Positions 1 to 64,000 of a stretch of DNA of 64,000 nucleotides are shown here, in pieces. The notes under the pieces are model-generated. The model searched no databases and was not told where the DNA came from. It was given only the letters and a program-made list of their open reading frames with translations. Made by a program: the position numbers and the translations under genes. Origin of the DNA: an uncultured virus (IMG/VR IMGVR_UViG_3300008107_000034) (lineage: Duplodnaviria; Heunggongvirae; Uroviricota; Caudoviricetes); the IMG/VR virus record IMGVR_UViG_3300008107_000034, one strand, 5' to 3'. The stretch's first letter is position 1. Each line of letters opens with the position of its first letter.

Positions 1-1
1 A

Positions 2-1141
2 GACCAACCAAGATTTGATTTTGACCCTGTGACTGGTGAGAGTTTGGGATTACTTATTGAGGAGCAGAGAGTAAATCGTTGCACCCAATCTGTAAACTTT
101 AATTTTAGTGCTACATCAAATACAACAGAAACAACCATATTTAATCCTGACGGAACTGCTGCGGTTAGAAGAGTTCCTCTATCATCAGGAAACTTTCACG
201 GAGCAAGTTCTAATGCCGCAGATATTGATATTACAGGTCAATCAGTTGGAGGAACAACAGATGTAACAACTTCTATTTTTGTAAGAAACTACAATAATAG
301 TAATCTTCGTCTTTTGATTGGGTTTGTTGCGTTTGATGCAACACCGACTTATAGATATTTTTTGACGGTTATTGATACTGCAAATCCAACAACACTTGGT
401 ATTCCATCAGGAGTTGGATGGTCTAATGGTTCTACGAAAGTTGAGAACTATGGTAATGGTTGGTATCGTTATACACTTTCGGGAAGATATAACAAAGTAG
501 CGGGATTTAATACTATTTCTTTTGTAGGAGAGCAAATACACAGTAGCACGGGTCAGCAGTTTTGGAATGGTGATGATGTATCTGGGATTTATACTTGGGG
601 AAAACAAATAGAACTTGGATTATTTTCTACTTCTTATATTCCTACTGCTGGTTCCACAGTCACAAGAACCGTAGACGACGCAAAAATAGACGGAACAGCA
701 TTCTCTAGTTTTTATAATCCAACAGAATGGACTTTAATGATTGGTGCAAGAAGAAACTATGCTGGAAACTTTCTTGGTTATCCAAATCTTGCAAGAATAA
801 ATGATGGAACGAGTAACAATAATATTGGTTTTTATGGTGCAGATGCAAGTAATCAGTTCACAAACTTTGGTGTAACTTCTGGTGGAACAAACTATACCAC
901 TTATGTTGCAAGAAGTATTCCAACTACTGCACCATTTAAGATGATACAAGCACTCAAAAAAGATAGTTCAACTTTTGGTGTTGATGGTGTGATGACTACA
1001 ACTGATACTTCCGTTGAAATGCCCGTTGCACCAAATCAACTTATTATTGGTGGAGATGGGAAATGGGGAGGAACTATTCAACAGTTACTATACTATCCAA
1101 CAGCACTTCCTTCAAATCAACTTGTAACCCTCACTAAATAA
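2..1141 (+). CDS. Virion fibre/head-spike-like protein with LamG-like C-terminus, 5'-truncated by the window edge
   Basis: The frame is open from nt 2 (DQPRFDFDPVTGESLGLLIEEQRVN). This motif and TSYIPTAGSTVTR are typical of phage fibre/spike domains. Confidence 0.65.
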   Translation, partial: DQPRFDFDPVTGESLGLLIEEQRVNRCTQSVNFNFSATSNTTETTIFNPDGTAAVRRVPLSSGNFHGASSNAADIDITGQSVGGTTDVTTSIFVRNYNNSNLRLLIGFVAFDATPTYRYFLTVIDTANPTTLGIPSGVGWSNGSTKVENYGNGWYRYTLSGRYNKVAGFNTISFVGEQIHSSTGQQFWNGDDVSGIYTWGKQIELGLFSTSYIPTAGSTVTRTVDDAKIDGTAFSSFYNPTEWTLMIGARRNYAGNFLGYPNLARINDGTSNNNIGFYGADASNQFTNFGVTSGGTNYTTYVARSIPTTAPFKMIQALKKDSSTFGVDGVMTTTDTSVEMPVAPNQLIIGGDGKWGGTIQQLLYYPTALPSNQLVTLTK

Positions 1142-1153
1142 TCAAAAAAGACT

Positions 1154-1552
1154 ATGAGAACTTATAAAACTTATTATCTTCGTTTCGAATCACAAGAAGA
1201 AGCAGAAGCAAAACTCACAGAAGTTGAATATAGACACGAAGAACAATATCACGAACAAATCATAACAGAAGGAGAATCTGATGAATACGGAAACCCAACT
1301 TTTGATATTACTTATGGTGAAGAACTTCTTACAAGAGTCTGGTATTCAGTTACAGACCAAGTAGGAGATATTGATATTGTTGGTGATATCTGGAATAATG
1401 ATGGTGTTTATGATGAGGAAACTATGGAAGTCATCAGTCCTCCTACAAAAAAGGATGGGTATTATATCAATATTATTCTTGAAGGTTCTCTTCCAGAAAT
1501 TCTGCAATCTTACTCTGTAGAACCACAGAACCCTTATAGAGTATTTGCCTAA
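1154..1552 (+). CDS. Hypothetical acidic protein, possible fibre-associated chaperone
   Basis: 132-aa ORF directly after the fibre gene, ending in PQNPYRVFA. Confidence 0.6.
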   Translation: MRTYKTYYLRFESQEEAEAKLTEVEYRHEEQYHEQIITEGESDEYGNPTFDITYGEELLTRVWYSVTDQVGDIDIVGDIWNNDGVYDEETMEVISPPTKKDGYYINIILEGSLPEILQSYSVEPQNPYRVFA

Positions 1553-1588
1553 ATACTAAAAACTACCTAGTGTATACGAGGACGGTAG

Positions 1589-2575
1589 ATGGCAATTAAG
1601 ATACAGGGTACAAATGTAATCGATGATAATCAAGGTCTGAGAATTACTGGTGTATCAACTTTTACGAATGGACCTGTATTCATTGGAGCAGCAACTTCAA
1701 CAGGAACAGCATCACAAACTCTTCAAGTAACTGGTGGTGCTTATGTTTCTGGTTCTGTCGGTATAGGAACCACAAATCCATCATCATTGTTGACTGTTCA
1801 AGGTAATGCATTAATTACAGGCATTGGTACAATCACAACGTTAAGTGGAACTACAGCATCTTTTGGAACACTCAATGTAACAACTGGAAATATTGTTACT
1901 GGTGTTATCACAAATGCTCAGGGTACTAATCTTAACTACACTGGTGTTGGTACAATTACTAACTTAGGTGGAACCAACGTTAATTATACTGGTGTCGGTA
2001 CAATTGCGACACTCAACAGCACTGTTAGTACAATTACTAACTTAGGTGGAACCAACGTTAATTATACTGGTGTTGGAACCATCACTAATCTACGTGGTAC
2101 TAATATTAATATTAGTGGTATCGTCACCGCAACTGGTGGATTTAATATTGGTATTCAATCTGGTGGACTTAATGTTGTTACCGGAGTCATTACTGCTTTA
2201 AACTTTATTGGAGCAGGAAATACCTTTAGTTACAATTCCACAACTAAAATTGTTGATATTAGTATTTCTGGTAGTGGCGGTAGTAGTGGCGTATCAATTT
2301 CAACTAATACTACAAACCAGGCACAATTTTTAACATATGCAGTTTCTACAGGAACAACAACTGGATTAGGAGTTACTACATCAAGTCTTGTATTTAATCC
2401 ATCAACAACAAGACTTGGAATTGGAAATACAAATCCAGCATTTACTGCAGATGTTACGGGAGACTTAAGAATTAGATCTACAAATACTTTAAGATTCGGT
2501 GGAACTACTGGTACAACAAATTTTTATATACAATATAATTCAACAAATAATAGTTTAGACTTTGTAGCAGGATAA
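1589..2575 (+). CDS. Tail-fibre-like structural protein
   Basis: G/T-rich, VGIGTTNP motifs, internal TNLGGTNVNYTGVGTI repeats; upstream GAGG SD. Confidence 0.7.
   Translation: MAIKIQGTNVIDDNQGLRITGVSTFTNGPVFIGAATSTGTASQTLQVTGGAYVSGSVGIGTTNPSSLLTVQGNALITGIGTITTLSGTTASFGTLNVTTGNIVTGVITNAQGTNLNYTGVGTITNLGGTNVNYTGVGTIATLNSTVSTITNLGGTNVNYTGVGTITNLRGTNINISGIVTATGGFNIGIQSGGLNVVTGVITALNFIGAGNTFSYNSTTKIVDISISGSGGSSGVSISTNTTNQAQFLTYAVSTGTTTGLGVTTSSLVFNPSTTRLGIGNTNPAFTADVTGDLRIRSTNTLRFGGTTGTTNFYIQYNSTNNSLDFVAG
1950..2073 (+). repeat. 46-bp exact direct repeat within the fibre gene (1950-1995, 2028-2073)
   Basis: gtacaattactaacttaggtggaaccaacgttaattatactggtgt occurs twice, in frame. Confidence 0.85.
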
Positions 2576-2579
2576 GATT

Positions 2580-4145
2580 ATGCCAGTTGTAGGACGACTA
2601 GATCAATATGCAGCGTTAGTAGCGACTGAATTTGATGAAACGACCGCTAATAATATTGGTGTAACTGGTTTAAGTACATTCTATTCTTCTGAATTTTCTG
2701 AGAATGTTGGTGTTACAACAATCACTGCAAATATTTTTGCACCATATGATATTGTGTATGATGACTTTGCTGGAGCAGTTTATGGTCCAGGACGGGGTAG
2801 ATATATGAGACATAATACAGATAAGAGTGCAATTATCTATACTGAGATTGATGAGATTACACAATTTGATCCAATTAGTGCTACCGTAACACCATCAGTT
2901 TCTACATTAAATGAGGGATCTTCAGTTACATTTACAATTGCAACAACAAATTTTACGTCTGGAACTTTATATTGGACACTCAATTCTCTGAGTGGAACAT
3001 TAACAGGATCTGATTTTTCTGGTGGAGCAATACAAGGAACGGTTACAATTACTTCGAGTAGTGGAAGTGTTTCTTTAACATTGGCAAACGATACAACTCT
3101 AGAAGGGACAGAAAGTTTTCAACTTTTACTTAGAAAAGATACGTTCACTGGAAATGTAGTTGGAACAAGTTCTGTTGTTACCATCCAAGATACATCTACT
3201 CCTCCATCAGCAGGAGTTTTTGCAAGCACTAGATCTGTTGCTGAAGGATCTTCTGTAACTTTTAGCATTTATACTAATAATTTTTCTTCTGGAACTTTAT
3301 ACTGGACCATATACACTGCTGCAGGTACAATTGTAGCAGCAGACTTTTCTCCAGCAGCATTGTCAGGATCATTTACAATTACTTCAGGATCAGGAAGTGT
3401 AACATTAAGTGTAGCAAGTGATTCTACAGATCCTGGAGATAAATTTTTATTAGAGGTGAGAACAGATAGTATCACAGGAACAATTATTGGAAGAAGTGAT
3501 GTAATTGAGATTACTGAACCACCAGCATCTCTTTATTCAATTGCATTGGGAACAAAAGCACCTGTTTATGGTGCAGGTGGAGGTACTTATCCCCCAACAG
3601 GAAGTTGGACAGGACTTCAAAATGCTTCTGCTGATGATAGTTTTGTAACAATTAACATTCCATTTACATTTACATTCAATTCAACTGGATATACAACAAC
3701 GTATATGGGATCAAATACATATCTTACATTTGGTTCTGGATCGTCAGCTTTTAATGGTTTGTCTGCATCCAACCCAGCATTAAATAAATTTATGTTTGGT
3801 GCTTCTGATAATTCTTTTCAAAGAGTTTCAAGTTTTGCTTCTGGAACAAATTATGTTCGCATTCGTTATGAAGGAAATGGTTCGACAAGTGGAACGGTAG
3901 GATCTCCTGGAATCACTCTTGAAATTACTTTATTTAATCCATCTTTATTTGGCAATAAAAATGTTCTTGAATTATTAGTTGGAAATCATAATCGAACGGG
4001 TGGGGTAGCAAACGTTGCAAATACATCTACAGCATATGCAACTTATACACAAGCAGCAAATCAAAGTTATGTTTTTGAAGGAAATAGCACTGGAACGTCT
4101 TGGACAATTTATACTGGTTATTATGTTTCTGGAACTGATTATTAA
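2580..4145 (+). CDS. Structural protein with two Calx-beta/Ig-like repeats
   Basis: Two copies of EGSSVTFxIxTxNFxSGTLYWT...DFS; LANDTTLEGTESF is Calx-beta-like. Confidence 0.65.
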   Translation: MPVVGRLDQYAALVATEFDETTANNIGVTGLSTFYSSEFSENVGVTTITANIFAPYDIVYDDFAGAVYGPGRGRYMRHNTDKSAIIYTEIDEITQFDPISATVTPSVSTLNEGSSVTFTIATTNFTSGTLYWTLNSLSGTLTGSDFSGGAIQGTVTITSSSGSVSLTLANDTTLEGTESFQLLLRKDTFTGNVVGTSSVVTIQDTSTPPSAGVFASTRSVAEGSSVTFSIYTNNFSSGTLYWTIYTAAGTIVAADFSPAALSGSFTITSGSGSVTLSVASDSTDPGDKFLLEVRTDSITGTIIGRSDVIEITEPPASLYSIALGTKAPVYGAGGGTYPPTGSWTGLQNASADDSFVTINIPFTFTFNSTGYTTTYMGSNTYLTFGSGSSAFNGLSASNPALNKFMFGASDNSFQRVSSFASGTNYVRIRYEGNGSTSGTVGSPGITLEITLFNPSLFGNKNVLELLVGNHNRTGGVANVANTSTAYATYTQAANQSYVFEGNSTGTSWTIYTGYYVSGTDY

Positions 4146-4182
4146 GACATGAACATAAATAAAATAAAAAGTACCAATAGTT

Positions 4183-7100
4183 ATGGCTAGAAAAGCAATA
4201 CTGGAAACTGGATATACATTTACTCCTTCTACAAATACTGTAGTCATTCCTCGTGCAATACCTAGAGAAAGATTAATTTTAATTACAAACGTAACGACAA
4301 ATACAGTAATTTATAATTTTTCTGATAATAACTTAAGAGCAACTTCTTATACAATCGCAACTTCAAGTGCTGGAGTTACAACTACGACACTCGTTTTAAA
4401 TTATAGTACTGCTTCAATGAGCAGCACTGATAAACTTCAAATCATTGTAGATGAATATGAGGAGAAGTTCTTACCAGCTGAGATTGTCACTGATCCTGTT
4501 AATAAGTTCAGAGTATCAGAACCACAGGCACTGATTGATACCGACTTTGAATATGGTACTCAGATCACCAAGTGGGAAAACTTGGCAATGATTAATAATC
4601 GTCCATTTGTATTTTCATCTCCTGTAGGTATTGCAACAATTAATTATATTTCATTACCTACAAATTCTAGAACAGTGAGTGTAGGATTGCAGGCAGCTGC
4701 TCCTGGAGTTGGAACAGCAATTACAGTTCAGGACACATATCTTTCCATTGCAAATGGTAATTTTATTGTGGAGACTGTAACTGGTTCGGGAAACACAATA
4801 TTTACATATACTTCAAGAGCATCAAATACAACATCAATTAATCAATTACTTGATTCCAATAAAACTGGTATTTTTAGTGGAAGCACTTATACAAATGCTG
4901 CAATTGGTGGAACTCCAACATTTGGATGGACTTCTGGAACAGCAATCCCAGTAACGACAACAGTTCCTCATGGTCTTGCTATTGGAAATGAGGTTGCAAT
5001 TGTTGGATCATCTCAAGTAAATGCAAATGGATCATATGTTGTTGCAAGAATCAATAGCAATACCCAGTTCACTTATTATTCAACAACAGCACCAGCAGCA
5101 AACCCAACAGGTGGAAGAATTTTTGTAAGACCTCAAGGACAATTTTTACATAGACCATTTGATGGTGGAGTTATTTTTTCAAGTAATGCGAATGCTAACT
5201 TTGAGACTGCGATTCGTCAAACAAGAAGATATTTCCGTTATCAGTCTGGTAAAGGTATTCAGGTCAGTTCTGGTACAATTTTAAAACCAAACCTACAATT
5301 AGACTCTTTAACATCTATTGGTACAACAGTAACGGTTCAGACAAAAGAGCAGCATAATATTCAACCAGGAACTGTCATTACTGTTTCTGGAGCAAATGAA
5401 TCTGGATATAATGGAACATTTACTATTAATAACATTACTGGATATAACACATTTCAATATACTGCATCAACTGTTCCAACTGCAACTCCAGCATCAGGAT
5501 CTTATAATGCATCAGTATCTTCTTGGTATGGGTGTGTAAATAGACTTGGAATCTTTGACTCTCAAAATGGTCTTTTCTTTGAGTTTGATGGCCAACAACT
5601 TTATGCAGTTCGTAGAAGTTCAACATTCCAACTTTCTGGAAAGGTTACTGCCACTAGTGGTATTAATACAATTTCTCAAACAAATGCATCATTTCCAACA
5701 TATTTCTCAAAACAATTAGATATTGGAGACTTTGTTGTCATTCGTGGTCAATCTTATCGTGTTGTTGATATTGCAAGTGATACATCGATGACTATTTCTC
5801 CTTCATACAGAGGAGCAAGCTCAGACTATGTGATTATGTCCAAAACAACAGAAACAAGAATTCCACAATCTCAATGGAATATTGATAAGTGTGACGGCAC
5901 TGGTCCTTCTGGATATAATATAGATCTCACCAAGATGCAGATGTTCTACATTGACTACTCTTGGTATGGTGCTGGATTTATTCGTTGGGGACTTAGAGGA
6001 TCAACTGGCGATGTCATTTATTGTCATAAACTGATTAATAATAATGTCAATGCAGAAGCATATATGCGTTCAGGAAACTTACCTGGACGTTATGAATCTG
6101 AAAGCAGACCTCCAACAACAAAAATTTCTAGCAATGTTGCAGAATCTGATAACTATGTTGGTGTTGCAAGTACTGCAGGATTCCCTCCCTCAGGAACTAT
6201 ATTGATTCGAAATGCATCCACTTATGAGTATGTAAATTATGCTGGTATTGGAACAACATCATTTACAAATGTTACTCGGGCCCGATCTGGAAATGCATCA
6301 TTATCATTAACAGGTATTATTACAGGTCAAAATGTAGCAACAGCAACTACAACAAACCTTCAAGTCGGTCAAAGAGTTATTGGAGGATTCCCAGAAGGTA
6401 CATTTATTAGTTCTGTTGGAGTTGGAACTATTGTTTTAAGTCAAGGAGCAACATCTCAAAATCCAACTGTAATCGCTGCACCAATGGGAACTGGTATTGC
6501 AGGATCTTCATTTACTTATTCACCTGCTGATCCTGTTGCTGTTGAACTTGCATTCCCAACATTTGGTCCCTCTATTTCACACTGGGGTACATCGGTGATT
6601 ATGGATGGAAGATTTGACGATGATAAATCTTTGATCTTTACGTTCGGACAACAAACAGTAACTGCCGTTGCTGCTGGTGCATCGAGAGCACTGTTTTCGA
6701 TTCGTGTTGCACCATCGGTTGATAATGGAATTGCAGCAGCATTTGGGGCAAGAGAACTTGTTAATAGACTTCAATTGACTCTGGACAGTATTGGTATTTC
6801 AATTCGTGGTGGTACTGGTAACTTGCTGATTACTGCAATTCTAAACGGAACTCCATCGTCAACAACGAACTGGACAAATGCTGTTGGTAACGTTACTGGT
6901 GCTGTAAACTCTTCTCTTGCTCAAATTGCAAACTATGCAGGAGGAACAACAACAGTTTCTGGAGGTGAGACGATTGCTGGTTTCTATGTAAGTAGCACTG
7001 ATAGACTCGATCTTACAGGACTTAGAGATCTTGGTAATTCAATTCTTGGTGGTGGAGGAGTAACATCTAGAGAACAAATTTATCCAGATGGTCCTGATGT

Positions 7101-7185
7101 TCTTACGTTTGTTGTTACTAACTTAGCAGCTTCTGGATCTGCAGATGTTTTAGGTAGACTTTCTTGGACGGAGGCACAGGCATAA
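4183..7185 (+). CDS. Large virion structural protein (cyanophage-type)
   Basis: 1000 aa, beta-rich, repeated TxxPHGL/HN-type modules, RQTRRYFRYQSGKG motif; ATAAATA late-type motif upstream. Confidence 0.65.
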   Translation: MARKAILETGYTFTPSTNTVVIPRAIPRERLILITNVTTNTVIYNFSDNNLRATSYTIATSSAGVTTTTLVLNYSTASMSSTDKLQIIVDEYEEKFLPAEIVTDPVNKFRVSEPQALIDTDFEYGTQITKWENLAMINNRPFVFSSPVGIATINYISLPTNSRTVSVGLQAAAPGVGTAITVQDTYLSIANGNFIVETVTGSGNTIFTYTSRASNTTSINQLLDSNKTGIFSGSTYTNAAIGGTPTFGWTSGTAIPVTTTVPHGLAIGNEVAIVGSSQVNANGSYVVARINSNTQFTYYSTTAPAANPTGGRIFVRPQGQFLHRPFDGGVIFSSNANANFETAIRQTRRYFRYQSGKGIQVSSGTILKPNLQLDSLTSIGTTVTVQTKEQHNIQPGTVITVSGANESGYNGTFTINNITGYNTFQYTASTVPTATPASGSYNASVSSWYGCVNRLGIFDSQNGLFFEFDGQQLYAVRRSSTFQLSGKVTATSGINTISQTNASFPTYFSKQLDIGDFVVIRGQSYRVVDIASDTSMTISPSYRGASSDYVIMSKTTETRIPQSQWNIDKCDGTGPSGYNIDLTKMQMFYIDYSWYGAGFIRWGLRGSTGDVIYCHKLINNNVNAEAYMRSGNLPGRYESESRPPTTKISSNVAESDNYVGVASTAGFPPSGTILIRNASTYEYVNYAGIGTTSFTNVTRARSGNASLSLTGIITGQNVATATTTNLQVGQRVIGGFPEGTFISSVGVGTIVLSQGATSQNPTVIAAPMGTGIAGSSFTYSPADPVAVELAFPTFGPSISHWGTSVIMDGRFDDDKSLIFTFGQQTVTAVAAGASRALFSIRVAPSVDNGIAAAFGARELVNRLQLTLDSIGISIRGGTGNLLITAILNGTPSSTTNWTNAVGNVTGAVNSSLAQIANYAGGTTTVSGGETIAGFYVSSTDRLDLTGLRDLGNSILGGGGVTSREQIYPDGPDVLTFVVTNLAASGSADVLGRLSWTEAQA

Positions 7186-7188
7186 GAA

Positions 7189-8355
7189 ATGGCAAAACTC
7201 AAATCTGGTACAAGGATTTACGGAACAGCGACTATTGATACCAGTGCTACTGTAGGAACAATACAAATTGGATCAGGTATTGTTACTGCAACTGCTGGTG
7301 TTGTTACATACTATGGAGATGGATCTAAATTAACAAACATTGTTAGTCCTACTGCTAATTTAAATATTTCAACCACAACATCTTCATCTTTTAATTATGT
7401 AACACTAGTAGCAAGTTCATCAACATCTGTACTTGGAATTTCTTCAACATCAACTCCACTTGTTTTCGTTCCATCAACAGGAAATCTGGGTATTGGAACA
7501 ACAAATGCAACGAATACTCTTACAGTAACTGGTAGTGGAACATCAACATCTCAATTATTTGTATCAGGTGTATCGACATTAGGAACTCTGAAAATTAGTT
7601 CTGGAATTGCTAGTGCAACCACTGGAATTATAACATATTATGGTGATGCAACTCGTGCCGTTGATGGGACAAATTTTAATGTTGGAGTTACAAGTGCTTT
7701 TTCAACAACACTGACTGGTCTTGGTGCAAACATTCTTAGTTTACCATCAACTACTGAAAGGCGATATTTAATTTATTCAATTAACGTTGCAAATGTTGCT
7801 GCTGGAAACACAGAAATTAATGTTATTGGTGCCTTTGATTTTAGTGGTGGGGAAAGAAGTTATTTTGCTTACAATATTCCCGTCCCAACAGGAACATCCG
7901 TAGAACTTTTAAAACAACCTCAAGTTTTGAATCCATCTGATAGCATTGTAATGAGATCCACTGATTACAATAGAGTTGGAATTGACAGTATTGCTCAAGT
8001 TTATGTTACCTATCAGGAAAGAATAGATACAAATTATTTTGGTGTTGGACTGGGAACTGTTGGAATTGGAACAACGGATCTTTCTACATTATATACATCA
8101 ACAACTTTTCCAAGTGTTGTACAATCTATTCGATTAGCAAATAGAACAGACTCTGGTGGTTATCCAATTTCAGTTTCAATAACAAGTGGACTTACAACAA
8201 TTAATTTAGTTGATAATTTAATTATTCCAAAATATGCAAGTGTAGAAATTTTAGATACACAGAAAAGATTAAATCCAAATGATATAATTAAAGTTCAAGT
8301 TGACCAAACTTCTACAATCGACGTTCAAGTATCAGGTAAAAAAATAACTTTATAA
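7189..8355 (+). CDS. Tail-fibre-like structural protein
   Basis: SGIVTATxGVVTYYGDGS and GNLGIGTT motifs; duplicated C-terminal beta domain. Confidence 0.6.
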   Translation: MAKLKSGTRIYGTATIDTSATVGTIQIGSGIVTATAGVVTYYGDGSKLTNIVSPTANLNISTTTSSSFNYVTLVASSSTSVLGISSTSTPLVFVPSTGNLGIGTTNATNTLTVTGSGTSTSQLFVSGVSTLGTLKISSGIASATTGIITYYGDATRAVDGTNFNVGVTSAFSTTLTGLGANILSLPSTTERRYLIYSINVANVAAGNTEINVIGAFDFSGGERSYFAYNIPVPTGTSVELLKQPQVLNPSDSIVMRSTDYNRVGIDSIAQVYVTYQERIDTNYFGVGLGTVGIGTTDLSTLYTSTTFPSVVQSIRLANRTDSGGYPISVSITSGLTTINLVDNLIIPKYASVEILDTQKRLNPNDIIKVQVDQTSTIDVQVSGKKITL

Positions 8356-8359
8356 TTTT

Positions 8360-11300
8360 ATGGCAGATACTCGTGGTGTTTTTAGTTTAAAACTTGCATA
8401 TAAGATAAAACGTCTTGATGAATGGGTTCCACTAAATGATGTTTGGTTATTGGCACCAATACCAAACACTGGATACTTTGGTGGTGGTGTTGTTCCTGGT
8501 CCAGCAGTACAATCAGCAATGGATAAGGTCACTTATTCATCAGATACCACAGCAGCAGTCCCTGGTGCCAGATTAAGTGTTGCTCGTTATACTCTTGCTG
8601 CTACAGGAAACTCAACATCAGGATATTTTGGAGGTGGAAGTTCCGTCGGCCCAAATTACTCAACACTCGATAAGGTAACTTATTCAACAGATACAACCAT
8701 AGCACTTCCTGGTTCAGGACTTTTAAGTGTTGCTCGTAGTGCTCTTGCTGCAACAGGAAACTCAACAGCAGGATACTTTGGTGGTGGTAGTACTCCTGCA
8801 CCAGCAACTTATTCAACAATGGATAAGGTTACTTATTCAACTGATACTACTGCTGCTGTTCCTGGTGCTGCATTAAGTATCCCTCGTCAAGGACTTACTG
8901 CAACAGGAAACTCAACTGCAGGATACTTTGGTGGTGGATTTTCTTCAATTTCAACAATGGATAAGGTCACTTATTCATCAGATACCACAGCAGCAGTTCC
9001 TGGCGCTGCTTTAAGTGGTGGTAGACGTGGTGCAGCATCTACAGGAAACTCAACTGCAGGGTATTTTGGTGGTGGTAGGCAACCTACTAATGTAGATTTA
9101 ACGACAATGGATAAGATTTCTTATTCAAATGATACTAGAACTACTCTTCCTTCTACTGGATCATTAAGTGCTGCTCGTAATTATTTAAGTGCAACAGGAA
9201 ACTCAACAGCAGGATACTTTGGTGGTGGCGGCGCTTCTCCAAGATCAACAATGGATAAATTAATTTATTCATCAGAAACTACCGCTGCAGTTTCTGGTGC
9301 CGCATTAAGTGCTGCTCGTTATGGACTTGCTGCATCAAGTGCCAGAGCAAATTCACTTCCAGAATTACCTCTCCAGTCAGGACCTTCACTAAGATTTTCT
9401 GATGCAACTCCATCACCAAACACTGGATACTTTGGTGGTGGTGGGTTTCCTGCAAGATCAACAATGGATAAGGTTACTTATTCATCAGACACCACTGCAG
9501 CAGTTCCTGGAGCAGCATTAAGTATTGCTCGTTATCTTCTTGCCGCAACAGGATCTTCAACCGCAGGGTACTTTGGTGGTGGTGGGTTTCCTATAAGATC
9601 AACAATGGATAAGGTCACTTATTCAACAGACACCACAGCAGCAGTTCCTGGAGCAGCATTAAGTGTTGCTCGTAGTGGTCTTGCTGCAACAGGTAACTCA
9701 ACATCAGGATACTTTGGTGGTGGTGGTGGTGGTGGTTCAAGATCAACAATGGATAAGGTCACTTATTCATCTGATACCACAGCAGCAGTTCCTGGTGCCG
9801 CATTAAGTGCGGCACGATATGGACTTTCTGCAACAGGAAACTCAACAGCAGGATACTTTGGTGGTGGTAGTGGTCCCAGATCAACAATGGATAAGGTCAC
9901 TTATGCATCAGACACCACAGCAGCAGTTCCTGGTGCCGCATTAAGTGCAGCACGTTATGCTCTTGCTGCAACAGGATCCTCAACTGCCGGATACTTTGGT
10001 GGTGGCAATACTCCTGGACCAGTATTATACTCAACAATGGATAAGGTCACTTATTCATCAGACACCACAGCAGCAGTTCCTGGTGCTGCATTAAGTGTTG
10101 CTAGAGATACTCTTGCTGCAACAGGATCCTCAACAGCAGGATACTTTGGTGGTGGTGCTCCTGGTCCATTATCAACAATGGATAAGGTCACTTATGCATC
10201 AGACATCACAGCAGCAGTTCCTGGTGCATCATTAAGTGTTGCTCGTTATGGTCTTGCCGCATCAAGCGCCAGAGCAAACGCACTACCTCAACCACCAGCA
10301 GCAACACCCACACCAGCAACTGTATTCGCATCATCACCAAACACTGGATACTTTGGTGGTGGTTCTCCTGGTCCAGTATCAACAATGGATAAGGTCACTT
10401 ATTCATCAGATACAACAGCACAAGTTCCTGGTGCATCATTAAGTGCTGCTCGTTATGGTGTTGCTGCAACAGGAAACTCAACCGCTGGATACTTTGGTGG
10501 TGGACTTGCTTTTCCTGCAATATATTCAACAATGGATAAGGTCACTTATTCATCAGACACAACAGCAGCAGTTCCTGGTGCCGCATTAAGTGTTGCTCGT
10601 GCTTATTTAGCAGCAACAGGTAACTCAATAGCAGGATATTATGGTGGTGGTCGTGTCTCACCAAATAATTATTCAATAATGGATAAGGTTACTTATTCGA
10701 CTGATACCACAGCAGCAGTTCCTGGTGCCGCATTTAATCCTGCTCGTGGTGAATTTTCTGCAACAGGAAATTCAGATGCAGGATACTTTGGTGGTGGTAC
10801 TTCTCCTGGTGGTACTTTATCAACAATGAATAAGTTGACATATTCAACGGATACTAATAGTGCTATTCCTAGTGCATCATTTAGCACTACTATTGGTGGA
10901 ACTGGATCTACTGGAAATGCAACTGATGGATATTTTGGTGGTGGTGCTCCTGGTCCATTATCAACAATGAATAAGGTCACTTATTCTACTGATACAAGAT
11001 CAACAGTTCCTGGTGCTGTATTAAGTGCTGTTCGATATTTTCTTGCTGCAACCGGGAACTCAAGTGCAGGATACTTTGGTGGTGGTAATCCTGGTCCAAG
11101 ATCAACAATGGATAAGGTCACTTATGCATCTGATACTACTGCTGCAGTCCCTGGTGCTGCATTAAGTGTTGCTCGTAATACTCTTTCTGCATCAAGCGCA
11201 AGAGCAAATGCATTACCACAAACCTTTGAGACTCCATCATTCGCACCTACTCCGAACACTGGTTACTTTGGTGGTGGTAGTCCTGTGGCATCGACAATGG

Positions 11301-12151
11301 ATAAGGTGACCTATGCATCAGATACAACAGCAGCAGTTCCTGGTGCCGCATTAAGTGTTGCTCGTAGATATGTTGCTGCAACAGGAAACTCAACAGCAGG
11401 ATACTTTGGTGGTGGCGAACCTGGTCCAGTATCAACAATGGATAAGGTCACTTATTCATCAGATACCACAGCAGCAGTCCCTGGTGCCAGATTAAGTGTT
11501 GCTCGTAATGGTCTTGCTGCAACAGGATCCTCAACAGCAGGATACTTTGGTGGTGGCACTGTACCTCCTAGTTTTTATTCAACAATGGATAAGGTCACTT
11601 ATTCATCAGATACCACAGCAGCAGTCCCTGGTGCCGCATTAAGTGCAGCACGACATGGTGTTGCTGCAACAGGAAACTCAACAGCAGGATACTTTGGTGG
11701 TGGTGCTTCCCCTAGTTTAGTATCAACAATGGATAAGGTTACTTATGCATCAGACACCACAGCAGCAGTTCCTGGTGCAAACTTAACTGTTGCTCGTTAT
11801 CTTCTTGCTGCAACAGGAAACTCAACCGCAGGATACTTTGGTGGTGGTTCACCTACATCATCAATAATGGATAAGGTCACTTATGCATCAGACACCACCG
11901 CCGCAGTTCCAGGTGCCGCATTAAGTGTTGCACGTTTTGCTTTTGCCGCAACAGGTAACTCAACAGCAGGATACTTTGGTGGTGGTTTTAGTGGTAGCAT
12001 AAGATCAACAATGGATAAGGTTACTTATGCATCAGATACCACAGCAGCAGTTCCTGGTGCAGCATTAAGTGTTGCTCGTAATGGTCTTGCAGCATCAAGT
12101 GCCAGAGCAAATGCACTTCCAGAAACAGCACCTGGACCATTTGTTGTATAA
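8360..12151 (+). CDS. Kelch-like multi-beta-propeller protein A (24 blades, 4 x 6)
   Basis: 24 GY(F/Y)GGG-x(n)-STMDKVTY-...-LSxAR repeats, grouped in sixes by ASSARANxLP Pro-rich linkers. Confidence 0.8.
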   Translation: MADTRGVFSLKLAYKIKRLDEWVPLNDVWLLAPIPNTGYFGGGVVPGPAVQSAMDKVTYSSDTTAAVPGARLSVARYTLAATGNSTSGYFGGGSSVGPNYSTLDKVTYSTDTTIALPGSGLLSVARSALAATGNSTAGYFGGGSTPAPATYSTMDKVTYSTDTTAAVPGAALSIPRQGLTATGNSTAGYFGGGFSSISTMDKVTYSSDTTAAVPGAALSGGRRGAASTGNSTAGYFGGGRQPTNVDLTTMDKISYSNDTRTTLPSTGSLSAARNYLSATGNSTAGYFGGGGASPRSTMDKLIYSSETTAAVSGAALSAARYGLAASSARANSLPELPLQSGPSLRFSDATPSPNTGYFGGGGFPARSTMDKVTYSSDTTAAVPGAALSIARYLLAATGSSTAGYFGGGGFPIRSTMDKVTYSTDTTAAVPGAALSVARSGLAATGNSTSGYFGGGGGGGSRSTMDKVTYSSDTTAAVPGAALSAARYGLSATGNSTAGYFGGGSGPRSTMDKVTYASDTTAAVPGAALSAARYALAATGSSTAGYFGGGNTPGPVLYSTMDKVTYSSDTTAAVPGAALSVARDTLAATGSSTAGYFGGGAPGPLSTMDKVTYASDITAAVPGASLSVARYGLAASSARANALPQPPAATPTPATVFASSPNTGYFGGGSPGPVSTMDKVTYSSDTTAQVPGASLSAARYGVAATGNSTAGYFGGGLAFPAIYSTMDKVTYSSDTTAAVPGAALSVARAYLAATGNSIAGYYGGGRVSPNNYSIMDKVTYSTDTTAAVPGAAFNPARGEFSATGNSDAGYFGGGTSPGGTLSTMNKLTYSTDTNSAIPSASFSTTIGGTGSTGNATDGYFGGGAPGPLSTMNKVTYSTDTRSTVPGAVLSAVRYFLAATGNSSAGYFGGGNPGPRSTMDKVTYASDTTAAVPGAALSVARNTLSASSARANALPQTFETPSFAPTPNTGYFGGGSPVASTMDKVTYASDTTAAVPGAALSVARRYVAATGNSTAGYFGGGEPGPVSTMDKVTYSSDTTAAVPGARLSVARNGLAATGSSTAGYFGGGTVPPSFYSTMDKVTYSSDTTAAVPGAALSAARHGVAATGNSTAGYFGGGASPSLVSTMDKVTYASDTTAAVPGANLTVARYLLAATGNSTAGYFGGGSPTSSIMDKVTYASDTTAAVPGAALSVARFAFAATGNSTAGYFGGGFSGSIRSTMDKVTYASDTTAAVPGAALSVARNGLAASSARANALPETAPGPFVV

Positions 12152-12179
12152 TTAGTGGTATAATAATCAAAAAGACTAT
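12146..12179 (+). promoter_or_regulatory. Extended -10 promoter-like junction (TGGTATAAT), copy 1
   Basis: gtataattagtggtataata overlaps the stop of propeller A; near-identical to the junctions after B and C. Confidence 0.55.
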
Positions 12180-12833
12180 ATGACTTTAATGATTGGTCTT
12201 CCCTGCATGGGAGGAATTGTGAGTGAAAAAACAACTCTTGGACTTTTCAATCTAGGGAAAGCACTAGTCCGTAACAATGTTCATCACGGACTCCTGACCC
12301 TGACAAACTCTTCTCTGATTACTCAGGCAAGATCTAAGGTTGCCAACTTTTTCATTAACAATACAGAACACGAGTATCTCTTTTTCCTGGATAGTGACAT
12401 TGGATTTAATCCAGAAGATGTGCTAAAATTAATGGCACATCAAGTTCCAATTGTTTCTGGTGCCTATCCAATGAAGATCATCCCAGAACGATACTGTGTA
12501 GATATCGTTCAACCAGAAGAACGACACGGAGATCTAGTCAAGATCAATGGAAATGGAATGGGATTTGTTCTGATTCATCGACAGGTGTTTCTAGACATCG
12601 CAAAACAATATCCAAATCTTAAATACATTCCATCAGACTATCATTCTGATACTCCACATACTCCAGCAGAGATGAATAATTCTTATCATTACTTTGCGGA
12701 GCATCAGAGTCAGAATGGATTTATGTCAGAGGATAAGAGTTTTTTCCACAGAGCACAATCAGTCGGTTATAGTATCTGGTTAGACACAACAATCAAACTG
12801 AATCATACTGGTTATCACATTTATCAAGGATAG
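12180..12833 (+). CDS. GT-A fold (family 2-like) glycosyltransferase
   Basis: LFFLDSDIGF DxD motif, GMGFVLIHRQVF, SEDKSFF, LNHTG. Confidence 0.75.
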   Translation: MTLMIGLPCMGGIVSEKTTLGLFNLGKALVRNNVHHGLLTLTNSSLITQARSKVANFFINNTEHEYLFFLDSDIGFNPEDVLKLMAHQVPIVSGAYPMKIIPERYCVDIVQPEERHGDLVKINGNGMGFVLIHRQVFLDIAKQYPNLKYIPSDYHSDTPHTPAEMNNSYHYFAEHQSQNGFMSEDKSFFHRAQSVGYSIWLDTTIKLNHTGYHIYQG

Positions 12834-12837
12834 TATT

Positions 12838-14541
12838 ATGGCAACTCAAATTACAGGTGGAACTGAAAAATGTTATATTCGATTGGCAGAACATTATCAG
12901 TTACCTGAAAATGTTTTTGTATCACACTTACCAGAAGAAATTAAAAAATCGAATCATCAATATAAAATTCTTTGGGCACATCATGCTTATGATCAACCAA
13001 TATTTTTAAATTTTGATCATACAATTGTAGATCATATTGTATCTCCTTCTCAATGGAATAAGGATCAGTTTGTAAAATACTTAAATGTTCCTGAACACAA
13101 AATTACAGTAATTCCAGTTGGAATCTATGATATTTTTTCACATTCAATTCAAAAAACAAAAACAATGATCTTTACTTCAATTCCTTATAAGGGTCTTGAA
13201 GTATTATCAAAAGTGATCCCATTGATCCAACAATTTCATCCAGATACAAAGTTTAAGATTTTTTCTTCGATGTCTTTGTATGGAATTTCAAATGATCCTT
13301 TTATTGAACTTTATGAACATATTAAAACATTACCAAATGTAGAATACTCCCGCGCAGTTACTCAGGAAGAATTAGTAAAACATTATCAAGAGTCTGCATT
13401 TTTTATTCATCCGAATATTTGGGAAGAAACATTTTGCCAATCAATGTGTGAGGCAATGCGTTGTGGTGCTTATCCAATCATCACAAATATTGGAGCACTC
13501 GCAGAGGTTGCTGGAGAGAAGAATGCAACTGTGGTTCCAATTGAAGGTGAGAATACATCCAAAGGTTGGAAGGTCACTGAGAATTTCCTGGTTAACTTTG
13601 CTAATGCCTGTTGCCTGGCATTGGATTATTATGAAAAGGAACCGAAGTTCTATCAAGAAGTTTCTAAGATCATTTCGGATTATGTGACCGAAAAATATGA
13701 CTGGAAAAAGATTGCAGAGCAATGGAAAAATCTGATTGATACGATACAAAATAAAAGTGTAGAGAAAAGACCAGTGTATTATTGTATGGTAAGCACTCAT
13801 GATACAGAGCAATACACTAACTTGGCAATTGATTCTTTCTTCAAAAATACTGATTTAAATGAACATGATAAATTTTTCTTAATTGATAATGACAATCAAT
13901 ATCAACTTTCAAATTATCAAAATAAAATCACTGTAATTTCAAATAATACTCCAAAAACTTTTGCGGAGAATATGAACTTTATCATGAAACTTGCTGCTGT
14001 TGATCGAGTTGACTTTTTTGGTTTAAGTAATGATATAGTTTTTACTGAAGACTGGAATCAAAACTTCACTGCTAGAAACAAAATTTTAGTTCCATTGTGT
14101 AACCAAAAATTACCTGGAGAATATGGGAGTTTGAAAATTAAATCAGTGATGGATATTGAAGATTATGATAATAAAGAACAGGAGTTAAATACATTTTCTA
14201 AGTTGATCGATTCAAAAACATTAAATCTTAATAAAACAATTATTGGATTTTATTGTTTTTATATTCCTTGTGAAGTTCTATTAAAAGTTGGATTTCTAGA
14301 TGAAAACTTTAAGAACGGTGCTGAAGATACGGACTATCGATTAAGAGCACAACAACTTGGATTTGATGTTGATATTAACTGCGAATCTTATCTACTTCAT
14401 TTTTGTGGTAAATCAACTTGGAGAGGATCTGAATCAAAAGAAGTAACCTTAGAGCGAGAAAAAAATTATCGAAATTATTTTGAACAGAAGTGGGGAAAAG
14501 AAATTGCTAATCAAGTTCTTGCTCAAAGTTGCGTCTCTTGA
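12838..14541 (+). CDS. Two-domain glycosyltransferase (GT-B/GT4-like + GT2-like)
   Basis: FTSIPYKGL and HPNIWEETFCQSMCEAMRCG (GT4 ExF-x5-E); C-terminal LSNDIVF and VGFLDENF...EDTDY (GT2). Confidence 0.8.
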   Translation: MATQITGGTEKCYIRLAEHYQLPENVFVSHLPEEIKKSNHQYKILWAHHAYDQPIFLNFDHTIVDHIVSPSQWNKDQFVKYLNVPEHKITVIPVGIYDIFSHSIQKTKTMIFTSIPYKGLEVLSKVIPLIQQFHPDTKFKIFSSMSLYGISNDPFIELYEHIKTLPNVEYSRAVTQEELVKHYQESAFFIHPNIWEETFCQSMCEAMRCGAYPIITNIGALAEVAGEKNATVVPIEGENTSKGWKVTENFLVNFANACCLALDYYEKEPKFYQEVSKIISDYVTEKYDWKKIAEQWKNLIDTIQNKSVEKRPVYYCMVSTHDTEQYTNLAIDSFFKNTDLNEHDKFFLIDNDNQYQLSNYQNKITVISNNTPKTFAENMNFIMKLAAVDRVDFFGLSNDIVFTEDWNQNFTARNKILVPLCNQKLPGEYGSLKIKSVMDIEDYDNKEQELNTFSKLIDSKTLNLNKTIIGFYCFYIPCEVLLKVGFLDENFKNGAEDTDYRLRAQQLGFDVDINCESYLLHFCGKSTWRGSESKEVTLEREKNYRNYFEQKWGKEIANQVLAQSCVS

Positions 14542-14589
14542 AATTACCCTATATAATATGATAAAATGTCTATACATTTGACAGAAGTT

Positions 14590-15441
14590 ATGACTAAAGA
14601 AAATTTTGCATTGACTTATACACCAATCAACGCACAAGAAGCAGTTCTGAATGATGATTACCTGGCACAGGCATCTCAGAATGTTTTTGCCTGGGAAGAA
14701 AGTGATAAGGAAATGGCACAGGGAAGAACCAACTTCCAAATTGAAAAGTTCATTGGTCTGAATACTCATAATATCTCTGTATCTTTCGAGCACATTCTAA
14801 AAGAACGTCGTATCATGGCATCGGGATACATGTTCAAACTCATCGAAATGAAAGAGAGAGTTCGTGAGTTTGAGTACAAGTGGAACGATAAGGATAAGAC
14901 TCAACCCATCATGTGGGAAACTGGTGGTCCTGGTGGTGGTAAGAAACTCTGCTGGTATGATCTTGAAGAACTTGAACTAACTCATTATCTGAAAGGTAGT
15001 GAGATGGAAATTCGTGATCGTCTACACCAGATGCAGCACCTGGATAAGATGCTTGCAAAACTGGTCGAACAGAACGGTGGTACTCCTCCTACCAGAGAGC
15101 AGTTCCTGGAAGAGAACCAAGAGTATTGGGATACTCGTCTTGCAGAACAGGCACTGGACGATCTGATGGCAGCACAGACTGGTATCTCTGGTGCAAACCT
15201 ACAGGCAATGCGTCGTGCATCTGCTCCTGCAATGGTTGATCCAAGAAACAATTTCAAGGAAGGTTATCTGCCAATGAATAAACTTCTTGATCATCAGGGA
15301 AGAATGGAGTTTATCAATGATCTTCAGGGTAAAGTGATGAGAGGTTATGAGAAGATCACTGGTGCTGATCTTGGTTATGGTGCCGCAATCAAACCTGCAG
15401 AAGAACAGAAAAAGATTTCTGGAACCTATACCGAAGAATGA
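14590..15441 (+). CDS. Hypothetical helical/coiled-coil protein
   Basis: ~283-aa ORF; start probably ATG 14590 (GAAG upstream; ATG 14566 overlaps a -10-like element). Confidence 0.7.
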   Translation: MTKENFALTYTPINAQEAVLNDDYLAQASQNVFAWEESDKEMAQGRTNFQIEKFIGLNTHNISVSFEHILKERRIMASGYMFKLIEMKERVREFEYKWNDKDKTQPIMWETGGPGGGKKLCWYDLEELELTHYLKGSEMEIRDRLHQMQHLDKMLAKLVEQNGGTPPTREQFLEENQEYWDTRLAEQALDDLMAAQTGISGANLQAMRRASAPAMVDPRNNFKEGYLPMNKLLDHQGRMEFINDLQGKVMRGYEKITGADLGYGAAIKPAEEQKKISGTYTEE

Positions 15442-15944
15442 CCGAACAGATCATTATCGTTGATGACCTTTATGATATTGCACACCAGTATCATAAAGGT
15501 TTTTTTGAAAACCAGTGTGTGATTACTGATGAGACTGTAGGAAAAATCTCACAGATCATTGGGAATCCGATTGAAATTATATCAGCATCCAATCAAACTG
15601 GAAGTCTTCCTGGTGTAGTTGCACACCTTGAGTGTGATTGGATCGCTCTGATTTATTTGACTCTACCTCTTGAGTCATTTGGTGAGTTTGGAGTCAAGTT
15701 TTACTCTCACCTTGCAACGGGATTAGAAACATTTCCAACAAAGGAAGAGATGATTCAATATCAGATTGATGAGAGTCAACTGAGTCAAGTCTTCTCTTCT
15801 GATCTGAGTTTGTGGAAAGAGTACGGTAACATTCCTGCAAGGTATAATCGAATGGTTTTGTTCCGCGGAAATCGTTGGCATTCTTATGAGAGTAAACTAA
15901 ATAACTCTATGCTTTATCAGAAGATAATAATAAGAAATGCCTGA
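15438..15944 (+). CDS. Divergent 2OG-Fe(II) oxygenase-like (DUF6445-like) protein
   Basis: IIIVDD start, HLE..W.ALIYLT, YNRMVLFRGNRWHS; paralogous to 19802-20416. Confidence 0.6.
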   Translation: MTEQIIIVDDLYDIAHQYHKGFFENQCVITDETVGKISQIIGNPIEIISASNQTGSLPGVVAHLECDWIALIYLTLPLESFGEFGVKFYSHLATGLETFPTKEEMIQYQIDESQLSQVFSSDLSLWKEYGNIPARYNRMVLFRGNRWHSYESKLNNSMLYQKIIIRNA

Positions 15945-18900
15945 TACACGGGGGGTTTTTGGACTATTTGATGTTGTTGATAATTCATTAGCAGGAGATT
16001 ATGTTCCGCTAACTGATATATGGGTTTCACCATCACCACTACAATCAGTAGCATCAAATACTGGATACTTTGGTGGTGGTTTTGCTCCTGGTGCTTATTC
16101 GACAGTAGATAAACTTAATTATTCTACTGATATTACTGCGGTAGTTCCTGGTGCTGCATTAAGTGCTGCTCGTTATCAACTTGCTGCAACAGGAAACTCA
16201 ACAGCAGGATACTTTGGTGGTGGTTTTGCTCCTGGTGCTTATTCGACAGTAGATAAACTTAATTATTCTACTGATATTACTGCGGTAGTTCCTGGTGCAT
16301 TCTTAAGTGTTGCTCGTCGTGCTCTCGCTGCAACAGGAAACTCAACGGCAGGATACTTTGGTGGTGGTCTATTTCCTGGTGTTCCTGGTACATATTCAAC
16401 AATGGATAAGTTGACTTATTCAACTGATACTACAGCAGCAGTTCCTGGTGCCGCATTAAATGTTGCTCGTTTTGGTTTTGGTGCGACAGGATCCACAACA
16501 GCAGGATACTTTGGTGGTGGTTTTGAGGGATCTCCAAGATCGACAATGGATAAGGTTACATATGTTTATGACACATGTAGTCTCATTCCTGGTGCAAACT
16601 TAACTGTTGCTCGCTATTCTCTTGCCGCAACAGGTTCTTCAACAGCAGGATACTTTGGAGGTGGATTATCTCCTTCTAACGTATCTACGATGGATAAACT
16701 TACATATTCATCAGATACAACTGCTTTAGCACCAACTAGCGCAAATTTAAGCACTGTACGTAGTAGTCTTGCTGCAACAGGAAACTCAACAGCAGGATAC
16801 TTTGGTGGAGGAAATTCACCTGGCGTAAGTTCGACGATGGATAAGTTGACTTTTGCAACAGAAAATACTTCAGCAGTTGCTACAGCAGCTTTAAGTATTC
16901 CTCGCAATACTCTTGCTGCACTGAGTTCAAGAGCAAATGCACTGCCGGGAGTAGTAAGTACTTTACCATCATCTGCATCATCAAAATTTATTGATGGAAC
17001 TTTATCTCCACAAACAGGATATTTTGCAGGTGGTGCTTCCAGCGCCACAGTTGATAAATTAAACTATTCAACAGATTTAACTGCAGCAATTCCTAGTGCT
17101 TTTTTTGCGGTTGCAAGAGCTCAACAAGGTGCAACAGGTAACACAACAGCAGGATACTTTGGAGGTGGATTTGATTATAGTATATCAAATTTTGTTTCAT
17201 CGGTACAGATAATAACTTATGCGGCAGATACAAATGCAGTAGCACCAACCACAGCATTTTTTAGTTCAATCAACTATGGTCTTTCCGCAACAGGAAACTC
17301 AACAGCAGGATACTTTGGTGGTGGTAGTCCTGGCACTAGAATGTCTAAATTAAGTTATAATTCAAATACTATGTCTGATCTTCCTGGAGCAGCATTAAGT
17401 ATTAGTCGCAGTAAACTTGCCGCAACAGGAAACTCAACGGCAGGGTATTTTGGTGGTGGATTTAATAATATATCAAGAATGGATAAGGTCACTTATTCGA
17501 CTGATACTACTGCAGCAGTTCCTGGTGCTTCATTAAGTGCGGCTCGAGCCGCTCTTGCTGCAACAGGTAACTCAACAGTAGGATACTTTGGTGGTGGTTA
17601 TTATTTTACGGGATCTGCATTTAATTATCATTCAACAATGGATAAGGTCACTTATTCTACTGATACTACTGCAGCAGTTCCTGGTGCTGCATTAAGTGCT
17701 GTTCGTTATGGTCTTGCCGCAACAGGATCTTCAACAGCAGGATACTTTGGTGGTGGTGGTACTTCTGGTCCTGTAAGCTCAACAATGGATAAGGTCACTT
17801 ATTCATCAGATACCACAGCAGCAGTTCCTGGTGCCGCATTAAGTGTTGCTCGTTATGATCTTGCCGCATCAAGTGCCAGAGCCAATGCATTGTTTCAACC
17901 ACCAGCAACGACAGTAACACCTACAATTTTCAATGCATCTGTACCAAACACTGGATACTTTGGTGGGGGAGGTCCTAGTCCTTCAACATCATCATCAACA
18001 ATGGATAAGGTTACTTATTCATCAGATACTACCGTAGCAGTTCCTGGTGCTTCATTAAGTGTGGCACGTCGAGGTTCTGCTGCAACTGGAAATTCAATAT
18101 CAGGATACTTTGGTGGTGGTATTGTATCTCCTAATTTATATTCAACAATGGATAAAGTGACTTATGCATCAGATACAACAGCAGTAGTTCCTGGCGCTGC
18201 TTTAAGTGCTGCTCGTAAATACCTTGCCGCAACTGGATCTTCATCCGCAGGATACTTTGGTGGTGGTAATCCTGTGGCATCGACAATGGATAAATTGACT
18301 TATTCATCAGATACCACTGCTGCGCTGCCAGGTGCCTCATTAAGTGCTCGTAGTGGTCTTGCTGCAACAGGTAACTCAACATCAGGATACTTTGGTGGTG
18401 GTTTTCCTGGTCCATTAACAACAATGGAAAAGGTCACTTATTCGACCGATACTACATCAGCAGTTCCTGGTGCAGCATTAAGTATTGCTCGCTATTCTCT
18501 TGCCGCAACAGGTTCTTCAACAGCAGGATACTTTGGTGGTGGTGTTCCTGCATCATCGACAATGGATAAGGTGACTTATTCAACTGATACTAGATCAACA
18601 GTTCCTGGTGCCGCATTAAGTGCAACACGTTATTCTCTTTCTGCAACAGGATCTTCATCCGCTGGATACTTTGGTTGTGGTTTTAGTGGTGCCATAGTGG
18701 CAACAATGGATAAGGTTACTTATGCATCAGATACCACAGCAGCAGTTCCTGGTGCCGCATTAAGTGCTGCTCGCACTTATCTTGGAGCAGCGAGTGCCAG
18801 AGCAAATGCACTACCTCAACCGACTTTTCAGACAGGAACAATATTTTCAAATTTTGGATATTTTGGTGGTGGTATTGCTTCTTTCGTATATTCAACAATG

Positions 18901-19776
18901 GATAAGGTTACTTATGCATCAGATACAACAGCAGCAGTTCCTGGTGCAGCATTAAATGGTGCTCGTTATAATCATTGTGCAACCGGAAATTCAACAACAG
19001 CATATTTTTCTGGAGGTCCCCAGCCAGGGTCTAGTTCGGATTATTCTTTAATGGATAAAATTTATTATATAACAGATACAAAAACAATTATATCTGGATC
19101 CAGTATAACCAGAGATCGTAGAAATATTGCTGCAGTAAGTTCTCCAGCAGCAGGATACTTTGGTGGCGGTGGTTTTCCCGCTGCACCTGGACCATATTCA
19201 AATGCAAGTAAACTTACATATTCTACTGAAATTATTTCGCAAATTCCTTCCTTAAGTTCTCCTCGTTATGGTGCTAGTGCAACAGGAAACTCAACTGCAG
19301 GATACTTTGGTGGTGGAAATAACTTTACTCCACTTCCAGGTGCAAGAACAACAGTAGATAAGATCACTTATTCAAATGATTTTATATCAGCACTTCCCAC
19401 TGCAGGATTTTTAAGTGTTGGTAGTAATGTTGCCGCAACAGGAAACTCAACAGCAGGTTACTTTGGTGGTGGTTTTGTTAATCCCAATGCATATTCAACA
19501 ATGGATAAATTAACTTACTCCACTGATACAAGATCAACAATTCCTGGTGCCTCATTAAGTGCTGCTCGTGATAGTGTTGTTGCAACATCATCTTTAGTGG
19601 CAGGATACTTTGGTGGTGGTGGTTCAAGATCAACGATGGATAAGGTCACTTATTCCATTGATACAACAGCAGCAGTTCCTGGTGCATTTTTAAGTGTTGC
19701 TCGTAATAATTTTGCAGCATCAAGTGCAACTAGTAATGCATTACCAGGTAATTCACAAATATCATTTAACGTATAA
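15937..19776 (+). CDS. Kelch-like multi-beta-propeller protein B (24 blades)
   Basis: Same repeat and 4 x 6 grouping as A; N-terminus MPDTRGVFGL. Confidence 0.8.
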   Translation: MPDTRGVFGLFDVVDNSLAGDYVPLTDIWVSPSPLQSVASNTGYFGGGFAPGAYSTVDKLNYSTDITAVVPGAALSAARYQLAATGNSTAGYFGGGFAPGAYSTVDKLNYSTDITAVVPGAFLSVARRALAATGNSTAGYFGGGLFPGVPGTYSTMDKLTYSTDTTAAVPGAALNVARFGFGATGSTTAGYFGGGFEGSPRSTMDKVTYVYDTCSLIPGANLTVARYSLAATGSSTAGYFGGGLSPSNVSTMDKLTYSSDTTALAPTSANLSTVRSSLAATGNSTAGYFGGGNSPGVSSTMDKLTFATENTSAVATAALSIPRNTLAALSSRANALPGVVSTLPSSASSKFIDGTLSPQTGYFAGGASSATVDKLNYSTDLTAAIPSAFFAVARAQQGATGNTTAGYFGGGFDYSISNFVSSVQIITYAADTNAVAPTTAFFSSINYGLSATGNSTAGYFGGGSPGTRMSKLSYNSNTMSDLPGAALSISRSKLAATGNSTAGYFGGGFNNISRMDKVTYSTDTTAAVPGASLSAARAALAATGNSTVGYFGGGYYFTGSAFNYHSTMDKVTYSTDTTAAVPGAALSAVRYGLAATGSSTAGYFGGGGTSGPVSSTMDKVTYSSDTTAAVPGAALSVARYDLAASSARANALFQPPATTVTPTIFNASVPNTGYFGGGGPSPSTSSSTMDKVTYSSDTTVAVPGASLSVARRGSAATGNSISGYFGGGIVSPNLYSTMDKVTYASDTTAVVPGAALSAARKYLAATGSSSAGYFGGGNPVASTMDKLTYSSDTTAALPGASLSARSGLAATGNSTSGYFGGGFPGPLTTMEKVTYSTDTTSAVPGAALSIARYSLAATGSSTAGYFGGGVPASSTMDKVTYSTDTRSTVPGAALSATRYSLSATGSSSAGYFGCGFSGAIVATMDKVTYASDTTAAVPGAALSAARTYLGAASARANALPQPTFQTGTIFSNFGYFGGGIASFVYSTMDKVTYASDTTAAVPGAALNGARYNHCATGNSTTAYFSGGPQPGSSSDYSLMDKIYYITDTKTIISGSSITRDRRNIAAVSSPAAGYFGGGGFPAAPGPYSNASKLTYSTEIISQIPSLSSPRYGASATGNSTAGYFGGGNNFTPLPGARTTVDKITYSNDFISALPTAGFLSVGSNVAATGNSTAGYFGGGFVNPNAYSTMDKLTYSTDTRSTIPGASLSAARDSVVATSSLVAGYFGGGGSRSTMDKVTYSIDTTAAVPGAFLSVARNNFAASSATSNALPGNSQISFNV

Positions 19777-19801
19777 TTAGTGTTATAATATTCAAAAAAC
19801 T
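19761..19801 (+). promoter_or_regulatory. Extended -10 promoter-like junction (TGTTATAAT), copy 2
   Basis: 38-nt exact match to 25060-25097. Confidence 0.55.
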
Positions 19802-20416
19802 ATGAGACGTAATATTATTGTCATTGATGATTTCTATTCAAACCCTGATGAGATTCGACAGTTTGCTCTGAATGAATCATATCCAGAACCAACGGATGGG
19901 TACACTTATCCTGGAAAGAACTCAAGAGACGGTTACTACCCAGAATCACTACATCAAAAGTTTGAGTCAGTTCTGAATCGTAAACTGACTCCTGCACAAC
20001 CAAACGGATATTTTCGTTTGTCATTAGAGACGGATACCTACCGTCAGGATGTTCATGTCGATCCTGTCTGGGAGTTTGGTGCCGTCTGTTATCTCAATCC
20101 ACCAGAACAAGTCATTAATGAGGGTGGCACATCATTCTGGGTCCATAATAAAACTCATACAGAAACCTGTCCACGCACAGATGATGAAGCAAAGTATCAT
20201 GGATACTCATCGGCAAAAGAAGCATGGTGGACAACAGTTTATGGTGAAGGTTTAGATCGTTCTAAATGGACTCGATACTTGCTTTCACCCATGAAGTATA
20301 ATAGAATAGTCATATTCAAAACAAATCTGTGGCACTCTCATAATTATAACTTCGGAACCAATCTACAAAATGGTCGTCTAGTTCAATTATTTTTCTTTAA
20401 TCCTACTGAATGGTGA
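19802..20416 (+). CDS. 2OG-Fe(II) oxygenase (DUF6445-like)
   Basis: IIVIDDFYSNPD, HVD facial motif, GGTSFW, YNRIVIF..LWHS, RLVQLFFF. Confidence 0.75.
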   Translation: MRRNIIVIDDFYSNPDEIRQFALNESYPEPTDGYTYPGKNSRDGYYPESLHQKFESVLNRKLTPAQPNGYFRLSLETDTYRQDVHVDPVWEFGAVCYLNPPEQVINEGGTSFWVHNKTHTETCPRTDDEAKYHGYSSAKEAWWTTVYGEGLDRSKWTRYLLSPMKYNRIVIFKTNLWHSHNYNFGTNLQNGRLVQLFFFNPTEW

Positions 20417-20417
20417 T

Positions 20418-21236
20418 ATGAATAAAACTTATTATTTTATGGCAGGTCTTCCACGATCTGGCAGCACTCTATTGAAAAGTATTTTGAATCAGAATCCAGA
20501 ACTTCATACAGAACCAGTGAGTCCTGTCATGGAACTGATGTATTGGAACGATCATTACTTTTCTGATAGTGAGCAGTATCTTGGGTATCCAAAACCAAAA
20601 TCGGCACATCGGATTGTTTCCACGATCATTGAAGACTACTACTTTGATGTGGAGAAACCTATCATCATCGATCACTGTAGGGCATGGAGTAATAATATTG
20701 AACGCATCAAAACTTATATCACACCAGAACCAAAGATTATCTGTCCTGTTCGAAACATCACAGAGATTCTGACTTCCTTTATTACCATGATCCGACGCAA
20801 TTCAGATCAGGTTTCTTTTATTGATCAGCACCTGATTGAAAAAGGATATCCAATCACGGATGACAATCGGTGTCACTATCTGATGAGTAAAGAAGGTATT
20901 GTGGAACAGGCACTCTGGGCACAATCACAGGCATTCATTCGTGGTGATCAAAAGCATCTGTTAATGGTTGAGTATGATGATTTGATTGAAAAACCCAATG
21001 AAACCATGAATCGAATCTATGAGTTTCTGGGAGTAGATTCTTATACTCATAACTTTGATCACATTGAGAATACACATCGTGAGATTGATGATCAGTGGTA
21101 TCTCAAAGACATGCATCATGTTCGTGGTAAATTGGAAAAAGTGTCCTCAAAACCAGAAAGTATTTTGAGTGATGAGATTCTAAATAGGTATAGTAACTTG
21201 GAATACTGGAAGTATTCTAATCATAAGTATTATTAA
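20418..21236 (+). CDS. Sulfotransferase
   Basis: GLPRSGSTLL 5'-phosphosulfate-binding loop, KIICPVR, VEYDDLIEKP...IYEFLG. Confidence 0.85.
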   Translation: MNKTYYFMAGLPRSGSTLLKSILNQNPELHTEPVSPVMELMYWNDHYFSDSEQYLGYPKPKSAHRIVSTIIEDYYFDVEKPIIIDHCRAWSNNIERIKTYITPEPKIICPVRNITEILTSFITMIRRNSDQVSFIDQHLIEKGYPITDDNRCHYLMSKEGIVEQALWAQSQAFIRGDQKHLLMVEYDDLIEKPNETMNRIYEFLGVDSYTHNFDHIENTHREIDDQWYLKDMHHVRGKLEKVSSKPESILSDEILNRYSNLEYWKYSNHKYY

Positions 21237-21238
21237 TA

Positions 21239-24200
21239 ATGCCAAACACCAGAGGAGTATTTACATTAACATATATTAGAGAAGAAAAAATACCTTTTAC
21301 TAATGGATGGATTTCATTATCTGATGTTTGGATATCTCCTTCTCCATTAGCACTGCCACTTGCAGGATACTTTGGTGGTGGTTTTCTTTCTCCTGCTCCA
21401 AGATCAACGATGGATAAGGTTACTTATGCATCTGATACAACAGCAGCAGTTCCTGGTGCAAACTTAAGTGTTGCTCGTAATAGTTTAGGAGCAACGGGAT
21501 CTTCTACTGCTGGATATTTTGCGGGTGGAAATTCCTCCGGACCAATTCACTCAACAACTGATAAGGTCACTTATTCGACTGATACAAGATCAACAATTCC
21601 TGGTGCTTCATTAAGTTCTCCTCGTTATGGATCTGGAGCAACAGGAAACTCAACCGCAGGATACTTTGGTGGTGGATCTGAACCAGCATATGTGACAACA
21701 ATGGATAAGATCACTTATTCAACTGATACTAGATCAACAGTTCCTGGTGCCGCATTAAGTGCTGCTCGTTATTATCTTGCTGCAACAGGATCTTCATCCG
21801 CTGGATACTTTGGTGGTGGTACTCAAAATGTAGTTCCTCAACCAATATATTCGATAATGGATAAGTTGACTTATTCATCTGATACAGCAGCAGCAGTTCC
21901 TGGTGCATTTTTAAGTGATGCTCGTTTTAGTCTTGCTGCAACGGGATCTTCAACCGCAGGATATTTTGGTGGTGGAACATCTTCTGGTGGTGCAAGATCA
22001 ATAATCGATAAGGTTACTTATGCGTCTGATACCACAGCAGTAATTCCTGGCACATTTTTAAGTGCTGATCGTTATAATCTTGCCGCAACAGGAAATTCAA
22101 CAGCAGGATACTTTGGTGGTGGAAATAGTTCTCCAGGATTTCCCATACCAGTAAGATCGACGATGGATAAGGTATCATATTCTACTGACACACGAACAAC
22201 AGTTGCTGGTGCCTCATTAAGTGTTGCTCGGGTTAATCTTGCAGCATCAAGTGCATTTTTCTTTGCTCCATCAGACCCACCAACAAGATTTACTGATGCA
22301 ACACCAGCACCAGACACTGGATACTTTGGTGGTGGATCTGGTGGTGGATTTCATACAACAATGGATAAGGTTACTTATGCGTCTGATACTACAGCAGCAG
22401 TTCCTGGTGCATCATTAAGTGCTGCACGTTATGGTTTGGCAGCAACAGGTAACTCAACAGCAGGATATTTTGGTGGTGGTTATTTTACAGACATAATGGA
22501 TAAGGTTACTTATGCATCTGATACTACAGTAGCAGTTCCTGGTGCCGCATTAAGTGTTGGTCGTTCTTATCTTGCCGCAACAGGAAACTCAACAGCAGGA
22601 TACTTTGGTGGTGGTTTAGGACTTACATTGATGGATAAGGTCACTTATTCAACCGACACAACAGCAGCAGTTCCTGGAGCATCCTTAAGTGTTGCTCGTT
22701 ACTATCTTGCCGCAACAGGAAACTCAACATCAGGATACTTTGGTGGTGGTAATCCTGGTCCAAGATCAACAATGGATAAGGTCACTTATTCATCAGACAC
22801 CACTGCAGCAGTTCCTGGTGCCGCATTAAGTGTTCCTGCTCGTTATGGTCTTGCCGCAACAGGAAACTCAACAGCAGGATACTTTGGTGGTGGTCAAACA
22901 TTCTCAACAATGGATAAGGTCACTTATTCATCAGACACCACTGCAGCAGTTCCTGGTGCCGCATTAAGTGCAGCACGTGGTTATCTTGGTGCAACAGGTA
23001 ATTCAACAGCAGGATACTTTGGTGGTGGTCCTGGATTCTTAGAAATGGATAAGGTCACTTATTCATCAGATACCACAGCAGCAGTTCCTGGTGCAAACTT
23101 AAGTTATCCCCGATTTGGTCTTGCTGCATCAAGCGCAAGAGCAAATGCACTACCACAACCACCAGCACTCACTGCAACACCAGGAACAGTTAATGTAACA
23201 GCACCAAACACTGGGTACTTTGGTGGTGGTTCTGCTCCTGGTGTAAGATCAACAATGGATAAGGTCACTTATTCAACTGATACAACAGTAGCAGCTCCTG
23301 GAGCAGCATTAAGTGCTGCTCGTTATCGTCTGGCAGCAACAGGAAACTCAACCGCAGGATACTTTGGTGGTGGTCAGGTTCCTGGTGTCGGAAATTATTC
23401 AACAATGGATAAGGTCACTTATTCATCAGACACCACAGCAGCAGTTCCATTGGCTAAACTATCTAGTGCTCGTGAAATATCAAGTGCAACAGGATCTTCA
23501 ACAGCAGGATACTTTGGTGGTGGATATGGATTTCCCTCACAAATATCAACAATGGATAAGGTAACTTATTCATCTGATACCACAGCAGCACTTCCTACTG
23601 CTGGATTTTTGAGTGTAGGTCGCACTTACGGATCTGCAACAGGAAACTCAACCGCAGGATACTTTGGTGGTGGTTATGGTACTAGTACAGAACTAAGATC
23701 GACAATGGATAAGTTAACTTATTCTACTGATACTACAGCACAAGTTCCTGGTGCCTCATTAAGTGCAGCACGTTATCATCTGGCAGCAACAGGAAACTCA
23801 ACCGCAGGTTACTTTGGTGGTGGCACTCCACCCAGTCCGGGATTGACTGGTGTTGATCGATCAACAATGGATAAGGTCACTTATGCGACTGATACTACAG
23901 CAGCAGTTCCTGGTGCATTTTTGAGCACCAATCGTTGTAAAGTTGCTGCAACAGGAAACTCAAATGCAGGATATTTTGGTGGTGGAGCGTCTTATGGTCT
24001 TCCTCTTTTTTCAAGAATAGATAAGGTCACTTATTCTAATGATACAACAGCAGCAGTTCCTAGTGCATCATTAAGTGTTGCTCGTAGTGATCTTGCTGCA
24101 TCAAGTGCCAGAGCAAATGCATTGCCACAACCAACCTTTGAGACCCCATCATTCGCACCGACTCCGAACACTGGATACTTTGGTGGTGGTTTTAATCCTG

Positions 24201-25075
24201 GTGGTACAAGATCAACAATGGATAAAGTTACTTATTCAACAGATACAACAGCAACAGTTACTGGTGCTGCATTAAGTGCAGCACGTTATGGACTTGCTGC
24301 AACAGGATCCTTAACCGCAGGATACTTTGGTGGTGGTTTTCCTGGTCCCCAGTCAACAATGGATAAGGTTACTTATTCCACTGATACAACAGCAGCAGTT
24401 CCTGGTGCAGCATTAAGTGTTGGTCGTTTTAGTTTTGCTGCAACAGGATCTTCAACTGCAGGATACTTCGGTGGTGGAGTGGGATCAGCATTCCCTATAC
24501 CCAATTACTCAACAATGGATAAGGTTACTTATGCATCTGACACCACAGCAGCAGTTCCTGGTGCCGCATTAAGTGCTGCTCGTCGTTATCTTGCCGCAAC
24601 AGGAAACTCAACTGCTGGATACTTTGGTGGTGGTCTTCCTACATCATCATTAATGGATAAGGTCACTTATTCATCAGACACAACAGCAGCAGTTCCTGGT
24701 GCAGCATTAAGTGTTGCTCGTTCTCAACTTGCTGCAACAGGTAATCAATCTTCTGGATACTTTGGTGGTGGTTCTCCTGCACCATCGACAATGGATAAGG
24801 TCACTTATTCATCAGACACCACAGCAGCAGTTCCTGGTGCCGCATTAAGTGGAACACGTTATCGTCTGGCAGCATCAGGAAACTCAACTGCTGGTTATTT
24901 TGGTGGTGGTGGTCCTGGTACATTCTCAACAATGGATAAGGTCACTTATTCATCAGATACAACAGCAGCAGTTCCTGGTGCAGCATTAAGTGTTGCTCGT
25001 AGGTCTCTTGCAGCATCAAGCGCAAGAGCAAACGCATTGCCACAACCGACATACCCTGCATCATTTAACGTATAA
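21239..25075 (+). CDS. Kelch-like multi-beta-propeller protein C (24 blades)
   Basis: Same repeat and grouping; N-terminus MPNTRGVFTL. Confidence 0.8.
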   Translation: MPNTRGVFTLTYIREEKIPFTNGWISLSDVWISPSPLALPLAGYFGGGFLSPAPRSTMDKVTYASDTTAAVPGANLSVARNSLGATGSSTAGYFAGGNSSGPIHSTTDKVTYSTDTRSTIPGASLSSPRYGSGATGNSTAGYFGGGSEPAYVTTMDKITYSTDTRSTVPGAALSAARYYLAATGSSSAGYFGGGTQNVVPQPIYSIMDKLTYSSDTAAAVPGAFLSDARFSLAATGSSTAGYFGGGTSSGGARSIIDKVTYASDTTAVIPGTFLSADRYNLAATGNSTAGYFGGGNSSPGFPIPVRSTMDKVSYSTDTRTTVAGASLSVARVNLAASSAFFFAPSDPPTRFTDATPAPDTGYFGGGSGGGFHTTMDKVTYASDTTAAVPGASLSAARYGLAATGNSTAGYFGGGYFTDIMDKVTYASDTTVAVPGAALSVGRSYLAATGNSTAGYFGGGLGLTLMDKVTYSTDTTAAVPGASLSVARYYLAATGNSTSGYFGGGNPGPRSTMDKVTYSSDTTAAVPGAALSVPARYGLAATGNSTAGYFGGGQTFSTMDKVTYSSDTTAAVPGAALSAARGYLGATGNSTAGYFGGGPGFLEMDKVTYSSDTTAAVPGANLSYPRFGLAASSARANALPQPPALTATPGTVNVTAPNTGYFGGGSAPGVRSTMDKVTYSTDTTVAAPGAALSAARYRLAATGNSTAGYFGGGQVPGVGNYSTMDKVTYSSDTTAAVPLAKLSSAREISSATGSSTAGYFGGGYGFPSQISTMDKVTYSSDTTAALPTAGFLSVGRTYGSATGNSTAGYFGGGYGTSTELRSTMDKLTYSTDTTAQVPGASLSAARYHLAATGNSTAGYFGGGTPPSPGLTGVDRSTMDKVTYATDTTAAVPGAFLSTNRCKVAATGNSNAGYFGGGASYGLPLFSRIDKVTYSNDTTAAVPSASLSVARSDLAASSARANALPQPTFETPSFAPTPNTGYFGGGFNPGGTRSTMDKVTYSTDTTATVTGAALSAARYGLAATGSLTAGYFGGGFPGPQSTMDKVTYSTDTTAAVPGAALSVGRFSFAATGSSTAGYFGGGVGSAFPIPNYSTMDKVTYASDTTAAVPGAALSAARRYLAATGNSTAGYFGGGLPTSSLMDKVTYSSDTTAAVPGAALSVARSQLAATGNQSSGYFGGGSPAPSTMDKVTYSSDTTAAVPGAALSGTRYRLAASGNSTAGYFGGGGPGTFSTMDKVTYSSDTTAAVPGAALSVARRSLAASSARANALPQPTYPASFNV

Positions 25076-25100
25076 TTAGTGTTATAATATTCAAAAACTT
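25060..25100 (+). promoter_or_regulatory. Extended -10 promoter-like junction, copy 3
   Basis: atcatttaacgtataattagtgttataatattcaaaaa, identical to 19761-19798. Confidence 0.55.
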
Positions 25101-25766
25101 ATGATTGAAAATCCTTTATCTTATGTTTTGATCAAACCAAATGTGATCAATGAACATGGTGTTCAAGAAATAGTTCAACATATCAAGTCTTCAACAGCAA
25201 CTGATCTAGCAGTCTTTGATCCACATAAGTCAAATGAGACTGGTGGTAAGGAATGGAGAGTCGATAAGACCATTCGTGACACACAACATATTGAGATGGG
25301 CCCGATTCAACCAAAGATCATTGAGTTGATGCACAATGTCGTCAAAGAAGTTGTCAATCCTTTTTATGGTGTAGAAATCTGCGAAAGTGAAGTTCCTCAG
25401 ATTTTGTCCTATGGAATTGGAGGTCACTACTGCCCACATATTGATGGTGAATCTCTTTGGCAGACTCCTGATGGTGAACTGATTTGGAAGAAATCAACCG
25501 AACGAGATCTATCAATGGTCTTTTATCTGAACGATGACTTTGAAGGTGGCGATTTTATATTTCCAGATCTCAAGATTCGTGTGAGACCAGAACCAGGAAT
25601 GATGGTTTGCTTCCCATCTAATCATCATTATAAGCATGGAGTCGAACCAGTCACAAAAGGAAAAAGATATTCGATTGTTTGCTGGGCAAAGGTCAAAGGG
25701 TTTCCTACAATGGATGATCAAAACAAGGAACTCTCTCAAAAGTATGGGATTGCCATAAATAATTAA
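25101..25766 (+). CDS. Prolyl-4-hydroxylase-like 2OG-Fe(II) oxygenase
   Basis: YGIGGHYCPHID, YLNDDFEGG, HGVEPVTKGKRYSIVCW. Confidence 0.85.
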   Translation: MIENPLSYVLIKPNVINEHGVQEIVQHIKSSTATDLAVFDPHKSNETGGKEWRVDKTIRDTQHIEMGPIQPKIIELMHNVVKEVVNPFYGVEICESEVPQILSYGIGGHYCPHIDGESLWQTPDGELIWKKSTERDLSMVFYLNDDFEGGDFIFPDLKIRVRPEPGMMVCFPSNHHYKHGVEPVTKGKRYSIVCWAKVKGFPTMDDQNKELSQKYGIAINN

Positions 25767-25783
25767 AGATTTTTCAAATTACA

Positions 25784-26179
25784 ATGCAATATATCAAACA
25801 TTATTATGTTGATGATAACAATAATTCTTTTTGTTGTGAACTTTCAGAACCAAATTATAAGAGACATCCTTATAAAGAATATGCTGGACTGGACGTGAAA
25901 GTTTGGTTAAAAGATTCCGAAGGTGTAGATGTTTGTCTTTCTGAAGTTCCAGACTCAACTGCAGTAACGACGATTGTAAGTCCTTGTGGAAAAAATAGTG
26001 TTCAAGTTTTGACTGAAGAAGAATATAACTCAGTTGCAAATTTTTACTTGAAGTCTATATCACTTCTTTTAGAATCTGAAACAGCAAGAAGTTCTGGTGA
26101 TGAAGAAACTGCATTGGAAAAACAGACCGCGGCCACAGAAAAACTTTCTGAAGCATCTGCTGCTCTTCATGCTCTTTAA
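25784..26179 (+). CDS. Hypothetical protein
   Basis: 131-aa ORF preceded by an ATAAATA late-type motif. Confidence 0.65.
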   Translation: MQYIKHYYVDDNNNSFCCELSEPNYKRHPYKEYAGLDVKVWLKDSEGVDVCLSEVPDSTAVTTIVSPCGKNSVQVLTEEEYNSVANFYLKSISLLLESETARSSGDEETALEKQTAATEKLSEASAALHAL

Positions 26180-26180
26180 C

Positions 26181-26209
26181 TTGACACCTGATTCAAAATC
26201 CTTTATAAT
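26181..26209 (+). promoter_or_regulatory. Sigma70-type promoter
   Basis: TTGACA(26181)-17 nt-TATAAT(26204), perfect consensus. Confidence 0.8.
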
Positions 26210-26214
26210 ATTCA

Positions 26215-26315
26215 AGTCTTCACAATCCTTGTAACTTTGGGAATGAAGACCACTTCTCTGTGGTGGGAGAGGTGAGTTGGTGGTTCATAAGGAGGGTATT
26301 ACCCTCCTTTTTTTC
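26215..26315 (+). ncRNA. Candidate ~100-nt small RNA
   Basis: Lies between a consensus promoter and an intrinsic terminator; two hairpins (gtcttca/tgaagac; cacttctc/gagaggtg). Confidence 0.45.
26290..26315 (+). terminator. Rho-independent terminator
   Basis: aggagggt-att-accctcct followed by a T-run. Confidence 0.8.
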
Positions 26316-26347
26316 TATTATAAATTACTATAAATCTTTTGCTACTT

Positions 26348-26584
26348 ATGAATTTTACTGTATACTCAAAAGAAAATTGCCCATATTGCTATAAAGTTAA
26401 ACAAGTATTAGAATTGACAGGAAGTAACTTTGTAGTGTATAATTTAGGAGAACATTTTACCAAAGACGAATTTTACGCAGAATTTGGAGAAAGTTCCACA
26501 TTTCCTCAAGTCATTTGTGATGATAAAAAACTAGGAGGATGTACTGATACAGTTAAGTTTTTGAAAGAGAAACAAATTGTCTGA
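26348..26584 (+). CDS. Glutaredoxin
   Basis: CPYC active site, TFPQV, LGGCTD. Confidence 0.9.
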   Translation: MNFTVYSKENCPYCYKVKQVLELTGSNFVVYNLGEHFTKDEFYAEFGESSTFPQVICDDKKLGGCTDTVKFLKEKQIV

Positions 26585-26792
26585 TAAAAACATAAATAAC
26601 TCTGACCACAGAAATCGTGGTGTTGAACTCATTCTTAATGGAGGCAAACGAAAGCAAACTCAACCATTCCATATCATTTTTGAGAAGATAGTTTGCTTTC
26701 TGAATCGGGAAGTTACTATCTATTTTGAGTTTTCCTTTAAGGCAAGGAAAAGAAAAGTAATTTCCCGGAGAAAGAAAAATGTTAGCAGTTAG
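26577..26792 (+). CDS. Hypothetical protein
   Basis: 71-aa ORF (TTG start) overlapping both neighbours in operon fashion. Confidence 0.45.
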   Translation: MSDKNINNSDHRNRGVELILNGGKRKQTQPFHIIFEKIVCFLNREVTIYFEFSFKARKRKVISRRKKNVSS

Positions 26793-27012
26793 TTTAGTCT
26801 TTGGTTCCTTTCTAACCATACTGTTTCTTATAGTGGGACTTATAACTGGTTGGGTAGCAAGAGAATATATGATGAATTATCAAGATACACCTAAACTTCA
26901 TCCAGAATTTTTTGATGACAAAGGAAATGTAATTGCAGATGAAGTTTTAGCAGTAAGTTTTAATCCTGATTATTTCCTTGATGAGGATTTAGATGAGGAT
27001 GATGAAGATTAA
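26779..27012 (+). CDS. Small membrane protein
   Basis: N-terminal hydrophobic helix, HPEFFD motif, acidic tail. Confidence 0.7.
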   Translation: MLAVSLVFGSFLTILFLIVGLITGWVAREYMMNYQDTPKLHPEFFDDKGNVIADEVLAVSFNPDYFLDEDLDEDDED

Positions 27013-27048
27013 CTAAATATTGTAAATGATTTTAGATTCTGGATTTTT

Positions 27049-27654
27049 ATGACTACGACAACACAAAAAAAAGCATCGACTAAAGCAAAAGTTATTTCTG
27101 TTAAAACAACAGACGACCAAATTAAAGAATTGCCAACCAATCCTTTTGCATTTGAAGTTCTTCAACTTGTTTCGAAACAAAGATCAAATGTAAAAAAAGT
27201 TGAAGTTCTAAAAAAATATGAACATCTTTCATTGAAAGCGATTTTTATTTGGAATTTTGATGAAAGTGTTATTTCAATTCTTCCACCTGGAGACGTTCCT
27301 TATGCAAGTGTTGGGGAACAAAATTCATTTAGCGGCACCATGAGTGAAAAAATTGGAGATGCTGTTACTAAAATGCAAGAGGTAGGAAGTAATTCTCTTG
27401 GATCACAAGATCAAGGATTTTCTTCAATTCGTAAAGAATATGATAAATTTTATAATTTTATTAAAGGTGGGAATGATAGTCTGAGTTCTCTTCGTAGAGA
27501 AACAATGTTTATTAATATTCTTCAAGGACTTCATCCTCTTGAAGCAGAAATCCTAATTTTATGTAAGGATAAAAAACTTGGAGAAAAATATAAACTCACA
27601 AAGGAAATTGTCTCTGAGGCATATCCTGATATTCACTGGGGAGGTCGTTCGTGA
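27049..27654 (+). CDS. Conserved T4-like phage hypothetical protein
   Basis: LPPGDVPY and RRETMFINILQGLHPLEAEIL motifs. Confidence 0.7.
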   Translation: MTTTTQKKASTKAKVISVKTTDDQIKELPTNPFAFEVLQLVSKQRSNVKKVEVLKKYEHLSLKAIFIWNFDESVISILPPGDVPYASVGEQNSFSGTMSEKIGDAVTKMQEVGSNSLGSQDQGFSSIRKEYDKFYNFIKGGNDSLSSLRRETMFINILQGLHPLEAEILILCKDKKLGEKYKLTKEIVSEAYPDIHWGGRS

Positions 27655-28004
27655 GTCAAGTTCATGATGTAATTGGAGTAAAGCAAAATACGGAAAATAA
27701 TATGGACCATTGGACATCAGCAGAAAAAGAAACTTGTAAGTCACGTTATGGTTGTGATATTCTGATTGAAAATGGTTCATATACTGACGTTTGTACTAAA
27801 GAAGCTCCAAATGATGCTTATATCATAAAGTATTTTGTAGATGAAAAGATCTGTTTTGATCTTACAAGAGGAAGTAGAATTAAATTGTTTGATATGTACT
27901 GGGATAAGTTTCGTGGCAATCTGAAGAGTATTGACTTTGGATACGGACGAGTCAATCCAAAACTCTGGGGTTACAAATCCCCCGAAAAGAAAAAGCGAAA
28001 GTGA
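27651..28004 (+). CDS. Hypothetical cyanophage protein
   Basis: 117-aa ORF, GYGRVNPKLWG motif; true start may be the internal ATG. Confidence 0.65.
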   Translation: MSQVHDVIGVKQNTENNMDHWTSAEKETCKSRYGCDILIENGSYTDVCTKEAPNDAYIIKYFVDEKICFDLTRGSRIKLFDMYWDKFRGNLKSIDFGYGRVNPKLWGYKSPEKKKRK

Positions 28005-28013
28005 TTTACAAAA

Positions 28014-28043
28014 TGCTGGGAAAAAATCCCGGCAATTTTTTTG
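28014..28043 (+). terminator. Probable intrinsic terminator
   Basis: tgctggga-aaaaa-tcccggca followed by a T-run. Confidence 0.55.
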
Positions 28044-28064
28044 CCCCCTTAAGATTTGTAAAAG

Positions 28065-28080
28065 TGTAACATTTTATACA
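28065..28080. promoter_or_regulatory. NtcA-binding-site-like palindrome
   Basis: TGTA-ACATTTTA-TACA matches the cyanobacterial TGTA-N8-TACA consensus. Confidence 0.6.
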
Positions 28081-28088
28081 CAGTAATA

Positions 28089-28117
28089 TTGCTATATAAT
28101 CTGAAAAGGTCTATAAT
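28089..28117 (+). promoter_or_regulatory. Sigma70-type promoter
   Basis: TTGCTA-17 nt-TATAAT(28112), just upstream of aptamer 1. Confidence 0.6.
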
Positions 28118-28124
28118 GACCTTA

Positions 28125-28166
28125 CGTTCATCTGGAAACAGACGGAAGTAAGCCGACGCGGAACGG
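28125..28166 (+). ncRNA. Glutamine riboswitch-like aptamer 1 (glnA/Downstream-peptide type)
   Basis: CGTTCA-[TCTG GAAA CAGA]-CGGAAGTAA-GCCGAC-GCGGAACG; CGTTC pairs with GAACG. Confidence 0.65.
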
Positions 28167-28167
28167 G

Positions 28168-28758
28168 ATGCCTATGTTTTTCTATACCTACTACTCATAC
28201 GAACCTTATGGTCGTGGATATATTGGTTCTAGGGGTTCTTCTGTAGAACCTTCTATGGATTTTTATATGGGGAGTTATACGGATGAAACTTTCAGTCCAA
28301 CTGAAAAAATTATCCTATCCATCCACGAGACTAGAGAAGATGCACACTTAGCAGAAATAAAACTCCATGAGTTCTTCTCTGTTGATGAGAATCAACACTT
28401 CGCTAATAAGGTGAAGTCAACAAAAGTTGGTCTATGCTCCTATGGTATGGTTCGTGTGAATAATGGAATAGAAGAAAAACTAGTCCATAAAAACCAAATA
28501 CCTAATGGTTGGGTTAAAGGTAGACTGAGAGATTTATCTACTTATATCAACACTCCTGAAAAATATCTAAATGATAGAAGAAGGGGTGGTGGATATAAAG
28601 TTTTCTTGGAAGACGTAGATAAAAATCCTTCTATCTTAGATATACCTATTAGAGAACTTGGTGAAATGTATGGGACTAGTCATACTTCTATTCGTAGGTG
28701 GAAAAAGAGTAGGTCGTTCATTCGGTATTCGCAAATACCGAACGCAAACGCCGACTGA
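28168..28758 (+). CDS. Free-standing GIY-YIG (Seg-like) homing endonuclease with C-terminal HTH
   Basis: YTYYSYEPYGRGYIGSR...Y.GS...EIKLH...FAN; C-terminal IRELGEMYGTSHTSIRRW. Confidence 0.75.
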   Translation: MPMFFYTYYSYEPYGRGYIGSRGSSVEPSMDFYMGSYTDETFSPTEKIILSIHETREDAHLAEIKLHEFFSVDENQHFANKVKSTKVGLCSYGMVRVNNGIEEKLVHKNQIPNGWVKGRLRDLSTYINTPEKYLNDRRRGGGYKVFLEDVDKNPSILDIPIRELGEMYGTSHTSIRRWKKSRSFIRYSQIPNANAD

Positions 28759-28766
28759 AGGAACGC
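28715..28766 (+). ncRNA. Glutamine riboswitch-like aptamer 2
   Basis: CGTTCA-[TTCGGTATT CGCA AATACCGAA]-CGCAAAC-GCCGAC-TGAAGGAACGC, immediately upstream of the YRG peptide. Confidence 0.7.
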
Positions 28767-28797
28767 TCTTTAACCTAAAAAACTAAGGAGAAACCTA

Positions 28798-28935
28798 ATG
28801 TCTAAAGTCGTATATCGCGGCATTGAATATGATACTCAAAAGCGTCTTGAGTATCAACAACAGATGATGCAGCAACCCCAACAATACAACGAAACCTATC
28901 GTGGTGTTAAGTTTGTAAAGGAGGGGCATAAGTGA
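28798..28935 (+). CDS. DUF4278-like small protein (45 aa)
   Basis: MSKVVYRGIEYD...ETYRGVKF with two YRG motifs; strong AAGGAG SD; not in the ORF track. Confidence 0.75.
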   Translation: MSKVVYRGIEYDTQKRLEYQQQMMQQPQQYNETYRGVKFVKEGHK

Positions 28936-29027
28936 TGAAGAAAATTAATGTACTTCAACTTATTAAAGATCAAAAGAAAAAAGAAGATCGTAAATACAAA
29001 GCACAACTTGCAATGGCAATGCGATGA
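28935..29027 (+). CDS. Small basic peptide (30 aa)
   Basis: MKKINVLQLIKDQKKKEDRKYKAQLAMAMR; TGATG coupling and GGAGG SD. Confidence 0.55.
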   Translation: MKKINVLQLIKDQKKKEDRKYKAQLAMAMR

Positions 29028-29031
29028 CATT

Positions 29032-29058
29032 AAGGAGGGTTGATCCCCTCCTTTTTTT
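29032..29058 (+). terminator. Rho-independent terminator
   Basis: aaggaggg-ttgatc-ccctcctt followed by a T-run. Confidence 0.75.
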
Positions 29059-29089
29059 ATGCTAAAATCTTGAGAGAGAATGATATCTT

Positions 29090-29263
29090 ATGGACAAAGA
29101 CAAACTAAAACTGATTGTTCGTAATCTTGAACTCTTGGTTGATTCTCTTAAGGCAGAAATTTATTCTGATACATCTGCATATAAGTACACAGAACCAGAA
29201 GTAAGAAAACGACCAATTTTAGATTACGACGAAATTTTTGAGGACTCTGATTTAGATGACTAA
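29090..29263 (+). CDS. Small hypothetical protein (57 aa)
   Basis: MDKDKLKLIVRNLELLVDSLKAEIYSD..., read from the sequence. Confidence 0.65.
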   Translation: MDKDKLKLIVRNLELLVDSLKAEIYSDTSAYKYTEPEVRKRPILDYDEIFEDSDLDD

Positions 29264-29423
29264 TAGAGCAAAAGAACTGGTAAAGTTGCTTGAGAAACTT
29301 ACAAAACAAGAGCATCTTTACACTGCTGAAAAAATTATAGAAATGAAACAACAACTGCGAGCATTGAAAGAAGAACTCGCAGAACTGGAAGCAAAAACAT
29401 CAAAAGGATTTGGAAAGAAATGA
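29256..29423 (+). CDS. Small coiled-coil protein (55 aa)
   Basis: MTNRAKELVKLLE...SKGFGKK; ATGA overlap with thyX. Confidence 0.6.
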   Translation: MTNRAKELVKLLEKLTKQEHLYTAEKIIEMKQQLRALKEELAELEAKTSKGFGKK

Positions 29424-30172
29424 AACCTATTAAAGCAAAAGATCTTCTTGAACTTGATAAAAATCTTGAAGTAGTAGTTCTTCAATGCTATGCACTTCCA
29501 GAACAAGTCATTTATCAGGCAGGTAAATGTGATTATTCTGAAACTCCAATTCACAACCAAACTATTCCTAGTCCAAATGAATGTGGTGAATGGGTTGTAG
29601 AGCGTCTACTAAGCAATGAGAAAGGGCACTGGGGCCCCCTAGAACACCCTTCTATTACTTTTTCAGTGTCTGGGTATGTTCATAATGTTGCGATGCAGGC
29701 ACGAACTCATAGAGTGGGTGTAACTTTCGATGTTCAATCTCAACGTTACACTGGTAAGCGAGTAATCAAAGTTGCAAGCGGTGAACTTAAACCAGAAGAT
29801 GTATTTTTTGTGCGTCCTCCTGGATTTTATACTAATCGGTATGGTAAGAAGTATGATTGGACAGCAGAAGATTATCAAGACGAACTAAACTGGATTGTAG
29901 AAGGTTGCAAGCGTTATGCGACAAAATACGAAAAAGGAATGTGCGAAGAGCACATTAGGGACTATCTTGCACAAGCAATTCGTCAGAACTTTGTGGTTTC
30001 TTTTAACTTACGTTCTGTTCTTCATATTATGGATCTGCGAGCAAAAATGGATGCACAATTAGAGATTCAAGCATTGTGTGAGCAATTTGTCCCTCTTCTT
30101 CAAAAATGGTCACCAAATGTTTGGAAGTATTATGAAGAGAAAAGACTGCATCGTGCTCGTCTGAGTCCATAA
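29420..30172 (+). CDS. thyX: FAD-dependent thymidylate synthase
   Basis: GHWGPLEH, QARTHRVGVTFDVQSQRY (ThyX RHR-x7-S-like motif), NLRSVLH..LR...AQLEI. Confidence 0.92.
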   Translation: MKPIKAKDLLELDKNLEVVVLQCYALPEQVIYQAGKCDYSETPIHNQTIPSPNECGEWVVERLLSNEKGHWGPLEHPSITFSVSGYVHNVAMQARTHRVGVTFDVQSQRYTGKRVIKVASGELKPEDVFFVRPPGFYTNRYGKKYDWTAEDYQDELNWIVEGCKRYATKYEKGMCEEHIRDYLAQAIRQNFVVSFNLRSVLHIMDLRAKMDAQLEIQALCEQFVPLLQKWSPNVWKYYEEKRLHRARLSP

Positions 30173-30182
30173 ATAAATGTGC

Positions 30183-30265
30183 CTTAACTTGGTGACACAT
30201 TTAAGGCAGAATAAGGGGGCAGAAATGCCCCTTTCTATTATAAATACTTATGTCACCAAGTTAAG
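30183..30265. repeat. 15-bp perfect inverted repeat enclosing a hairpin and a T4 late promoter
   Basis: cttaacttggtgaca (30183-30197) / tgtcaccaagttaag (30251-30265). Confidence 0.85.
30239..30246 (+). promoter_or_regulatory. T4-type late promoter
   Basis: TATAAATA 25 nt upstream of the endonuclease ATG. Confidence 0.7.
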
Positions 30266-30271
30266 AGTAGT

Positions 30272-30919
30272 ATGAAACATTTTTATGTGTATTATTCCTA
30301 TGAGGAATATGGGAGGGGTTATATTGGAAAAAGAGAATGTGATTGTCTTCCAGAAAAAGATGTAAATTACTTTGGAAGTTTTCACGATAAGAACTTTAAT
30401 CCATCTCAAAAGATTATTTTAGAAACTTTTGATAGTGTAGAAGAAGCACTTGAAGCAGAAATAATTCTTCACAATTTTTATGAAGTAGATAAAAATCCTC
30501 ATTTTGCGAATAGAGCAAAACAGACTTCAACTAAATTCTACTATTGTTTGAATGGAAAAAATAACCCAATGTATGGTAAAATAGGAGAGAAACATCCTGC
30601 CTACGGATATAGACATAGTAAAGATGTTTTACAAATGTTTAGTGACCGCCAAAAAGGTGAAAAAAATCATATGTATGGTAAGTTTGGTAAAGATCATCCA
30701 TCCTATGGATCAAAAAGGAGTGAAGAAACTAAAAGAAAATTGAGTGAGAGACAAATTGGTGAAAAAAATCATAGGTATGGTAAAAAATCTTGGAATAGTG
30801 GGAAAAGTGTTATGATGTGGATTACTGATGGCAATGAAAGTAGATATGTTTTTAAGGAAAATGAAATACCTCAAGGTTGGAGGAGAGGAAGAACCTTTAC
30901 AAGAAATACCAATAAATAA
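30272..30919 (+). CDS. GIY-YIG homing endonuclease with NUMOD3 repeats
   Basis: YVYYSYEEYGRGYIGKR; repeated GEKNHMYGK/HSxE..KLS NUMOD3-type motifs. Confidence 0.85.
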   Translation: MKHFYVYYSYEEYGRGYIGKRECDCLPEKDVNYFGSFHDKNFNPSQKIILETFDSVEEALEAEIILHNFYEVDKNPHFANRAKQTSTKFYYCLNGKNNPMYGKIGEKHPAYGYRHSKDVLQMFSDRQKGEKNHMYGKFGKDHPSYGSKRSEETKRKLSERQIGEKNHRYGKKSWNSGKSVMMWITDGNESRYVFKENEIPQGWRRGRTFTRNTNK

Positions 30920-30951
30920 TTTTTTATATACAAGTTTTGAGAGTAAAAAAA

Positions 30952-31200
30952 ATGCCAACATACCCAATCATTAATAAAAAAACTGGGGAACAAAAAGAAG
31001 TTGTTATGAGTATTCACGACTGGGATCAATGGTCAAAGGATAATGTTGACTGGATTAGGGACTGGAGTGATCCATCAACCGCACCAAGTGCCTGTGAAAT
31101 TGGGGAATGGCGGGACAAACTGGTTGCAAGGAACCCCGGATGGAACGATGTGCTTGCGAAAGCCAGCAAGGCTCCGGGCTCAAGAGTAAAGAAAATTTAA
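30952..31200 (+). CDS. Conserved cyanophage hypothetical protein
   Basis: MPTYPIINKKTGEQKEV...GWNDVLAKASKAPGS; ATG 30952. Confidence 0.7.
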   Translation: MPTYPIINKKTGEQKEVVMSIHDWDQWSKDNVDWIRDWSDPSTAPSACEIGEWRDKLVARNPGWNDVLAKASKAPGSRVKKI

Positions 31201-31218
31201 ACATCTGAATAAAATCTA

Positions 31219-31977
31219 ATGGCAAGAAGAAAAAGAGGCAACGTTGATCAACCTATCGGAGTTGGTTTGACTGCAAAGCAGATGAAGAGGAGAAAACCTC
31301 TAAGTGCTGATTACTTAGTTGACATTGATCCCCTTACAGACAATCAAAAACGTTTGTTTGAGTCTTATAATGATGGTAAACATATTGTTGCCTATGGATG
31401 TGCTGGGACAGGTAAAACCTTTATCACACTCTATAATGCCCTTGCAGATGTTCTCGATGAAAGAACACCATACGAAAGAATTTATCTTGTTCGTTCACTT
31501 GTTGCAACCAGAGAGATTGGATTTCTGCCTGGAACTCACGATGATAAGGCAGATATTTACCAGATTCCTTATAAGAATATGGTGAAGTATATGTTCCAGA
31601 TGCCTTCTGATGCTGACTTTGAGATGCTTTATGGTAACTTAAAGTCTCAAGAAACCATTAAGTTTTGGAGCACCTCATTCTTGCGTGGAACGACCCTTGA
31701 TAACGCTATCATTATTGTGGATGAGTTCCAAAACCTAAACTTTCACGAATTGGATTCTATTATCACTCGTGTTGGTGAGAATACCAAGATTTGTTTCTGT
31801 GGTGATGCTTCTCAATCAGACTTACAGAAGACTAACGAACGAAATGGTATTGTTGATTTTATGACTGTCTTGCGTAAAATGCCATCTTTTGATATAATTG
31901 AATTTGGTGTAGAAGACATTGTTCGTTCTGGACTTGTTAAAGAGTACATTATTGCTAAATTGGATGCTGGTTTTTAA
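31219..31977 (+). CDS. phoH: PhoH-like ATPase
   Basis: GCAGTGKT Walker A, IGFLPG, FLRGTT, DEFQN, GDASQSD. Confidence 0.93.
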   Translation: MARRKRGNVDQPIGVGLTAKQMKRRKPLSADYLVDIDPLTDNQKRLFESYNDGKHIVAYGCAGTGKTFITLYNALADVLDERTPYERIYLVRSLVATREIGFLPGTHDDKADIYQIPYKNMVKYMFQMPSDADFEMLYGNLKSQETIKFWSTSFLRGTTLDNAIIIVDEFQNLNFHELDSIITRVGENTKICFCGDASQSDLQKTNERNGIVDFMTVLRKMPSFDIIEFGVEDIVRSGLVKEYIIAKLDAGF

Positions 31978-32657
31978 TGTTCAAACATATTGATATTGAA
32001 CTCCCTAAGTTGGAGCGTGAGACAATTGATGGTGTAAGATACTACTCAATTCCTGATGAAGAAGAACTTCTCCGACTGGTCTCCATTACTTCGGTGACCA
32101 GTCATTTTAATAAGGAGATCTTTGTTAATTGGCGTAAGAAAGTTGGAGATGAAGAAGCGGATCGTGTCACGAAAGCGGCAACGAGTCGTGGAACTGATAT
32201 GCACACGCTTGTAGAGAACTATCTTTATAATCGTGACCTGCCCTCAGTTCAACCTCTTTCAGACTTTCTCTTTAAAATCTCAAAAACAGAACTCAATCGC
32301 ATAAATAATATTTACGCCCTAGAAGGGTCCCTATATAGTAAGCAATTAGGTATTGCTGGGACAGTTGATTGTATCGCTGAATATGACGGCGAGTTAGCAA
32401 TAATTGACTTTAAAACTTCTAAAAAACCAAAACCACGAGAGTGGATCGAACACTACTTTGTTCAATGTATGGCTTACGGATGTATGCTATACGAACTGAC
32501 TGGTATTTCAGTCAAAAAACTTGTAATCATTATGGCTTGTGAAAATGGAGAATGCGTCGTTTATGAAGAAAGAAACAAATCAAAGTACATCAAACTTCTC
32601 ACAGAATACATTAGAAAGTTTGTTAGAGATAAACTGGAACTCTATGGAACCAAATAA
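31977..32657 (+). CDS. PD-(D/E)xK exonuclease (Cas4/lambda-exo-like)
   Basis: SITSV, RGTDMH, AGTVDCIAE..IIDFKTS, QCMAY. Confidence 0.85.
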   Translation: MFKHIDIELPKLERETIDGVRYYSIPDEEELLRLVSITSVTSHFNKEIFVNWRKKVGDEEADRVTKAATSRGTDMHTLVENYLYNRDLPSVQPLSDFLFKISKTELNRINNIYALEGSLYSKQLGIAGTVDCIAEYDGELAIIDFKTSKKPKPREWIEHYFVQCMAYGCMLYELTGISVKKLVIIMACENGECVVYEERNKSKYIKLLTEYIRKFVRDKLELYGTK

Positions 32658-32904
32658 AGAACTGGAACAGGCAATCGAAAATAAGTTTTTAACTCCTTCT
32701 AAGTTTGCTCTTGAGATTGAAAAGATTGTTGCAGAAGAAAACTTCAACTATATTGACGCAATCGTTCACTATTGTGAAATCAATAGTCTTGAAGTAGAAT
32801 CAGTAACAAAACTCATTTCAAAACCTCTGAAAGAGCGACTCAAATGGGATGCAACCCGTTTGAACTTTATGAAGCGAACTTCGAAAGCAAAACTGCCTCT
32901 ATGA
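32644..32904 (+). CDS. gp33: Late-promoter transcription coactivator
   Basis: FALEIEKIV...YIDAIVHYCE...LKERLKWDA..LNF; gp33-gp59-gp32 synteny; ATG 32644. Confidence 0.85.
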   Translation: MEPNKELEQAIENKFLTPSKFALEIEKIVAEENFNYIDAIVHYCEINSLEVESVTKLISKPLKERLKWDATRLNFMKRTSKAKLPL

Positions 32905-33497
32905 CCGTGACACCCTTTGAAACTTATCAACATTATCTGTCACTCAAAAATCATTTTACAAATCCAAAATACGACTTCTTTAAGTACGGTGCGAAGACTC
33001 GTGCGAGTATAACGTCCTTTAATCGACGCAAAGATAAGTATTTCTTCGAACGCACGAGTCGCAAATTTTCGGACAAGGAAATTGTAGATTTTCTAGTATC
33101 AAACTTTGTAGCATCAGACACGCCTGGTAATCTCTGGATCGGTGAGATCATCAATTCGGGTGAGAGAACTTATGCTGACTGGATGAGACGCCAGCAAAGT
33201 TTGTCTTATATCTTCAAGCAAGAATCGGAAGATATGTTGTCTGAAAGCAACTTAAAGCAGGTTCTTGATGCTTCAAAGCAACATCCAGTCATTCTAAAAA
33301 AGTTCCTGAGCGGGAAGATTAGTATAGAAACCTTTACTATATGGGATAGAATATTCCTGTTCGGGAAGACCTTTGATAAGCAACTCCTGGACCCAGTGTG
33401 GGAAACCGTCAGTTTGAAAATTTCAAAGTATAAACCATTTCTAAATATTGACGTGTTCAATTACAAGAAAATTTTAAGGGACATTATAGATGAGTAG
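32901..33497 (+). CDS. gp59: Helicase loader
   Basis: YLSLKNHFT..KYDFFKY, F.RRKDKYFF; ATG 32901 overlaps the gp33 stop. Confidence 0.85.
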   Translation: MTVTPFETYQHYLSLKNHFTNPKYDFFKYGAKTRASITSFNRRKDKYFFERTSRKFSDKEIVDFLVSNFVASDTPGNLWIGEIINSGERTYADWMRRQQSLSYIFKQESEDMLSESNLKQVLDASKQHPVILKKFLSGKISIETFTIWDRIFLFGKTFDKQLLDPVWETVSLKISKYKPFLNIDVFNYKKILRDIIDE

Positions 33498-33822
33498 CTT
33501 TTTCGATTCTGATATTATTCAGGAAGAACTGAAAGAAATTAACAAGTTACAAGAAGAAATCTACGGAAGTATTTTAACTTTCGGTGGAATGTCCCGTGAG
33601 ACCAAATTGGAGCACATTGAGAAACTTGAGCTCTTGCTAGAAAAGCAGAGAGTGATGTATACTAGGTTGTCCCTTTCAGACGACCCTCAAGCGGTTGAAA
33701 TGAAAGAGAACCTACGCAAGTCAGTTGCCTTGATGGGTTTCCCACCAGAGACTGATATGCAAGTTTTATTCAGTAGTATGAACAAGACCATTGAATCACT
33801 CAAGCAATATATTGACAGGTGA
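33490..33822 (+). CDS. Conserved cyanobacterial/cyanophage hypothetical protein (DUF1825-like)
   Basis: FFDSDIIQEEL...KQRVMYTRLSLSDDP. Confidence 0.7.
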   Translation: MSSFFDSDIIQEELKEINKLQEEIYGSILTFGGMSRETKLEHIEKLELLLEKQRVMYTRLSLSDDPQAVEMKENLRKSVALMGFPPETDMQVLFSSMNKTIESLKQYIDR

Positions 33823-33840
33823 TTCAATCTTCGCTATACT
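33812..33840 (+). promoter_or_regulatory. Sigma70-type promoter of gp32
   Basis: TTGACA-17 nt-TATACT. Confidence 0.75.
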
Positions 33841-33884
33841 ATCTAAGTAAATCCCCCGAATCCAAACTATCCGAGGTAATCCAA

Positions 33885-34808
33885 ATGTCGTTTTCCGACC
33901 TTAAAAAACAGTCCAAGCTGGGCAATCTTACTGCCAAATTGGTCAAAGAAGTAGAAAAAATGAATACTAGTAGCGGTTCTAGTGATGAACGCTTCTGGAA
34001 ATTAGAATGCGACAAAGCAAATAATGGTTATGCCGTGATCCGTTTCCTCCCTGCTCCTAACGGTGAAGACCTGCCGTTCGTGAAACTCTACAGTCACGCA
34101 TTTCAGGGTTCTGGTGGTTGGTATATTGAAAACAGTCTCACCACTTTGAATCAGAAGGATCCTGTGTCCGAACTGAACTCCGAACTGTGGAACAACGGCA
34201 CTGATGCTGGTAAAGAACTGGCACGTAAGCAAAAGCGTAAACTGACTTATATCTCCAACATCTACGTGGTGAAGGACCCTGCGAACCCCGCCAACGAAGG
34301 TAAGGTCTTCCTGTTCAAGTATGGTAAGAAGATCTTTGATAAACTTACCGCTGCAATGCAACCTGAGTTTGAAGATGAGGAAGCAATTGATCCATTTGAC
34401 TTCTGGCAAGGTGCCAACTTCAAACTGAAGGCAAAGAACGTTGCTGGTTATCGTAACTATGACTCCTCTGAGTTTGCTGCATCTGCCCCTCTTCTGGACG
34501 ACGATGACGCAATGGAAGCAATCTGGAAAAAGCAGTATTCGCTTGCTGAACTCGTTGCTGCCGATCAGTTCAAGTCTTATGATGATTTGAAGAAGCGTCT
34601 GGACTATGTGCTTGGCACCAAAGGCACTCCTCGCTATCAGGACCCTGAAGAGTTTGATGAGGATAATACTCGTGGTCCTGTGAAAGACCTTGATGAAGAT
34701 CTTCGCAGTGAACTCAACAATCTTCAACCTACTCGCCGTGCTGCGGCACCTGTGGAGGATGACGATGATGATGCGTTGTCGTATTTCGCCCGTCTTGCCG
34801 AAGATTGA
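33885..34808 (+). CDS. gp32: Single-stranded DNA-binding protein
   Basis: DERFWKL, AVIRFLPA, GWYIENSLTT, YRNYDSSEF, acidic tail; ATG 33885 with GAGG SD. Confidence 0.93.
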   Translation: MSFSDLKKQSKLGNLTAKLVKEVEKMNTSSGSSDERFWKLECDKANNGYAVIRFLPAPNGEDLPFVKLYSHAFQGSGGWYIENSLTTLNQKDPVSELNSELWNNGTDAGKELARKQKRKLTYISNIYVVKDPANPANEGKVFLFKYGKKIFDKLTAAMQPEFEDEEAIDPFDFWQGANFKLKAKNVAGYRNYDSSEFAASAPLLDDDDAMEAIWKKQYSLAELVAADQFKSYDDLKKRLDYVLGTKGTPRYQDPEEFDEDNTRGPVKDLDEDLRSELNNLQPTRRAAAPVEDDDDDALSYFARLAED

Positions 34809-35395
34809 AAACAGATTACTACATTGACCGTGTAAGTAAATCCGAAGCCGCAGAGTTACTTCTGCGGTTTCATTATCTTAAGGACTTTTCCAAATCCTTT
34901 AAGTCAGGTTACAACTACGGTCTTTATAAGGGCAATGACTTTTGCCCGTTGAATATTGGTGGTATTCAGGGAGTCTGTATCTTTACTGGACTTCCTGTAC
35001 CTGAAATTGCAAAAGGAGCATTTGGATTAGAACGGAATGAACAAGAAGGACTCTTTGAACTTTCCCGTCTTTGCATACACCCCGAAACACAAGGAACCGA
35101 GCATAATATCACTTCTTGGTTTGTTTCAAGATCGATTAGACAGTTACGGAAGGATACTGAAGTTAAAGCAATCATCTCTTACGCTGATAGTGATTTCCAC
35201 AATGGTACAATCTATCGCGCTTGTAATTTTAAATATTGCGGACTTTCAGATCCAAAGAAAGATTTCTATTATGCAGACGGAACTAAACACTCTAGAGGCA
35301 AAGTTAAAGGTGCTGCAGGAGAATGGAAAGAACGCTCCCGCAAACACCGATATGTGATGGTTTTTGATAAGAAATTAAAATTATTGTGGACTTGA
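34805..35395 (+). CDS. Mom-like DNA adenine-modification enzyme (GNAT fold)
   Basis: HYL, ELSRLC, SWFVSRS, ISYADS..H.GTIYRACNF. Confidence 0.75.
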   Translation: MKTDYYIDRVSKSEAAELLLRFHYLKDFSKSFKSGYNYGLYKGNDFCPLNIGGIQGVCIFTGLPVPEIAKGAFGLERNEQEGLFELSRLCIHPETQGTEHNITSWFVSRSIRQLRKDTEVKAIISYADSDFHNGTIYRACNFKYCGLSDPKKDFYYADGTKHSRGKVKGAAGEWKERSRKHRYVMVFDKKLKLLWT

Positions 35396-36031
35396 CGCTC
35401 TTGTGTTCTCAGTTCTAATTACTTTATCATTAACATACTGAGATGATTGATCATAAGTCATCTCCTTTCTTACATCATTTAAAACTTGTTGCAAATAAAC
35501 TGGTTTGAGAACATAAATGGTTCTTTTGTCATTGTTTTTTAGAACTTCATACTCATAGTTTGAAATACCAACAACTGGATTTAAAGATGCAGTTGGATCT
35601 CCTGGTTTTGGAATTGTAAAGTCAACATCAACAACTTTACCTGCTGGAAGAATTAAACGATCTTCAGAATCTTTGACTTCCGTTGTTTCATAATGATGAA
35701 TTGAATTTAAATCTGCACCATAAATTGACTCTGCATAATCATAAACTTGTGCATCAGACAGCGGCCATTGATCTCTAACTCTAGTAATTCCTGCAGTAAT
35801 TAAAATAACCCAATCATATTGCGAACTACCATAAAGTTCTTCCGCAATAGTATCTGGTCGAGCACCATCAATGATTTGATATTTGTCAAAAACTGTAAAA
35901 ACATTTTGTAAGTCATCACGAAGTTTGACTCTACGGAATAAGTTTTTTACAGTTAAATACTCATCAACAGAAGTCTTATCTGATAAGAATGATTGATATT
36001 CTAAGTTTGGTAGTGTTCTAAAATAAGACAT
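35381..36031 (-). CDS. gp53: Baseplate wedge subunit
   Basis: YFRTLPN, RPDTIAEELYG..YDWVIL, WPLS, HHYET. Confidence 0.85.
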   Translation of the reverse strand: MSYFRTLPNLEYQSFLSDKTSVDEYLTVKNLFRRVKLRDDLQNVFTVFDKYQIIDGARPDTIAEELYGSSQYDWVILITAGITRVRDQWPLSDAQVYDYAESIYGADLNSIHHYETTEVKDSEDRLILPAGKVVDVDFTIPKPGDPTASLNPVVGISNYEYEVLKNNDKRTIYVLKPVYLQQVLNDVRKEMTYDQSSQYVNDKVIRTENTRASSPQ

Positions 36032-36924
36032 TAGTAACCAACTCCAATATCGGTTTCTTTGTAATCTTCATTGTAAATTGGAGACAGTTCTTGGAATTGT
36101 AACGTCATTTGCATATGAACAGGAGTTGCATCAGCATATGTTGCATATTGTGAAGAACCATTATAATTAATACTTATTTGTGTTAAAGCACATGGTTTAA
36201 AACGATGTAAGAATGGATGCTGCTTTCCACCACTCATATATTCTAACTTAAATACATTTGGTGCTTTAACAAATAAACCACCACCATTTTGGTCTGGTGT
36301 CCCTTTTCGAGGAGTCATATTCTTTTTGAATATTCTAATAATATTTTTAATCATTTCAGACTCTTTTTGAGATCTTGGGACCATATCAAAAGAAAATTGA
36401 TATGCTGGGCGAAGAGTTACACCATTAAATAGTAGTTCAACGTTTTGATTAAAAATTTGTCCAGTTGCTCTGGAAATAATTGAATTAATATCTCCTTGAC
36501 CTAATGCTGCCGCCATTGCTGCACCTGCTGCACCTGCTGCAGTTGCTTTTTGACCTTCTCCAGATTTTATGGCTTCAGTAATATTTCCAAATGCTTTTGT
36601 AATTGATTCCCCAACCGATCCTACAAGATTGGAACTTAATATAGCACTATTTCCACCTGCAGCAAGAGTTGCTTGAACTGGATTCATAGTTCCAGATGTC
36701 CAATCTGCAGCATTATTGTCTTGAATATTTGCTGGCATTGGAAGTATAATTGTTGCCAGAGAATTTTTGATATTTCCAGATTGATTTAATGCTTCTTCTG
36801 TTGTTCTTAATGCAAAACCACCCGTTAAATTAAGACCAGGTGCTTTATATTCAATCACCTGAATCTTAAAATAGTCGTCTTGATTTCCAATATTTTTAAT
36901 CGGATATCGGAAGTAATCTGCCAT
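36031..36924 (-). CDS. gp48: Baseplate tail-tube cap
   Basis: LPMP.NIQD, NQNVELLFNG..LR...F.F.M.PRS, LQFQE. Confidence 0.8.
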   Translation of the reverse strand: MADYFRYPIKNIGNQDDYFKIQVIEYKAPGLNLTGGFALRTTEEALNQSGNIKNSLATIILPMPANIQDNNAADWTSGTMNPVQATLAAGGNSAILSSNLVGSVGESITKAFGNITEAIKSGEGQKATAAGAAGAAMAAALGQGDINSIISRATGQIFNQNVELLFNGVTLRPAYQFSFDMVPRSQKESEMIKNIIRIFKKNMTPRKGTPDQNGGGLFVKAPNVFKLEYMSGGKQHPFLHRFKPCALTQISINYNGSSQYATYADATPVHMQMTLQFQELSPIYNEDYKETDIGVGY

Positions 36925-36947
36925 TTATTTTTTCTAACTATTTATTG

Positions 36948-37544
36948 TTAGTTTTGAATTATTTTTCCGTAGGGAATTCTTAGTAAAATTGAAAATTCAT
37001 CTCTGCTCAATTCATATAATCCGCTAACTAATCGATCTCCATCTTGAGTATTGTATTGTCTATATTTTCCAAGATGAAAATTAAAACCTCTAAATCCTTT
37101 TGGTAATAAACTATCAACAATAATTAATGGGTATCGATCATAAAGAATTCTTGGAGTTTTAGCATAATAAACATAAGTATAATATCTTCCAGGAGCAGGT
37201 GGAAGAGGTGTTTCACTTCCACTAAGTCTGGATAATATTTCATTCATGAGCTCATCGGGGGTTTCTACTCCTAATAAAGATTCTTTTAACTCAGTAAGAC
37301 TTTTTGATTTACTTTTACTATAAGTGGGACCTTTAACTCTTCTAGGAAGTTTTGGATTTGCTTCAATATAATCAATATCAACTTTAATAATATTAATCAG
37401 TTGTTGCTTAGTTAATCTTTCATATCCTGCAAGTTTTCCCTTTCCACTTGCTGTCTGATAATAAGGATTATATTCTTTAGCAATTTCTACTAATTCTTTT
37501 TGGTTATATTGATCTAATGGTTTTTCGTATCCTGTGAGTGCCAT
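36948..37544 (-). CDS. gp2: DNA end-protector-like protein
   Basis: PGRYYTYVYYAKT...YDRYPLI...GFNFH; adjacent to gp4. Confidence 0.65.
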   Translation of the reverse strand: MALTGYEKPLDQYNQKELVEIAKEYNPYYQTASGKGKLAGYERLTKQQLINIIKVDIDYIEANPKLPRRVKGPTYSKSKSKSLTELKESLLGVETPDELMNEILSRLSGSETPLPPAPGRYYTYVYYAKTPRILYDRYPLIIVDSLLPKGFRGFNFHLGKYRQYNTQDGDRLVSGLYELSRDEFSILLRIPYGKIIQN

Positions 37545-37981
37545 TACTTGATACCTAGTTCGTGTTCTGTGATGATTTTGAACTCATATCCACGATCAGC
37601 ACACCATTCTTTTGCTGCTTCCCACTTTGATTGATTTTTAGCATACTCATAAACCTCACTGATATATCTCTTCGTTTGTCTTTGAGGTTTGATAGGAGGA
37701 ACCGTTTGCTTTGATGGTTTAATCTCAATCATATATTTTTTGATTGACCCATTCGATTCTTTGACTTTAATAAGAAAATCTGGAAAGTAACGATGTATCT
37801 TCCCGTCCACTGGAGAACGGTAGGGAATCGCTTTTTCTTCAGATTGCCATTCAATTATATTTTCATTTAGATCGCAATAAGTGCAAAATTTTCTTTCCCA
37901 TAAAGAACGATATATGATATTTGTAACATCTCCACGATACTTATCTGGAAATGATGGTTTATATTTTCCTTTGTATGACAT
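37544..37981 (-). CDS. gp4: Head completion nuclease
   Basis: YRSLWERKF, WQSEE, RYFPDF, IEIKP, NQSKWEAA. Confidence 0.9.
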   Translation of the reverse strand: MSYKGKYKPSFPDKYRGDVTNIIYRSLWERKFCTYCDLNENIIEWQSEEKAIPYRSPVDGKIHRYFPDFLIKVKESNGSIKKYMIEIKPSKQTVPPIKPQRQTKRYISEVYEYAKNQSKWEAAKEWCADRGYEFKIITEHELGIK

Positions 37982-38021
37982 CTAAATACTTATACTATAA
38001 GACTCATATAAGGTATTTAGA

Positions 38022-38840
38022 GTGGCAGTTAGACCCCGTAGAATATCGGATATAAAACCATTATTCACTAACCTTGCTCAAACTTCTCATTATGAAGTAA
38101 AGTTTGGTGGTCTTCCTCCACAATTATTATCTTATCTAAGTAGAAAAGGAATTGATCGTCGATTCATTGCAGAAGATGTTGGACTTTTATGTAATAATGC
38201 TGCTCTTCCAACAACACAACTTTCAGTAGCAGAAGTTTCTGGAAACTATATTGGAATCACAGAAAATTTTGCTCATCGTAGAGTCTATCAAGATATTAGT
38301 CTAGAATTTTATGTCGATAAAAATTATAAAACCTTGAAGTTTCTTGAACATTGGATGGAATTCATCGCAAGTGGATCTACTAATCCAATTGATAGTCAAT
38401 TAAATCCAATCAATAATAATGTTGATCAAGGATATTTTACTAGAATGCAGTATCCGGAATATTACAAATCAAATCGCACTCGTATTATTAAATTTGATCG
38501 TGATTATAAGAGAGAATTGGAATATACTTTTATCGGTTTGTATCCTTATAATATTGCATCAATTCCAGTTTCATACTCACAATCAAACGTGATGTCTATG
38601 CAAGCAACATTTAAAATTGAGCGTTATGTAGTTGGTAAATCTTATAGTAAAGATATTTTTGAGAATATTGATAATAATAACGAAGTCGGGCAACCTCCAC
38701 AACAACCACAAAGAGATCCAAAACCAAGATTAGTTCCAAGATCTCCTGGATCTATTCCTTCAAATGGTGTAGAATTGTTACCTGCTGGTCAAACTTTATA
38801 TGAGTCTCTTTACGGGACGGATCTGCAAAAGTATAGATAA
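38022..38840 (+). CDS. Tail-tube-like/baseplate tube initiator (gp54/gp19-like)
   Basis: LLCNNAALP, FYVD.NY, FLEHWME, YTF.GLYP; GTG start. Confidence 0.6.
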   Translation: MAVRPRRISDIKPLFTNLAQTSHYEVKFGGLPPQLLSYLSRKGIDRRFIAEDVGLLCNNAALPTTQLSVAEVSGNYIGITENFAHRRVYQDISLEFYVDKNYKTLKFLEHWMEFIASGSTNPIDSQLNPINNNVDQGYFTRMQYPEYYKSNRTRIIKFDRDYKRELEYTFIGLYPYNIASIPVSYSQSNVMSMQATFKIERYVVGKSYSKDIFENIDNNNEVGQPPQQPQRDPKPRLVPRSPGSIPSNGVELLPAGQTLYESLYGTDLQKYR

Positions 38841-38867
38841 ATAATTTTATCTGATTTGTAGGTGAAT

Positions 38868-39587
38868 ATGCCATTACCCACTGTTGTAACTCCGTCTTAT
38901 AGTTTAGAAATTCCATCTCTTAAAAAAGAAATCAAATATCGCCCTTTTCTTGTAAAAGAAGAAAAGATCTTGATTATTGCAATGGAGAGTGAAGACTCAA
39001 AACAAATTGCTGATGCTGTTAAAAATGTCATTAGCAATTGTATTTTAACAAAAGGAATTAAGGTTGATCAACTTGCAACCTTTGATATTGAATATTTGTT
39101 TCTTAATATTCGTGGAAAGTCTGTTGGTGAAAATGTTGATGTTTTAATTACTTGTCCTGATGATGGTCAAACACAAGTTCCAATCAGCATTAATCTTGAT
39201 GATATTAAAATTAGTGTAAATGAAGAACATTCTAGAGATATTAAATTAGATTCTAATCTAACTCTTAGAATGAAGTATCCATCAATGAAAGAGTTTATCA
39301 AAACAAACTTTGGAAATGACTTTAACATGAGTGTTGATGATACTTTTGATTTGATTATGTCTTGTGTGGAACAAGTTTATAATGAAGAAGAATCTTGGTC
39401 AGCATCTGATTGCACAGCAAAAGAACTTTCTGAATTTATTGATCAGTTAAGTTCAAAGCAATTCAAAGAAGTTGAAAAGTTTTTTGCAACGATGCCTAAA
39501 CTTTCTCATACACTTAAAGTCAAGAATCCAAATACTGGAGTTGAGAGTGAAGTATTACTGGAAGGGTTATCAAGTTTTTTCGCTTAG
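38868..39587 (+). CDS. gp26: Baseplate hub subunit / assembly chaperone
   Basis: MPLP, YRPFLVKEEKIL, DIEYLFLNIRGKSVGE, FFATMPKL. Confidence 0.85.
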   Translation: MPLPTVVTPSYSLEIPSLKKEIKYRPFLVKEEKILIIAMESEDSKQIADAVKNVISNCILTKGIKVDQLATFDIEYLFLNIRGKSVGENVDVLITCPDDGQTQVPISINLDDIKISVNEEHSRDIKLDSNLTLRMKYPSMKEFIKTNFGNDFNMSVDDTFDLIMSCVEQVYNEEESWSASDCTAKELSEFIDQLSSKQFKEVEKFFATMPKLSHTLKVKNPNTGVESEVLLEGLSSFFA

Positions 39588-39589
39588 GA

Positions 39590-39763
39590 ATGGCTCATGA
39601 AAATCTTGAGTCATATTATAAAACTAACTTTTCTCTTGTTCAACACCATAAATATTCATTGACAGAAATAGAAAATCTTATACCTTGGGAAAGGGAAGTT
39701 TATATTGCTCTTCTCAAACAATATATTGAAGAAGAAAACTTAAAGAACAACACAAATGGCTGA
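39590..39763 (+). CDS. gp51: Baseplate hub assembly catalyst-like small protein (57 aa)
   Basis: YYKTNFSLVQHHKYSLTEIENLIPWEREVY; not in the ORF track. Confidence 0.8.
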   Translation: MAHENLESYYKTNFSLVQHHKYSLTEIENLIPWEREVYIALLKQYIEEENLKNNTNG

Positions 39764-41372
39764 GTTAGATCCCGAAAAAGTTGGTAGATCTGGAATAGAT
39801 CCAGGCACGGGATCTCCTCTGTCTCAAGAAGTTAGAAATGCACTTTTAAAGAAATCAATAATTGATCAATCTGTTTTCAGAAATCAATTAATAGAATCTG
39901 AAAATAGAAAAAGAGAAATTGATAACCAGAATGTTAGAGTGATTCAGTCTCAAGAGCAAGCACTCTTAGGATTTAATTCTAATATTCAAGCATTAAGATC
40001 TGATATTGGTAAGTTAGGAACAGGTCTTGCAAGCATTGCAACACTTCTCCAACAAGATAATGCTGAAGAAATATCTAGAACAAGAGCAGAACAAGAGAAA
40101 GAAAGAAGATTAGCAGAACAACAAGTTAGAATTGGTAAAGAGAATGAATTAGAGCAAAAGATACAAAATGCTCTTGTTACTCCAGTTCAGAAATTAACTC
40201 CAAAGGTAGATGATGTCTTTGGTAGAATTGGTGCTGCACTTGGAATTTTATTTGGTGGTTGGTTAACAAATCAAGTTGTCCAAGCAATACAAGCATCTGA
40301 AGATAAGAATACAAGTCTCTTTAATAATATTAAATTTAATATTATTAAAAATCTTGCAATCATTGGTGGTGGTTTACTAGCAATTCGTGCAGGATTTTCG
40401 ATTGTTAAAAATACAATTGGTAGAATTGCTTTTGGATTAACAAGATTATTAATTGCAAAACCTTTAGCAATTGCAGCAGCATTACTCCCTCGTATTGGCG
40501 GTCCAAAGCCTGCTGGACCAAAACCTGCTGGACCAAAACCTGGTAGTGGTCTTAATGTAAGAAGTAATATTGCAATTGGTGCATTGATGACAGGACTTGA
40601 CATTGCTGGAGGAGAAAATCCTGCCAGAGCAGTTGCAGGTGCCACGAGCGGTATGATTACTTCTGCTGCCGCTTTTGGTTTAGGATCTTTAATACCTATT
40701 CCAGGAACAGGACTTATTTCTGGTGCTCTTGCATATGGTCCAGGTCAAAAGTTTGGAAAAGAAATTTATGATAAGTTTTTTGGAAAAACTGAAACAAATA
40801 CTAGAATTTTAACAGAAGAAAAACCTAAAGAATCTCTAAAACCAGCAGCAGAAGAAAAACCAAAAGAATCTCCAAAACCAGCAGCAGAACCTGCACCTGC
40901 GGCCGCACCAGCACCTGCTCCTGCTGCAGTGCAACCACAAACTACCATGATGCCATCTGCTCCAAGTCCAGAAATGGTTTCAAAATTTGAACAGGCATGG
41001 CAATATAGAAATAATCCCTTTGCAAGAGGGAGAATTGAAGATGCATGGAGTAAAATGACTCCAGAAGAAAAGCAACAAGCAAAATCTTGGGCAGCATCTA
41101 AAGGATACAATTGGTCCGAAATGAGATTGCCAGATGCTGTTGTAGCATCTCCAGCAGAAGTTACACCACCTGCAAAACCACCAACACAGGTTGGTCAGTT
41201 GCCAGAACCACAACCATCAATAACAATGATTAAATCATCAAATAATGCTAATCAACAAGCAAATGTTCCATTGACAAGTGGAGCATTATCTGATGTTCCT
41301 TTGATTAACTCTGCAAATCCTGATAATTTTTATGTTTTATATTCTCAGTTAAATTATAATGTGGTAACATAA
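39756..41372 (+). CDS. Tail/baseplate protein, tape-measure-like
   Basis: Coiled coil, Gly/Ala-rich hydrophobic segments, Pro/Ala repeats; position after gp26/gp51. Confidence 0.55.
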   Translation: MAELDPEKVGRSGIDPGTGSPLSQEVRNALLKKSIIDQSVFRNQLIESENRKREIDNQNVRVIQSQEQALLGFNSNIQALRSDIGKLGTGLASIATLLQQDNAEEISRTRAEQEKERRLAEQQVRIGKENELEQKIQNALVTPVQKLTPKVDDVFGRIGAALGILFGGWLTNQVVQAIQASEDKNTSLFNNIKFNIIKNLAIIGGGLLAIRAGFSIVKNTIGRIAFGLTRLLIAKPLAIAAALLPRIGGPKPAGPKPAGPKPGSGLNVRSNIAIGALMTGLDIAGGENPARAVAGATSGMITSAAAFGLGSLIPIPGTGLISGALAYGPGQKFGKEIYDKFFGKTETNTRILTEEKPKESLKPAAEEKPKESPKPAAEPAPAAAPAPAPAAVQPQTTMMPSAPSPEMVSKFEQAWQYRNNPFARGRIEDAWSKMTPEEKQQAKSWAASKGYNWSEMRLPDAVVASPAEVTPPAKPPTQVGQLPEPQPSITMIKSSNNANQQANVPLTSGALSDVPLINSANPDNFYVLYSQLNYNVVT

Positions 41373-41373
41373 G

Positions 41374-43302
41374 ATGGCATCAATATCAGATTCACTTAGA
41401 ACATCATCAATTAATATTACCAATATTTCTAAATCTTTGTTTGAAACAAAGAGAAGTGTTTCTTCTGTTAATGATTCTGTTAGTAATATCTCTAAAATTA
41501 TTGCGACAAATACTAGAGTTAAAAGAGAATTATTTGCAAATACTCAACTTATTGAATCTAGAAGAAGAGAAGCAGCAAAAAGACAAGAAATTGAGGATCA
41601 GTTAGAATCTTCTAGAGTATCAACATCTCCTTCAAGAGGACTTGCCTTTGCAGGGAGAAGTGATAAGGGACCTTTAGGGAGATTGGTTGGATTTTTAGGA
41701 TTTATAACTGCTGGATGGATTGTAGAAAATCTACCGACTTGGATTTTTATGGGTCAAGAGTTTGTAACTAGAATTCAGATATTTGGTAGAACGATGTATA
41801 ATATGGTCGGTAATATGCAAAATATTATCAAATCATTTGGATCTGTTTTAGAGAATTCATTCAATGCAATTATTACACTTGATTTTAATTCGTTTAGTGA
41901 GGGAAGTGTTGCACAATCTTTTGATGAACTTAATCTTGCAGTTCAAGGTTTAGGTGATGAAATTACAGAAACATTCAGACTTTTTACCACACCACTTAAT
42001 GAATCTGTAGAAACCGGAGAACAAGCACCTGCTCTTGATGAAGAAAGACCTGATACTATGTTTCCTGAAGAAGATACTGCTAGTAGTGGAACAGTAAGTC
42101 CTCAGGCAGTTTATTCATATTTAAGACAGTTGGGAGTGCCCCATATTCATGCACTTGGTATTTTGGCAAATATACAAGGAGAAAGTGGATTTCAAATTGG
42201 AGTTACTGAAAAAGGTGGGACAAAATCTGGTGTTGGATTATTTCAATATTCTTTTCCGTCAAGAAAAAACGCATTTTTAAAAGCAGTTCCTGATTATAAA
42301 ACTAATTGGAAAGGACAAGTTGATTTTGCAATAAAGAATGATCCAAATACTCCATTATATTTAAGAAAACAGTTTAATACTCCAGAAGAGGCGGCAGATG
42401 ACTGGATGATACAATGGGAGAATCCATCTAAAGGAGTTTATGCTGAACGGAGAAGAAAACACAATCAATTTATTAAAAACTTTAAACCTTCATCAGGACA
42501 ACCACAAAAACCATCGGTTACTCCACAAACTCCTTTAGCAACAAGTTTTACACCTGTAACTGGAACAAGTGGTGCATCAATGGGTAATAAACCTTTAAGT
42601 GTTCCATATAGTCCATTTAAACCTGGTTCTGGAGCAACAATAACCTCAGGAAAAGGAATGAGATGGGGAAAACAACATAAAGGATATGATATTGCTGCTG
42701 CTAGTGGAACTCCTTTATATGCATATTTTCCTGGAAAAGTAACTCATATTGGTATAGATGGAACTGCATCTTCTGCTGGTTACGGAAACTGGGTTGTTTG
42801 GCAAGATGATATGTATGGTGCATATCATTTCTTTGGTCATATGAGAAATCGTCCTTCTGTAAGTGTTGGACAAGTTATTAATCAGGGAACTTTGATGGGT
42901 TATGTTGGAAGCACAGGTGAATCAACTGGACCACATTTACACTGGGAAATCTCAAATAATCCTCCACAAAGTAATGGGCAGTTTACTTCTTTTGAAGATC
43001 CAGGATCCTGGTTAAAAAGACACCCTTTAAAATATGCTAAACCTGGAGCAATAACATCACAACCTAGTACTCCACCCGCACAAATTTCTTTCCCATCTTC
43101 ACGAATGGGACAACCAGCGGCAATGACTCCCGAAAGAAAAGGATCACAAATAATATTCATTGATGATACACAACCACAGGCACAAGCACCACAAGTATCA
43201 TACCCATCTCAACAACCTACAGTTACTCCAACAATCACCGAATTTAAACTGTTAAATAATTTTATTAAGAACAAACTCTTGCTCGATCTGGCGTATCTAT
43301 AA
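41374..43302 (+). CDS. Tail-associated lysin: phage tail-lysozyme domain + M23 peptidase
   Basis: ILANIQGESGF...GVGLFQY; HKGYD, GYGNWV, STGPHLHWE. Confidence 0.8.
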   Translation: MASISDSLRTSSINITNISKSLFETKRSVSSVNDSVSNISKIIATNTRVKRELFANTQLIESRRREAAKRQEIEDQLESSRVSTSPSRGLAFAGRSDKGPLGRLVGFLGFITAGWIVENLPTWIFMGQEFVTRIQIFGRTMYNMVGNMQNIIKSFGSVLENSFNAIITLDFNSFSEGSVAQSFDELNLAVQGLGDEITETFRLFTTPLNESVETGEQAPALDEERPDTMFPEEDTASSGTVSPQAVYSYLRQLGVPHIHALGILANIQGESGFQIGVTEKGGTKSGVGLFQYSFPSRKNAFLKAVPDYKTNWKGQVDFAIKNDPNTPLYLRKQFNTPEEAADDWMIQWENPSKGVYAERRRKHNQFIKNFKPSSGQPQKPSVTPQTPLATSFTPVTGTSGASMGNKPLSVPYSPFKPGSGATITSGKGMRWGKQHKGYDIAAASGTPLYAYFPGKVTHIGIDGTASSAGYGNWVVWQDDMYGAYHFFGHMRNRPSVSVGQVINQGTLMGYVGSTGESTGPHLHWEISNNPPQSNGQFTSFEDPGSWLKRHPLKYAKPGAITSQPSTPPAQISFPSSRMGQPAAMTPERKGSQIIFIDDTQPQAQAPQVSYPSQQPTVTPTITEFKLLNNFIKNKLLLDLAYL

Positions 43303-44648
43303 TGTCAATTAAAAAGTCCTTATACAATGAACTTATTTTAGAATCAAATGACGGATCAAGAACGATTGATCTAATAACTGGTGCTATTTTATTTGAGTAT
43401 TATGAAGATATTTTTTCACCAACAATCACTGCAAAACTTAAAGTCATTGATAATGGAAATGTTATCACACCAGCAGATGGTAAAAGTGGGGATAAGCAGT
43501 CAATTTATAATGGTCTTCCTCTTCGTGGGGGAGAAAGGGTTTCTTTAAATATCGCTGGCAACTCAGCAACAAATCCAGGATTAAATTTTTCTAAGAAAGC
43601 AGATGACTATTTTTATGTTTCAAGCATCACTGATGTAATATCTGAAACAAACAGAGAAACATTTACTTTGCATTTAGTATCAAGAGAAGCAATCACGAAT
43701 GAAACAGTAAGAGTTTCTAAAAAATTTCCAACTTCTTTAAGAATTAGTGATTCTGTATCGGCAATTTTAAGGGATACATTAAAAACAAATAAATTAGGAA
43801 CAATAAATCCTTCATCTAACAAATATGGTTTCATTGGCAATCTAAGAAAACCATTTACAGTTTTAGTTTGGTTAGCATCAAAAGCAGTTCCTGAAAGTTC
43901 TGGAAGTGCTACTGCTGGTTTTGTCTTCTATCAAACTCAAGATGGGTTTCAATTTAGATCTCTTGATGAACTAATGAAACAAAGTCCAAAAGCAACTTAT
44001 ACTTATACAGAATCTCAAACATCTTATGATGAGAATGATAAAAAAGTAAATAATGATTTTAAAATTTTGAATTACTATGTTGATAAAAATCAAAATTTAC
44101 TTGAAAAACTTCGTTTAGGAACTTATGCAAATTATAGAATTTTCTTTAATCCATTAAATGGAACAATCACATCTCCAGGTAAAGAAGTATTCAAACAAAG
44201 TAATTATGATCGAAAAACAAGTAATCTTGGAAGAAAATCATTTAATCTTCCAAGATTAGATAATAATTCAAGTCAAACTCTTGGAGATATTCCAACTAGA
44301 ATTATCACTGGAATTTTAGATGTTGGAACAATGGAAAAAGATGTATCTAAAAATCTAAATGCAGATCCAATAGATTATCAATCACAATCACTCATGAGAT
44401 ATAACACATTGTTTACTCAGGTTGTTAATATTGTTGTACCGTCAAATACAAATCTAAAAGCTGGTGATATCATTGAATGCAACTTTCCAAAAATCACTCA
44501 ATCAAATGCAAAAGAATTTGACCCTGAAACAAGTGGTCTATATATGATTAAAGAACTATGTCATCATTTTGATGTTGAGAATTCATATACATCTATGAAA
44601 CTCATTCGTGATACATTTGGAGTCAATGTAGAGGCAAGAAAAACGTAA
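43302..44648 (+). CDS. Baseplate hub protein (gp27-like)
   Basis: YYEDIFSPTITA, FYQTQDGFQFRS, SGLYMIKELCHHF; directly upstream of gp5. Confidence 0.6.
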   Translation: MSIKKSLYNELILESNDGSRTIDLITGAILFEYYEDIFSPTITAKLKVIDNGNVITPADGKSGDKQSIYNGLPLRGGERVSLNIAGNSATNPGLNFSKKADDYFYVSSITDVISETNRETFTLHLVSREAITNETVRVSKKFPTSLRISDSVSAILRDTLKTNKLGTINPSSNKYGFIGNLRKPFTVLVWLASKAVPESSGSATAGFVFYQTQDGFQFRSLDELMKQSPKATYTYTESQTSYDENDKKVNNDFKILNYYVDKNQNLLEKLRLGTYANYRIFFNPLNGTITSPGKEVFKQSNYDRKTSNLGRKSFNLPRLDNNSSQTLGDIPTRIITGILDVGTMEKDVSKNLNADPIDYQSQSLMRYNTLFTQVVNIVVPSNTNLKAGDIIECNFPKITQSNAKEFDPETSGLYMIKELCHHFDVENSYTSMKLIRDTFGVNVEARKT

Positions 44649-46679
44649 ATGTTAGATCAATCATTACTTCAAAGTCATTTTATTGGTAGAGACGGTTTTC
44701 GTTGGTGGTTAGGTCAAATTGCACCGGTAGAATCGTGGGAAGAGCAAGCAAATGGTGGTGGATGGGGATACAGATACAAAGTTAGAATTATAGGATACCA
44801 TCCTTTAGACGTTTCTGAATTATCAAATGATGATCTTCCATGGGCGCAGGTTATGTTCCCAACTACTACTGGAAGTGGTGCAGCAAAGTATGCAGTAAAT
44901 CCAAAAATAAGACCTGGCGATATGGTCATTGGATTTTTCATGGATGGTGATAATGCACAAATCCCAGTTATTATGGGAACACTTGGTCATACAAGTGATT
45001 GGTCAACTGCCGAATATAAAAATCCTTTTACTCCTTTTACTGGACACACATCTAGAGTAAAAAGTCCAAAAGGAACTGGTAGAATAGAATCTGATGAATC
45101 AAATGAAGCAACAGAGCAATCTCAAAAAAGTCCAAGAGCAGTTCCTCCAGAAGTAGCAGCAAGATTAAAAGAAATATCTGCTTATAGTGGTATTGGAAAA
45201 AAAGTTGTATTTGCCGATACTTGTGAAGATACAACAATTAAAACAGTAAAATCCGAAGTTGATAATTTACTTAAAGATATACAAGATGCCCAAGGAAAAA
45301 TTTCTGATTTTAAACAGGCAATTCAAAATACTGCTGAGGTAATTAAAGGTGCAGTCAACTGGTTAGTTGGTGAAATTTTTAATATAATTTATGAGTATCT
45401 AGTTGGTGATGAGAAAAATCCAGGAATTATTCCAAAAGCATTACAAGCACTGTATATTAGTGTTTATGGGTCAGTTCTTGCTGCAACTGGTAGTCCAGCA
45501 GCAGCACATACTGCAGGATATAAGTCTAATGAAGTTTTTGTAATTCCGATTAAAGTTCTAGAAGAAGCACTTTCTTGTGTCGCAAATGCAATTGTTGAGG
45601 GTCTTAAAGATTTGATTATTCAGTTACTTGAATCACTTCTCGAAAATGTTGAAAGATTTGTAACTTGTATAGCAGAGCAATTCATCGGATCTCTTATTAA
45701 TACAATTACCGATGCGATTGCTGATGGATTATCTTCTGCTTTAGATGGTATTTCTGCTTTATTGGGTGGTGTTTTTAGTGTTGTTGATTTTATTAAAAGT
45801 GCAAAAGATTTATTTAGTGGATCTGGTGGTCTCTTTGACTGTAATCAAAGCAATAATAAGTGTGATGGAACTAAAGAATGGGTAGTTGGAGTTGGTCCAA
45901 AGAGTAGTATAGATCCTCTAGAATCATTTAATAGTATTTTTGATATTGCAAACACTATTGGTAGTGTTGTTGGAGATGTAACTTCTGCAGTTGAAGGTGT
46001 TGCAGGAATTGCAGATGTATTCTCAAACGATATCTTACAGGATGCTGTCAACGGATTGGGTGAGTGTATTCCAACATTCCCAGCGACTTGTGGTTCTCCT
46101 ACAATTAACATTTTTGGTGGAGGAGGATCTGGAGCAACAGCAATTGCCATTCTTGGTGCTAGAAATCCACTCATAAATGCAATCAATAATGTAACACAGA
46201 CTGCAAGTATTATTGGATCTGTAGTTACAAATCCTGGTTCTGGATATCGGTTTCCACCCTTTGTTGAATTTAGTGATAGTTGTGGATTAGGATATGGTGC
46301 AAAAGGTAGAGCAGTAATCAATGATGCTGGAGAAGTAACTGCAATTTATATGCTATCTTCTGGTGAAGGATATCCATTAGTGCAAAATCAAGATGCTTAT
46401 GGTGTTACTGATGTTATAGTACAAACTGCTGGATTAGAATACTCTAACAATGATACTGCAACCGATAATCTTGGAAATACTTATAGTTTAACAGTTGATA
46501 ATGGTAGAATACTTTCGGCAACACCTCTAAATATTTTGGAGGTTTCTGATATTCCTGTAATTACAGTTAACTCAGACACTGGATTTGGTGCTATCTTGAA
46601 ACCAATTCTTGGTACAATATCTCAACAAACAATTAGAGATAAAGTAGGTATTCAAACATCAATAGATTGTCCAACATAA
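44649..46679 (+). CDS. gp5: Baseplate hub/spike protein (gp5 OB-fold N-terminus)
   Basis: RYKVRIIGYH, LPWAQVMFP, VIGFFMDG..AQ.PVIMG. Confidence 0.8.
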   Translation: MLDQSLLQSHFIGRDGFRWWLGQIAPVESWEEQANGGGWGYRYKVRIIGYHPLDVSELSNDDLPWAQVMFPTTTGSGAAKYAVNPKIRPGDMVIGFFMDGDNAQIPVIMGTLGHTSDWSTAEYKNPFTPFTGHTSRVKSPKGTGRIESDESNEATEQSQKSPRAVPPEVAARLKEISAYSGIGKKVVFADTCEDTTIKTVKSEVDNLLKDIQDAQGKISDFKQAIQNTAEVIKGAVNWLVGEIFNIIYEYLVGDEKNPGIIPKALQALYISVYGSVLAATGSPAAAHTAGYKSNEVFVIPIKVLEEALSCVANAIVEGLKDLIIQLLESLLENVERFVTCIAEQFIGSLINTITDAIADGLSSALDGISALLGGVFSVVDFIKSAKDLFSGSGGLFDCNQSNNKCDGTKEWVVGVGPKSSIDPLESFNSIFDIANTIGSVVGDVTSAVEGVAGIADVFSNDILQDAVNGLGECIPTFPATCGSPTINIFGGGGSGATAIAILGARNPLINAINNVTQTASIIGSVVTNPGSGYRFPPFVEFSDSCGLGYGAKGRAVINDAGEVTAIYMLSSGEGYPLVQNQDAYGVTDVIVQTAGLEYSNNDTATDNLGNTYSLTVDNGRILSATPLNILEVSDIPVITVNSDTGFGAILKPILGTISQQTIRDKVGIQTSIDCPT

Positions 46680-46680
46680 A

Positions 46681-47247
46681 ATGACTCATAGAAATTACGA
46701 AGCAAGAGATTATATTAGTGTAGGACCAAAATTTAGAATTACTACAAATGATCCCTTAATGGGAATGGATGGAACATCTGTTTATCACATGTATGCTTAT
46801 ACAAATGATAATGATGTTCATTTGCAGACTTTTACTGAAACAGGGTCTTATAAGATTTTAAATGATAAAGGAATTGAAATCGTCGCTGGAAATACAGGAT
46901 CTGAGGGAAATGTTGATATTTGTCTCACTGGAATGGGTGGAGATATTTGTATCACTGCAATGAGTAATGGTACAGTGAAGATCAAAGGAAAAACTATTAT
47001 GATTGAGGCAGTAGAAGATTTAGATTTAAAAGCGGGTAGAAATATTAATGCAATATCAGGATCTGGTCGCATTATTATGAAAGCAAACAAAATAGATCAA
47101 GTAGCACTGACTGGTAATGCTATTCTTGACTCTTTTGGAAAGAGAGCATTCTCACTCTCACCTGTAGGAAATGAATATATTACTGATGTGTTTGTTGGTG
47201 GATTAAATGTAATTGGCGCAATTAAAGCAATTGTAGGAGTAGGTTAA
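46681..47247 (+). CDS. gp5 C-terminal spike-like beta-helix protein
   Basis: Short beta repeats (IEAVEDLDLKAGRNINAISG); follows gp5. Confidence 0.55.
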   Translation: MTHRNYEARDYISVGPKFRITTNDPLMGMDGTSVYHMYAYTNDNDVHLQTFTETGSYKILNDKGIEIVAGNTGSEGNVDICLTGMGGDICITAMSNGTVKIKGKTIMIEAVEDLDLKAGRNINAISGSGRIIMKANKIDQVALTGNAILDSFGKRAFSLSPVGNEYITDVFVGGLNVIGAIKAIVGVG

Positions 47248-47921
47248 TGTCAGTAGTAAATACTTTATTCAGTTTAATTGGATTTCCAACTCTTCCTGAA
47301 AAAGGTAAAGAAAAATTTTATCACGATAATAGCACTTTTAATCAAAATGTAAAAGTCACTGGGCAGTTAATAGGACAAAGTAATTCTTTAATTCTTGGTG
47401 AGCAAGCTGTTTGTGGAAATTTATGGATGCTTAAAAATCCATTTAATTTAAAAGCACCTCCAAATATTATAGGAACTAGGGGAAAAATTCTGAATTTTTC
47501 TGGAGTTTATCTATTTGGACTAAGTTACATATCTGGAAGATTAACCGTTATTGGTAGAACTAATTTTTTTGGAAAGGTTAGAATTAATGGTAAGGATCTA
47601 GAAGCAGAACTTGCATTAGGTAAGAAACTCCCAACTTCCGACATACGACTCAAAGAAAATGTTCATACAATTGAAAATGCACTAGATAAAGTTTCTGCTC
47701 TTCGTGGAGTATCTTTTGACTTTAAAGAAACTAAACAACCACAAATTGGAGTTATTGCACAAGAAGTTGAACAAATCATACCAGAAGTTGTTGGAGAAAA
47801 TCCTGATGGATACAAAGGTGTCCAATATGGAAACATTGTCGGTCTTTTAATTGAAGCAATTAAAGAACAACAAAAACAAATTGAAGAACTGAAGGAGAAA
47901 ATAAATGAAATTTCTAAGTGA
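47247..47921 (+). CDS. Short fibre protein with a peptidase S74 intramolecular chaperone domain
   Basis: SDIRLKEN...LRGVSF...IGVIAQEVE...LIEAIKE. Confidence 0.8.
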   Translation: MSVVNTLFSLIGFPTLPEKGKEKFYHDNSTFNQNVKVTGQLIGQSNSLILGEQAVCGNLWMLKNPFNLKAPPNIIGTRGKILNFSGVYLFGLSYISGRLTVIGRTNFFGKVRINGKDLEAELALGKKLPTSDIRLKENVHTIENALDKVSALRGVSFDFKETKQPQIGVIAQEVEQIIPEVVGENPDGYKGVQYGNIVGLLIEAIKEQQKQIEELKEKINEISK

Positions 47922-48582
47922 AATATTAAGTGAAAAATTATCTGCAAATACGGATGCAATCTCTTTCCTCAATGAGAGTAAAGGAGAATCGCAAGAAAGC
48001 ATCGAATCATTTTCACCCCCTTGTACAAACATTGATAAAAAGATAGTTTCTATTGCAGCATCAATAGTTGTTCTTCAAACGGAAATAGTATCTCTTTCAC
48101 AAAATGCATATGCTGTTGGGTGTGGAACAACTGTTGGCGTTTCAACTGTTTTTCCTGATGTTGTAAGAGTTTATAGTGAAAATATGTCCTCACCAACTTA
48201 TAACGGTGAAGATCCTTTTGATAGTACTAGCACATTTTTGGTCACATCAAATGTAGGTATAGGTACGTGGTTAGTTTACACACAAAATGATTCTACACAG
48301 TCTGGAATCGGAAGTTTATATGGTAACTTGTCTTCTTGTTACAGAATACCTTGTACATCTTCAGTTTGCGTCTCACACGCATCATCTATAACATCAAAGC
48401 AATCGCAAATTGTATCTTTAAGAAGTGAACTAACAAGTTTAATTACTAGCTCAAATCAAATTAAAACTGAAAGAAGAGAATATGAGTTTGAGAGATATGG
48501 GCAGAATTTTACAATTAAAGATCTTCAAGAAGAAAACACAAGAATCGTTGGGTCCATTGGTGTAATTAAAAATTACTCTTAA
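47905..48582 (+). CDS. Hypothetical (probably structural) protein
   Basis: 225-aa ORF, coiled-coil ends, VGIGT motif. Confidence 0.6.
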   Translation: MKFLSEILSEKLSANTDAISFLNESKGESQESIESFSPPCTNIDKKIVSIAASIVVLQTEIVSLSQNAYAVGCGTTVGVSTVFPDVVRVYSENMSSPTYNGEDPFDSTSTFLVTSNVGIGTWLVYTQNDSTQSGIGSLYGNLSSCYRIPCTSSVCVSHASSITSKQSQIVSLRSELTSLITSSNQIKTERREYEFERYGQNFTIKDLQEENTRIVGSIGVIKNYS

Positions 48583-48589
48583 AGACCTC

Positions 48590-48618
48590 TTGACACCAGC
48601 ACCAAGACCCCCTATAAT
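48590..48618 (+). promoter_or_regulatory. Sigma70-type promoter
   Basis: TTGACA-17 nt-TATAAT. Confidence 0.8.
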
Positions 48619-48643
48619 ATGGGGGTAATCAACGGAACACCCC

Positions 48644-48844
48644 ATGAGCACTGCACAAGAGACCGTACAGGGCATTGTAATTGATGTATGCAGTCGTACC
48701 TTCTTGCTCCTGAGTGATCAAGGCAACGAGCGTCTGGTAGAATGTGATACTGTTCAAGAGTTTATGAACGTCCTTGAAGTTGTCACTGCTAATCTTGAAC
48801 CCGATCAAATTGAATACGCAGACCTTGCAGTTTATGGCGAGTGA
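48644..48844 (+). CDS. Hypothetical protein
   Basis: 66-aa ORF after a consensus promoter. Confidence 0.7.
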   Translation: MSTAQETVQGIVIDVCSRTFLLLSDQGNERLVECDTVQEFMNVLEVVTANLEPDQIEYADLAVYGE

Positions 48845-48866
48845 TGCTATAATATAAATATCGGAA

Positions 48867-49040
48867 ATGGAAATTTTCACAGTGGAAGAGTTTCAAGAGA
48901 GGTTTGATGAACTGATGGGACGAGTTGAAAATGGAGAAACTTTAGGTATTGTGGATGAGAATGGAAAGGCAGCAGTAATGATGCCCGCAGACGACGATCT
49001 GATACGAATACACACTGAATTAAACAACGAAGCTCAGTGA
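48867..49040 (+). CDS. Phd/YefM antitoxin-like small protein (57 aa)
   Basis: MEIFTVEEFQERFDELMGRVENGETLGIVDENGKAAVMMP fits the Phd N-terminal pattern; TATAAATA at 48853. Confidence 0.55.
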   Translation: MEIFTVEEFQERFDELMGRVENGETLGIVDENGKAAVMMPADDDLIRIHTELNNEAQ

Positions 49041-49057
49041 TACTCTGAGTTTTTTAT

Positions 49058-49129
49058 GGGAGCATAGCTTAATGGTTAGAGCGGGCACCTTATAAGTGCT
49101 TAGCGCGGGTTCAACTCCCGCTGTTCCCA
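49058..49129 (+). tRNA. tRNA-Ile (UAU)
   Basis: Cloverleaf GGGAGCA/TGTTCCC, anticodon arm GGCAC-CTTATAA-GTGCT, GGTTCAACTCC T-arm; no encoded CCA. Confidence 0.88.
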
Positions 49130-49133
49130 TCGT

Positions 49134-49207
49134 GCAGGTTTAGCTCTCTGGTTGAAAGCACCGAACTCATAATTCGGCTAAGGTGGGTTCGATCCCCACA
49201 ACCTGCA
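49134..49207 (+). tRNA. tRNA with CAU anticodon (probably Ile2/lysidine type, otherwise Met)
   Basis: GCAGGTT/AACCTGC acceptor stem, CCGAA-CTCATAA-TTCGG anticodon arm; lacks the initiator GGG/CCC stem. Confidence 0.85.
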
Positions 49208-49208
49208 C

Positions 49209-49237
49209 TTGACCACTACAACTCTTTGAGTTATAAT
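49209..49237 (+). promoter_or_regulatory. Sigma70-type promoter of tRNA-Leu
   Basis: TTGACC-17 nt-TATAAT, 13 nt before the tRNA. Confidence 0.7.
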
Positions 49238-49250
49238 GGTCTCACATCAC

Positions 49251-49532
49251 GGGAGCGTGGTGGAATTGGTAGACACAACGGACTTATGTAAAATTGAGCC
49301 TCATTTGGGAAACCTCATGAGTGTAACTCCTCAAATTCGGTGAAACCTGTAAAATGGCAATACCGAGCCAAGCATCGAAAGATGAAGGTGTAGAGACTAG
49401 ACGGGGAGCACCTAAATCACAAGATATGGTGAAGGTATAGTCCAGACCACAAACTCTATGAGGCGGCGAAAGTCGTAGTGGTAAGAAAATCCGTCGGCTT
49501 CGGCTATGCGAGTTCAAGTCTCGCCGCTCCTA
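49251..49532 (+). tRNA. trnL: tRNA-Leu (UAA), split by a group I intron (exons 49251-49285 and 49486-49532)
   Basis: Joined exons give GGGAGCG...ACGGA-CTT^AAAA-TCCGT, a long variable arm, GTTCAAGTC and CGCTCCT-A. Confidence 0.88.
49286..49485 (+). ncRNA. Group I intron (IC3-like), 200 nt, no ORF
   Basis: Follows U and ends in G; P (CTCAAATTCGGTGAAAC), Q (GGCAATACCGAGCCAA), R (GTAGAGACTAGACGGG), S (GGTATAGTCCA); P7 GACTA/TAGTC. Confidence 0.88.
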
Positions 49533-49565
49533 CTAAAAATAAATATAAGATATGGGAAAACCCCT

Positions 49566-49871
49566 ATGTCTTATCGTATAGATTCTGCATACTGCTGGTA
49601 CAATGACGGCAGTATGATTGTGAAGATGTATTTTATCAACTCTGTTCCATTTACCTTCGATGAGTTGCCAGAGGGACACTTATACGATCAAGATTTGTGC
49701 AGAGAAGCAGATAAGAATCGCACATTTGAACCAGACGATTTATATAGAAGTTCTTTCTACTTGATTGATGAGGAGGCACACCCCTGTCTCTTTCCAGTTG
49801 AGTTAGAAAATCCTGAAGATATGCCAGAAGAGATAGAATATGAGTATGATGAGGAAGATTTGACTAACTAA
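49566..49871 (+). CDS. Hypothetical acidic protein
   Basis: MSYRIDSAYCWY...; ATG 49566 (the track start at 49506 lies inside the tRNA). Confidence 0.7.
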   Translation: MSYRIDSAYCWYNDGSMIVKMYFINSVPFTFDELPEGHLYDQDLCREADKNRTFEPDDLYRSSFYLIDEEAHPCLFPVELENPEDMPEEIEYEYDEEDLTN

Positions 49872-49903
49872 ATAGAAGATAATAAGAGTTAAAATCAATA
49901 AAA

Positions 49904-52900
49904 ATGGGTCTGAATAAACTTGACAATTTTATCAAGAATACAGAAGGTCGTATTCTTTACGTCAATCCAAATGATCTTGATTCAACTGATAGTATTGAGA
50001 ATCAAGGTAATTCTCTTGCTCGCCCTTTCAAAACAATACAAAGAGCATTATTAGAAGCGGCAAGATTCTCATATATTGCTGGAGATAATAATGATTTAGT
50101 AGAAAAAACCACAATTTTACTATTTCCCGGTGAGCATTTAATTGATAATAGACCTGGATATGCAGTTTATAATAACAGTGGAGCAAAAGCAGTCAATCGA
50201 TCTGGTGGTCAAGATACTGCTACAAATGTTTTTTCACTTGGATTAAATTCAAACTTTGATCTTGCACAAGAAGATAATATTCTTTATAAGTTTAATAGTT
50301 GGTATGGTGGTGTTGTTGTTCCAAGAGGAACTTCTATTGTTGGTCTTGATTTAAGAAAGACCAAAATTCGTCCAAAATATGTTCCAAATCCAACAGATGA
50401 TACTGTATCTAAATCTGCAATTTTTAGAATTACTGGTGCTTGTTATTTTTGGCAATTTTCTATTTTTGATGCAGATGCAAGTAGCACGGTATATACAAAT
50501 CCAGATGATTTTTCATCAATCTATCGCTCAACACCTAATTTTTCACACCATAAAGTAACTTGTTTTGAATTTTGTGATGGTGTAAATAATATTACATTGC
50601 CTATTGGTGGTGCTGGTGGAACTGCAACAGGTCTCACCGATCTTGATATGTATTATAGCAAAGTCTCAAATGCTTATAATGCATATCGTGAAATTAAAGC
50701 AGAAGATAAATATCCAACGAATCCTCTTGGTTTTGCAAAGAGAGATCCAGAGTTTCAAATTGTCGGTGCTTTTGCTTCAGATCCAATTACAATTGCTTCA
50801 ATATTTTCTGGTAATGGCAGTGTTGCAGACGCACGTGTTACAGTTACAACCACAACAGAGCATGGTTTAAACGTAGGTACTCCAATTAAAGTTAAAGGAG
50901 TTGGTGTAGGGGTTTATAATGTTTCAACAACTGTTCAATCTGTTTTAAGTTCAACATCATTTACTTACCTTCTTTCAACAGTTCCTACAATTCCAAGTCC
51001 AAGTGCTGCCGGAGCGACAGTAACAGTTGAGACTGATACTGTATCTGGCGCATCCCCTTACATTTTTAACTGTTCATTACGCTCTGTCTGGGGTATGAAT
51101 GGTCTTCATGCTGATGGTAGCAAAGCATCAGGATTTAGAAGCACCGTTGTTGCACAATTTACTGCAGTATCTCTTCAAAAGGATGATCGTGCCTTTGCAA
51201 AATATAATAAATCTTCTAGATCTTATGAAAAAATTGATTACACTACTGTTTCTGGTGGAGATCTTCCAAATGGAGCATCTCAAACAGATACAAATAGAGT
51301 TTATCATTTAGATCCAGACGCTATCTATCGTCAAGGATGGGAAACAAGTCATATTAAAATTACAAATGATGCTTTCATTCAAATTGTTTCTGTATTTGCA
51401 ATTGGATTTAATAAGCATTTTGATGCAGAAACTGGTGGTGATGCATCAATTACAAACTCAAACTCAAACTTTGGTCAAATTTCATTAAATTCTTCTGGAT
51501 TTAAAAAAGAAGCATTTGATAAGGATAATAAAGCTTTTATTACCTCTATAGTCACACCAAGATCAGTTTCTTCTGTTGAAGATAACATTGAGTGGTTATC
51601 TTTAAACGTAGGACTTACAACTCAAGTTGGTATCTCAAGTCACCTTTATCTTTTTGGATTTAACTCAATTAATGTTGCCCCATCATCTCTTACACAAGGA
51701 TATCGAATCGGTGCAAAATTAAATGATAAGTTATACGTTCCTTTGGGAACTGGAACTAGTGAAGCAAATATTTACATGTGTAATAATGCAATTAGTTCTT
51801 CTGGACTTACAACTGCATTAGGAACAACAAGTTCTGTTAAATTTTATGATGCAACCACTACACCTCCAACTGGATTTACGACATCATTTACAATTGGATC
51901 TAACAATCTGTTAACGGGTGAAAAGATCATAATCATAAGTGATGATGGAGATTTGCCAGAAAATATTGATCCTCATCAAATTTACTATGCAATTAATCCT
52001 GGAGATAATAATACAGTAAAACTTGCAGCATCGTATACAAATGCTCTTCAAAACAAACCAATTCAAGTTGTAGGTGGTACAAATCTTCACATTTTAAGTA
52101 GAGTTTCTGACAGGGAATCTGGAGAACTTGGATCACCTATTCAATTTGATAGTCAAAATAATAACTGGTTTATTCACGTTAATCAAAACAATGAAATTTA
52201 TAATGCATTGAGTATTGGTGGAACGATAACTTTTGGTCCAACAACAGATCTTGCTTATGTGAAGCGTATTTCTGATGAAAGAAGTTTAGACGAAAAAATT
52301 TATAAGTTGAGAGTTGTTATTCCAAAAGAATTTGCAAACGCAAAAGATCCAGAAACGGGATTTATTCTTCAAGAATCCAGCACTACAGGTGTTAGAACTG
52401 ACACTGATTTTACAAGAACTAGCATTGCAAGCACTGATTATGCATATTTAAAAAATCCAAGATTGATTGCATCTTGTTCAGAAAGTTCAAATGTAGTTAC
52501 GGTATTAACTGAACTTCCACATAATGTTCAAGTTGGTGAAGTAGTAACAATTAGAAATGTTAAAAGTTCAACAAATTCTACGGGAAGATTTGATTCTGGA
52601 TACAATGGTAGATTCATTGTATCTAATATTATTGATGCATATACCTTTAGATATACAACAACAAATACAATTACGGGCGTAACACAATCTGCTGGAACAT
52701 TTACAGATACAACATCAACTAGAGATCAAAATCTACCAAGATTTGAAAGGAATGATTGGCAAAGTAATTTATTTGTTTACAGAAATGAAATTATTTCTCC
52801 ATATATTTTCAATCAACAAGATGGAATTTATCACTTATATGTTTTAAACTCAAGTAATGCAATTAGTGCAAATCTTTTTACAAATCTTAAGTATGGACAA

Positions 52901-55114
52901 TTACCTGTCGATTTATATCCTCAATTAGATAGAGATAATGTAAATGATAACCCTCAAGCAGCAAAAACATTTGCAAAACGTGCTCCAATTGGTGCGGTTG
53001 AGACAAATGATCTAAAGAAAAGTATTACACGTGAAACAACAGATCTCTCTCTTAAAAATGTTGGAGTTGCTCTTACAATTTCTTCTGTTGAATCAAGTTC
53101 TGGAATTGCAACATTAACTTTTGCAAGATTTCATGGTCTTTCAGGAATTGTAACTGGTTCAATTTCAAATGGTGGAACATCTTATACAAATGGAACATAT
53201 TATAATGTTAAACTTCTTAATGGATCTCAAACAGGTTCATGGAGTGGTGCAACTTCAAAAGTAATTGTGAGTAGTGGAATTGTAACTTCTGTTGAAATTA
53301 TGGCACCTGGATCTGGTTATACTGCTGGATCTCTATATTTTGATCAAAGTAAAATTGGTGCTGGAAGTGGTGCTCTTTACACAGTCTCAACATCAGGAAT
53401 TTCTACAAACATTGGTGACGTTGTTCAAATCACCGGTGCAGGAACAGTAACAGATGGTTATTATCGAATTACTTCTATTGGATCTTCAACATCAATTGCA
53501 ATCGCTAAAACTGTTGGAGATCCAACAATACAAACTGGACAATACGCTTTTGTCGTTAACTCATCAATTAGAATTAGCGGGACAGCATACAACTCCTCAG
53601 CAGGTATTACAACATTTACAACTTACGATGCTCATGGTCTTCTTTCTGGAAATCGTTTCCGTGTAATTGATTCTAATAATAATAATATAGGAGATTACAT
53701 TGTCGATAAGAGAGAAAGTGTAACGACATTTACAGCACTTACAAACTCTTCAATTTCGGCAACAAATGGATATGTTTTAAAACATGGACTTTCTTCAAAT
53801 AATGCAATTTCTGATGAAAATGGAGAAAATTTTGGAACACGTAATGTCTCTTTTTATGATAATCAAACATTTATTTTAACATCTGAGTTAACAACAGGAA
53901 GCACAATTAATATTAGTCATACTGGTATTGGAACAGCACAAAGATTGCCACTTGGATGTTATATTCAAATTGATAATGAAATTATGAGAATTACCAGCAG
54001 TGGTAATGATACTTCTGCAACTGTAATTCGTGGATCTCTTGGAACAGTTCAAGAAAATCATGATGTCAACTCGTTGATTCGTAGAATTAATCCAATTGCA
54101 ATTGAGTTCAGAAGACCTTCTATTCTTCGTGCGTCAGGGCACACCTTTGAATATCTTGGATATGGTCCAGGTAACTATTCGACTGGATTGCCACAAGTTC
54201 AGGTTAAAACACTAAATGATCAAGAAAACTTTTTAGCGAACTCTCAGGAACGTTCTGGTGGTATTGTTGTATATACTGGAATGAACAATTCTGGAGATTT
54301 TTATAATGGAAATACCAAAACATCTGCAGCAAGTGGAGAGGTTGTTTCTTATGATATTCCAAAACCAACAGTTACTGGTGAAAATCCTAATCGTTTAAGT
54401 GCCGTATTTGATGAAGTTACAATTAAAGAGAGATTACTTGTAGAAGGTGGTGCATCTGGACAAGTTCTTTCTCAGTTTGATGGTCCCGTAACATTTAATA
54501 AAGAAATTAGAGCAAAATCACAAACAACATTTAATAATACAGTCAGACTGACACAAGGAGCAGAGTCTACTTCTTCAACAACTGGGGATTTAATTATTTC
54601 TGGTGGAGTAGGAATTGGTAAAAATGTTTATATTAATGGCACATTAAATTGTTCTACTGTTCAACTTGGAAATATTAAATTAGCACAAACTGATGATAAT
54701 ACAATTGACACATCATCTGGAGATCTTAAATTAAGTGCAGTATCTGGATCAAAGGTAGCAATTAATACAACAACTCAAATCAATTCCGATTTAAATGTAA
54801 CTGGTGATATTACTGCATTTTATACCTCTGACCAGAGACTAAAAGATAATATTACTCCAATTGATGATCCTCTTGCAAAAGTTCTTTCCATTAGTGGTAA
54901 TACTTATACTTGGAATGAAAAGTCTGGCAAGGAAGGAAATGATGTTGGAGTAATCGCACAAGAAGTTCTTGAAGTTCTTCCTGAGGCGGTTGTAACAAGA
55001 GATAATGGTTACTTGGCAGTTGATTATCATAAGGTCGTTCCACTTCTTGTTGAAGCAATCAAGGAACTTTCTGCGAAGGTTGAAAACCTTGAACAAAAAC
55101 TTACGGATAAATAA
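49904..55114 (+). CDS. Large tail-fibre/tailspike protein with C-terminal S74 chaperone
   Basis: ILYVNP...RPFKTIQRAL, beta-helix-like SIVGLDLRKTKIRP, C-terminal SDQRLKDN...VGVIAQEV...LVEAIKEL. Confidence 0.8.
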   Translation: MGLNKLDNFIKNTEGRILYVNPNDLDSTDSIENQGNSLARPFKTIQRALLEAARFSYIAGDNNDLVEKTTILLFPGEHLIDNRPGYAVYNNSGAKAVNRSGGQDTATNVFSLGLNSNFDLAQEDNILYKFNSWYGGVVVPRGTSIVGLDLRKTKIRPKYVPNPTDDTVSKSAIFRITGACYFWQFSIFDADASSTVYTNPDDFSSIYRSTPNFSHHKVTCFEFCDGVNNITLPIGGAGGTATGLTDLDMYYSKVSNAYNAYREIKAEDKYPTNPLGFAKRDPEFQIVGAFASDPITIASIFSGNGSVADARVTVTTTTEHGLNVGTPIKVKGVGVGVYNVSTTVQSVLSSTSFTYLLSTVPTIPSPSAAGATVTVETDTVSGASPYIFNCSLRSVWGMNGLHADGSKASGFRSTVVAQFTAVSLQKDDRAFAKYNKSSRSYEKIDYTTVSGGDLPNGASQTDTNRVYHLDPDAIYRQGWETSHIKITNDAFIQIVSVFAIGFNKHFDAETGGDASITNSNSNFGQISLNSSGFKKEAFDKDNKAFITSIVTPRSVSSVEDNIEWLSLNVGLTTQVGISSHLYLFGFNSINVAPSSLTQGYRIGAKLNDKLYVPLGTGTSEANIYMCNNAISSSGLTTALGTTSSVKFYDATTTPPTGFTTSFTIGSNNLLTGEKIIIISDDGDLPENIDPHQIYYAINPGDNNTVKLAASYTNALQNKPIQVVGGTNLHILSRVSDRESGELGSPIQFDSQNNNWFIHVNQNNEIYNALSIGGTITFGPTTDLAYVKRISDERSLDEKIYKLRVVIPKEFANAKDPETGFILQESSTTGVRTDTDFTRTSIASTDYAYLKNPRLIASCSESSNVVTVLTELPHNVQVGEVVTIRNVKSSTNSTGRFDSGYNGRFIVSNIIDAYTFRYTTTNTITGVTQSAGTFTDTTSTRDQNLPRFERNDWQSNLFVYRNEIISPYIFNQQDGIYHLYVLNSSNAISANLFTNLKYGQLPVDLYPQLDRDNVNDNPQAAKTFAKRAPIGAVETNDLKKSITRETTDLSLKNVGVALTISSVESSSGIATLTFARFHGLSGIVTGSISNGGTSYTNGTYYNVKLLNGSQTGSWSGATSKVIVSSGIVTSVEIMAPGSGYTAGSLYFDQSKIGAGSGALYTVSTSGISTNIGDVVQITGAGTVTDGYYRITSIGSSTSIAIAKTVGDPTIQTGQYAFVVNSSIRISGTAYNSSAGITTFTTYDAHGLLSGNRFRVIDSNNNNIGDYIVDKRESVTTFTALTNSSISATNGYVLKHGLSSNNAISDENGENFGTRNVSFYDNQTFILTSELTTGSTINISHTGIGTAQRLPLGCYIQIDNEIMRITSSGNDTSATVIRGSLGTVQENHDVNSLIRRINPIAIEFRRPSILRASGHTFEYLGYGPGNYSTGLPQVQVKTLNDQENFLANSQERSGGIVVYTGMNNSGDFYNGNTKTSAASGEVVSYDIPKPTVTGENPNRLSAVFDEVTIKERLLVEGGASGQVLSQFDGPVTFNKEIRAKSQTTFNNTVRLTQGAESTSSTTGDLIISGGVGIGKNVYINGTLNCSTVQLGNIKLAQTDDNTIDTSSGDLKLSAVSGSKVAINTTTQINSDLNVTGDITAFYTSDQRLKDNITPIDDPLAKVLSISGNTYTWNEKSGKEGNDVGVIAQEVLEVLPEAVVTRDNGYLAVDYHKVVPLLVEAIKELSAKVENLEQKLTDK

Positions 55115-55131
55115 CTAAAAAACCATATAAG

Positions 55132-56916
55132 ATGGCAAATTATAGAAAGTCATTTAACCTTAGAAATGGTGTTCAAGTTGATGATGATAATTTCGTTGTA
55201 AATGCAAATGGTTTGGTGGGAATTGGAACTTCCGTTCCTACCGAATATTTGTTAAATGTTTATGGCGATACTAGAGTTACTGGTGCTACAGTAACAAAAG
55301 ATCTAAATGTTTCTGGTGTTACAACAGTAGGAATTTTGAGTGTAACACAAAATGTATCAGTTTCTGGTGTTGTTACAGCAGAATTATTTTCAGGAAGTGC
55401 ATCTGGATTAACTGACATCTATGCAATTGCTGTTGATGGATGGTATGTAAACAGCAGTAATTCTACAATTTCTACATCCTTCAGCGTTGGTATAGGAACT
55501 ACGATTCCAAGAGGAAATTTACAAATTGGAACTGGAGTTACAATTAATTCAAATGGAAATGCATCATATTCTGGAATTATAACTGCAGCAAGTTTCACTG
55601 GTTCTGGTATTGGTCTTACTGGTCTTAATGCTCCACAATTAACTGGAACAATTGATAATGCAAGATTACCATCAAATATTAATGTTGGAATTATAACAGC
55701 AACAACGGGTTTTTATGGAAATTTAACTGGAATAGCATCAACTGCATCTTCAATTACAACAACAGCAGATATTACAGTCAATTCAATTAATAGTGGATTT
55801 TCAACAACTGGAGTATCAACAGTATTTACAAGATCTCATGTTGGAACTGGAGGAACTGCATTTGCTGCTCTTAATTCTGGGAGAATTGGTGTTGGAACAG
55901 CATTACCAACATCAGAATTGCAAATTAGAAAAGAATCTGGATCACTCTTAGAAGTTATTTCCAATAGTGGAAATGCAAGAATTAGTATTGGTCAATCTGT
56001 TGGAGTAGGAAAAAGCACAGCACTTTTAAGATTTGGTGATATAGACAGGACACTTGAGATTTTAAACAATGATACTGGTGATTTCAGTATGTACTTACAT
56101 GCTGGTCCTATGGGAATTGGCACTGGTAGGTTTAATTGGTTCTATGGACAAACATTTGTCGAATTAATGACACTAACTTATGATGGAAGGTTAGGTATTG
56201 GGAATACAGATCCACAAGGAAATCTACAAGTTGGAACTGGAGTTACAATTAATGCAAATGGAACTGGATTTTTTAGTGGAAATGTAAATATACTTGGTAC
56301 AATATCAGCCGGAACGTTTGATTTACCAACGATCCTTAACAATAAAAATATTAGCAATACATCTGGAATATCCACATTCTTTAATGTTGGTATATCAAGT
56401 AATTTGAGTGTTGTTAATAGTGTTGGTATTGGAACAACCATCCCAATTGCTAATCTAGATGTTAGAGAAAAAACTGCCCTTTTTGGAAATGTAGGAGTTG
56501 GAACAGCACAAATTCCTACCGTCGCTTTAAAAGTTTCTGGGCAAACTATTAGTGATAACGTTGGAATTGGAACTACAACCACTAATGGTGAGGGATTGTA
56601 TATAGAAGGAAAATCAATTGTCCAATATAATGCAACAACAAACTTATATAATTCTGTACTTTATATAAGAGGATCTGGAGGTGTAGGTGTAGGAACAACA
56701 GCGGTTCGTTCTGCAGTTGATTTTTCTGATGCTGGGAAATCTTCACCAGGTTTATTGCCCGGTGAAGGCGTTGGATCTAGAGCATATATGTTACCTCCAA
56801 GACTAACAACTGCTCAAAGAGTGGGTTTAGTAACTGTTGCTGGAGCATTTATTTTTAATACGGATACAAATAAATTTCAAGGATATACTGGAGTTGGGTG
56901 GACTGATTTCCATTAA
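55132..56916 (+). CDS. Tail-fibre protein
   Basis: Many VGIGTT(I)P motifs; C-terminal PPRLTTAQR...FNTDTNKFQGY...W. Confidence 0.7.
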   Translation: MANYRKSFNLRNGVQVDDDNFVVNANGLVGIGTSVPTEYLLNVYGDTRVTGATVTKDLNVSGVTTVGILSVTQNVSVSGVVTAELFSGSASGLTDIYAIAVDGWYVNSSNSTISTSFSVGIGTTIPRGNLQIGTGVTINSNGNASYSGIITAASFTGSGIGLTGLNAPQLTGTIDNARLPSNINVGIITATTGFYGNLTGIASTASSITTTADITVNSINSGFSTTGVSTVFTRSHVGTGGTAFAALNSGRIGVGTALPTSELQIRKESGSLLEVISNSGNARISIGQSVGVGKSTALLRFGDIDRTLEILNNDTGDFSMYLHAGPMGIGTGRFNWFYGQTFVELMTLTYDGRLGIGNTDPQGNLQVGTGVTINANGTGFFSGNVNILGTISAGTFDLPTILNNKNISNTSGISTFFNVGISSNLSVVNSVGIGTTIPIANLDVREKTALFGNVGVGTAQIPTVALKVSGQTISDNVGIGTTTTNGEGLYIEGKSIVQYNATTNLYNSVLYIRGSGGVGVGTTAVRSAVDFSDAGKSSPGLLPGEGVGSRAYMLPPRLTTAQRVGLVTVAGAFIFNTDTNKFQGYTGVGWTDFH

Positions 56917-56927
56917 TTTATAATTTT

Positions 56928-58385
56928 ATGAAAAAATTTATTGTTTTGGGGGCAGGAACCTCTGGATTGATTGCAGCATCAATGATTAAAAAATATTGGG
57001 GAGATAAAGTTCAAGTTTCTCTATATTTTGATGCCAAAAGAAAAAATATAGGTGTTGGTGAAAGTACTACACCAATTATTCATTTATTCCTTAATTCTCT
57101 GGGAATAAAAACTGAAGATTTAATTAGAGACTTAAATGTAAGTGTAAAATTAGGAATAAATTTTAAAAATTGGATTCCCAATACAGAATATTTTCATGGA
57201 TTTAAAGAAGTTTCTTTTTGGGGGGAGTCGGATCAATCAAGTGCAATCTATTCTATTCTAAACGATTGCTATAATGGTGGTCTACTTTATAATGAAGCAA
57301 CATCTACATTACCAAAAAAAACTTTTGATTATAGTCATGCGCTGCACATTGATACACAAGAATTTTCAAATTATATTTTTGGAAAGATGAATAACGAGAT
57401 TGATTTTATTGATGATATTGCTGAAAAAATTAATATTGAAAATAATCAAATTGAAAGTATAGATTTCAAAAATAGTGGAAATGTAAAAGCAGATTTTTAT
57501 ATTGATGCCTCTGGATTTAACTCTATGTTAATTAAAAACTTAAAGGTAAAGTGGAATGACATTACAGATTATTTGCCAATTGACAGAGCAATTCCACAAC
57601 AAATTCCATATGATTTTGAAGAAGTGCCATCTTACACGTTAGCAGAAGCGACAGATAATGGATGGATATGGCAGATACCAATTGGAAATCGATATGGAAC
57701 TGGATATCTTTATTCTTCCAGATTTACTTCAGATGAAGAAGCAAAAACAAAATATAATTGTTGGCTATTAGAAAAATTTGGAGTTAGATTGCAAACAGAC
57801 AAAATTATTTACTATAAACCTGGATATTATGATCAAGCATGGGTTGGAAATTGTTTAGCAATTGGTCTTTCAAGTGGATTTGTAGAACCGCTAGAGTCTA
57901 CTGGTATTCACATTATCATAAATCAAATTAAAGATTTTATTTCTTTAAATTCAAATTTAACCTTCTTGGAATATAATAGAAAAAAATTTAATGAAATAAA
58001 CCTAAATGCTTATAAAGTCATCGTGGATTTTATTTGTCTTCATTATAATACAAATAGATTTGATTCTGACTTTTGGAAATACATGACTGAAAATAAAACT
58101 GAATGGGTCAGAGATTTTGAGGAAAAATGTAAGTACGAGTTTTTAGATGCTAAAAATCTAGGCAATAATTCAACCAAATTTGTTTGGTCACTTGATAATT
58201 TTATTCAAGTTTCAAACGGATTAAATATGTTTGATAAAAATGCAATTCGAGATTTCTTAAATTCAAAAAGAAATAAACAACAGATTTTAGAATTTGCAAA
58301 AGAACATTATGAATATACGAAAATTAAAAAATTAGAAAATCAAAGAATATCACATAAAGAAATTATAAACGCCATTCATAAATAA
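56928..58385 (+). CDS. Flavin-dependent halogenase (tryptophan halogenase family)
   Basis: GAGTSG FAD motif, IGVGEST, catalytic-Lys context VKLGINFKNW, WIWQIP, FVEPLESTG. Confidence 0.88.
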   Translation: MKKFIVLGAGTSGLIAASMIKKYWGDKVQVSLYFDAKRKNIGVGESTTPIIHLFLNSLGIKTEDLIRDLNVSVKLGINFKNWIPNTEYFHGFKEVSFWGESDQSSAIYSILNDCYNGGLLYNEATSTLPKKTFDYSHALHIDTQEFSNYIFGKMNNEIDFIDDIAEKINIENNQIESIDFKNSGNVKADFYIDASGFNSMLIKNLKVKWNDITDYLPIDRAIPQQIPYDFEEVPSYTLAEATDNGWIWQIPIGNRYGTGYLYSSRFTSDEEAKTKYNCWLLEKFGVRLQTDKIIYYKPGYYDQAWVGNCLAIGLSSGFVEPLESTGIHIIINQIKDFISLNSNLTFLEYNRKKFNEINLNAYKVIVDFICLHYNTNRFDSDFWKYMTENKTEWVRDFEEKCKYEFLDAKNLGNNSTKFVWSLDNFIQVSNGLNMFDKNAIRDFLNSKRNKQQILEFAKEHYEYTKIKKLENQRISHKEIINAIHK

Positions 58386-58402
58386 AGGAAAAACTCAGTG
58401 TA

Positions 58403-59944
58403 ATGGCAGTAACAGTATCAAAAGCTGGTCCTTATTACTCTTCAGGTGCTATTTCCTTTAGTTCTTTAAGATCTAATTTTCGTGCTCAGCAGAGAAAACA
58501 AACCTCTTCTACAACTGAGACATTTAATAGTGATACTGGTCAAATTAGTGTTTCAGAACTAAAAAGAATCATAAGTACAACAAATACAGACCCAGTTGTT
58601 CCAGATTCTACCGAAAATGCCAATATTTCAACATCAAATAATTGGAAAACATCACAATTTAGAAATTCAGTAAAATATTATTATCTTACTCAAAGTGATA
58701 CTGAACTTAATCTTGATATCTCAAATCAATCTTGGAATAATAATTTAAATAAGAACATTAGAAAATTTTTGTTTATTGATGGAATCTGTGGATCTGTAAA
58801 TACTTCTACTCCATCTGCAATATTGAATACAATTGCACATAATTTGGTAATTGATGTTTTTGGTCAAATTTTTGGTGCTTCTGGAAGAGGAGGTGGAACT
58901 GGTAATGGCGCACCTGATCCTGGAGGTGAGAATGGTGGAAACGCTTTTTCGTTATCTCCCATCGGTGGAAATAATGTTAATGTTTTATTAAGACCATCGG
59001 CACAAGTATATGGTGGCGGCGGTGGAGGTGAGAGAGGATCTCAAGGTGCTCCTGGAGGCGCAGGATCTTGTTATAATGAATATACGACTCAAGGATGTGG
59101 CGGAGCTCCTGGTTGCGGTAGTGGTTATAATGATGCTGGAACTTGGGGTGGGAATTGTTGTCAATCTACTTGCGATTGGTGCTGGGGTTGTTGTGAACGA
59201 TGTGTGAAAAATACTCAGTATCGTCGATGTACTCAATATTCAACAATCACTGCTGGAGCAGGTGGATATGGAGGAACAGGTGGATATGGTAGAGGATATA
59301 ATAATCAAGATGGAACTTTATTAGGGTCTCCTGGAGGTCTTGGTTCGGATCCTGCAGGTGCTGGATATTCCTTATCATCTATCGGATATTACTGGACAGA
59401 AAATAATGATGATGCTTTCTTAAATGTAACTGGGAGTGGATCTGCCCGAATTACTATGGAAATTGATACAAATGATAATCCAAATACTAATGGTAGATGT
59501 TACGATACGATTAGAGTTCGTGATGGTAATACTGCAGCGTATGCAGAAATATTCTCATGGAATTTTAAAAATGGAATTAGAAGATATACTTTTAATGTAT
59601 CTCCAAAGACATATATGGTGCAAATTTCTGGAAATCCAAGAAATGTTCTAATTAGAGATAATGGTGTTAAGTTGAGAGACAATAGTGGAGATGATACAAA
59701 TGCAAGAATTTATATAACCTCTGTTGATCAATATACTTTGTCGTATAGCCCATCAACTTGTGGTGCTACTCGTGGATCAAATGGAGAATCCGGTGGTTCT
59801 GGTGGAGATTGGGCAACATCTGGATCTGGCACCACAGGAGCTACAGGTGCAGGAAATGGTGGATCGGCAATTGTTGGATCAAATTATACAATATCAGGAT
59901 CAATAAATGCATCAACTATAAAGGGATCTTATCAACCACAATAA
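58403..59944 (+). CDS. Gly-rich virion protein with Cys-rich segment
   Basis: SGAISFSSLR N-terminus, GGGGGG runs, 11 Cys in 54 aa. Confidence 0.65.
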   Translation: MAVTVSKAGPYYSSGAISFSSLRSNFRAQQRKQTSSTTETFNSDTGQISVSELKRIISTTNTDPVVPDSTENANISTSNNWKTSQFRNSVKYYYLTQSDTELNLDISNQSWNNNLNKNIRKFLFIDGICGSVNTSTPSAILNTIAHNLVIDVFGQIFGASGRGGGTGNGAPDPGGENGGNAFSLSPIGGNNVNVLLRPSAQVYGGGGGGERGSQGAPGGAGSCYNEYTTQGCGGAPGCGSGYNDAGTWGGNCCQSTCDWCWGCCERCVKNTQYRRCTQYSTITAGAGGYGGTGGYGRGYNNQDGTLLGSPGGLGSDPAGAGYSLSSIGYYWTENNDDAFLNVTGSGSARITMEIDTNDNPNTNGRCYDTIRVRDGNTAAYAEIFSWNFKNGIRRYTFNVSPKTYMVQISGNPRNVLIRDNGVKLRDNSGDDTNARIYITSVDQYTLSYSPSTCGATRGSNGESGGSGGDWATSGSGTTGATGAGNGGSAIVGSNYTISGSINASTIKGSYQPQ

Positions 59945-59970
59945 ATATTTTTAGTTGAAATATAAAAACA

Positions 59971-60303
59971 ATGTCTGAAGATAAAAATTATCCTTCTCTT
60001 ATAGAACAAACCAAAAATCTTGCTAATTTTTCTTGGGAATTAGTTCAATACATAACTCAAAATCGTGATGCAATTCTCTTTGTTTCTGACGAAATTTATA
60101 AACAAAGAATTGAAACATGCAAAGGTTGTGATAAGTATGATGAATTAGAAAATCGTTGCAGAGAATGTGGATGCTATGTTCCTGCAAAGGCAAAAATTAT
60201 CCTTGACTCATGCCCACTAAGTAAATGGGATGCTGATAAAGAAACTTGGGATTCAAAATTTCAAAAAATTGCTGAAGATATTGACAAAAAACAACAATCC
60301 TAG
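59971..60303 (+). CDS. Small Cys-cluster (DUF6171-like) protein
   Basis: R..TCKGC...CRECGC...K......CPLSKW. Confidence 0.7.
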   Translation: MSEDKNYPSLIEQTKNLANFSWELVQYITQNRDAILFVSDEIYKQRIETCKGCDKYDELENRCRECGCYVPAKAKIILDSCPLSKWDADKETWDSKFQKIAEDIDKKQQS

Positions 60304-60309
60304 TAGACT
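60281..60309 (+). promoter_or_regulatory. Sigma70-type promoter
   Basis: TTGACA-17 nt-TAGACT. Confidence 0.6.
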
Positions 60310-60417
60310 ACCTTTGTCCCGGTTGAAGATGAGAATCTAAAGCTTCATAGGACACTTAGGAAACCGTCCACTGAGTCGCATCAGGGACGGTTTTCTGCTA
60401 TGATAGTCTCATACGCA

Positions 60418-61680
60418 ATGATCCCTGTGATTCAACTCCGTCCTCACCAGCAACGCGGTCTTGAAGCAATGCTCAAGTATCGTATTGGTCAATTGATCAT
60501 GCCGACTGGTGCTGGAAAGACTCTGACCATGATTGCTGATGCGATCAAAGAGTTTTCCAATAGCGATCCTCAAACTATTGTTGTAGTTGCTCCTCGTATT
60601 CTTTTGAGTGAACAGTTGTCTGCTGAATTCTTGGAGTATGTTACTAATGCATCTGTTATTCATATCCATTCGGGGGAAACAAGGCATTTTAGCACTACAA
60701 AACCCTCTGAGATTCAGTATTGGAATCAAATTGTGACTAGTGCATTCAATCCTGATGCTCCCAAACACAAACTGATCTTCACTACCTACAACTCTCTACA
60801 GCGTCTACAGCAAGCAGACATTCATATTGACACTATTTACTTTGATGAAGCACACAACAGTGTTAAGAGTCATTTTTTCCCTGCTACAAAACACTTCTCT
60901 GCTACTGCTAACCGCTGCTATTTCTTCACTGCTACTCCTAAGCATTCTGCTACTATTTCCAAACCTGGCATGAATGATGGATCTGTATATGGTCAAGTAA
61001 TTTGTAATGTTGCTGCACCTGAATTGGTTGAAGGTGGTTTCATTGTTCCTCCTCAGGTTTGTGTGAGTCAGATCAATGCAATTCGTGACAAAGATGATGC
61101 AGCAGAGCGTGATTGCATGACTCTTCTGGATAAGATTCTCAATGAGGACAATATGCAGAAGGTTTTGGTAGCAGCACCCAATACTAAAGTGTTGGTTCGA
61201 ATGCTTGCTGAGACTGATTTTATGACAGAAGTTCAGTCACATGGTTATGATGTATTGTGGGTGACTGCAAAGTATGGTGCATTCATCAACAACAAAAAGG
61301 TTTCCCGTGAACTGTTTTTTGACACTCTGACTGCATGGGGTAAGGATCCTGAGAAGAAGTTCATCATTCTTCACTACAGCATCCTTTCTGAGGGTATCAA
61401 CTGTCCTGGATTGACCTCCTGCGTCCTCATGAGGAACATGGATTACATTGCTATGGCACAGACCATTGGGCGTGTGATTCGCCTCCATCCAGACGATTCT
61501 AAGCGCCTCTCAGAGGGTTCTTTGGTGCCTGGACAGTTGAAGGACTATCACAAGTCCTATGGGTTCATTCATGTTCCCGTGTATAGTAACGTTGGCATCG
61601 CAACTGCCAAACGTTTGCAGAGTGTCGCTGAGACGATCTTTGTTCAAGGCGAACCTGCAATCTCCACCATCAAACGCTGA
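60418..61680 (+). CDS. SF2 (DEAH, ResIII-like) helicase
   Basis: LRPHQ, PTGAGKT, DEAH, TATP, LSEGIN, QTIGRVIR; start uncertain (60400-60427). Confidence 0.88.
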   Translation: MIPVIQLRPHQQRGLEAMLKYRIGQLIMPTGAGKTLTMIADAIKEFSNSDPQTIVVVAPRILLSEQLSAEFLEYVTNASVIHIHSGETRHFSTTKPSEIQYWNQIVTSAFNPDAPKHKLIFTTYNSLQRLQQADIHIDTIYFDEAHNSVKSHFFPATKHFSATANRCYFFTATPKHSATISKPGMNDGSVYGQVICNVAAPELVEGGFIVPPQVCVSQINAIRDKDDAAERDCMTLLDKILNEDNMQKVLVAAPNTKVLVRMLAETDFMTEVQSHGYDVLWVTAKYGAFINNKKVSRELFFDTLTAWGKDPEKKFIILHYSILSEGINCPGLTSCVLMRNMDYIAMAQTIGRVIRLHPDDSKRLSEGSLVPGQLKDYHKSYGFIHVPVYSNVGIATAKRLQSVAETIFVQGEPAISTIKR

Positions 61681-61687
61681 GGTAATT

Positions 61688-61828
61688 ATGAAGCATCGTG
61701 TCACCTGCATGGTTAGTGGACAAACATTCTATGTTGAGTGTTATGCCCGCAATCGTCAAGAAGCAATACAAGTTGCTCTTGCACAATATCCAAATGCCCG
61801 TGTAATGTCCTCTAACATTGTATTTTGA
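61688..61828 (+). CDS. Small hypothetical protein (46 aa)
   Basis: MKHRVTCMVSGQTFYVECYARNRQEA..AQYPNARV with GAGG SD. Confidence 0.65.
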   Translation: MKHRVTCMVSGQTFYVECYARNRQEAIQVALAQYPNARVMSSNIVF

Positions 61829-61830
61829 TT

Positions 61831-62289
61831 ATGTTGAGTCTTTCCAAACAAATGAAAGAGAAGTTCTTTGTCGAAGGGCATGAACTTCCTACATGTGTCA
61901 ATGATGGTTGTAATAATAAAGTTCTTGTGCGAGAATGGAAGTATTGGTCTTTCAAATCCGAATGTTCCCGTTGCACTAGTGCTCGAAAGAATGGTAAAGT
62001 AATTCCTGGAGTTACAATTCATAAGAAATCATATTGTGAAAATCATGATGGACATCTTGGATGGACTTGTCCAGTTCCTAAAGATGGATGGGTTGGATTT
62101 GAAAACAGTTTGGATCTTGACCATCTAGATGGCGATCATCATAACAATATTCCAGACAATGTTAAAACTTATTGTAAACTGTGTCATGGTCGAAAATCAC
62201 TAATTAACGGTGATTGTGATAGTAACAAAGCATCGAGTAGAAAAATTCAATGGATCAGATCTTACAGGGAGATTCATCCCGACTTTTAA
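61831..62289 (+). CDS. HNH endonuclease
   Basis: LDLDHLDGDHHNN.PDN..TYCKLCH plus Cys pairs. Confidence 0.8.
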   Translation: MLSLSKQMKEKFFVEGHELPTCVNDGCNNKVLVREWKYWSFKSECSRCTSARKNGKVIPGVTIHKKSYCENHDGHLGWTCPVPKDGWVGFENSLDLDHLDGDHHNNIPDNVKTYCKLCHGRKSLINGDCDSNKASSRKIQWIRSYREIHPDF

Positions 62290-63038
62290 AAGAAATAGAA
62301 AGTGAGAGTGTGCATCTTACTTGCACCTCTCCTCCATATTATAACGCCAGAGAATATTCAACTTGGCCAACTTACCAAGAGTATCTTGACTTCTTGAGAA
62401 ATGTGTTTCTTGAAGTGTTAAGAGTCACTCAACCAGGTAGAATGTGTGTTGTAAATCTTTCTCCAGTGATTGAGGCAAGACAATCACGGGCACATGAGAG
62501 TAAACGTCTTGCAATTCCATTTCATTTTTTTACTTTAATGGAACAAATGGGATGGAAATACATTGATGATATTATCTGGTTAAAACCTGAGGGTGCATCA
62601 ATTAATCGTAATGGTGGATTCTTTCAACATCGCAAACCAGTTGCATACAAACCAAACATTGTAACTGAGACTATCTTTGTATTTCAGAAACCAGCACCAT
62701 TCTTAATTGATAAAGTTGTTCGATCTTATGATGGTGATGTATTAGAGCAATCACTTGTCAATGAAGACTATGAACGATCTAACGTATGGAAGATCAATCC
62801 AGAAACACATTCAGATCATTTAGCGCCCTATCCAAAAGAACTGTCTGATCGTATCATTAAGTATTACAGTTACATTGGTGATTTAGTTCTTGATCCTTTT
62901 ATGGGATCTGGGACAACTGCAATTTCATGTATTGATTTGAAACGGAAGTATCTTGGAGTTGAAATTCATGAGGAGTATGTTAATATGGCAATGGAACGAA
63001 TCCGATCTTTTAATCCTTTAGATCAATTTTTTAACTGA
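62250..63038 (+). CDS. DNA methyltransferase, beta class (probably N4-cytosine)
   Basis: TSPPY precedes VLDPFMGSGTT; HLAPYP. Confidence 0.9.
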   Translation: MDQILQGDSSRLLKEIESESVHLTCTSPPYYNAREYSTWPTYQEYLDFLRNVFLEVLRVTQPGRMCVVNLSPVIEARQSRAHESKRLAIPFHFFTLMEQMGWKYIDDIIWLKPEGASINRNGGFFQHRKPVAYKPNIVTETIFVFQKPAPFLIDKVVRSYDGDVLEQSLVNEDYERSNVWKINPETHSDHLAPYPKELSDRIIKYYSYIGDLVLDPFMGSGTTAISCIDLKRKYLGVEIHEEYVNMAMERIRSFNPLDQFFN

Positions 63039-63039
63039 A

Positions 63040-63261
63040 ATGAATATACAAAATGAAGGTATTCTGAATCCTAAACCAGGAGACCCCAACGGATATGTGA
63101 CTAAGGATGGCATGTGGGCTGCCGTTCCTTATGGTAAAAAGTTTGTTATCATTCACAATGGGCAGCAAGTTCACACTGCCAGCACCTATAAGACTGCCAA
63201 GTCTTATATTCAGAAGGCAATGAACGGCAAATCAGTCTCATCACTGGACAAATTTCTATGA
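63040..63261 (+). CDS. Hypothetical protein
   Basis: 73-aa ORF in a tightly packed run. Confidence 0.65.
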   Translation: MNIQNEGILNPKPGDPNGYVTKDGMWAAVPYGKKFVIIHNGQQVHTASTYKTAKSYIQKAMNGKSVSSLDKFL

Positions 63262-63464
63262 CTCAGACATTTAAAGTCACATCTGATGTCCCTTATGATA
63301 GACATACCTATGAAGTTGTCCTGAAAAATGACAAAAAGGTATTTTTCGACAATTGGACGGATGCTCAGGGGTTCTGGTTCCAGAACTGCCAGATCCCCGA
63401 TTTTTTAGATGTTATCATCGTAAAAGATAAACAAAAGGTTAAGAGCAAGGGATTTGGTCAATAA
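63258..63464 (+). CDS. Hypothetical protein
   Basis: 68-aa ORF, ATGA overlap, ends KGFGQ. Confidence 0.65.
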   Translation: MTQTFKVTSDVPYDRHTYEVVLKNDKKVFFDNWTDAQGFWFQNCQIPDFLDVIIVKDKQKVKSKGFGQ

Positions 63465-63488
63465 ATATTTTGAGAATAGGAGAGAGCT

Positions 63489-63659
63489 ATGACTGCTCTG
63501 TTTCTCACTACGATTATCACCTGCGGTCAAGCTCATGATGTTATCAATCGAATTCGAACACATAAAATGTTATCGAATGAAATCAAAGTAGAACTTATCA
63601 ATCTCATTCGTGAAACTATTCCATCCTGCCCTGTGGTGATTAAAAAAGATGCAAAATGA
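63489..63659 (+). CDS. Small hypothetical protein (56 aa)
   Basis: MTALFLTTIITCGQA...; AGGAG SD. Confidence 0.6.
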   Translation: MTALFLTTIITCGQAHDVINRIRTHKMLSNEIKVELINLIRETIPSCPVVIKKDAK

Positions 63660-63822
63660 ATCTCAATCCGATAAATGGAATCGTGGTTTGACTTTATTTG
63701 AAGAGAGTGTTCTGAAACCAGATCATGAATTGAGAAACTGTGCTCATAATCAAGAATGTTACAACGAACTCATGATTGTTCGTGAGCATGTGTTAGAATA
63801 TCTCAAAACTCTAAGACAATGA
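63649..63822 (+). CDS. Small hypothetical protein (57 aa)
   Basis: MQNESQSDKWNRGL...LRNCAHNQECYNELM; overlaps both neighbours. Confidence 0.6.
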   Translation: MQNESQSDKWNRGLTLFEESVLKPDHELRNCAHNQECYNELMIVREHVLEYLKTLRQ

Positions 63823-64000
63823 GTACCTCATACATTTACTTTATCATATTCTTTTGCATCGCATATCTGATTATCACCGATCAATCAGTCGCAAGAGGGT
63901 TTTATATGCTCACTCAACTTGCAAGAGTTCAATATGAAAAGACAAAGTGGTGGATATTACATAATCCTGCAAATCCGATTGTGAAGTATCTTATGTGGCG
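63819..64000 (+). CDS. Membrane-anchored hypothetical protein, 3'-truncated
   Basis: ATGA overlap; hydrophobic N-terminus; open to the window end. Confidence 0.5.
   Translation, partial: MSTSYIYFIIFFCIAYLIITDQSVARGFYMLTQLARVQYEKTKWWILHNPANPIVKYLMW

Follow-up and report, generated by a model that had tools for sequence, protein, structure and literature searches.

Kelch multi-propeller genes and a putative tailoring enzyme set behind the tail fibre of an uncultured T4-like marine cyanophage

The stretch of DNA analysed here (the window: 64,000 nucleotides, IMG/VR record IMGVR_UViG_3300008107_000034) comes from an uncultured T4-like virus that infects marine cyanobacteria. Directly upstream of the island described below lie tail, fibre and virion genes, the last of them encoding a 388-aa fibre protein (7189..8355) with fibre-like N-terminal repeats; its residues 162-388 (7672-8352) form the fibre-end domain, with which the island begins in every case. 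Propeller protein A (8360..12151; 1263 aa) is followed by a GT-A-like glycosyltransferase of 217 aa (12180..12833), a 567-aa glycosyltransferase (12838..14541), a 291-aa protein of no known family (14566..15441) and a 168-aa DUF6445 protein (15438..15944), whose gene overlaps the start of protein B (15937..19776; 1279 aa) by 8 nt. Protein B is followed by a 204-aa DUF6445 protein (19802..20416) and a 272-aa sulfotransferase (20418..21236), and protein C (21239..25075; 1278 aa) by a prolyl-hydroxylase-like 2OG-Fe(II) oxygenase of 221 aa (P4H221; 25101..25766) and a 131-aa protein (u131; 25784..26179). Both this gene order and the abutment on tail-fibre genes are as an earlier, sequence-only reading described them. 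The three propeller ORFs are open on the plus strand, as are all island genes and the fibre gene itself, and each propeller gene is joined to the gene ahead of it by a gap of 2-4 nt or by the 8-nt overlap. A TGNTATAAT element – a sigma-70-type, extended -10-like sequence – lies 4 nt past the stop of each propeller gene on the same strand (12156..12164, 19781..19789 and 25080..25088) and precedes the enzyme cassettes.

Proteins A, B and C are 57-68% identical to one another. They had been credited with 24 GYFGGG blades each, in four groups of six, and with a degenerate motif that count stands: strict GYFGGG occurs 23, 21 and 23 times, whereas [GA]Y[FY][GASC][GC]G finds exactly 24 repeats of ~48 aa per protein (72 in total). 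Spacing is 45-54 aa inside a group and 64-74 aa over the three linkers, and these long linkers, together with the repeat spacing, define the 4 x 6 arrangement. Homologs complete from N- to C-terminus have two, three, four or five groups, always with six repeats per group; blades 1 and 2 of protein B are a recent duplicate. Structure prediction for a single block, which the sequence-only reading had proposed, returned a six-bladed, 24-strand propeller (AF2, protein A residues 352-643; pLDDT 94.7, pTM 0.93) whose best matches are the Kelch domains of Keap1, KLHL17, KLHL12 and KLHL3 (TM 0.83-0.86). The remaining 11 groups are 59-81% identical to the modelled one, and a profile built from the block aligns with the designed Kelch protein SAKe6BR along all six blades (E 8.1e-8); the Pfam Kelch models gave no match to the propeller proteins, even at E 10. 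The Kelch assignment is thus upheld.

The blocks share with known Kelch propellers (Keap1, KLHL3/12/17, SAKe6) a ~48-aa repeat that contains a GG doublet and in which a Tyr and an Arg are conserved, and six four-stranded blades whose variable B-C and D-A loops lie on one face. They differ in lacking the conserved Trp of the Kelch motif, in standing four in tandem after a phage-specific adaptor rather than with a BTB/BACK domain, and in a scaffold that is nearly invariant from blade to blade. Sequence entropy peaks are confined to the loop after GGG and two residues after AR, which in the strand order of the model fall in the B-C loop and, as two residues, in the D-A loop. By blade topology these positions are predicted to occupy one face of the propeller, which we take to be the canonical Kelch ligand face. 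Loops and linkers are both rich in Pro, Ser and Thr, in agreement with the composition first noted for them: the loops have 13.8%, 20.7% and 14.8%, with Pro in 56 of the 72, and the linkers 16.8% Pro, with Thr and Ala also prominent.

Structural neighbours in BFVD include proteins of phages Noxifer, PhiPA3 and Phabio annotated 'virion structural protein'. These, like CBB_552 of Pectobacterium phage CBB, are jumbo-phage Kelch-like propellers, but they are single propellers and only 13-20% identical to those of the window. We know of no report of an adaptor motif, a fibre-end partner or tailoring enzymes for them.

The adaptor is a conserved 35-residue N-terminus, M-x-D-T-R-G-V-F-x-L ... W-x-P-L-x-D-V-W. 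Each of the six propeller proteins encoded by the window and AG-345-L05 carries it (E 1e-13 to 1e-17), protein C as an 'EEKIP' subtype, and no other ORF among the 691 does. The fibre-end domain (the C-terminal 227 aa) shows 57% identity to the terminus of a fibre of 2491 aa in AG-345-L05, and the fibres that carry it range from 272 aa to 1684 aa or more, a few being truncated where the contig stops. In the 'phages' set it occurs in only five records, representing four phages, all of which have a propeller island; the island follows the domain in 18 of 18 contigs with downstream genes visible. S-SKS1 is an isolate that has the island.

The enzymes belong mostly to the families originally named. 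The 217-aa protein, with invariant D71 and D73, falls below the cut-off of the Pfam GT2 model (E 0.045) and matches a phrog glycosyltransferase at 1.4e-7; its family profile matches STIV A197 (2c0n) at E 2.6e-5. The 567-aa protein combines a GT4 domain at residues 26-305 (Glycos_transf_1, 3.1e-13) with a weak GT2-like C-terminal part at 449-548 (TIGR01556 at 7.4e-5, far under that model's cut-off), and homologs of the 291-aa protein appear in other contigs as a GT4 domain fusion (591 aa). The 204-aa DUF6445 protein (PF20043, 61.5 bits) has invariant H85, D87, H178 and R192, a 2OG-oxygenase-like ligand set, and appears intact; the 168-aa member (31.9 bits), previously called oxygenase-like, aligns without the canonical HxD/Arg metal and 2OG ligands and is probably a degenerate oxygenase-like protein. 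The sulfotransferase (Sulfotransfer_3, 1.8e-17) matches TPST2 weakly and at the PAPS loop only. P4H221 (2OG-FeII_Oxy_3, 1.6e-17) has invariant H113, D115, H179 and R189, and its PDB matches include prolyl 3-hydroxylase 1 (1.1e-8) and the B. anthracis P4H (3.6e-7); u131, for which neither a family match nor an Atlas match was found, travels with it, coming directly after it in 30 of 37 cases with the next gene visible. The search found no enzyme-propeller fusion, which is weak evidence against the reading favoured below. From their sequences, two glycosyltransferases with an accessory protein, two DUF6445 proteins, the sulfotransferase and the P4H-like oxygenase with its small partner would make up a conserved tailoring set.

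Across ~57 related IMG/VR contigs these genes always lie together in one island, in shuffled order, with the fibre-end domain at one edge and the P4H-u131 pair at the other. Glycosyltransferase, sulfotransferase and P4H cassettes are all present in the seven complete islands (those with both edges visible), propellers and enzymes occur together in all 18 contigs that the fibre-end domain brought up independently, and the gene next after a propeller is an island enzyme in 60 of 71 visible cases. Since all Kelch-type loci belong to a single phage clade and a single syntenic site, this co-occurrence is not independent evidence. The neighbourhood survey sustains the association but not the strict alternation once proposed as the organising rule: alternation is seen in only four of the seven complete islands, while the other three have propellers in tandem and enzymes contiguous, and in some related contigs the enzymes stand all en bloc, adjoining tandem propellers. 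Homologs without the enzymes, which the sequence-only reading had named as evidence against itself, are represented by a distant one in Burkholderia phage BcepSaruman, with none of the island enzymes within 9 kb; every related contig with both edges has them. Fold, most of the enzyme families, the position beside fibre genes and co-occurrence survive from that reading.

Nor are propellers paired with the enzymes that follow them; in so far as pairing exists, the unit is rather an enzyme cassette and its downstream propeller. Adaptor type tracks the upstream cassette, with 11 changes against a mean of 17.1 and none of 1000 label shuffles reaching 11, in a test whose shuffles ignore relatedness and whose tree is built on 48 columns; it does not track the downstream cassette. 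The 168-aa DUF6445 gene has a propeller directly downstream in 21 of 21 loci and in four of six further contigs, and is followed by an enzyme gene in L098 and L101; the sulfotransferase cassette occurs without an 'EEKIP'-type propeller in L013, L043 and L055. The late-type motif NATAAATA stands before structural genes and at propeller-propeller junctions, where the late-type AATAAATA precedes the next propeller in L043 and L055; no direct NATAAATA motif was found before A, B or C. That the cassettes have a sigma-70-type element rather than NATAAATA may mean different timing, and the likely expression units consist of the TGNTATAAT element, the enzymes and the downstream propeller.

A central issue is what the propellers and enzymes do. 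We suggest that the propellers are displayed on the virion, where they would bind structures of the host surface, and that they are attached to the fibre with the conserved end domain, the product of the gene ahead of them. The enzymes would hydroxylate, glycosylate and sulfate the phage's own appendages, either the propellers, in their Pro-rich loops and linkers, or the fibre. Taken as a whole, this is a tentative reading, to which we give a little under an even chance.

Phages that decorate their own virions have a parallel in mycobacteriophages: in the study of Freeman et al. 2023 in Cell Host Microbe, glycosyltransferases encoded near structural genes reportedly glycosylate the phage's own capsid and tail-tube proteins, as experiment is said to have shown, in a system reportedly devoid of oxygenase, sulfotransferase and propellers. 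Decoration in the window, by comparison, is a prediction. The sequence-only reading knew of no description of such a system, but a precedent exists in the 'hydroxylate then sulfate' operons predicted by Iyer, Abhiman, de Souza and Aravind in 2010, where, in the portion of the paper available, 2OG dioxygenases and sulfotransferases stand beside a phage-tail-like or repetitive glycine-rich proposed substrate (PMC2938197). Those operons are bacterial, encode tail-collar or collagen-like proteins and often a PAPS synthetase; the island has neither a collagen nor a tail-collar domain, adds glycosyltransferases, and no PAPS synthetase was seen in it.

Islands in Synechococcus phage S-SRM01 and the marine virus AG-345-E08 likewise have a fibre gene followed by three propeller genes, among which lie genes for 2OG oxygenases, a sulfotransferase and glycosyltransferases. 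AG-345-E08 shares with the window the fibre-end domain (33%, E 1e-20), the P4H-like gene (33%), the sulfotransferase (22%) and a homologous DUF6445; in S-SRM01 the sulfotransferase is 36% identical, the 2OG oxygenase and glycosyltransferase genes are identified by annotation only, and no fibre-end match was found. Their propellers, however, each consist of one RCC1 domain of seven blades and do not resemble the Kelch blocks in sequence, the likeness to the adaptor motif is faint (E 0.28), and sugar-nucleotide genes are more numerous. We regard these islands as analogous, with unrelated propellers. Because the enzyme set persists where RCC1 replaces Kelch, it cannot depend on Kelch-specific motifs, and the fibre or the host would be just as possible a target.

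Host-surface modification is a live rival, if a somewhat less likely one: the propellers would be host-binding virion parts, while the enzymes hydroxylate, glycosylate and sulfate host LPS or surface glycans, blocking superinfection or aiding progeny release, and sit where they do only because the island is a hypervariable 'host recognition cluster'. Such clusters in pelagimyophages and cyanomyophages, as far as the available text of Zaragoza-Solas et al. 2020 extends, are hypervariable islands of the structural region with tail fibres and glycosyltransferases, the latter assigned to modification of the host O-chain, and are described there without Kelch multi-propellers or sulfotransferase, DUF6445 and P4H cassettes (PMC7029224); cyanophage glycosyltransferases are read likewise in PMC12801897. 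The AG-345-E08 island has a GT25 (an LPS family), a sugar epimerase, a cytidylyltransferase and a PfkB kinase, the sole named NCBIfam match of the sulfotransferase is to the carbohydrate sulfotransferase NoeE (N-terminal loop only), and the cassettes' own sigma-70-like elements and shuffled order relative to the propellers point the same way. Yet among solved structures the closest to P4H221 are enzymes that act on prolines in proteins rather than on sugars, and the tight or overlapping junctions, the adjacency of the 168-aa DUF6445 gene to a propeller in 21 of 21 loci and the tracking of upstream cassette by adaptor type also speak against this rival.

That the propellers are not virion parts at all, serving instead as Kelch-type adaptors for host proteins or as released decoys, with enzymes devoted to that role or an unrelated one, seems improbable. 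Among the PDB and BFVD neighbours, the Kelch domains of cells and poxviruses serve to bind proteins inside the cell, the BcepSaruman homolog has non-structural genes around it, and no direct late-type motif precedes A, B or C, but the genes follow the fibre gene closely on the same strand, adaptor and fibre-end domain travel with the propellers, AATAAATA marks propeller junctions in L043 and L055, and CBB_552 was, in the available part of the report, detected in phage CBB virions by mass spectrometry (PMC5259590). Very improbable is an action of the oxygenases, sulfotransferase and glycosyltransferases on a small molecule or phage DNA, with propeller proximity incidental: secondary-metabolite roles for tandem cyanophage dioxygenases are proposed in the accessible text of Iyer et al. 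2010 (PMC2938197), DNA-repair or 2OG-consuming roles for 2OG oxygenases are discussed in that of Sullivan et al. 2010 (PMC3037559), and P4H221 has a weak Tet_JBP match (E 0.0037) beneath its stronger one, but the island contains neither NRPS, PKS nor halogenase and no partner that would modify nucleotides, protein hydroxylases are the closest relatives of the P4H-like protein, and with both propeller families the set keeps company with fibre-end and propeller genes.

Returning to self-decoration, conservation is much stronger in the enzymes than in the neighbouring propellers: on contig L020, identity to the window is 97-98% for the sulfotransferase, DUF6445 and P4H genes but 61-63% for the protein encoded between them, in which there are five propellers, not four. 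Such a pattern would suit a chemistry that stays the same while its scaffold changes, and is compatible with a host target too. Together with virion display and self-decoration, the best explanation – plausible, if short of probable – is that the island may represent the distal, fast-evolving part of this cyanomyovirus's gene cluster for host recognition.

The three paralogous proteins A, B and C (ORFs 8360-12151, 15937-19776 and 21239-25075, plus strand; 1263, 1279 and 1278 aa, mutual identity 57-68%) had been credited, from the sequence alone, with 24 GYFGGG-type blades apiece in four groups of six, and this description stands. Strict matches to GYFGGG number 23, 21 and 23, respectively; with one-letter variants allowed there are exactly 24 repeats in each protein, spaced 45-54 aa apart inside a group and 64-74 aa apart across three Pro/Thr/Ala-rich linkers, which gives four groups of six. 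Relatives in IMG/VR that are complete from N- to C-terminus have two, three, four or five groups, always of six repeats each. The Pro/Ser/Thr-rich character ascribed to loops and linkers is equally evident: the loops are 13.8% Pro, 20.7% Ser and 14.8% Thr, the linkers are 16.8% Pro, and Pro is present in 56 of the 72 loops.

Kelch repeats are about 44-56 aa long, with a Gly doublet and conserved Tyr, Trp and Arg. Across the 72 blades the GG, the Tyr (column 28) and the Arg (column 47) are near-invariant; the conserved Trp is absent, its position being occupied by Ala or Thr. No Pfam family, Kelch models included, matched the whole propeller proteins (E 0.01) or two blocks (E 10); some database homologs carry Pfam PF24681, the PHROGs match is phrog_19111, of unknown function, and a block query of the ESM Atlas returned only unnamed viral clusters and low-share Kelch labels. 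A profile of 54 six-blade blocks matched the designed Kelch propeller SAKe6BR (7q58) over all six blades (E 8.1e-8, profile positions 23-283) and KLHL12 at E 0.01. An AF2 model made from the 54 paralogous and close blocks only was discarded (pLDDT 45.1). The retained model, of the second block of A, used an alignment of 91 sequences that took in more distant database homologs (64 added), and comprises 24 strands in six four-stranded blades (pLDDT 94.7, pTM 0.93). Foldseek matched it to SAKe6BE (TM 0.86), KLHL17 (0.85), Keap1 (0.84-0.86) and KLHL12 (0.83), and comparison with 7on7, 6hrl, 3zgc and 6v7o gave TM 0.83-0.86 at rmsd 1.8-2.7 A. The proposal that the blocks are Kelch propellers is thus upheld by the predicted structure of one six-repeat block; since identity to it is 59-81% for the remaining 11 blocks, a fair reading is that A, B and C together form twelve propellers.

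Variation across the 72 blades is confined to two sites: the loop after GGG (5-14 residues) and the two residues after a conserved Ala-Arg. The order of strands in the model (LAAT, GYFG, loop, MDKVTY, TTAAV, then PGAALSxAR-xx) identifies these as the B-C and D-A loops, which in the predicted four-stranded antiparallel blade share one face – presumably the face by which Keap1 binds Nrf2. A Kelch scaffold that hardly changes, with two variable sites in every blade, amounts to a natural binding-protein library. Judged by sequence comparison, the propellers are evolving far faster than the neighbouring enzyme genes: in a related locus (L020) identity to the window is 97-98% for the genes of the sulfotransferase, DUF6445 and P4H, and 61-63% for the propeller protein between them, which has five propellers instead of four. 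Separately, blades 1 and 2 of B (16063-16350) arose by a recent tandem duplication (132 of 144 nt identical, including the first 92), the differences being clustered at the variable D-A loop site. This is the one exception in a search for recent gene conversion among A, B and C, which we reject: no DNA tract longer than ~130 nt exceeds 90% identity. Sulfation of the invariant Tyr of DKVTYSSD was likewise rejected, because the strand map of the model makes this the conserved core Tyr of Kelch strand C. The G+C content of the propeller genes (41-45%, positions 8001-12000 and 16001-25000, against 33-38% in their neighbours) follows from the Gly/Ala-rich composition of the repeats and so is not a sign of foreign origin.

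The window derives from an 85-kb IMG/VR virus contig with an estimated completeness of 36%. Homologs of PhoH, ThyX, gp59, DUF1825 and gp32, together with 77.5% nucleotide identity to Synechococcus phage S-SKS1 from phoH to gp32, identify it as a T4-like cyanophage. The island genes all lie on the plus strand and are tightly packed. Upstream are a tail protein (phrog_5939), fibre-like proteins and a virion structural protein (phrog_5838, E 0); the far end is marked by an nrdC/thyX/phoH/gp59/gp32 module. In that module thyX (29420-30172) is flanked by two HNH/NUMOD3 homing-endonuclease-like genes (28168-28758 and 30272-30919). Among the fibre genes, a 521-aa protein (2580-4145) has two similar internal segments, '...SVSTLNEGSSVTFTI...' and '...SVAEGSSVTFSI...'; its Ig_3 match is weak (E 2e-4, below the cut-off), and it could be a fibre or adhesin with Ig-like decoration.

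A link between propellers and virion comes from the fibre that precedes A. The last 227 residues of this 388-aa protein – the fibre-end domain, with which the island opens – match the terminus of a 2491-aa fibre of the marine virus AG-345-L05 at 57% identity, and the domain is carried by fibres whose lengths range from 272 aa to 1684 aa or more, some of them truncated by a contig end. In the phage collection it occurs in only five records, representing four phages (AG-345-L05, AG-345-O18, S-SKS1 and AG-345-E08), and in all four a propeller gene is adjacent or one gene away. Its profile found no match in the PDB (best E 2.1). Common to all Kelch-type propellers are ~35 N-terminal residues, hereafter the adaptor: an HMM of this motif recognizes six propellers from the window and AG-345-L05 (E 1e-13 to 1e-17) and no other among 691 ORFs, and searches of shorter proteins with the adaptor alone gave three matches and no new domain partner. 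According to PMC5259590, CBB_552, a Kelch propeller of phage CBB, was detected in virions by mass spectrometry; moreover, some BFVD neighbours of our block model are proteins of phiKZ-like phages annotated as virion structural. Kelch propellers, then, can be virion parts.

In the window a GT cassette (the 217-, 567- and 291-aa proteins and 168-aa DUF6445) comes after A, a sulfotransferase cassette (204-aa DUF6445 and the 272-aa sulfotransferase) after B, and a P4H cassette (P4H221 and its 131-aa partner) after C. The enzymes attributed to the island are mostly borne out: family matches agree with the GT4, sulfotransferase and P4H-like calls and place the 204-aa protein in DUF6445; the 168-aa protein departs from its oxygenase-like reading. 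P4H221, a 221-aa protein (25101-25766, plus strand), matches 2OG-FeII_Oxy_3 (64.7 bits, cut-off 27); H113, D115, H179 and R189 – the HxD...H motif and the basic 2OG residue – are invariant in 26 sequences. Its nearest solved relatives, matched through the C-terminal half, are prolyl 3-hydroxylase 1 (1.1e-8) and the P4H of B. anthracis (3.6e-7), and by these closest relatives it is a predicted prolyl-hydroxylase-like 2OG-Fe(II) oxygenase. A 131-aa protein (25784-26179 in the window), for which the ESM Atlas gave no match, comes directly after it in 30 of 37 cases with a visible next gene. DUF6445 (PF20043) is matched by the 204-aa protein at 61.5 bits and by the 168-aa protein at 31.9 bits (cut-off 24). 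In the former family H85, D87, H178 and R192 are invariant in 14 sequences, and from the alignment these resemble the ligand set of a 2OG oxygenase. In the latter the set is degenerate, with Asn for His in 4 of 15 sequences, H-x3-D spacing and no Arg at the aligned position in any of the 15; the 168-aa protein may therefore not be an active oxygenase. Profile-profile comparison did not connect DUF6445 with the P4H family (hhalign probability 0.1), the DUF6445 profile had no PDB match, and a fusion search found no longer protein containing the 168-aa domain, which is weak evidence.

The sulfotransferase (PF13469/PF00685; Sulfotransfer_3 64.8 bits, cut-off 27) has an N-terminal GLPRSGST loop, which we take to bind PAPS and to which its matches to TPST2 and NoeE are confined. 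The N-terminal half of the 567-aa protein (12838-14541) is a GT4 (Glycos_transf_1, 50.1 bits, cut-off 26.4), and its GT2-like C-terminal part is weakly matched (TIGR01556, 22 bits, cut-off 200). The 217-aa protein (12180-12833) scores below the Pfam GT2 cut-off (14.1 bits, 23.3 needed); its family profile matches the viral GT-A protein A197 (2c0n; E 2.6e-5), with D71 and D73 invariant. The 291-aa protein belongs to no known family. In some related contigs (L013:3703-5475, L014:7487-9259 and L031:1443-3215), a 591-aa protein with an N-terminal GT4 and a C-terminal half homologous to the 291-aa protein stands in place of the window's GT4+GT2 protein, a fusion that ties the 291-aa protein to glycosyl transfer.

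That propellers and enzymes co-occur at the level of the island is robust. The propeller-query survey covered 47 annotated loci, the window and some near-duplicates included; where the gene after a propeller is visible (71 cases) it is one of the listed enzymes in 60, a further propeller in 9 and neither of these in 2. All seven loci with both island edges carry the GT, sulfotransferase and P4H cassettes, and in a second survey, centred on the fibre-end domain, the enzyme set lies downstream in all 18 contigs whose downstream genes are visible. The co-occurrence anticipated by the sequence-only reading is therefore found, with all contigs belonging to one phage clade and one syntenic site. Its strict alternation of propeller and enzymes is not a rule: only four of the seven complete islands alternate fully, tandem propellers with contiguous enzymes occur in L013, L043, L045/L076 and L055, and the GT and sulfotransferase cassettes of the window have changed places relative to L014, L051 and AG-345-L05. 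The island is widespread, being seen in about 57 distinct IMG/VR contigs and in the isolate S-SKS1. The S-SKS1 record (L002/L003, NC_020851.1) is linearised inside a propeller gene, with a partial CDS at position 1; across its repeat region there are unannotated gaps and short 'hypothetical' fragments, and its P4H-like gene is split into two ORFs (record ends and 201782-203159), all of which suggest assembly or annotation trouble in the repeats.

A further issue is the direction in which propellers and enzymes are paired. Each propeller had been described as followed by different enzymes; our data lean the other way. On a tree of 39 adaptor N-termini (48 columns), adaptor type requires 11 changes when mapped to the upstream neighbour against a shuffle mean of 17.1, and none of 1000 label shuffles, which ignore relatedness, reaches 11. 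For the downstream neighbour the figures are 14 and 15.3, with 212 of 1000 shuffles doing as well: no tracking. Seven of nine propellers that come after a sulfotransferase fall in one clade (SH-aLRT 87), regardless of the gene that follows them. The 168-aa DUF6445 gene has its last 8 nt in common with the start of B, and it has a propeller directly downstream in 21 of 21 loci; in ten further contigs the same holds for 4 of 6 visible cases, L098 and L101 being the exceptions. Pairing of adaptor type with the upstream rather than the downstream cassette is nonetheless a lead and not proof, given a tree of 48 columns and shuffles blind to relatedness. The intergenic sequences tell a similar story. 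An extended -10-like element, TGNTATAAT, lies 4 nt after the stop codons of A, B and C (12156-12164, 19781-19789 and 25080-25088, plus strand), 12-16 nt ahead of the next ATG; among the distinct propeller 3' ends of related contigs, 33 of 51 are followed by it. Propeller-propeller junctions lack it; those of L043 and L055 carry a late-type motif, AATAAATA. This placement suggests that the likely unit of expression is promoter-like element, enzymes and downstream propeller.

Other phages offer an independent parallel. In AG-345-E08 (L037, MH319737.1, 854-19256) a fibre with a homologous end domain (33%, E 1e-20) is followed by propellers of 387, 407 and 392 aa that are RCC1 by Pfam alone, interleaved with five 2OG-FeII Pfam proteins (one 33% identical to P4H221), DUF6445, a sulfotransferase, a GT25, a TPR protein, a Cys-rich 145-aa protein and sugar-nucleotide genes, among them those for an NDP-sugar epimerase, a cytidylyltransferase and a PfkB kinase (RfaE-like). 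The isolate S-SRM01 (L035, NC_070963.1, 51-14382) has a like island, again in the RCC1 form: its propellers are annotated 'regulator of chromosome condensation' and have no sequence similarity to the Kelch blocks. When RCC1 proteins were searched with an HMM built from 20 Kelch-type N-termini, the sole match was one AG-345-E08 protein at E 0.28, with none in S-SRM01, which we do not count as evidence for the adaptor on RCC1 heads. Persistence of the toolkit across a change of propeller family is an argument that fibre, heads and enzymes are functionally tied. By the same token, the enzymes cannot require motifs peculiar to Kelch blades, and they could be acting on the fibre or the host.

On balance we favour, tentatively and at a little short of even confidence, the view that the propellers are virion appendages that bind the host through their variable face and are attached by the adaptor to the fibre end, and that the enzymes tailor these appendage proteins of the phage itself. 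Several features of the sequence data weigh against this view: all Kelch-type loci belong to one clade; the gene order is shuffled; the cassettes have sigma-70-like, not late-type, promoter motifs; and a distant Kelch homolog in BcepSaruman is without such enzyme neighbours. The main rival, rather unlikely and yet a serious contender, holds that the island glycosyltransferases modify the host O-chain, the published reading for those of pelagi- and cyanomyophages (PMC7029224; also PMC12801897). Zaragoza-Solas 2020 (PMC7029224) describes the host recognition cluster as a hypervariable island of tail fibres and glycosyltransferases that sits within the structural module, between VrlC and gp14; the window island shows fibres, glycosyltransferases and high variability, and ends at the nrdC/thyX/phoH/gp59/gp32 module. 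Iyer 2010 (PMC2938197) predicted operons of 2OG dioxygenase, sulfotransferase and a tail-collar or collagen-like substrate, often with PAPS synthetase; the oxygenase and sulfotransferase are present here too, and no collagen, tail-collar or PAPS-synthetase family was found among the 28 window proteins scanned. Non-virion roles for the propellers are improbable, and small-molecule or DNA chemistry by the enzymes slightly more so.

Appendage tailoring may be extended to a coat of its own for each propeller, a dead DUF6445 as chaperone and one toolkit for swappable heads on one socket, a joint reading that we consider quite unlikely as a whole. Each unit of promoter-like element, enzymes and downstream propeller would confer a paralog-specific chemical coat – glycan on B, hydroxyl and sulfate on C, none or another on A – such that receptor-binding surfaces would be diversified twice, through loop sequence and through post-translational chemistry. 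The degenerate DUF6445, nearly always directly upstream of a propeller, would be a dead oxygenase turned substrate-holding chaperone, and a single enzyme toolkit would suit Kelch and RCC1 heads alike, either of which could be plugged onto one conserved fibre-end socket.

In the main texts of the literature searched, no paper describes these multi-propeller proteins or links them to the enzyme set, and DUF6445 appears in 0 papers. Virion glycosylation reportedly has a precedent in a mycobacteriophage study. With Kelch propellers, the host recognition cluster and the hydroxylate-then-sulfate operons of Iyer, the components and the general idea are already precedented; new here are the upstream-cassette pairing, the post-propeller promoter-like element, the degenerate DUF6445, the fibre-end-centred survey and the sharing of the fibre-end domain with the AG-345-E08 island of RCC1 type.

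Marine picocyanobacteria and their T4-like phages account for a large share of ocean primary production and turnover. To our knowledge, host recognition by these phages is poorly known. In the island, the genome's most variable proteins are combined with conserved enzymes that tailor proteins or glycans. If the host is the target of the enzymes, adsorption specificity and superinfection exclusion would be coupled in one mobile unit. If the phage decorates its own appendages, a chemical layer would be added to host-range evolution, and this would be the first combined hydroxylation, glycosylation and sulfation of bacteriophage receptor-binding proteins of which we are aware.
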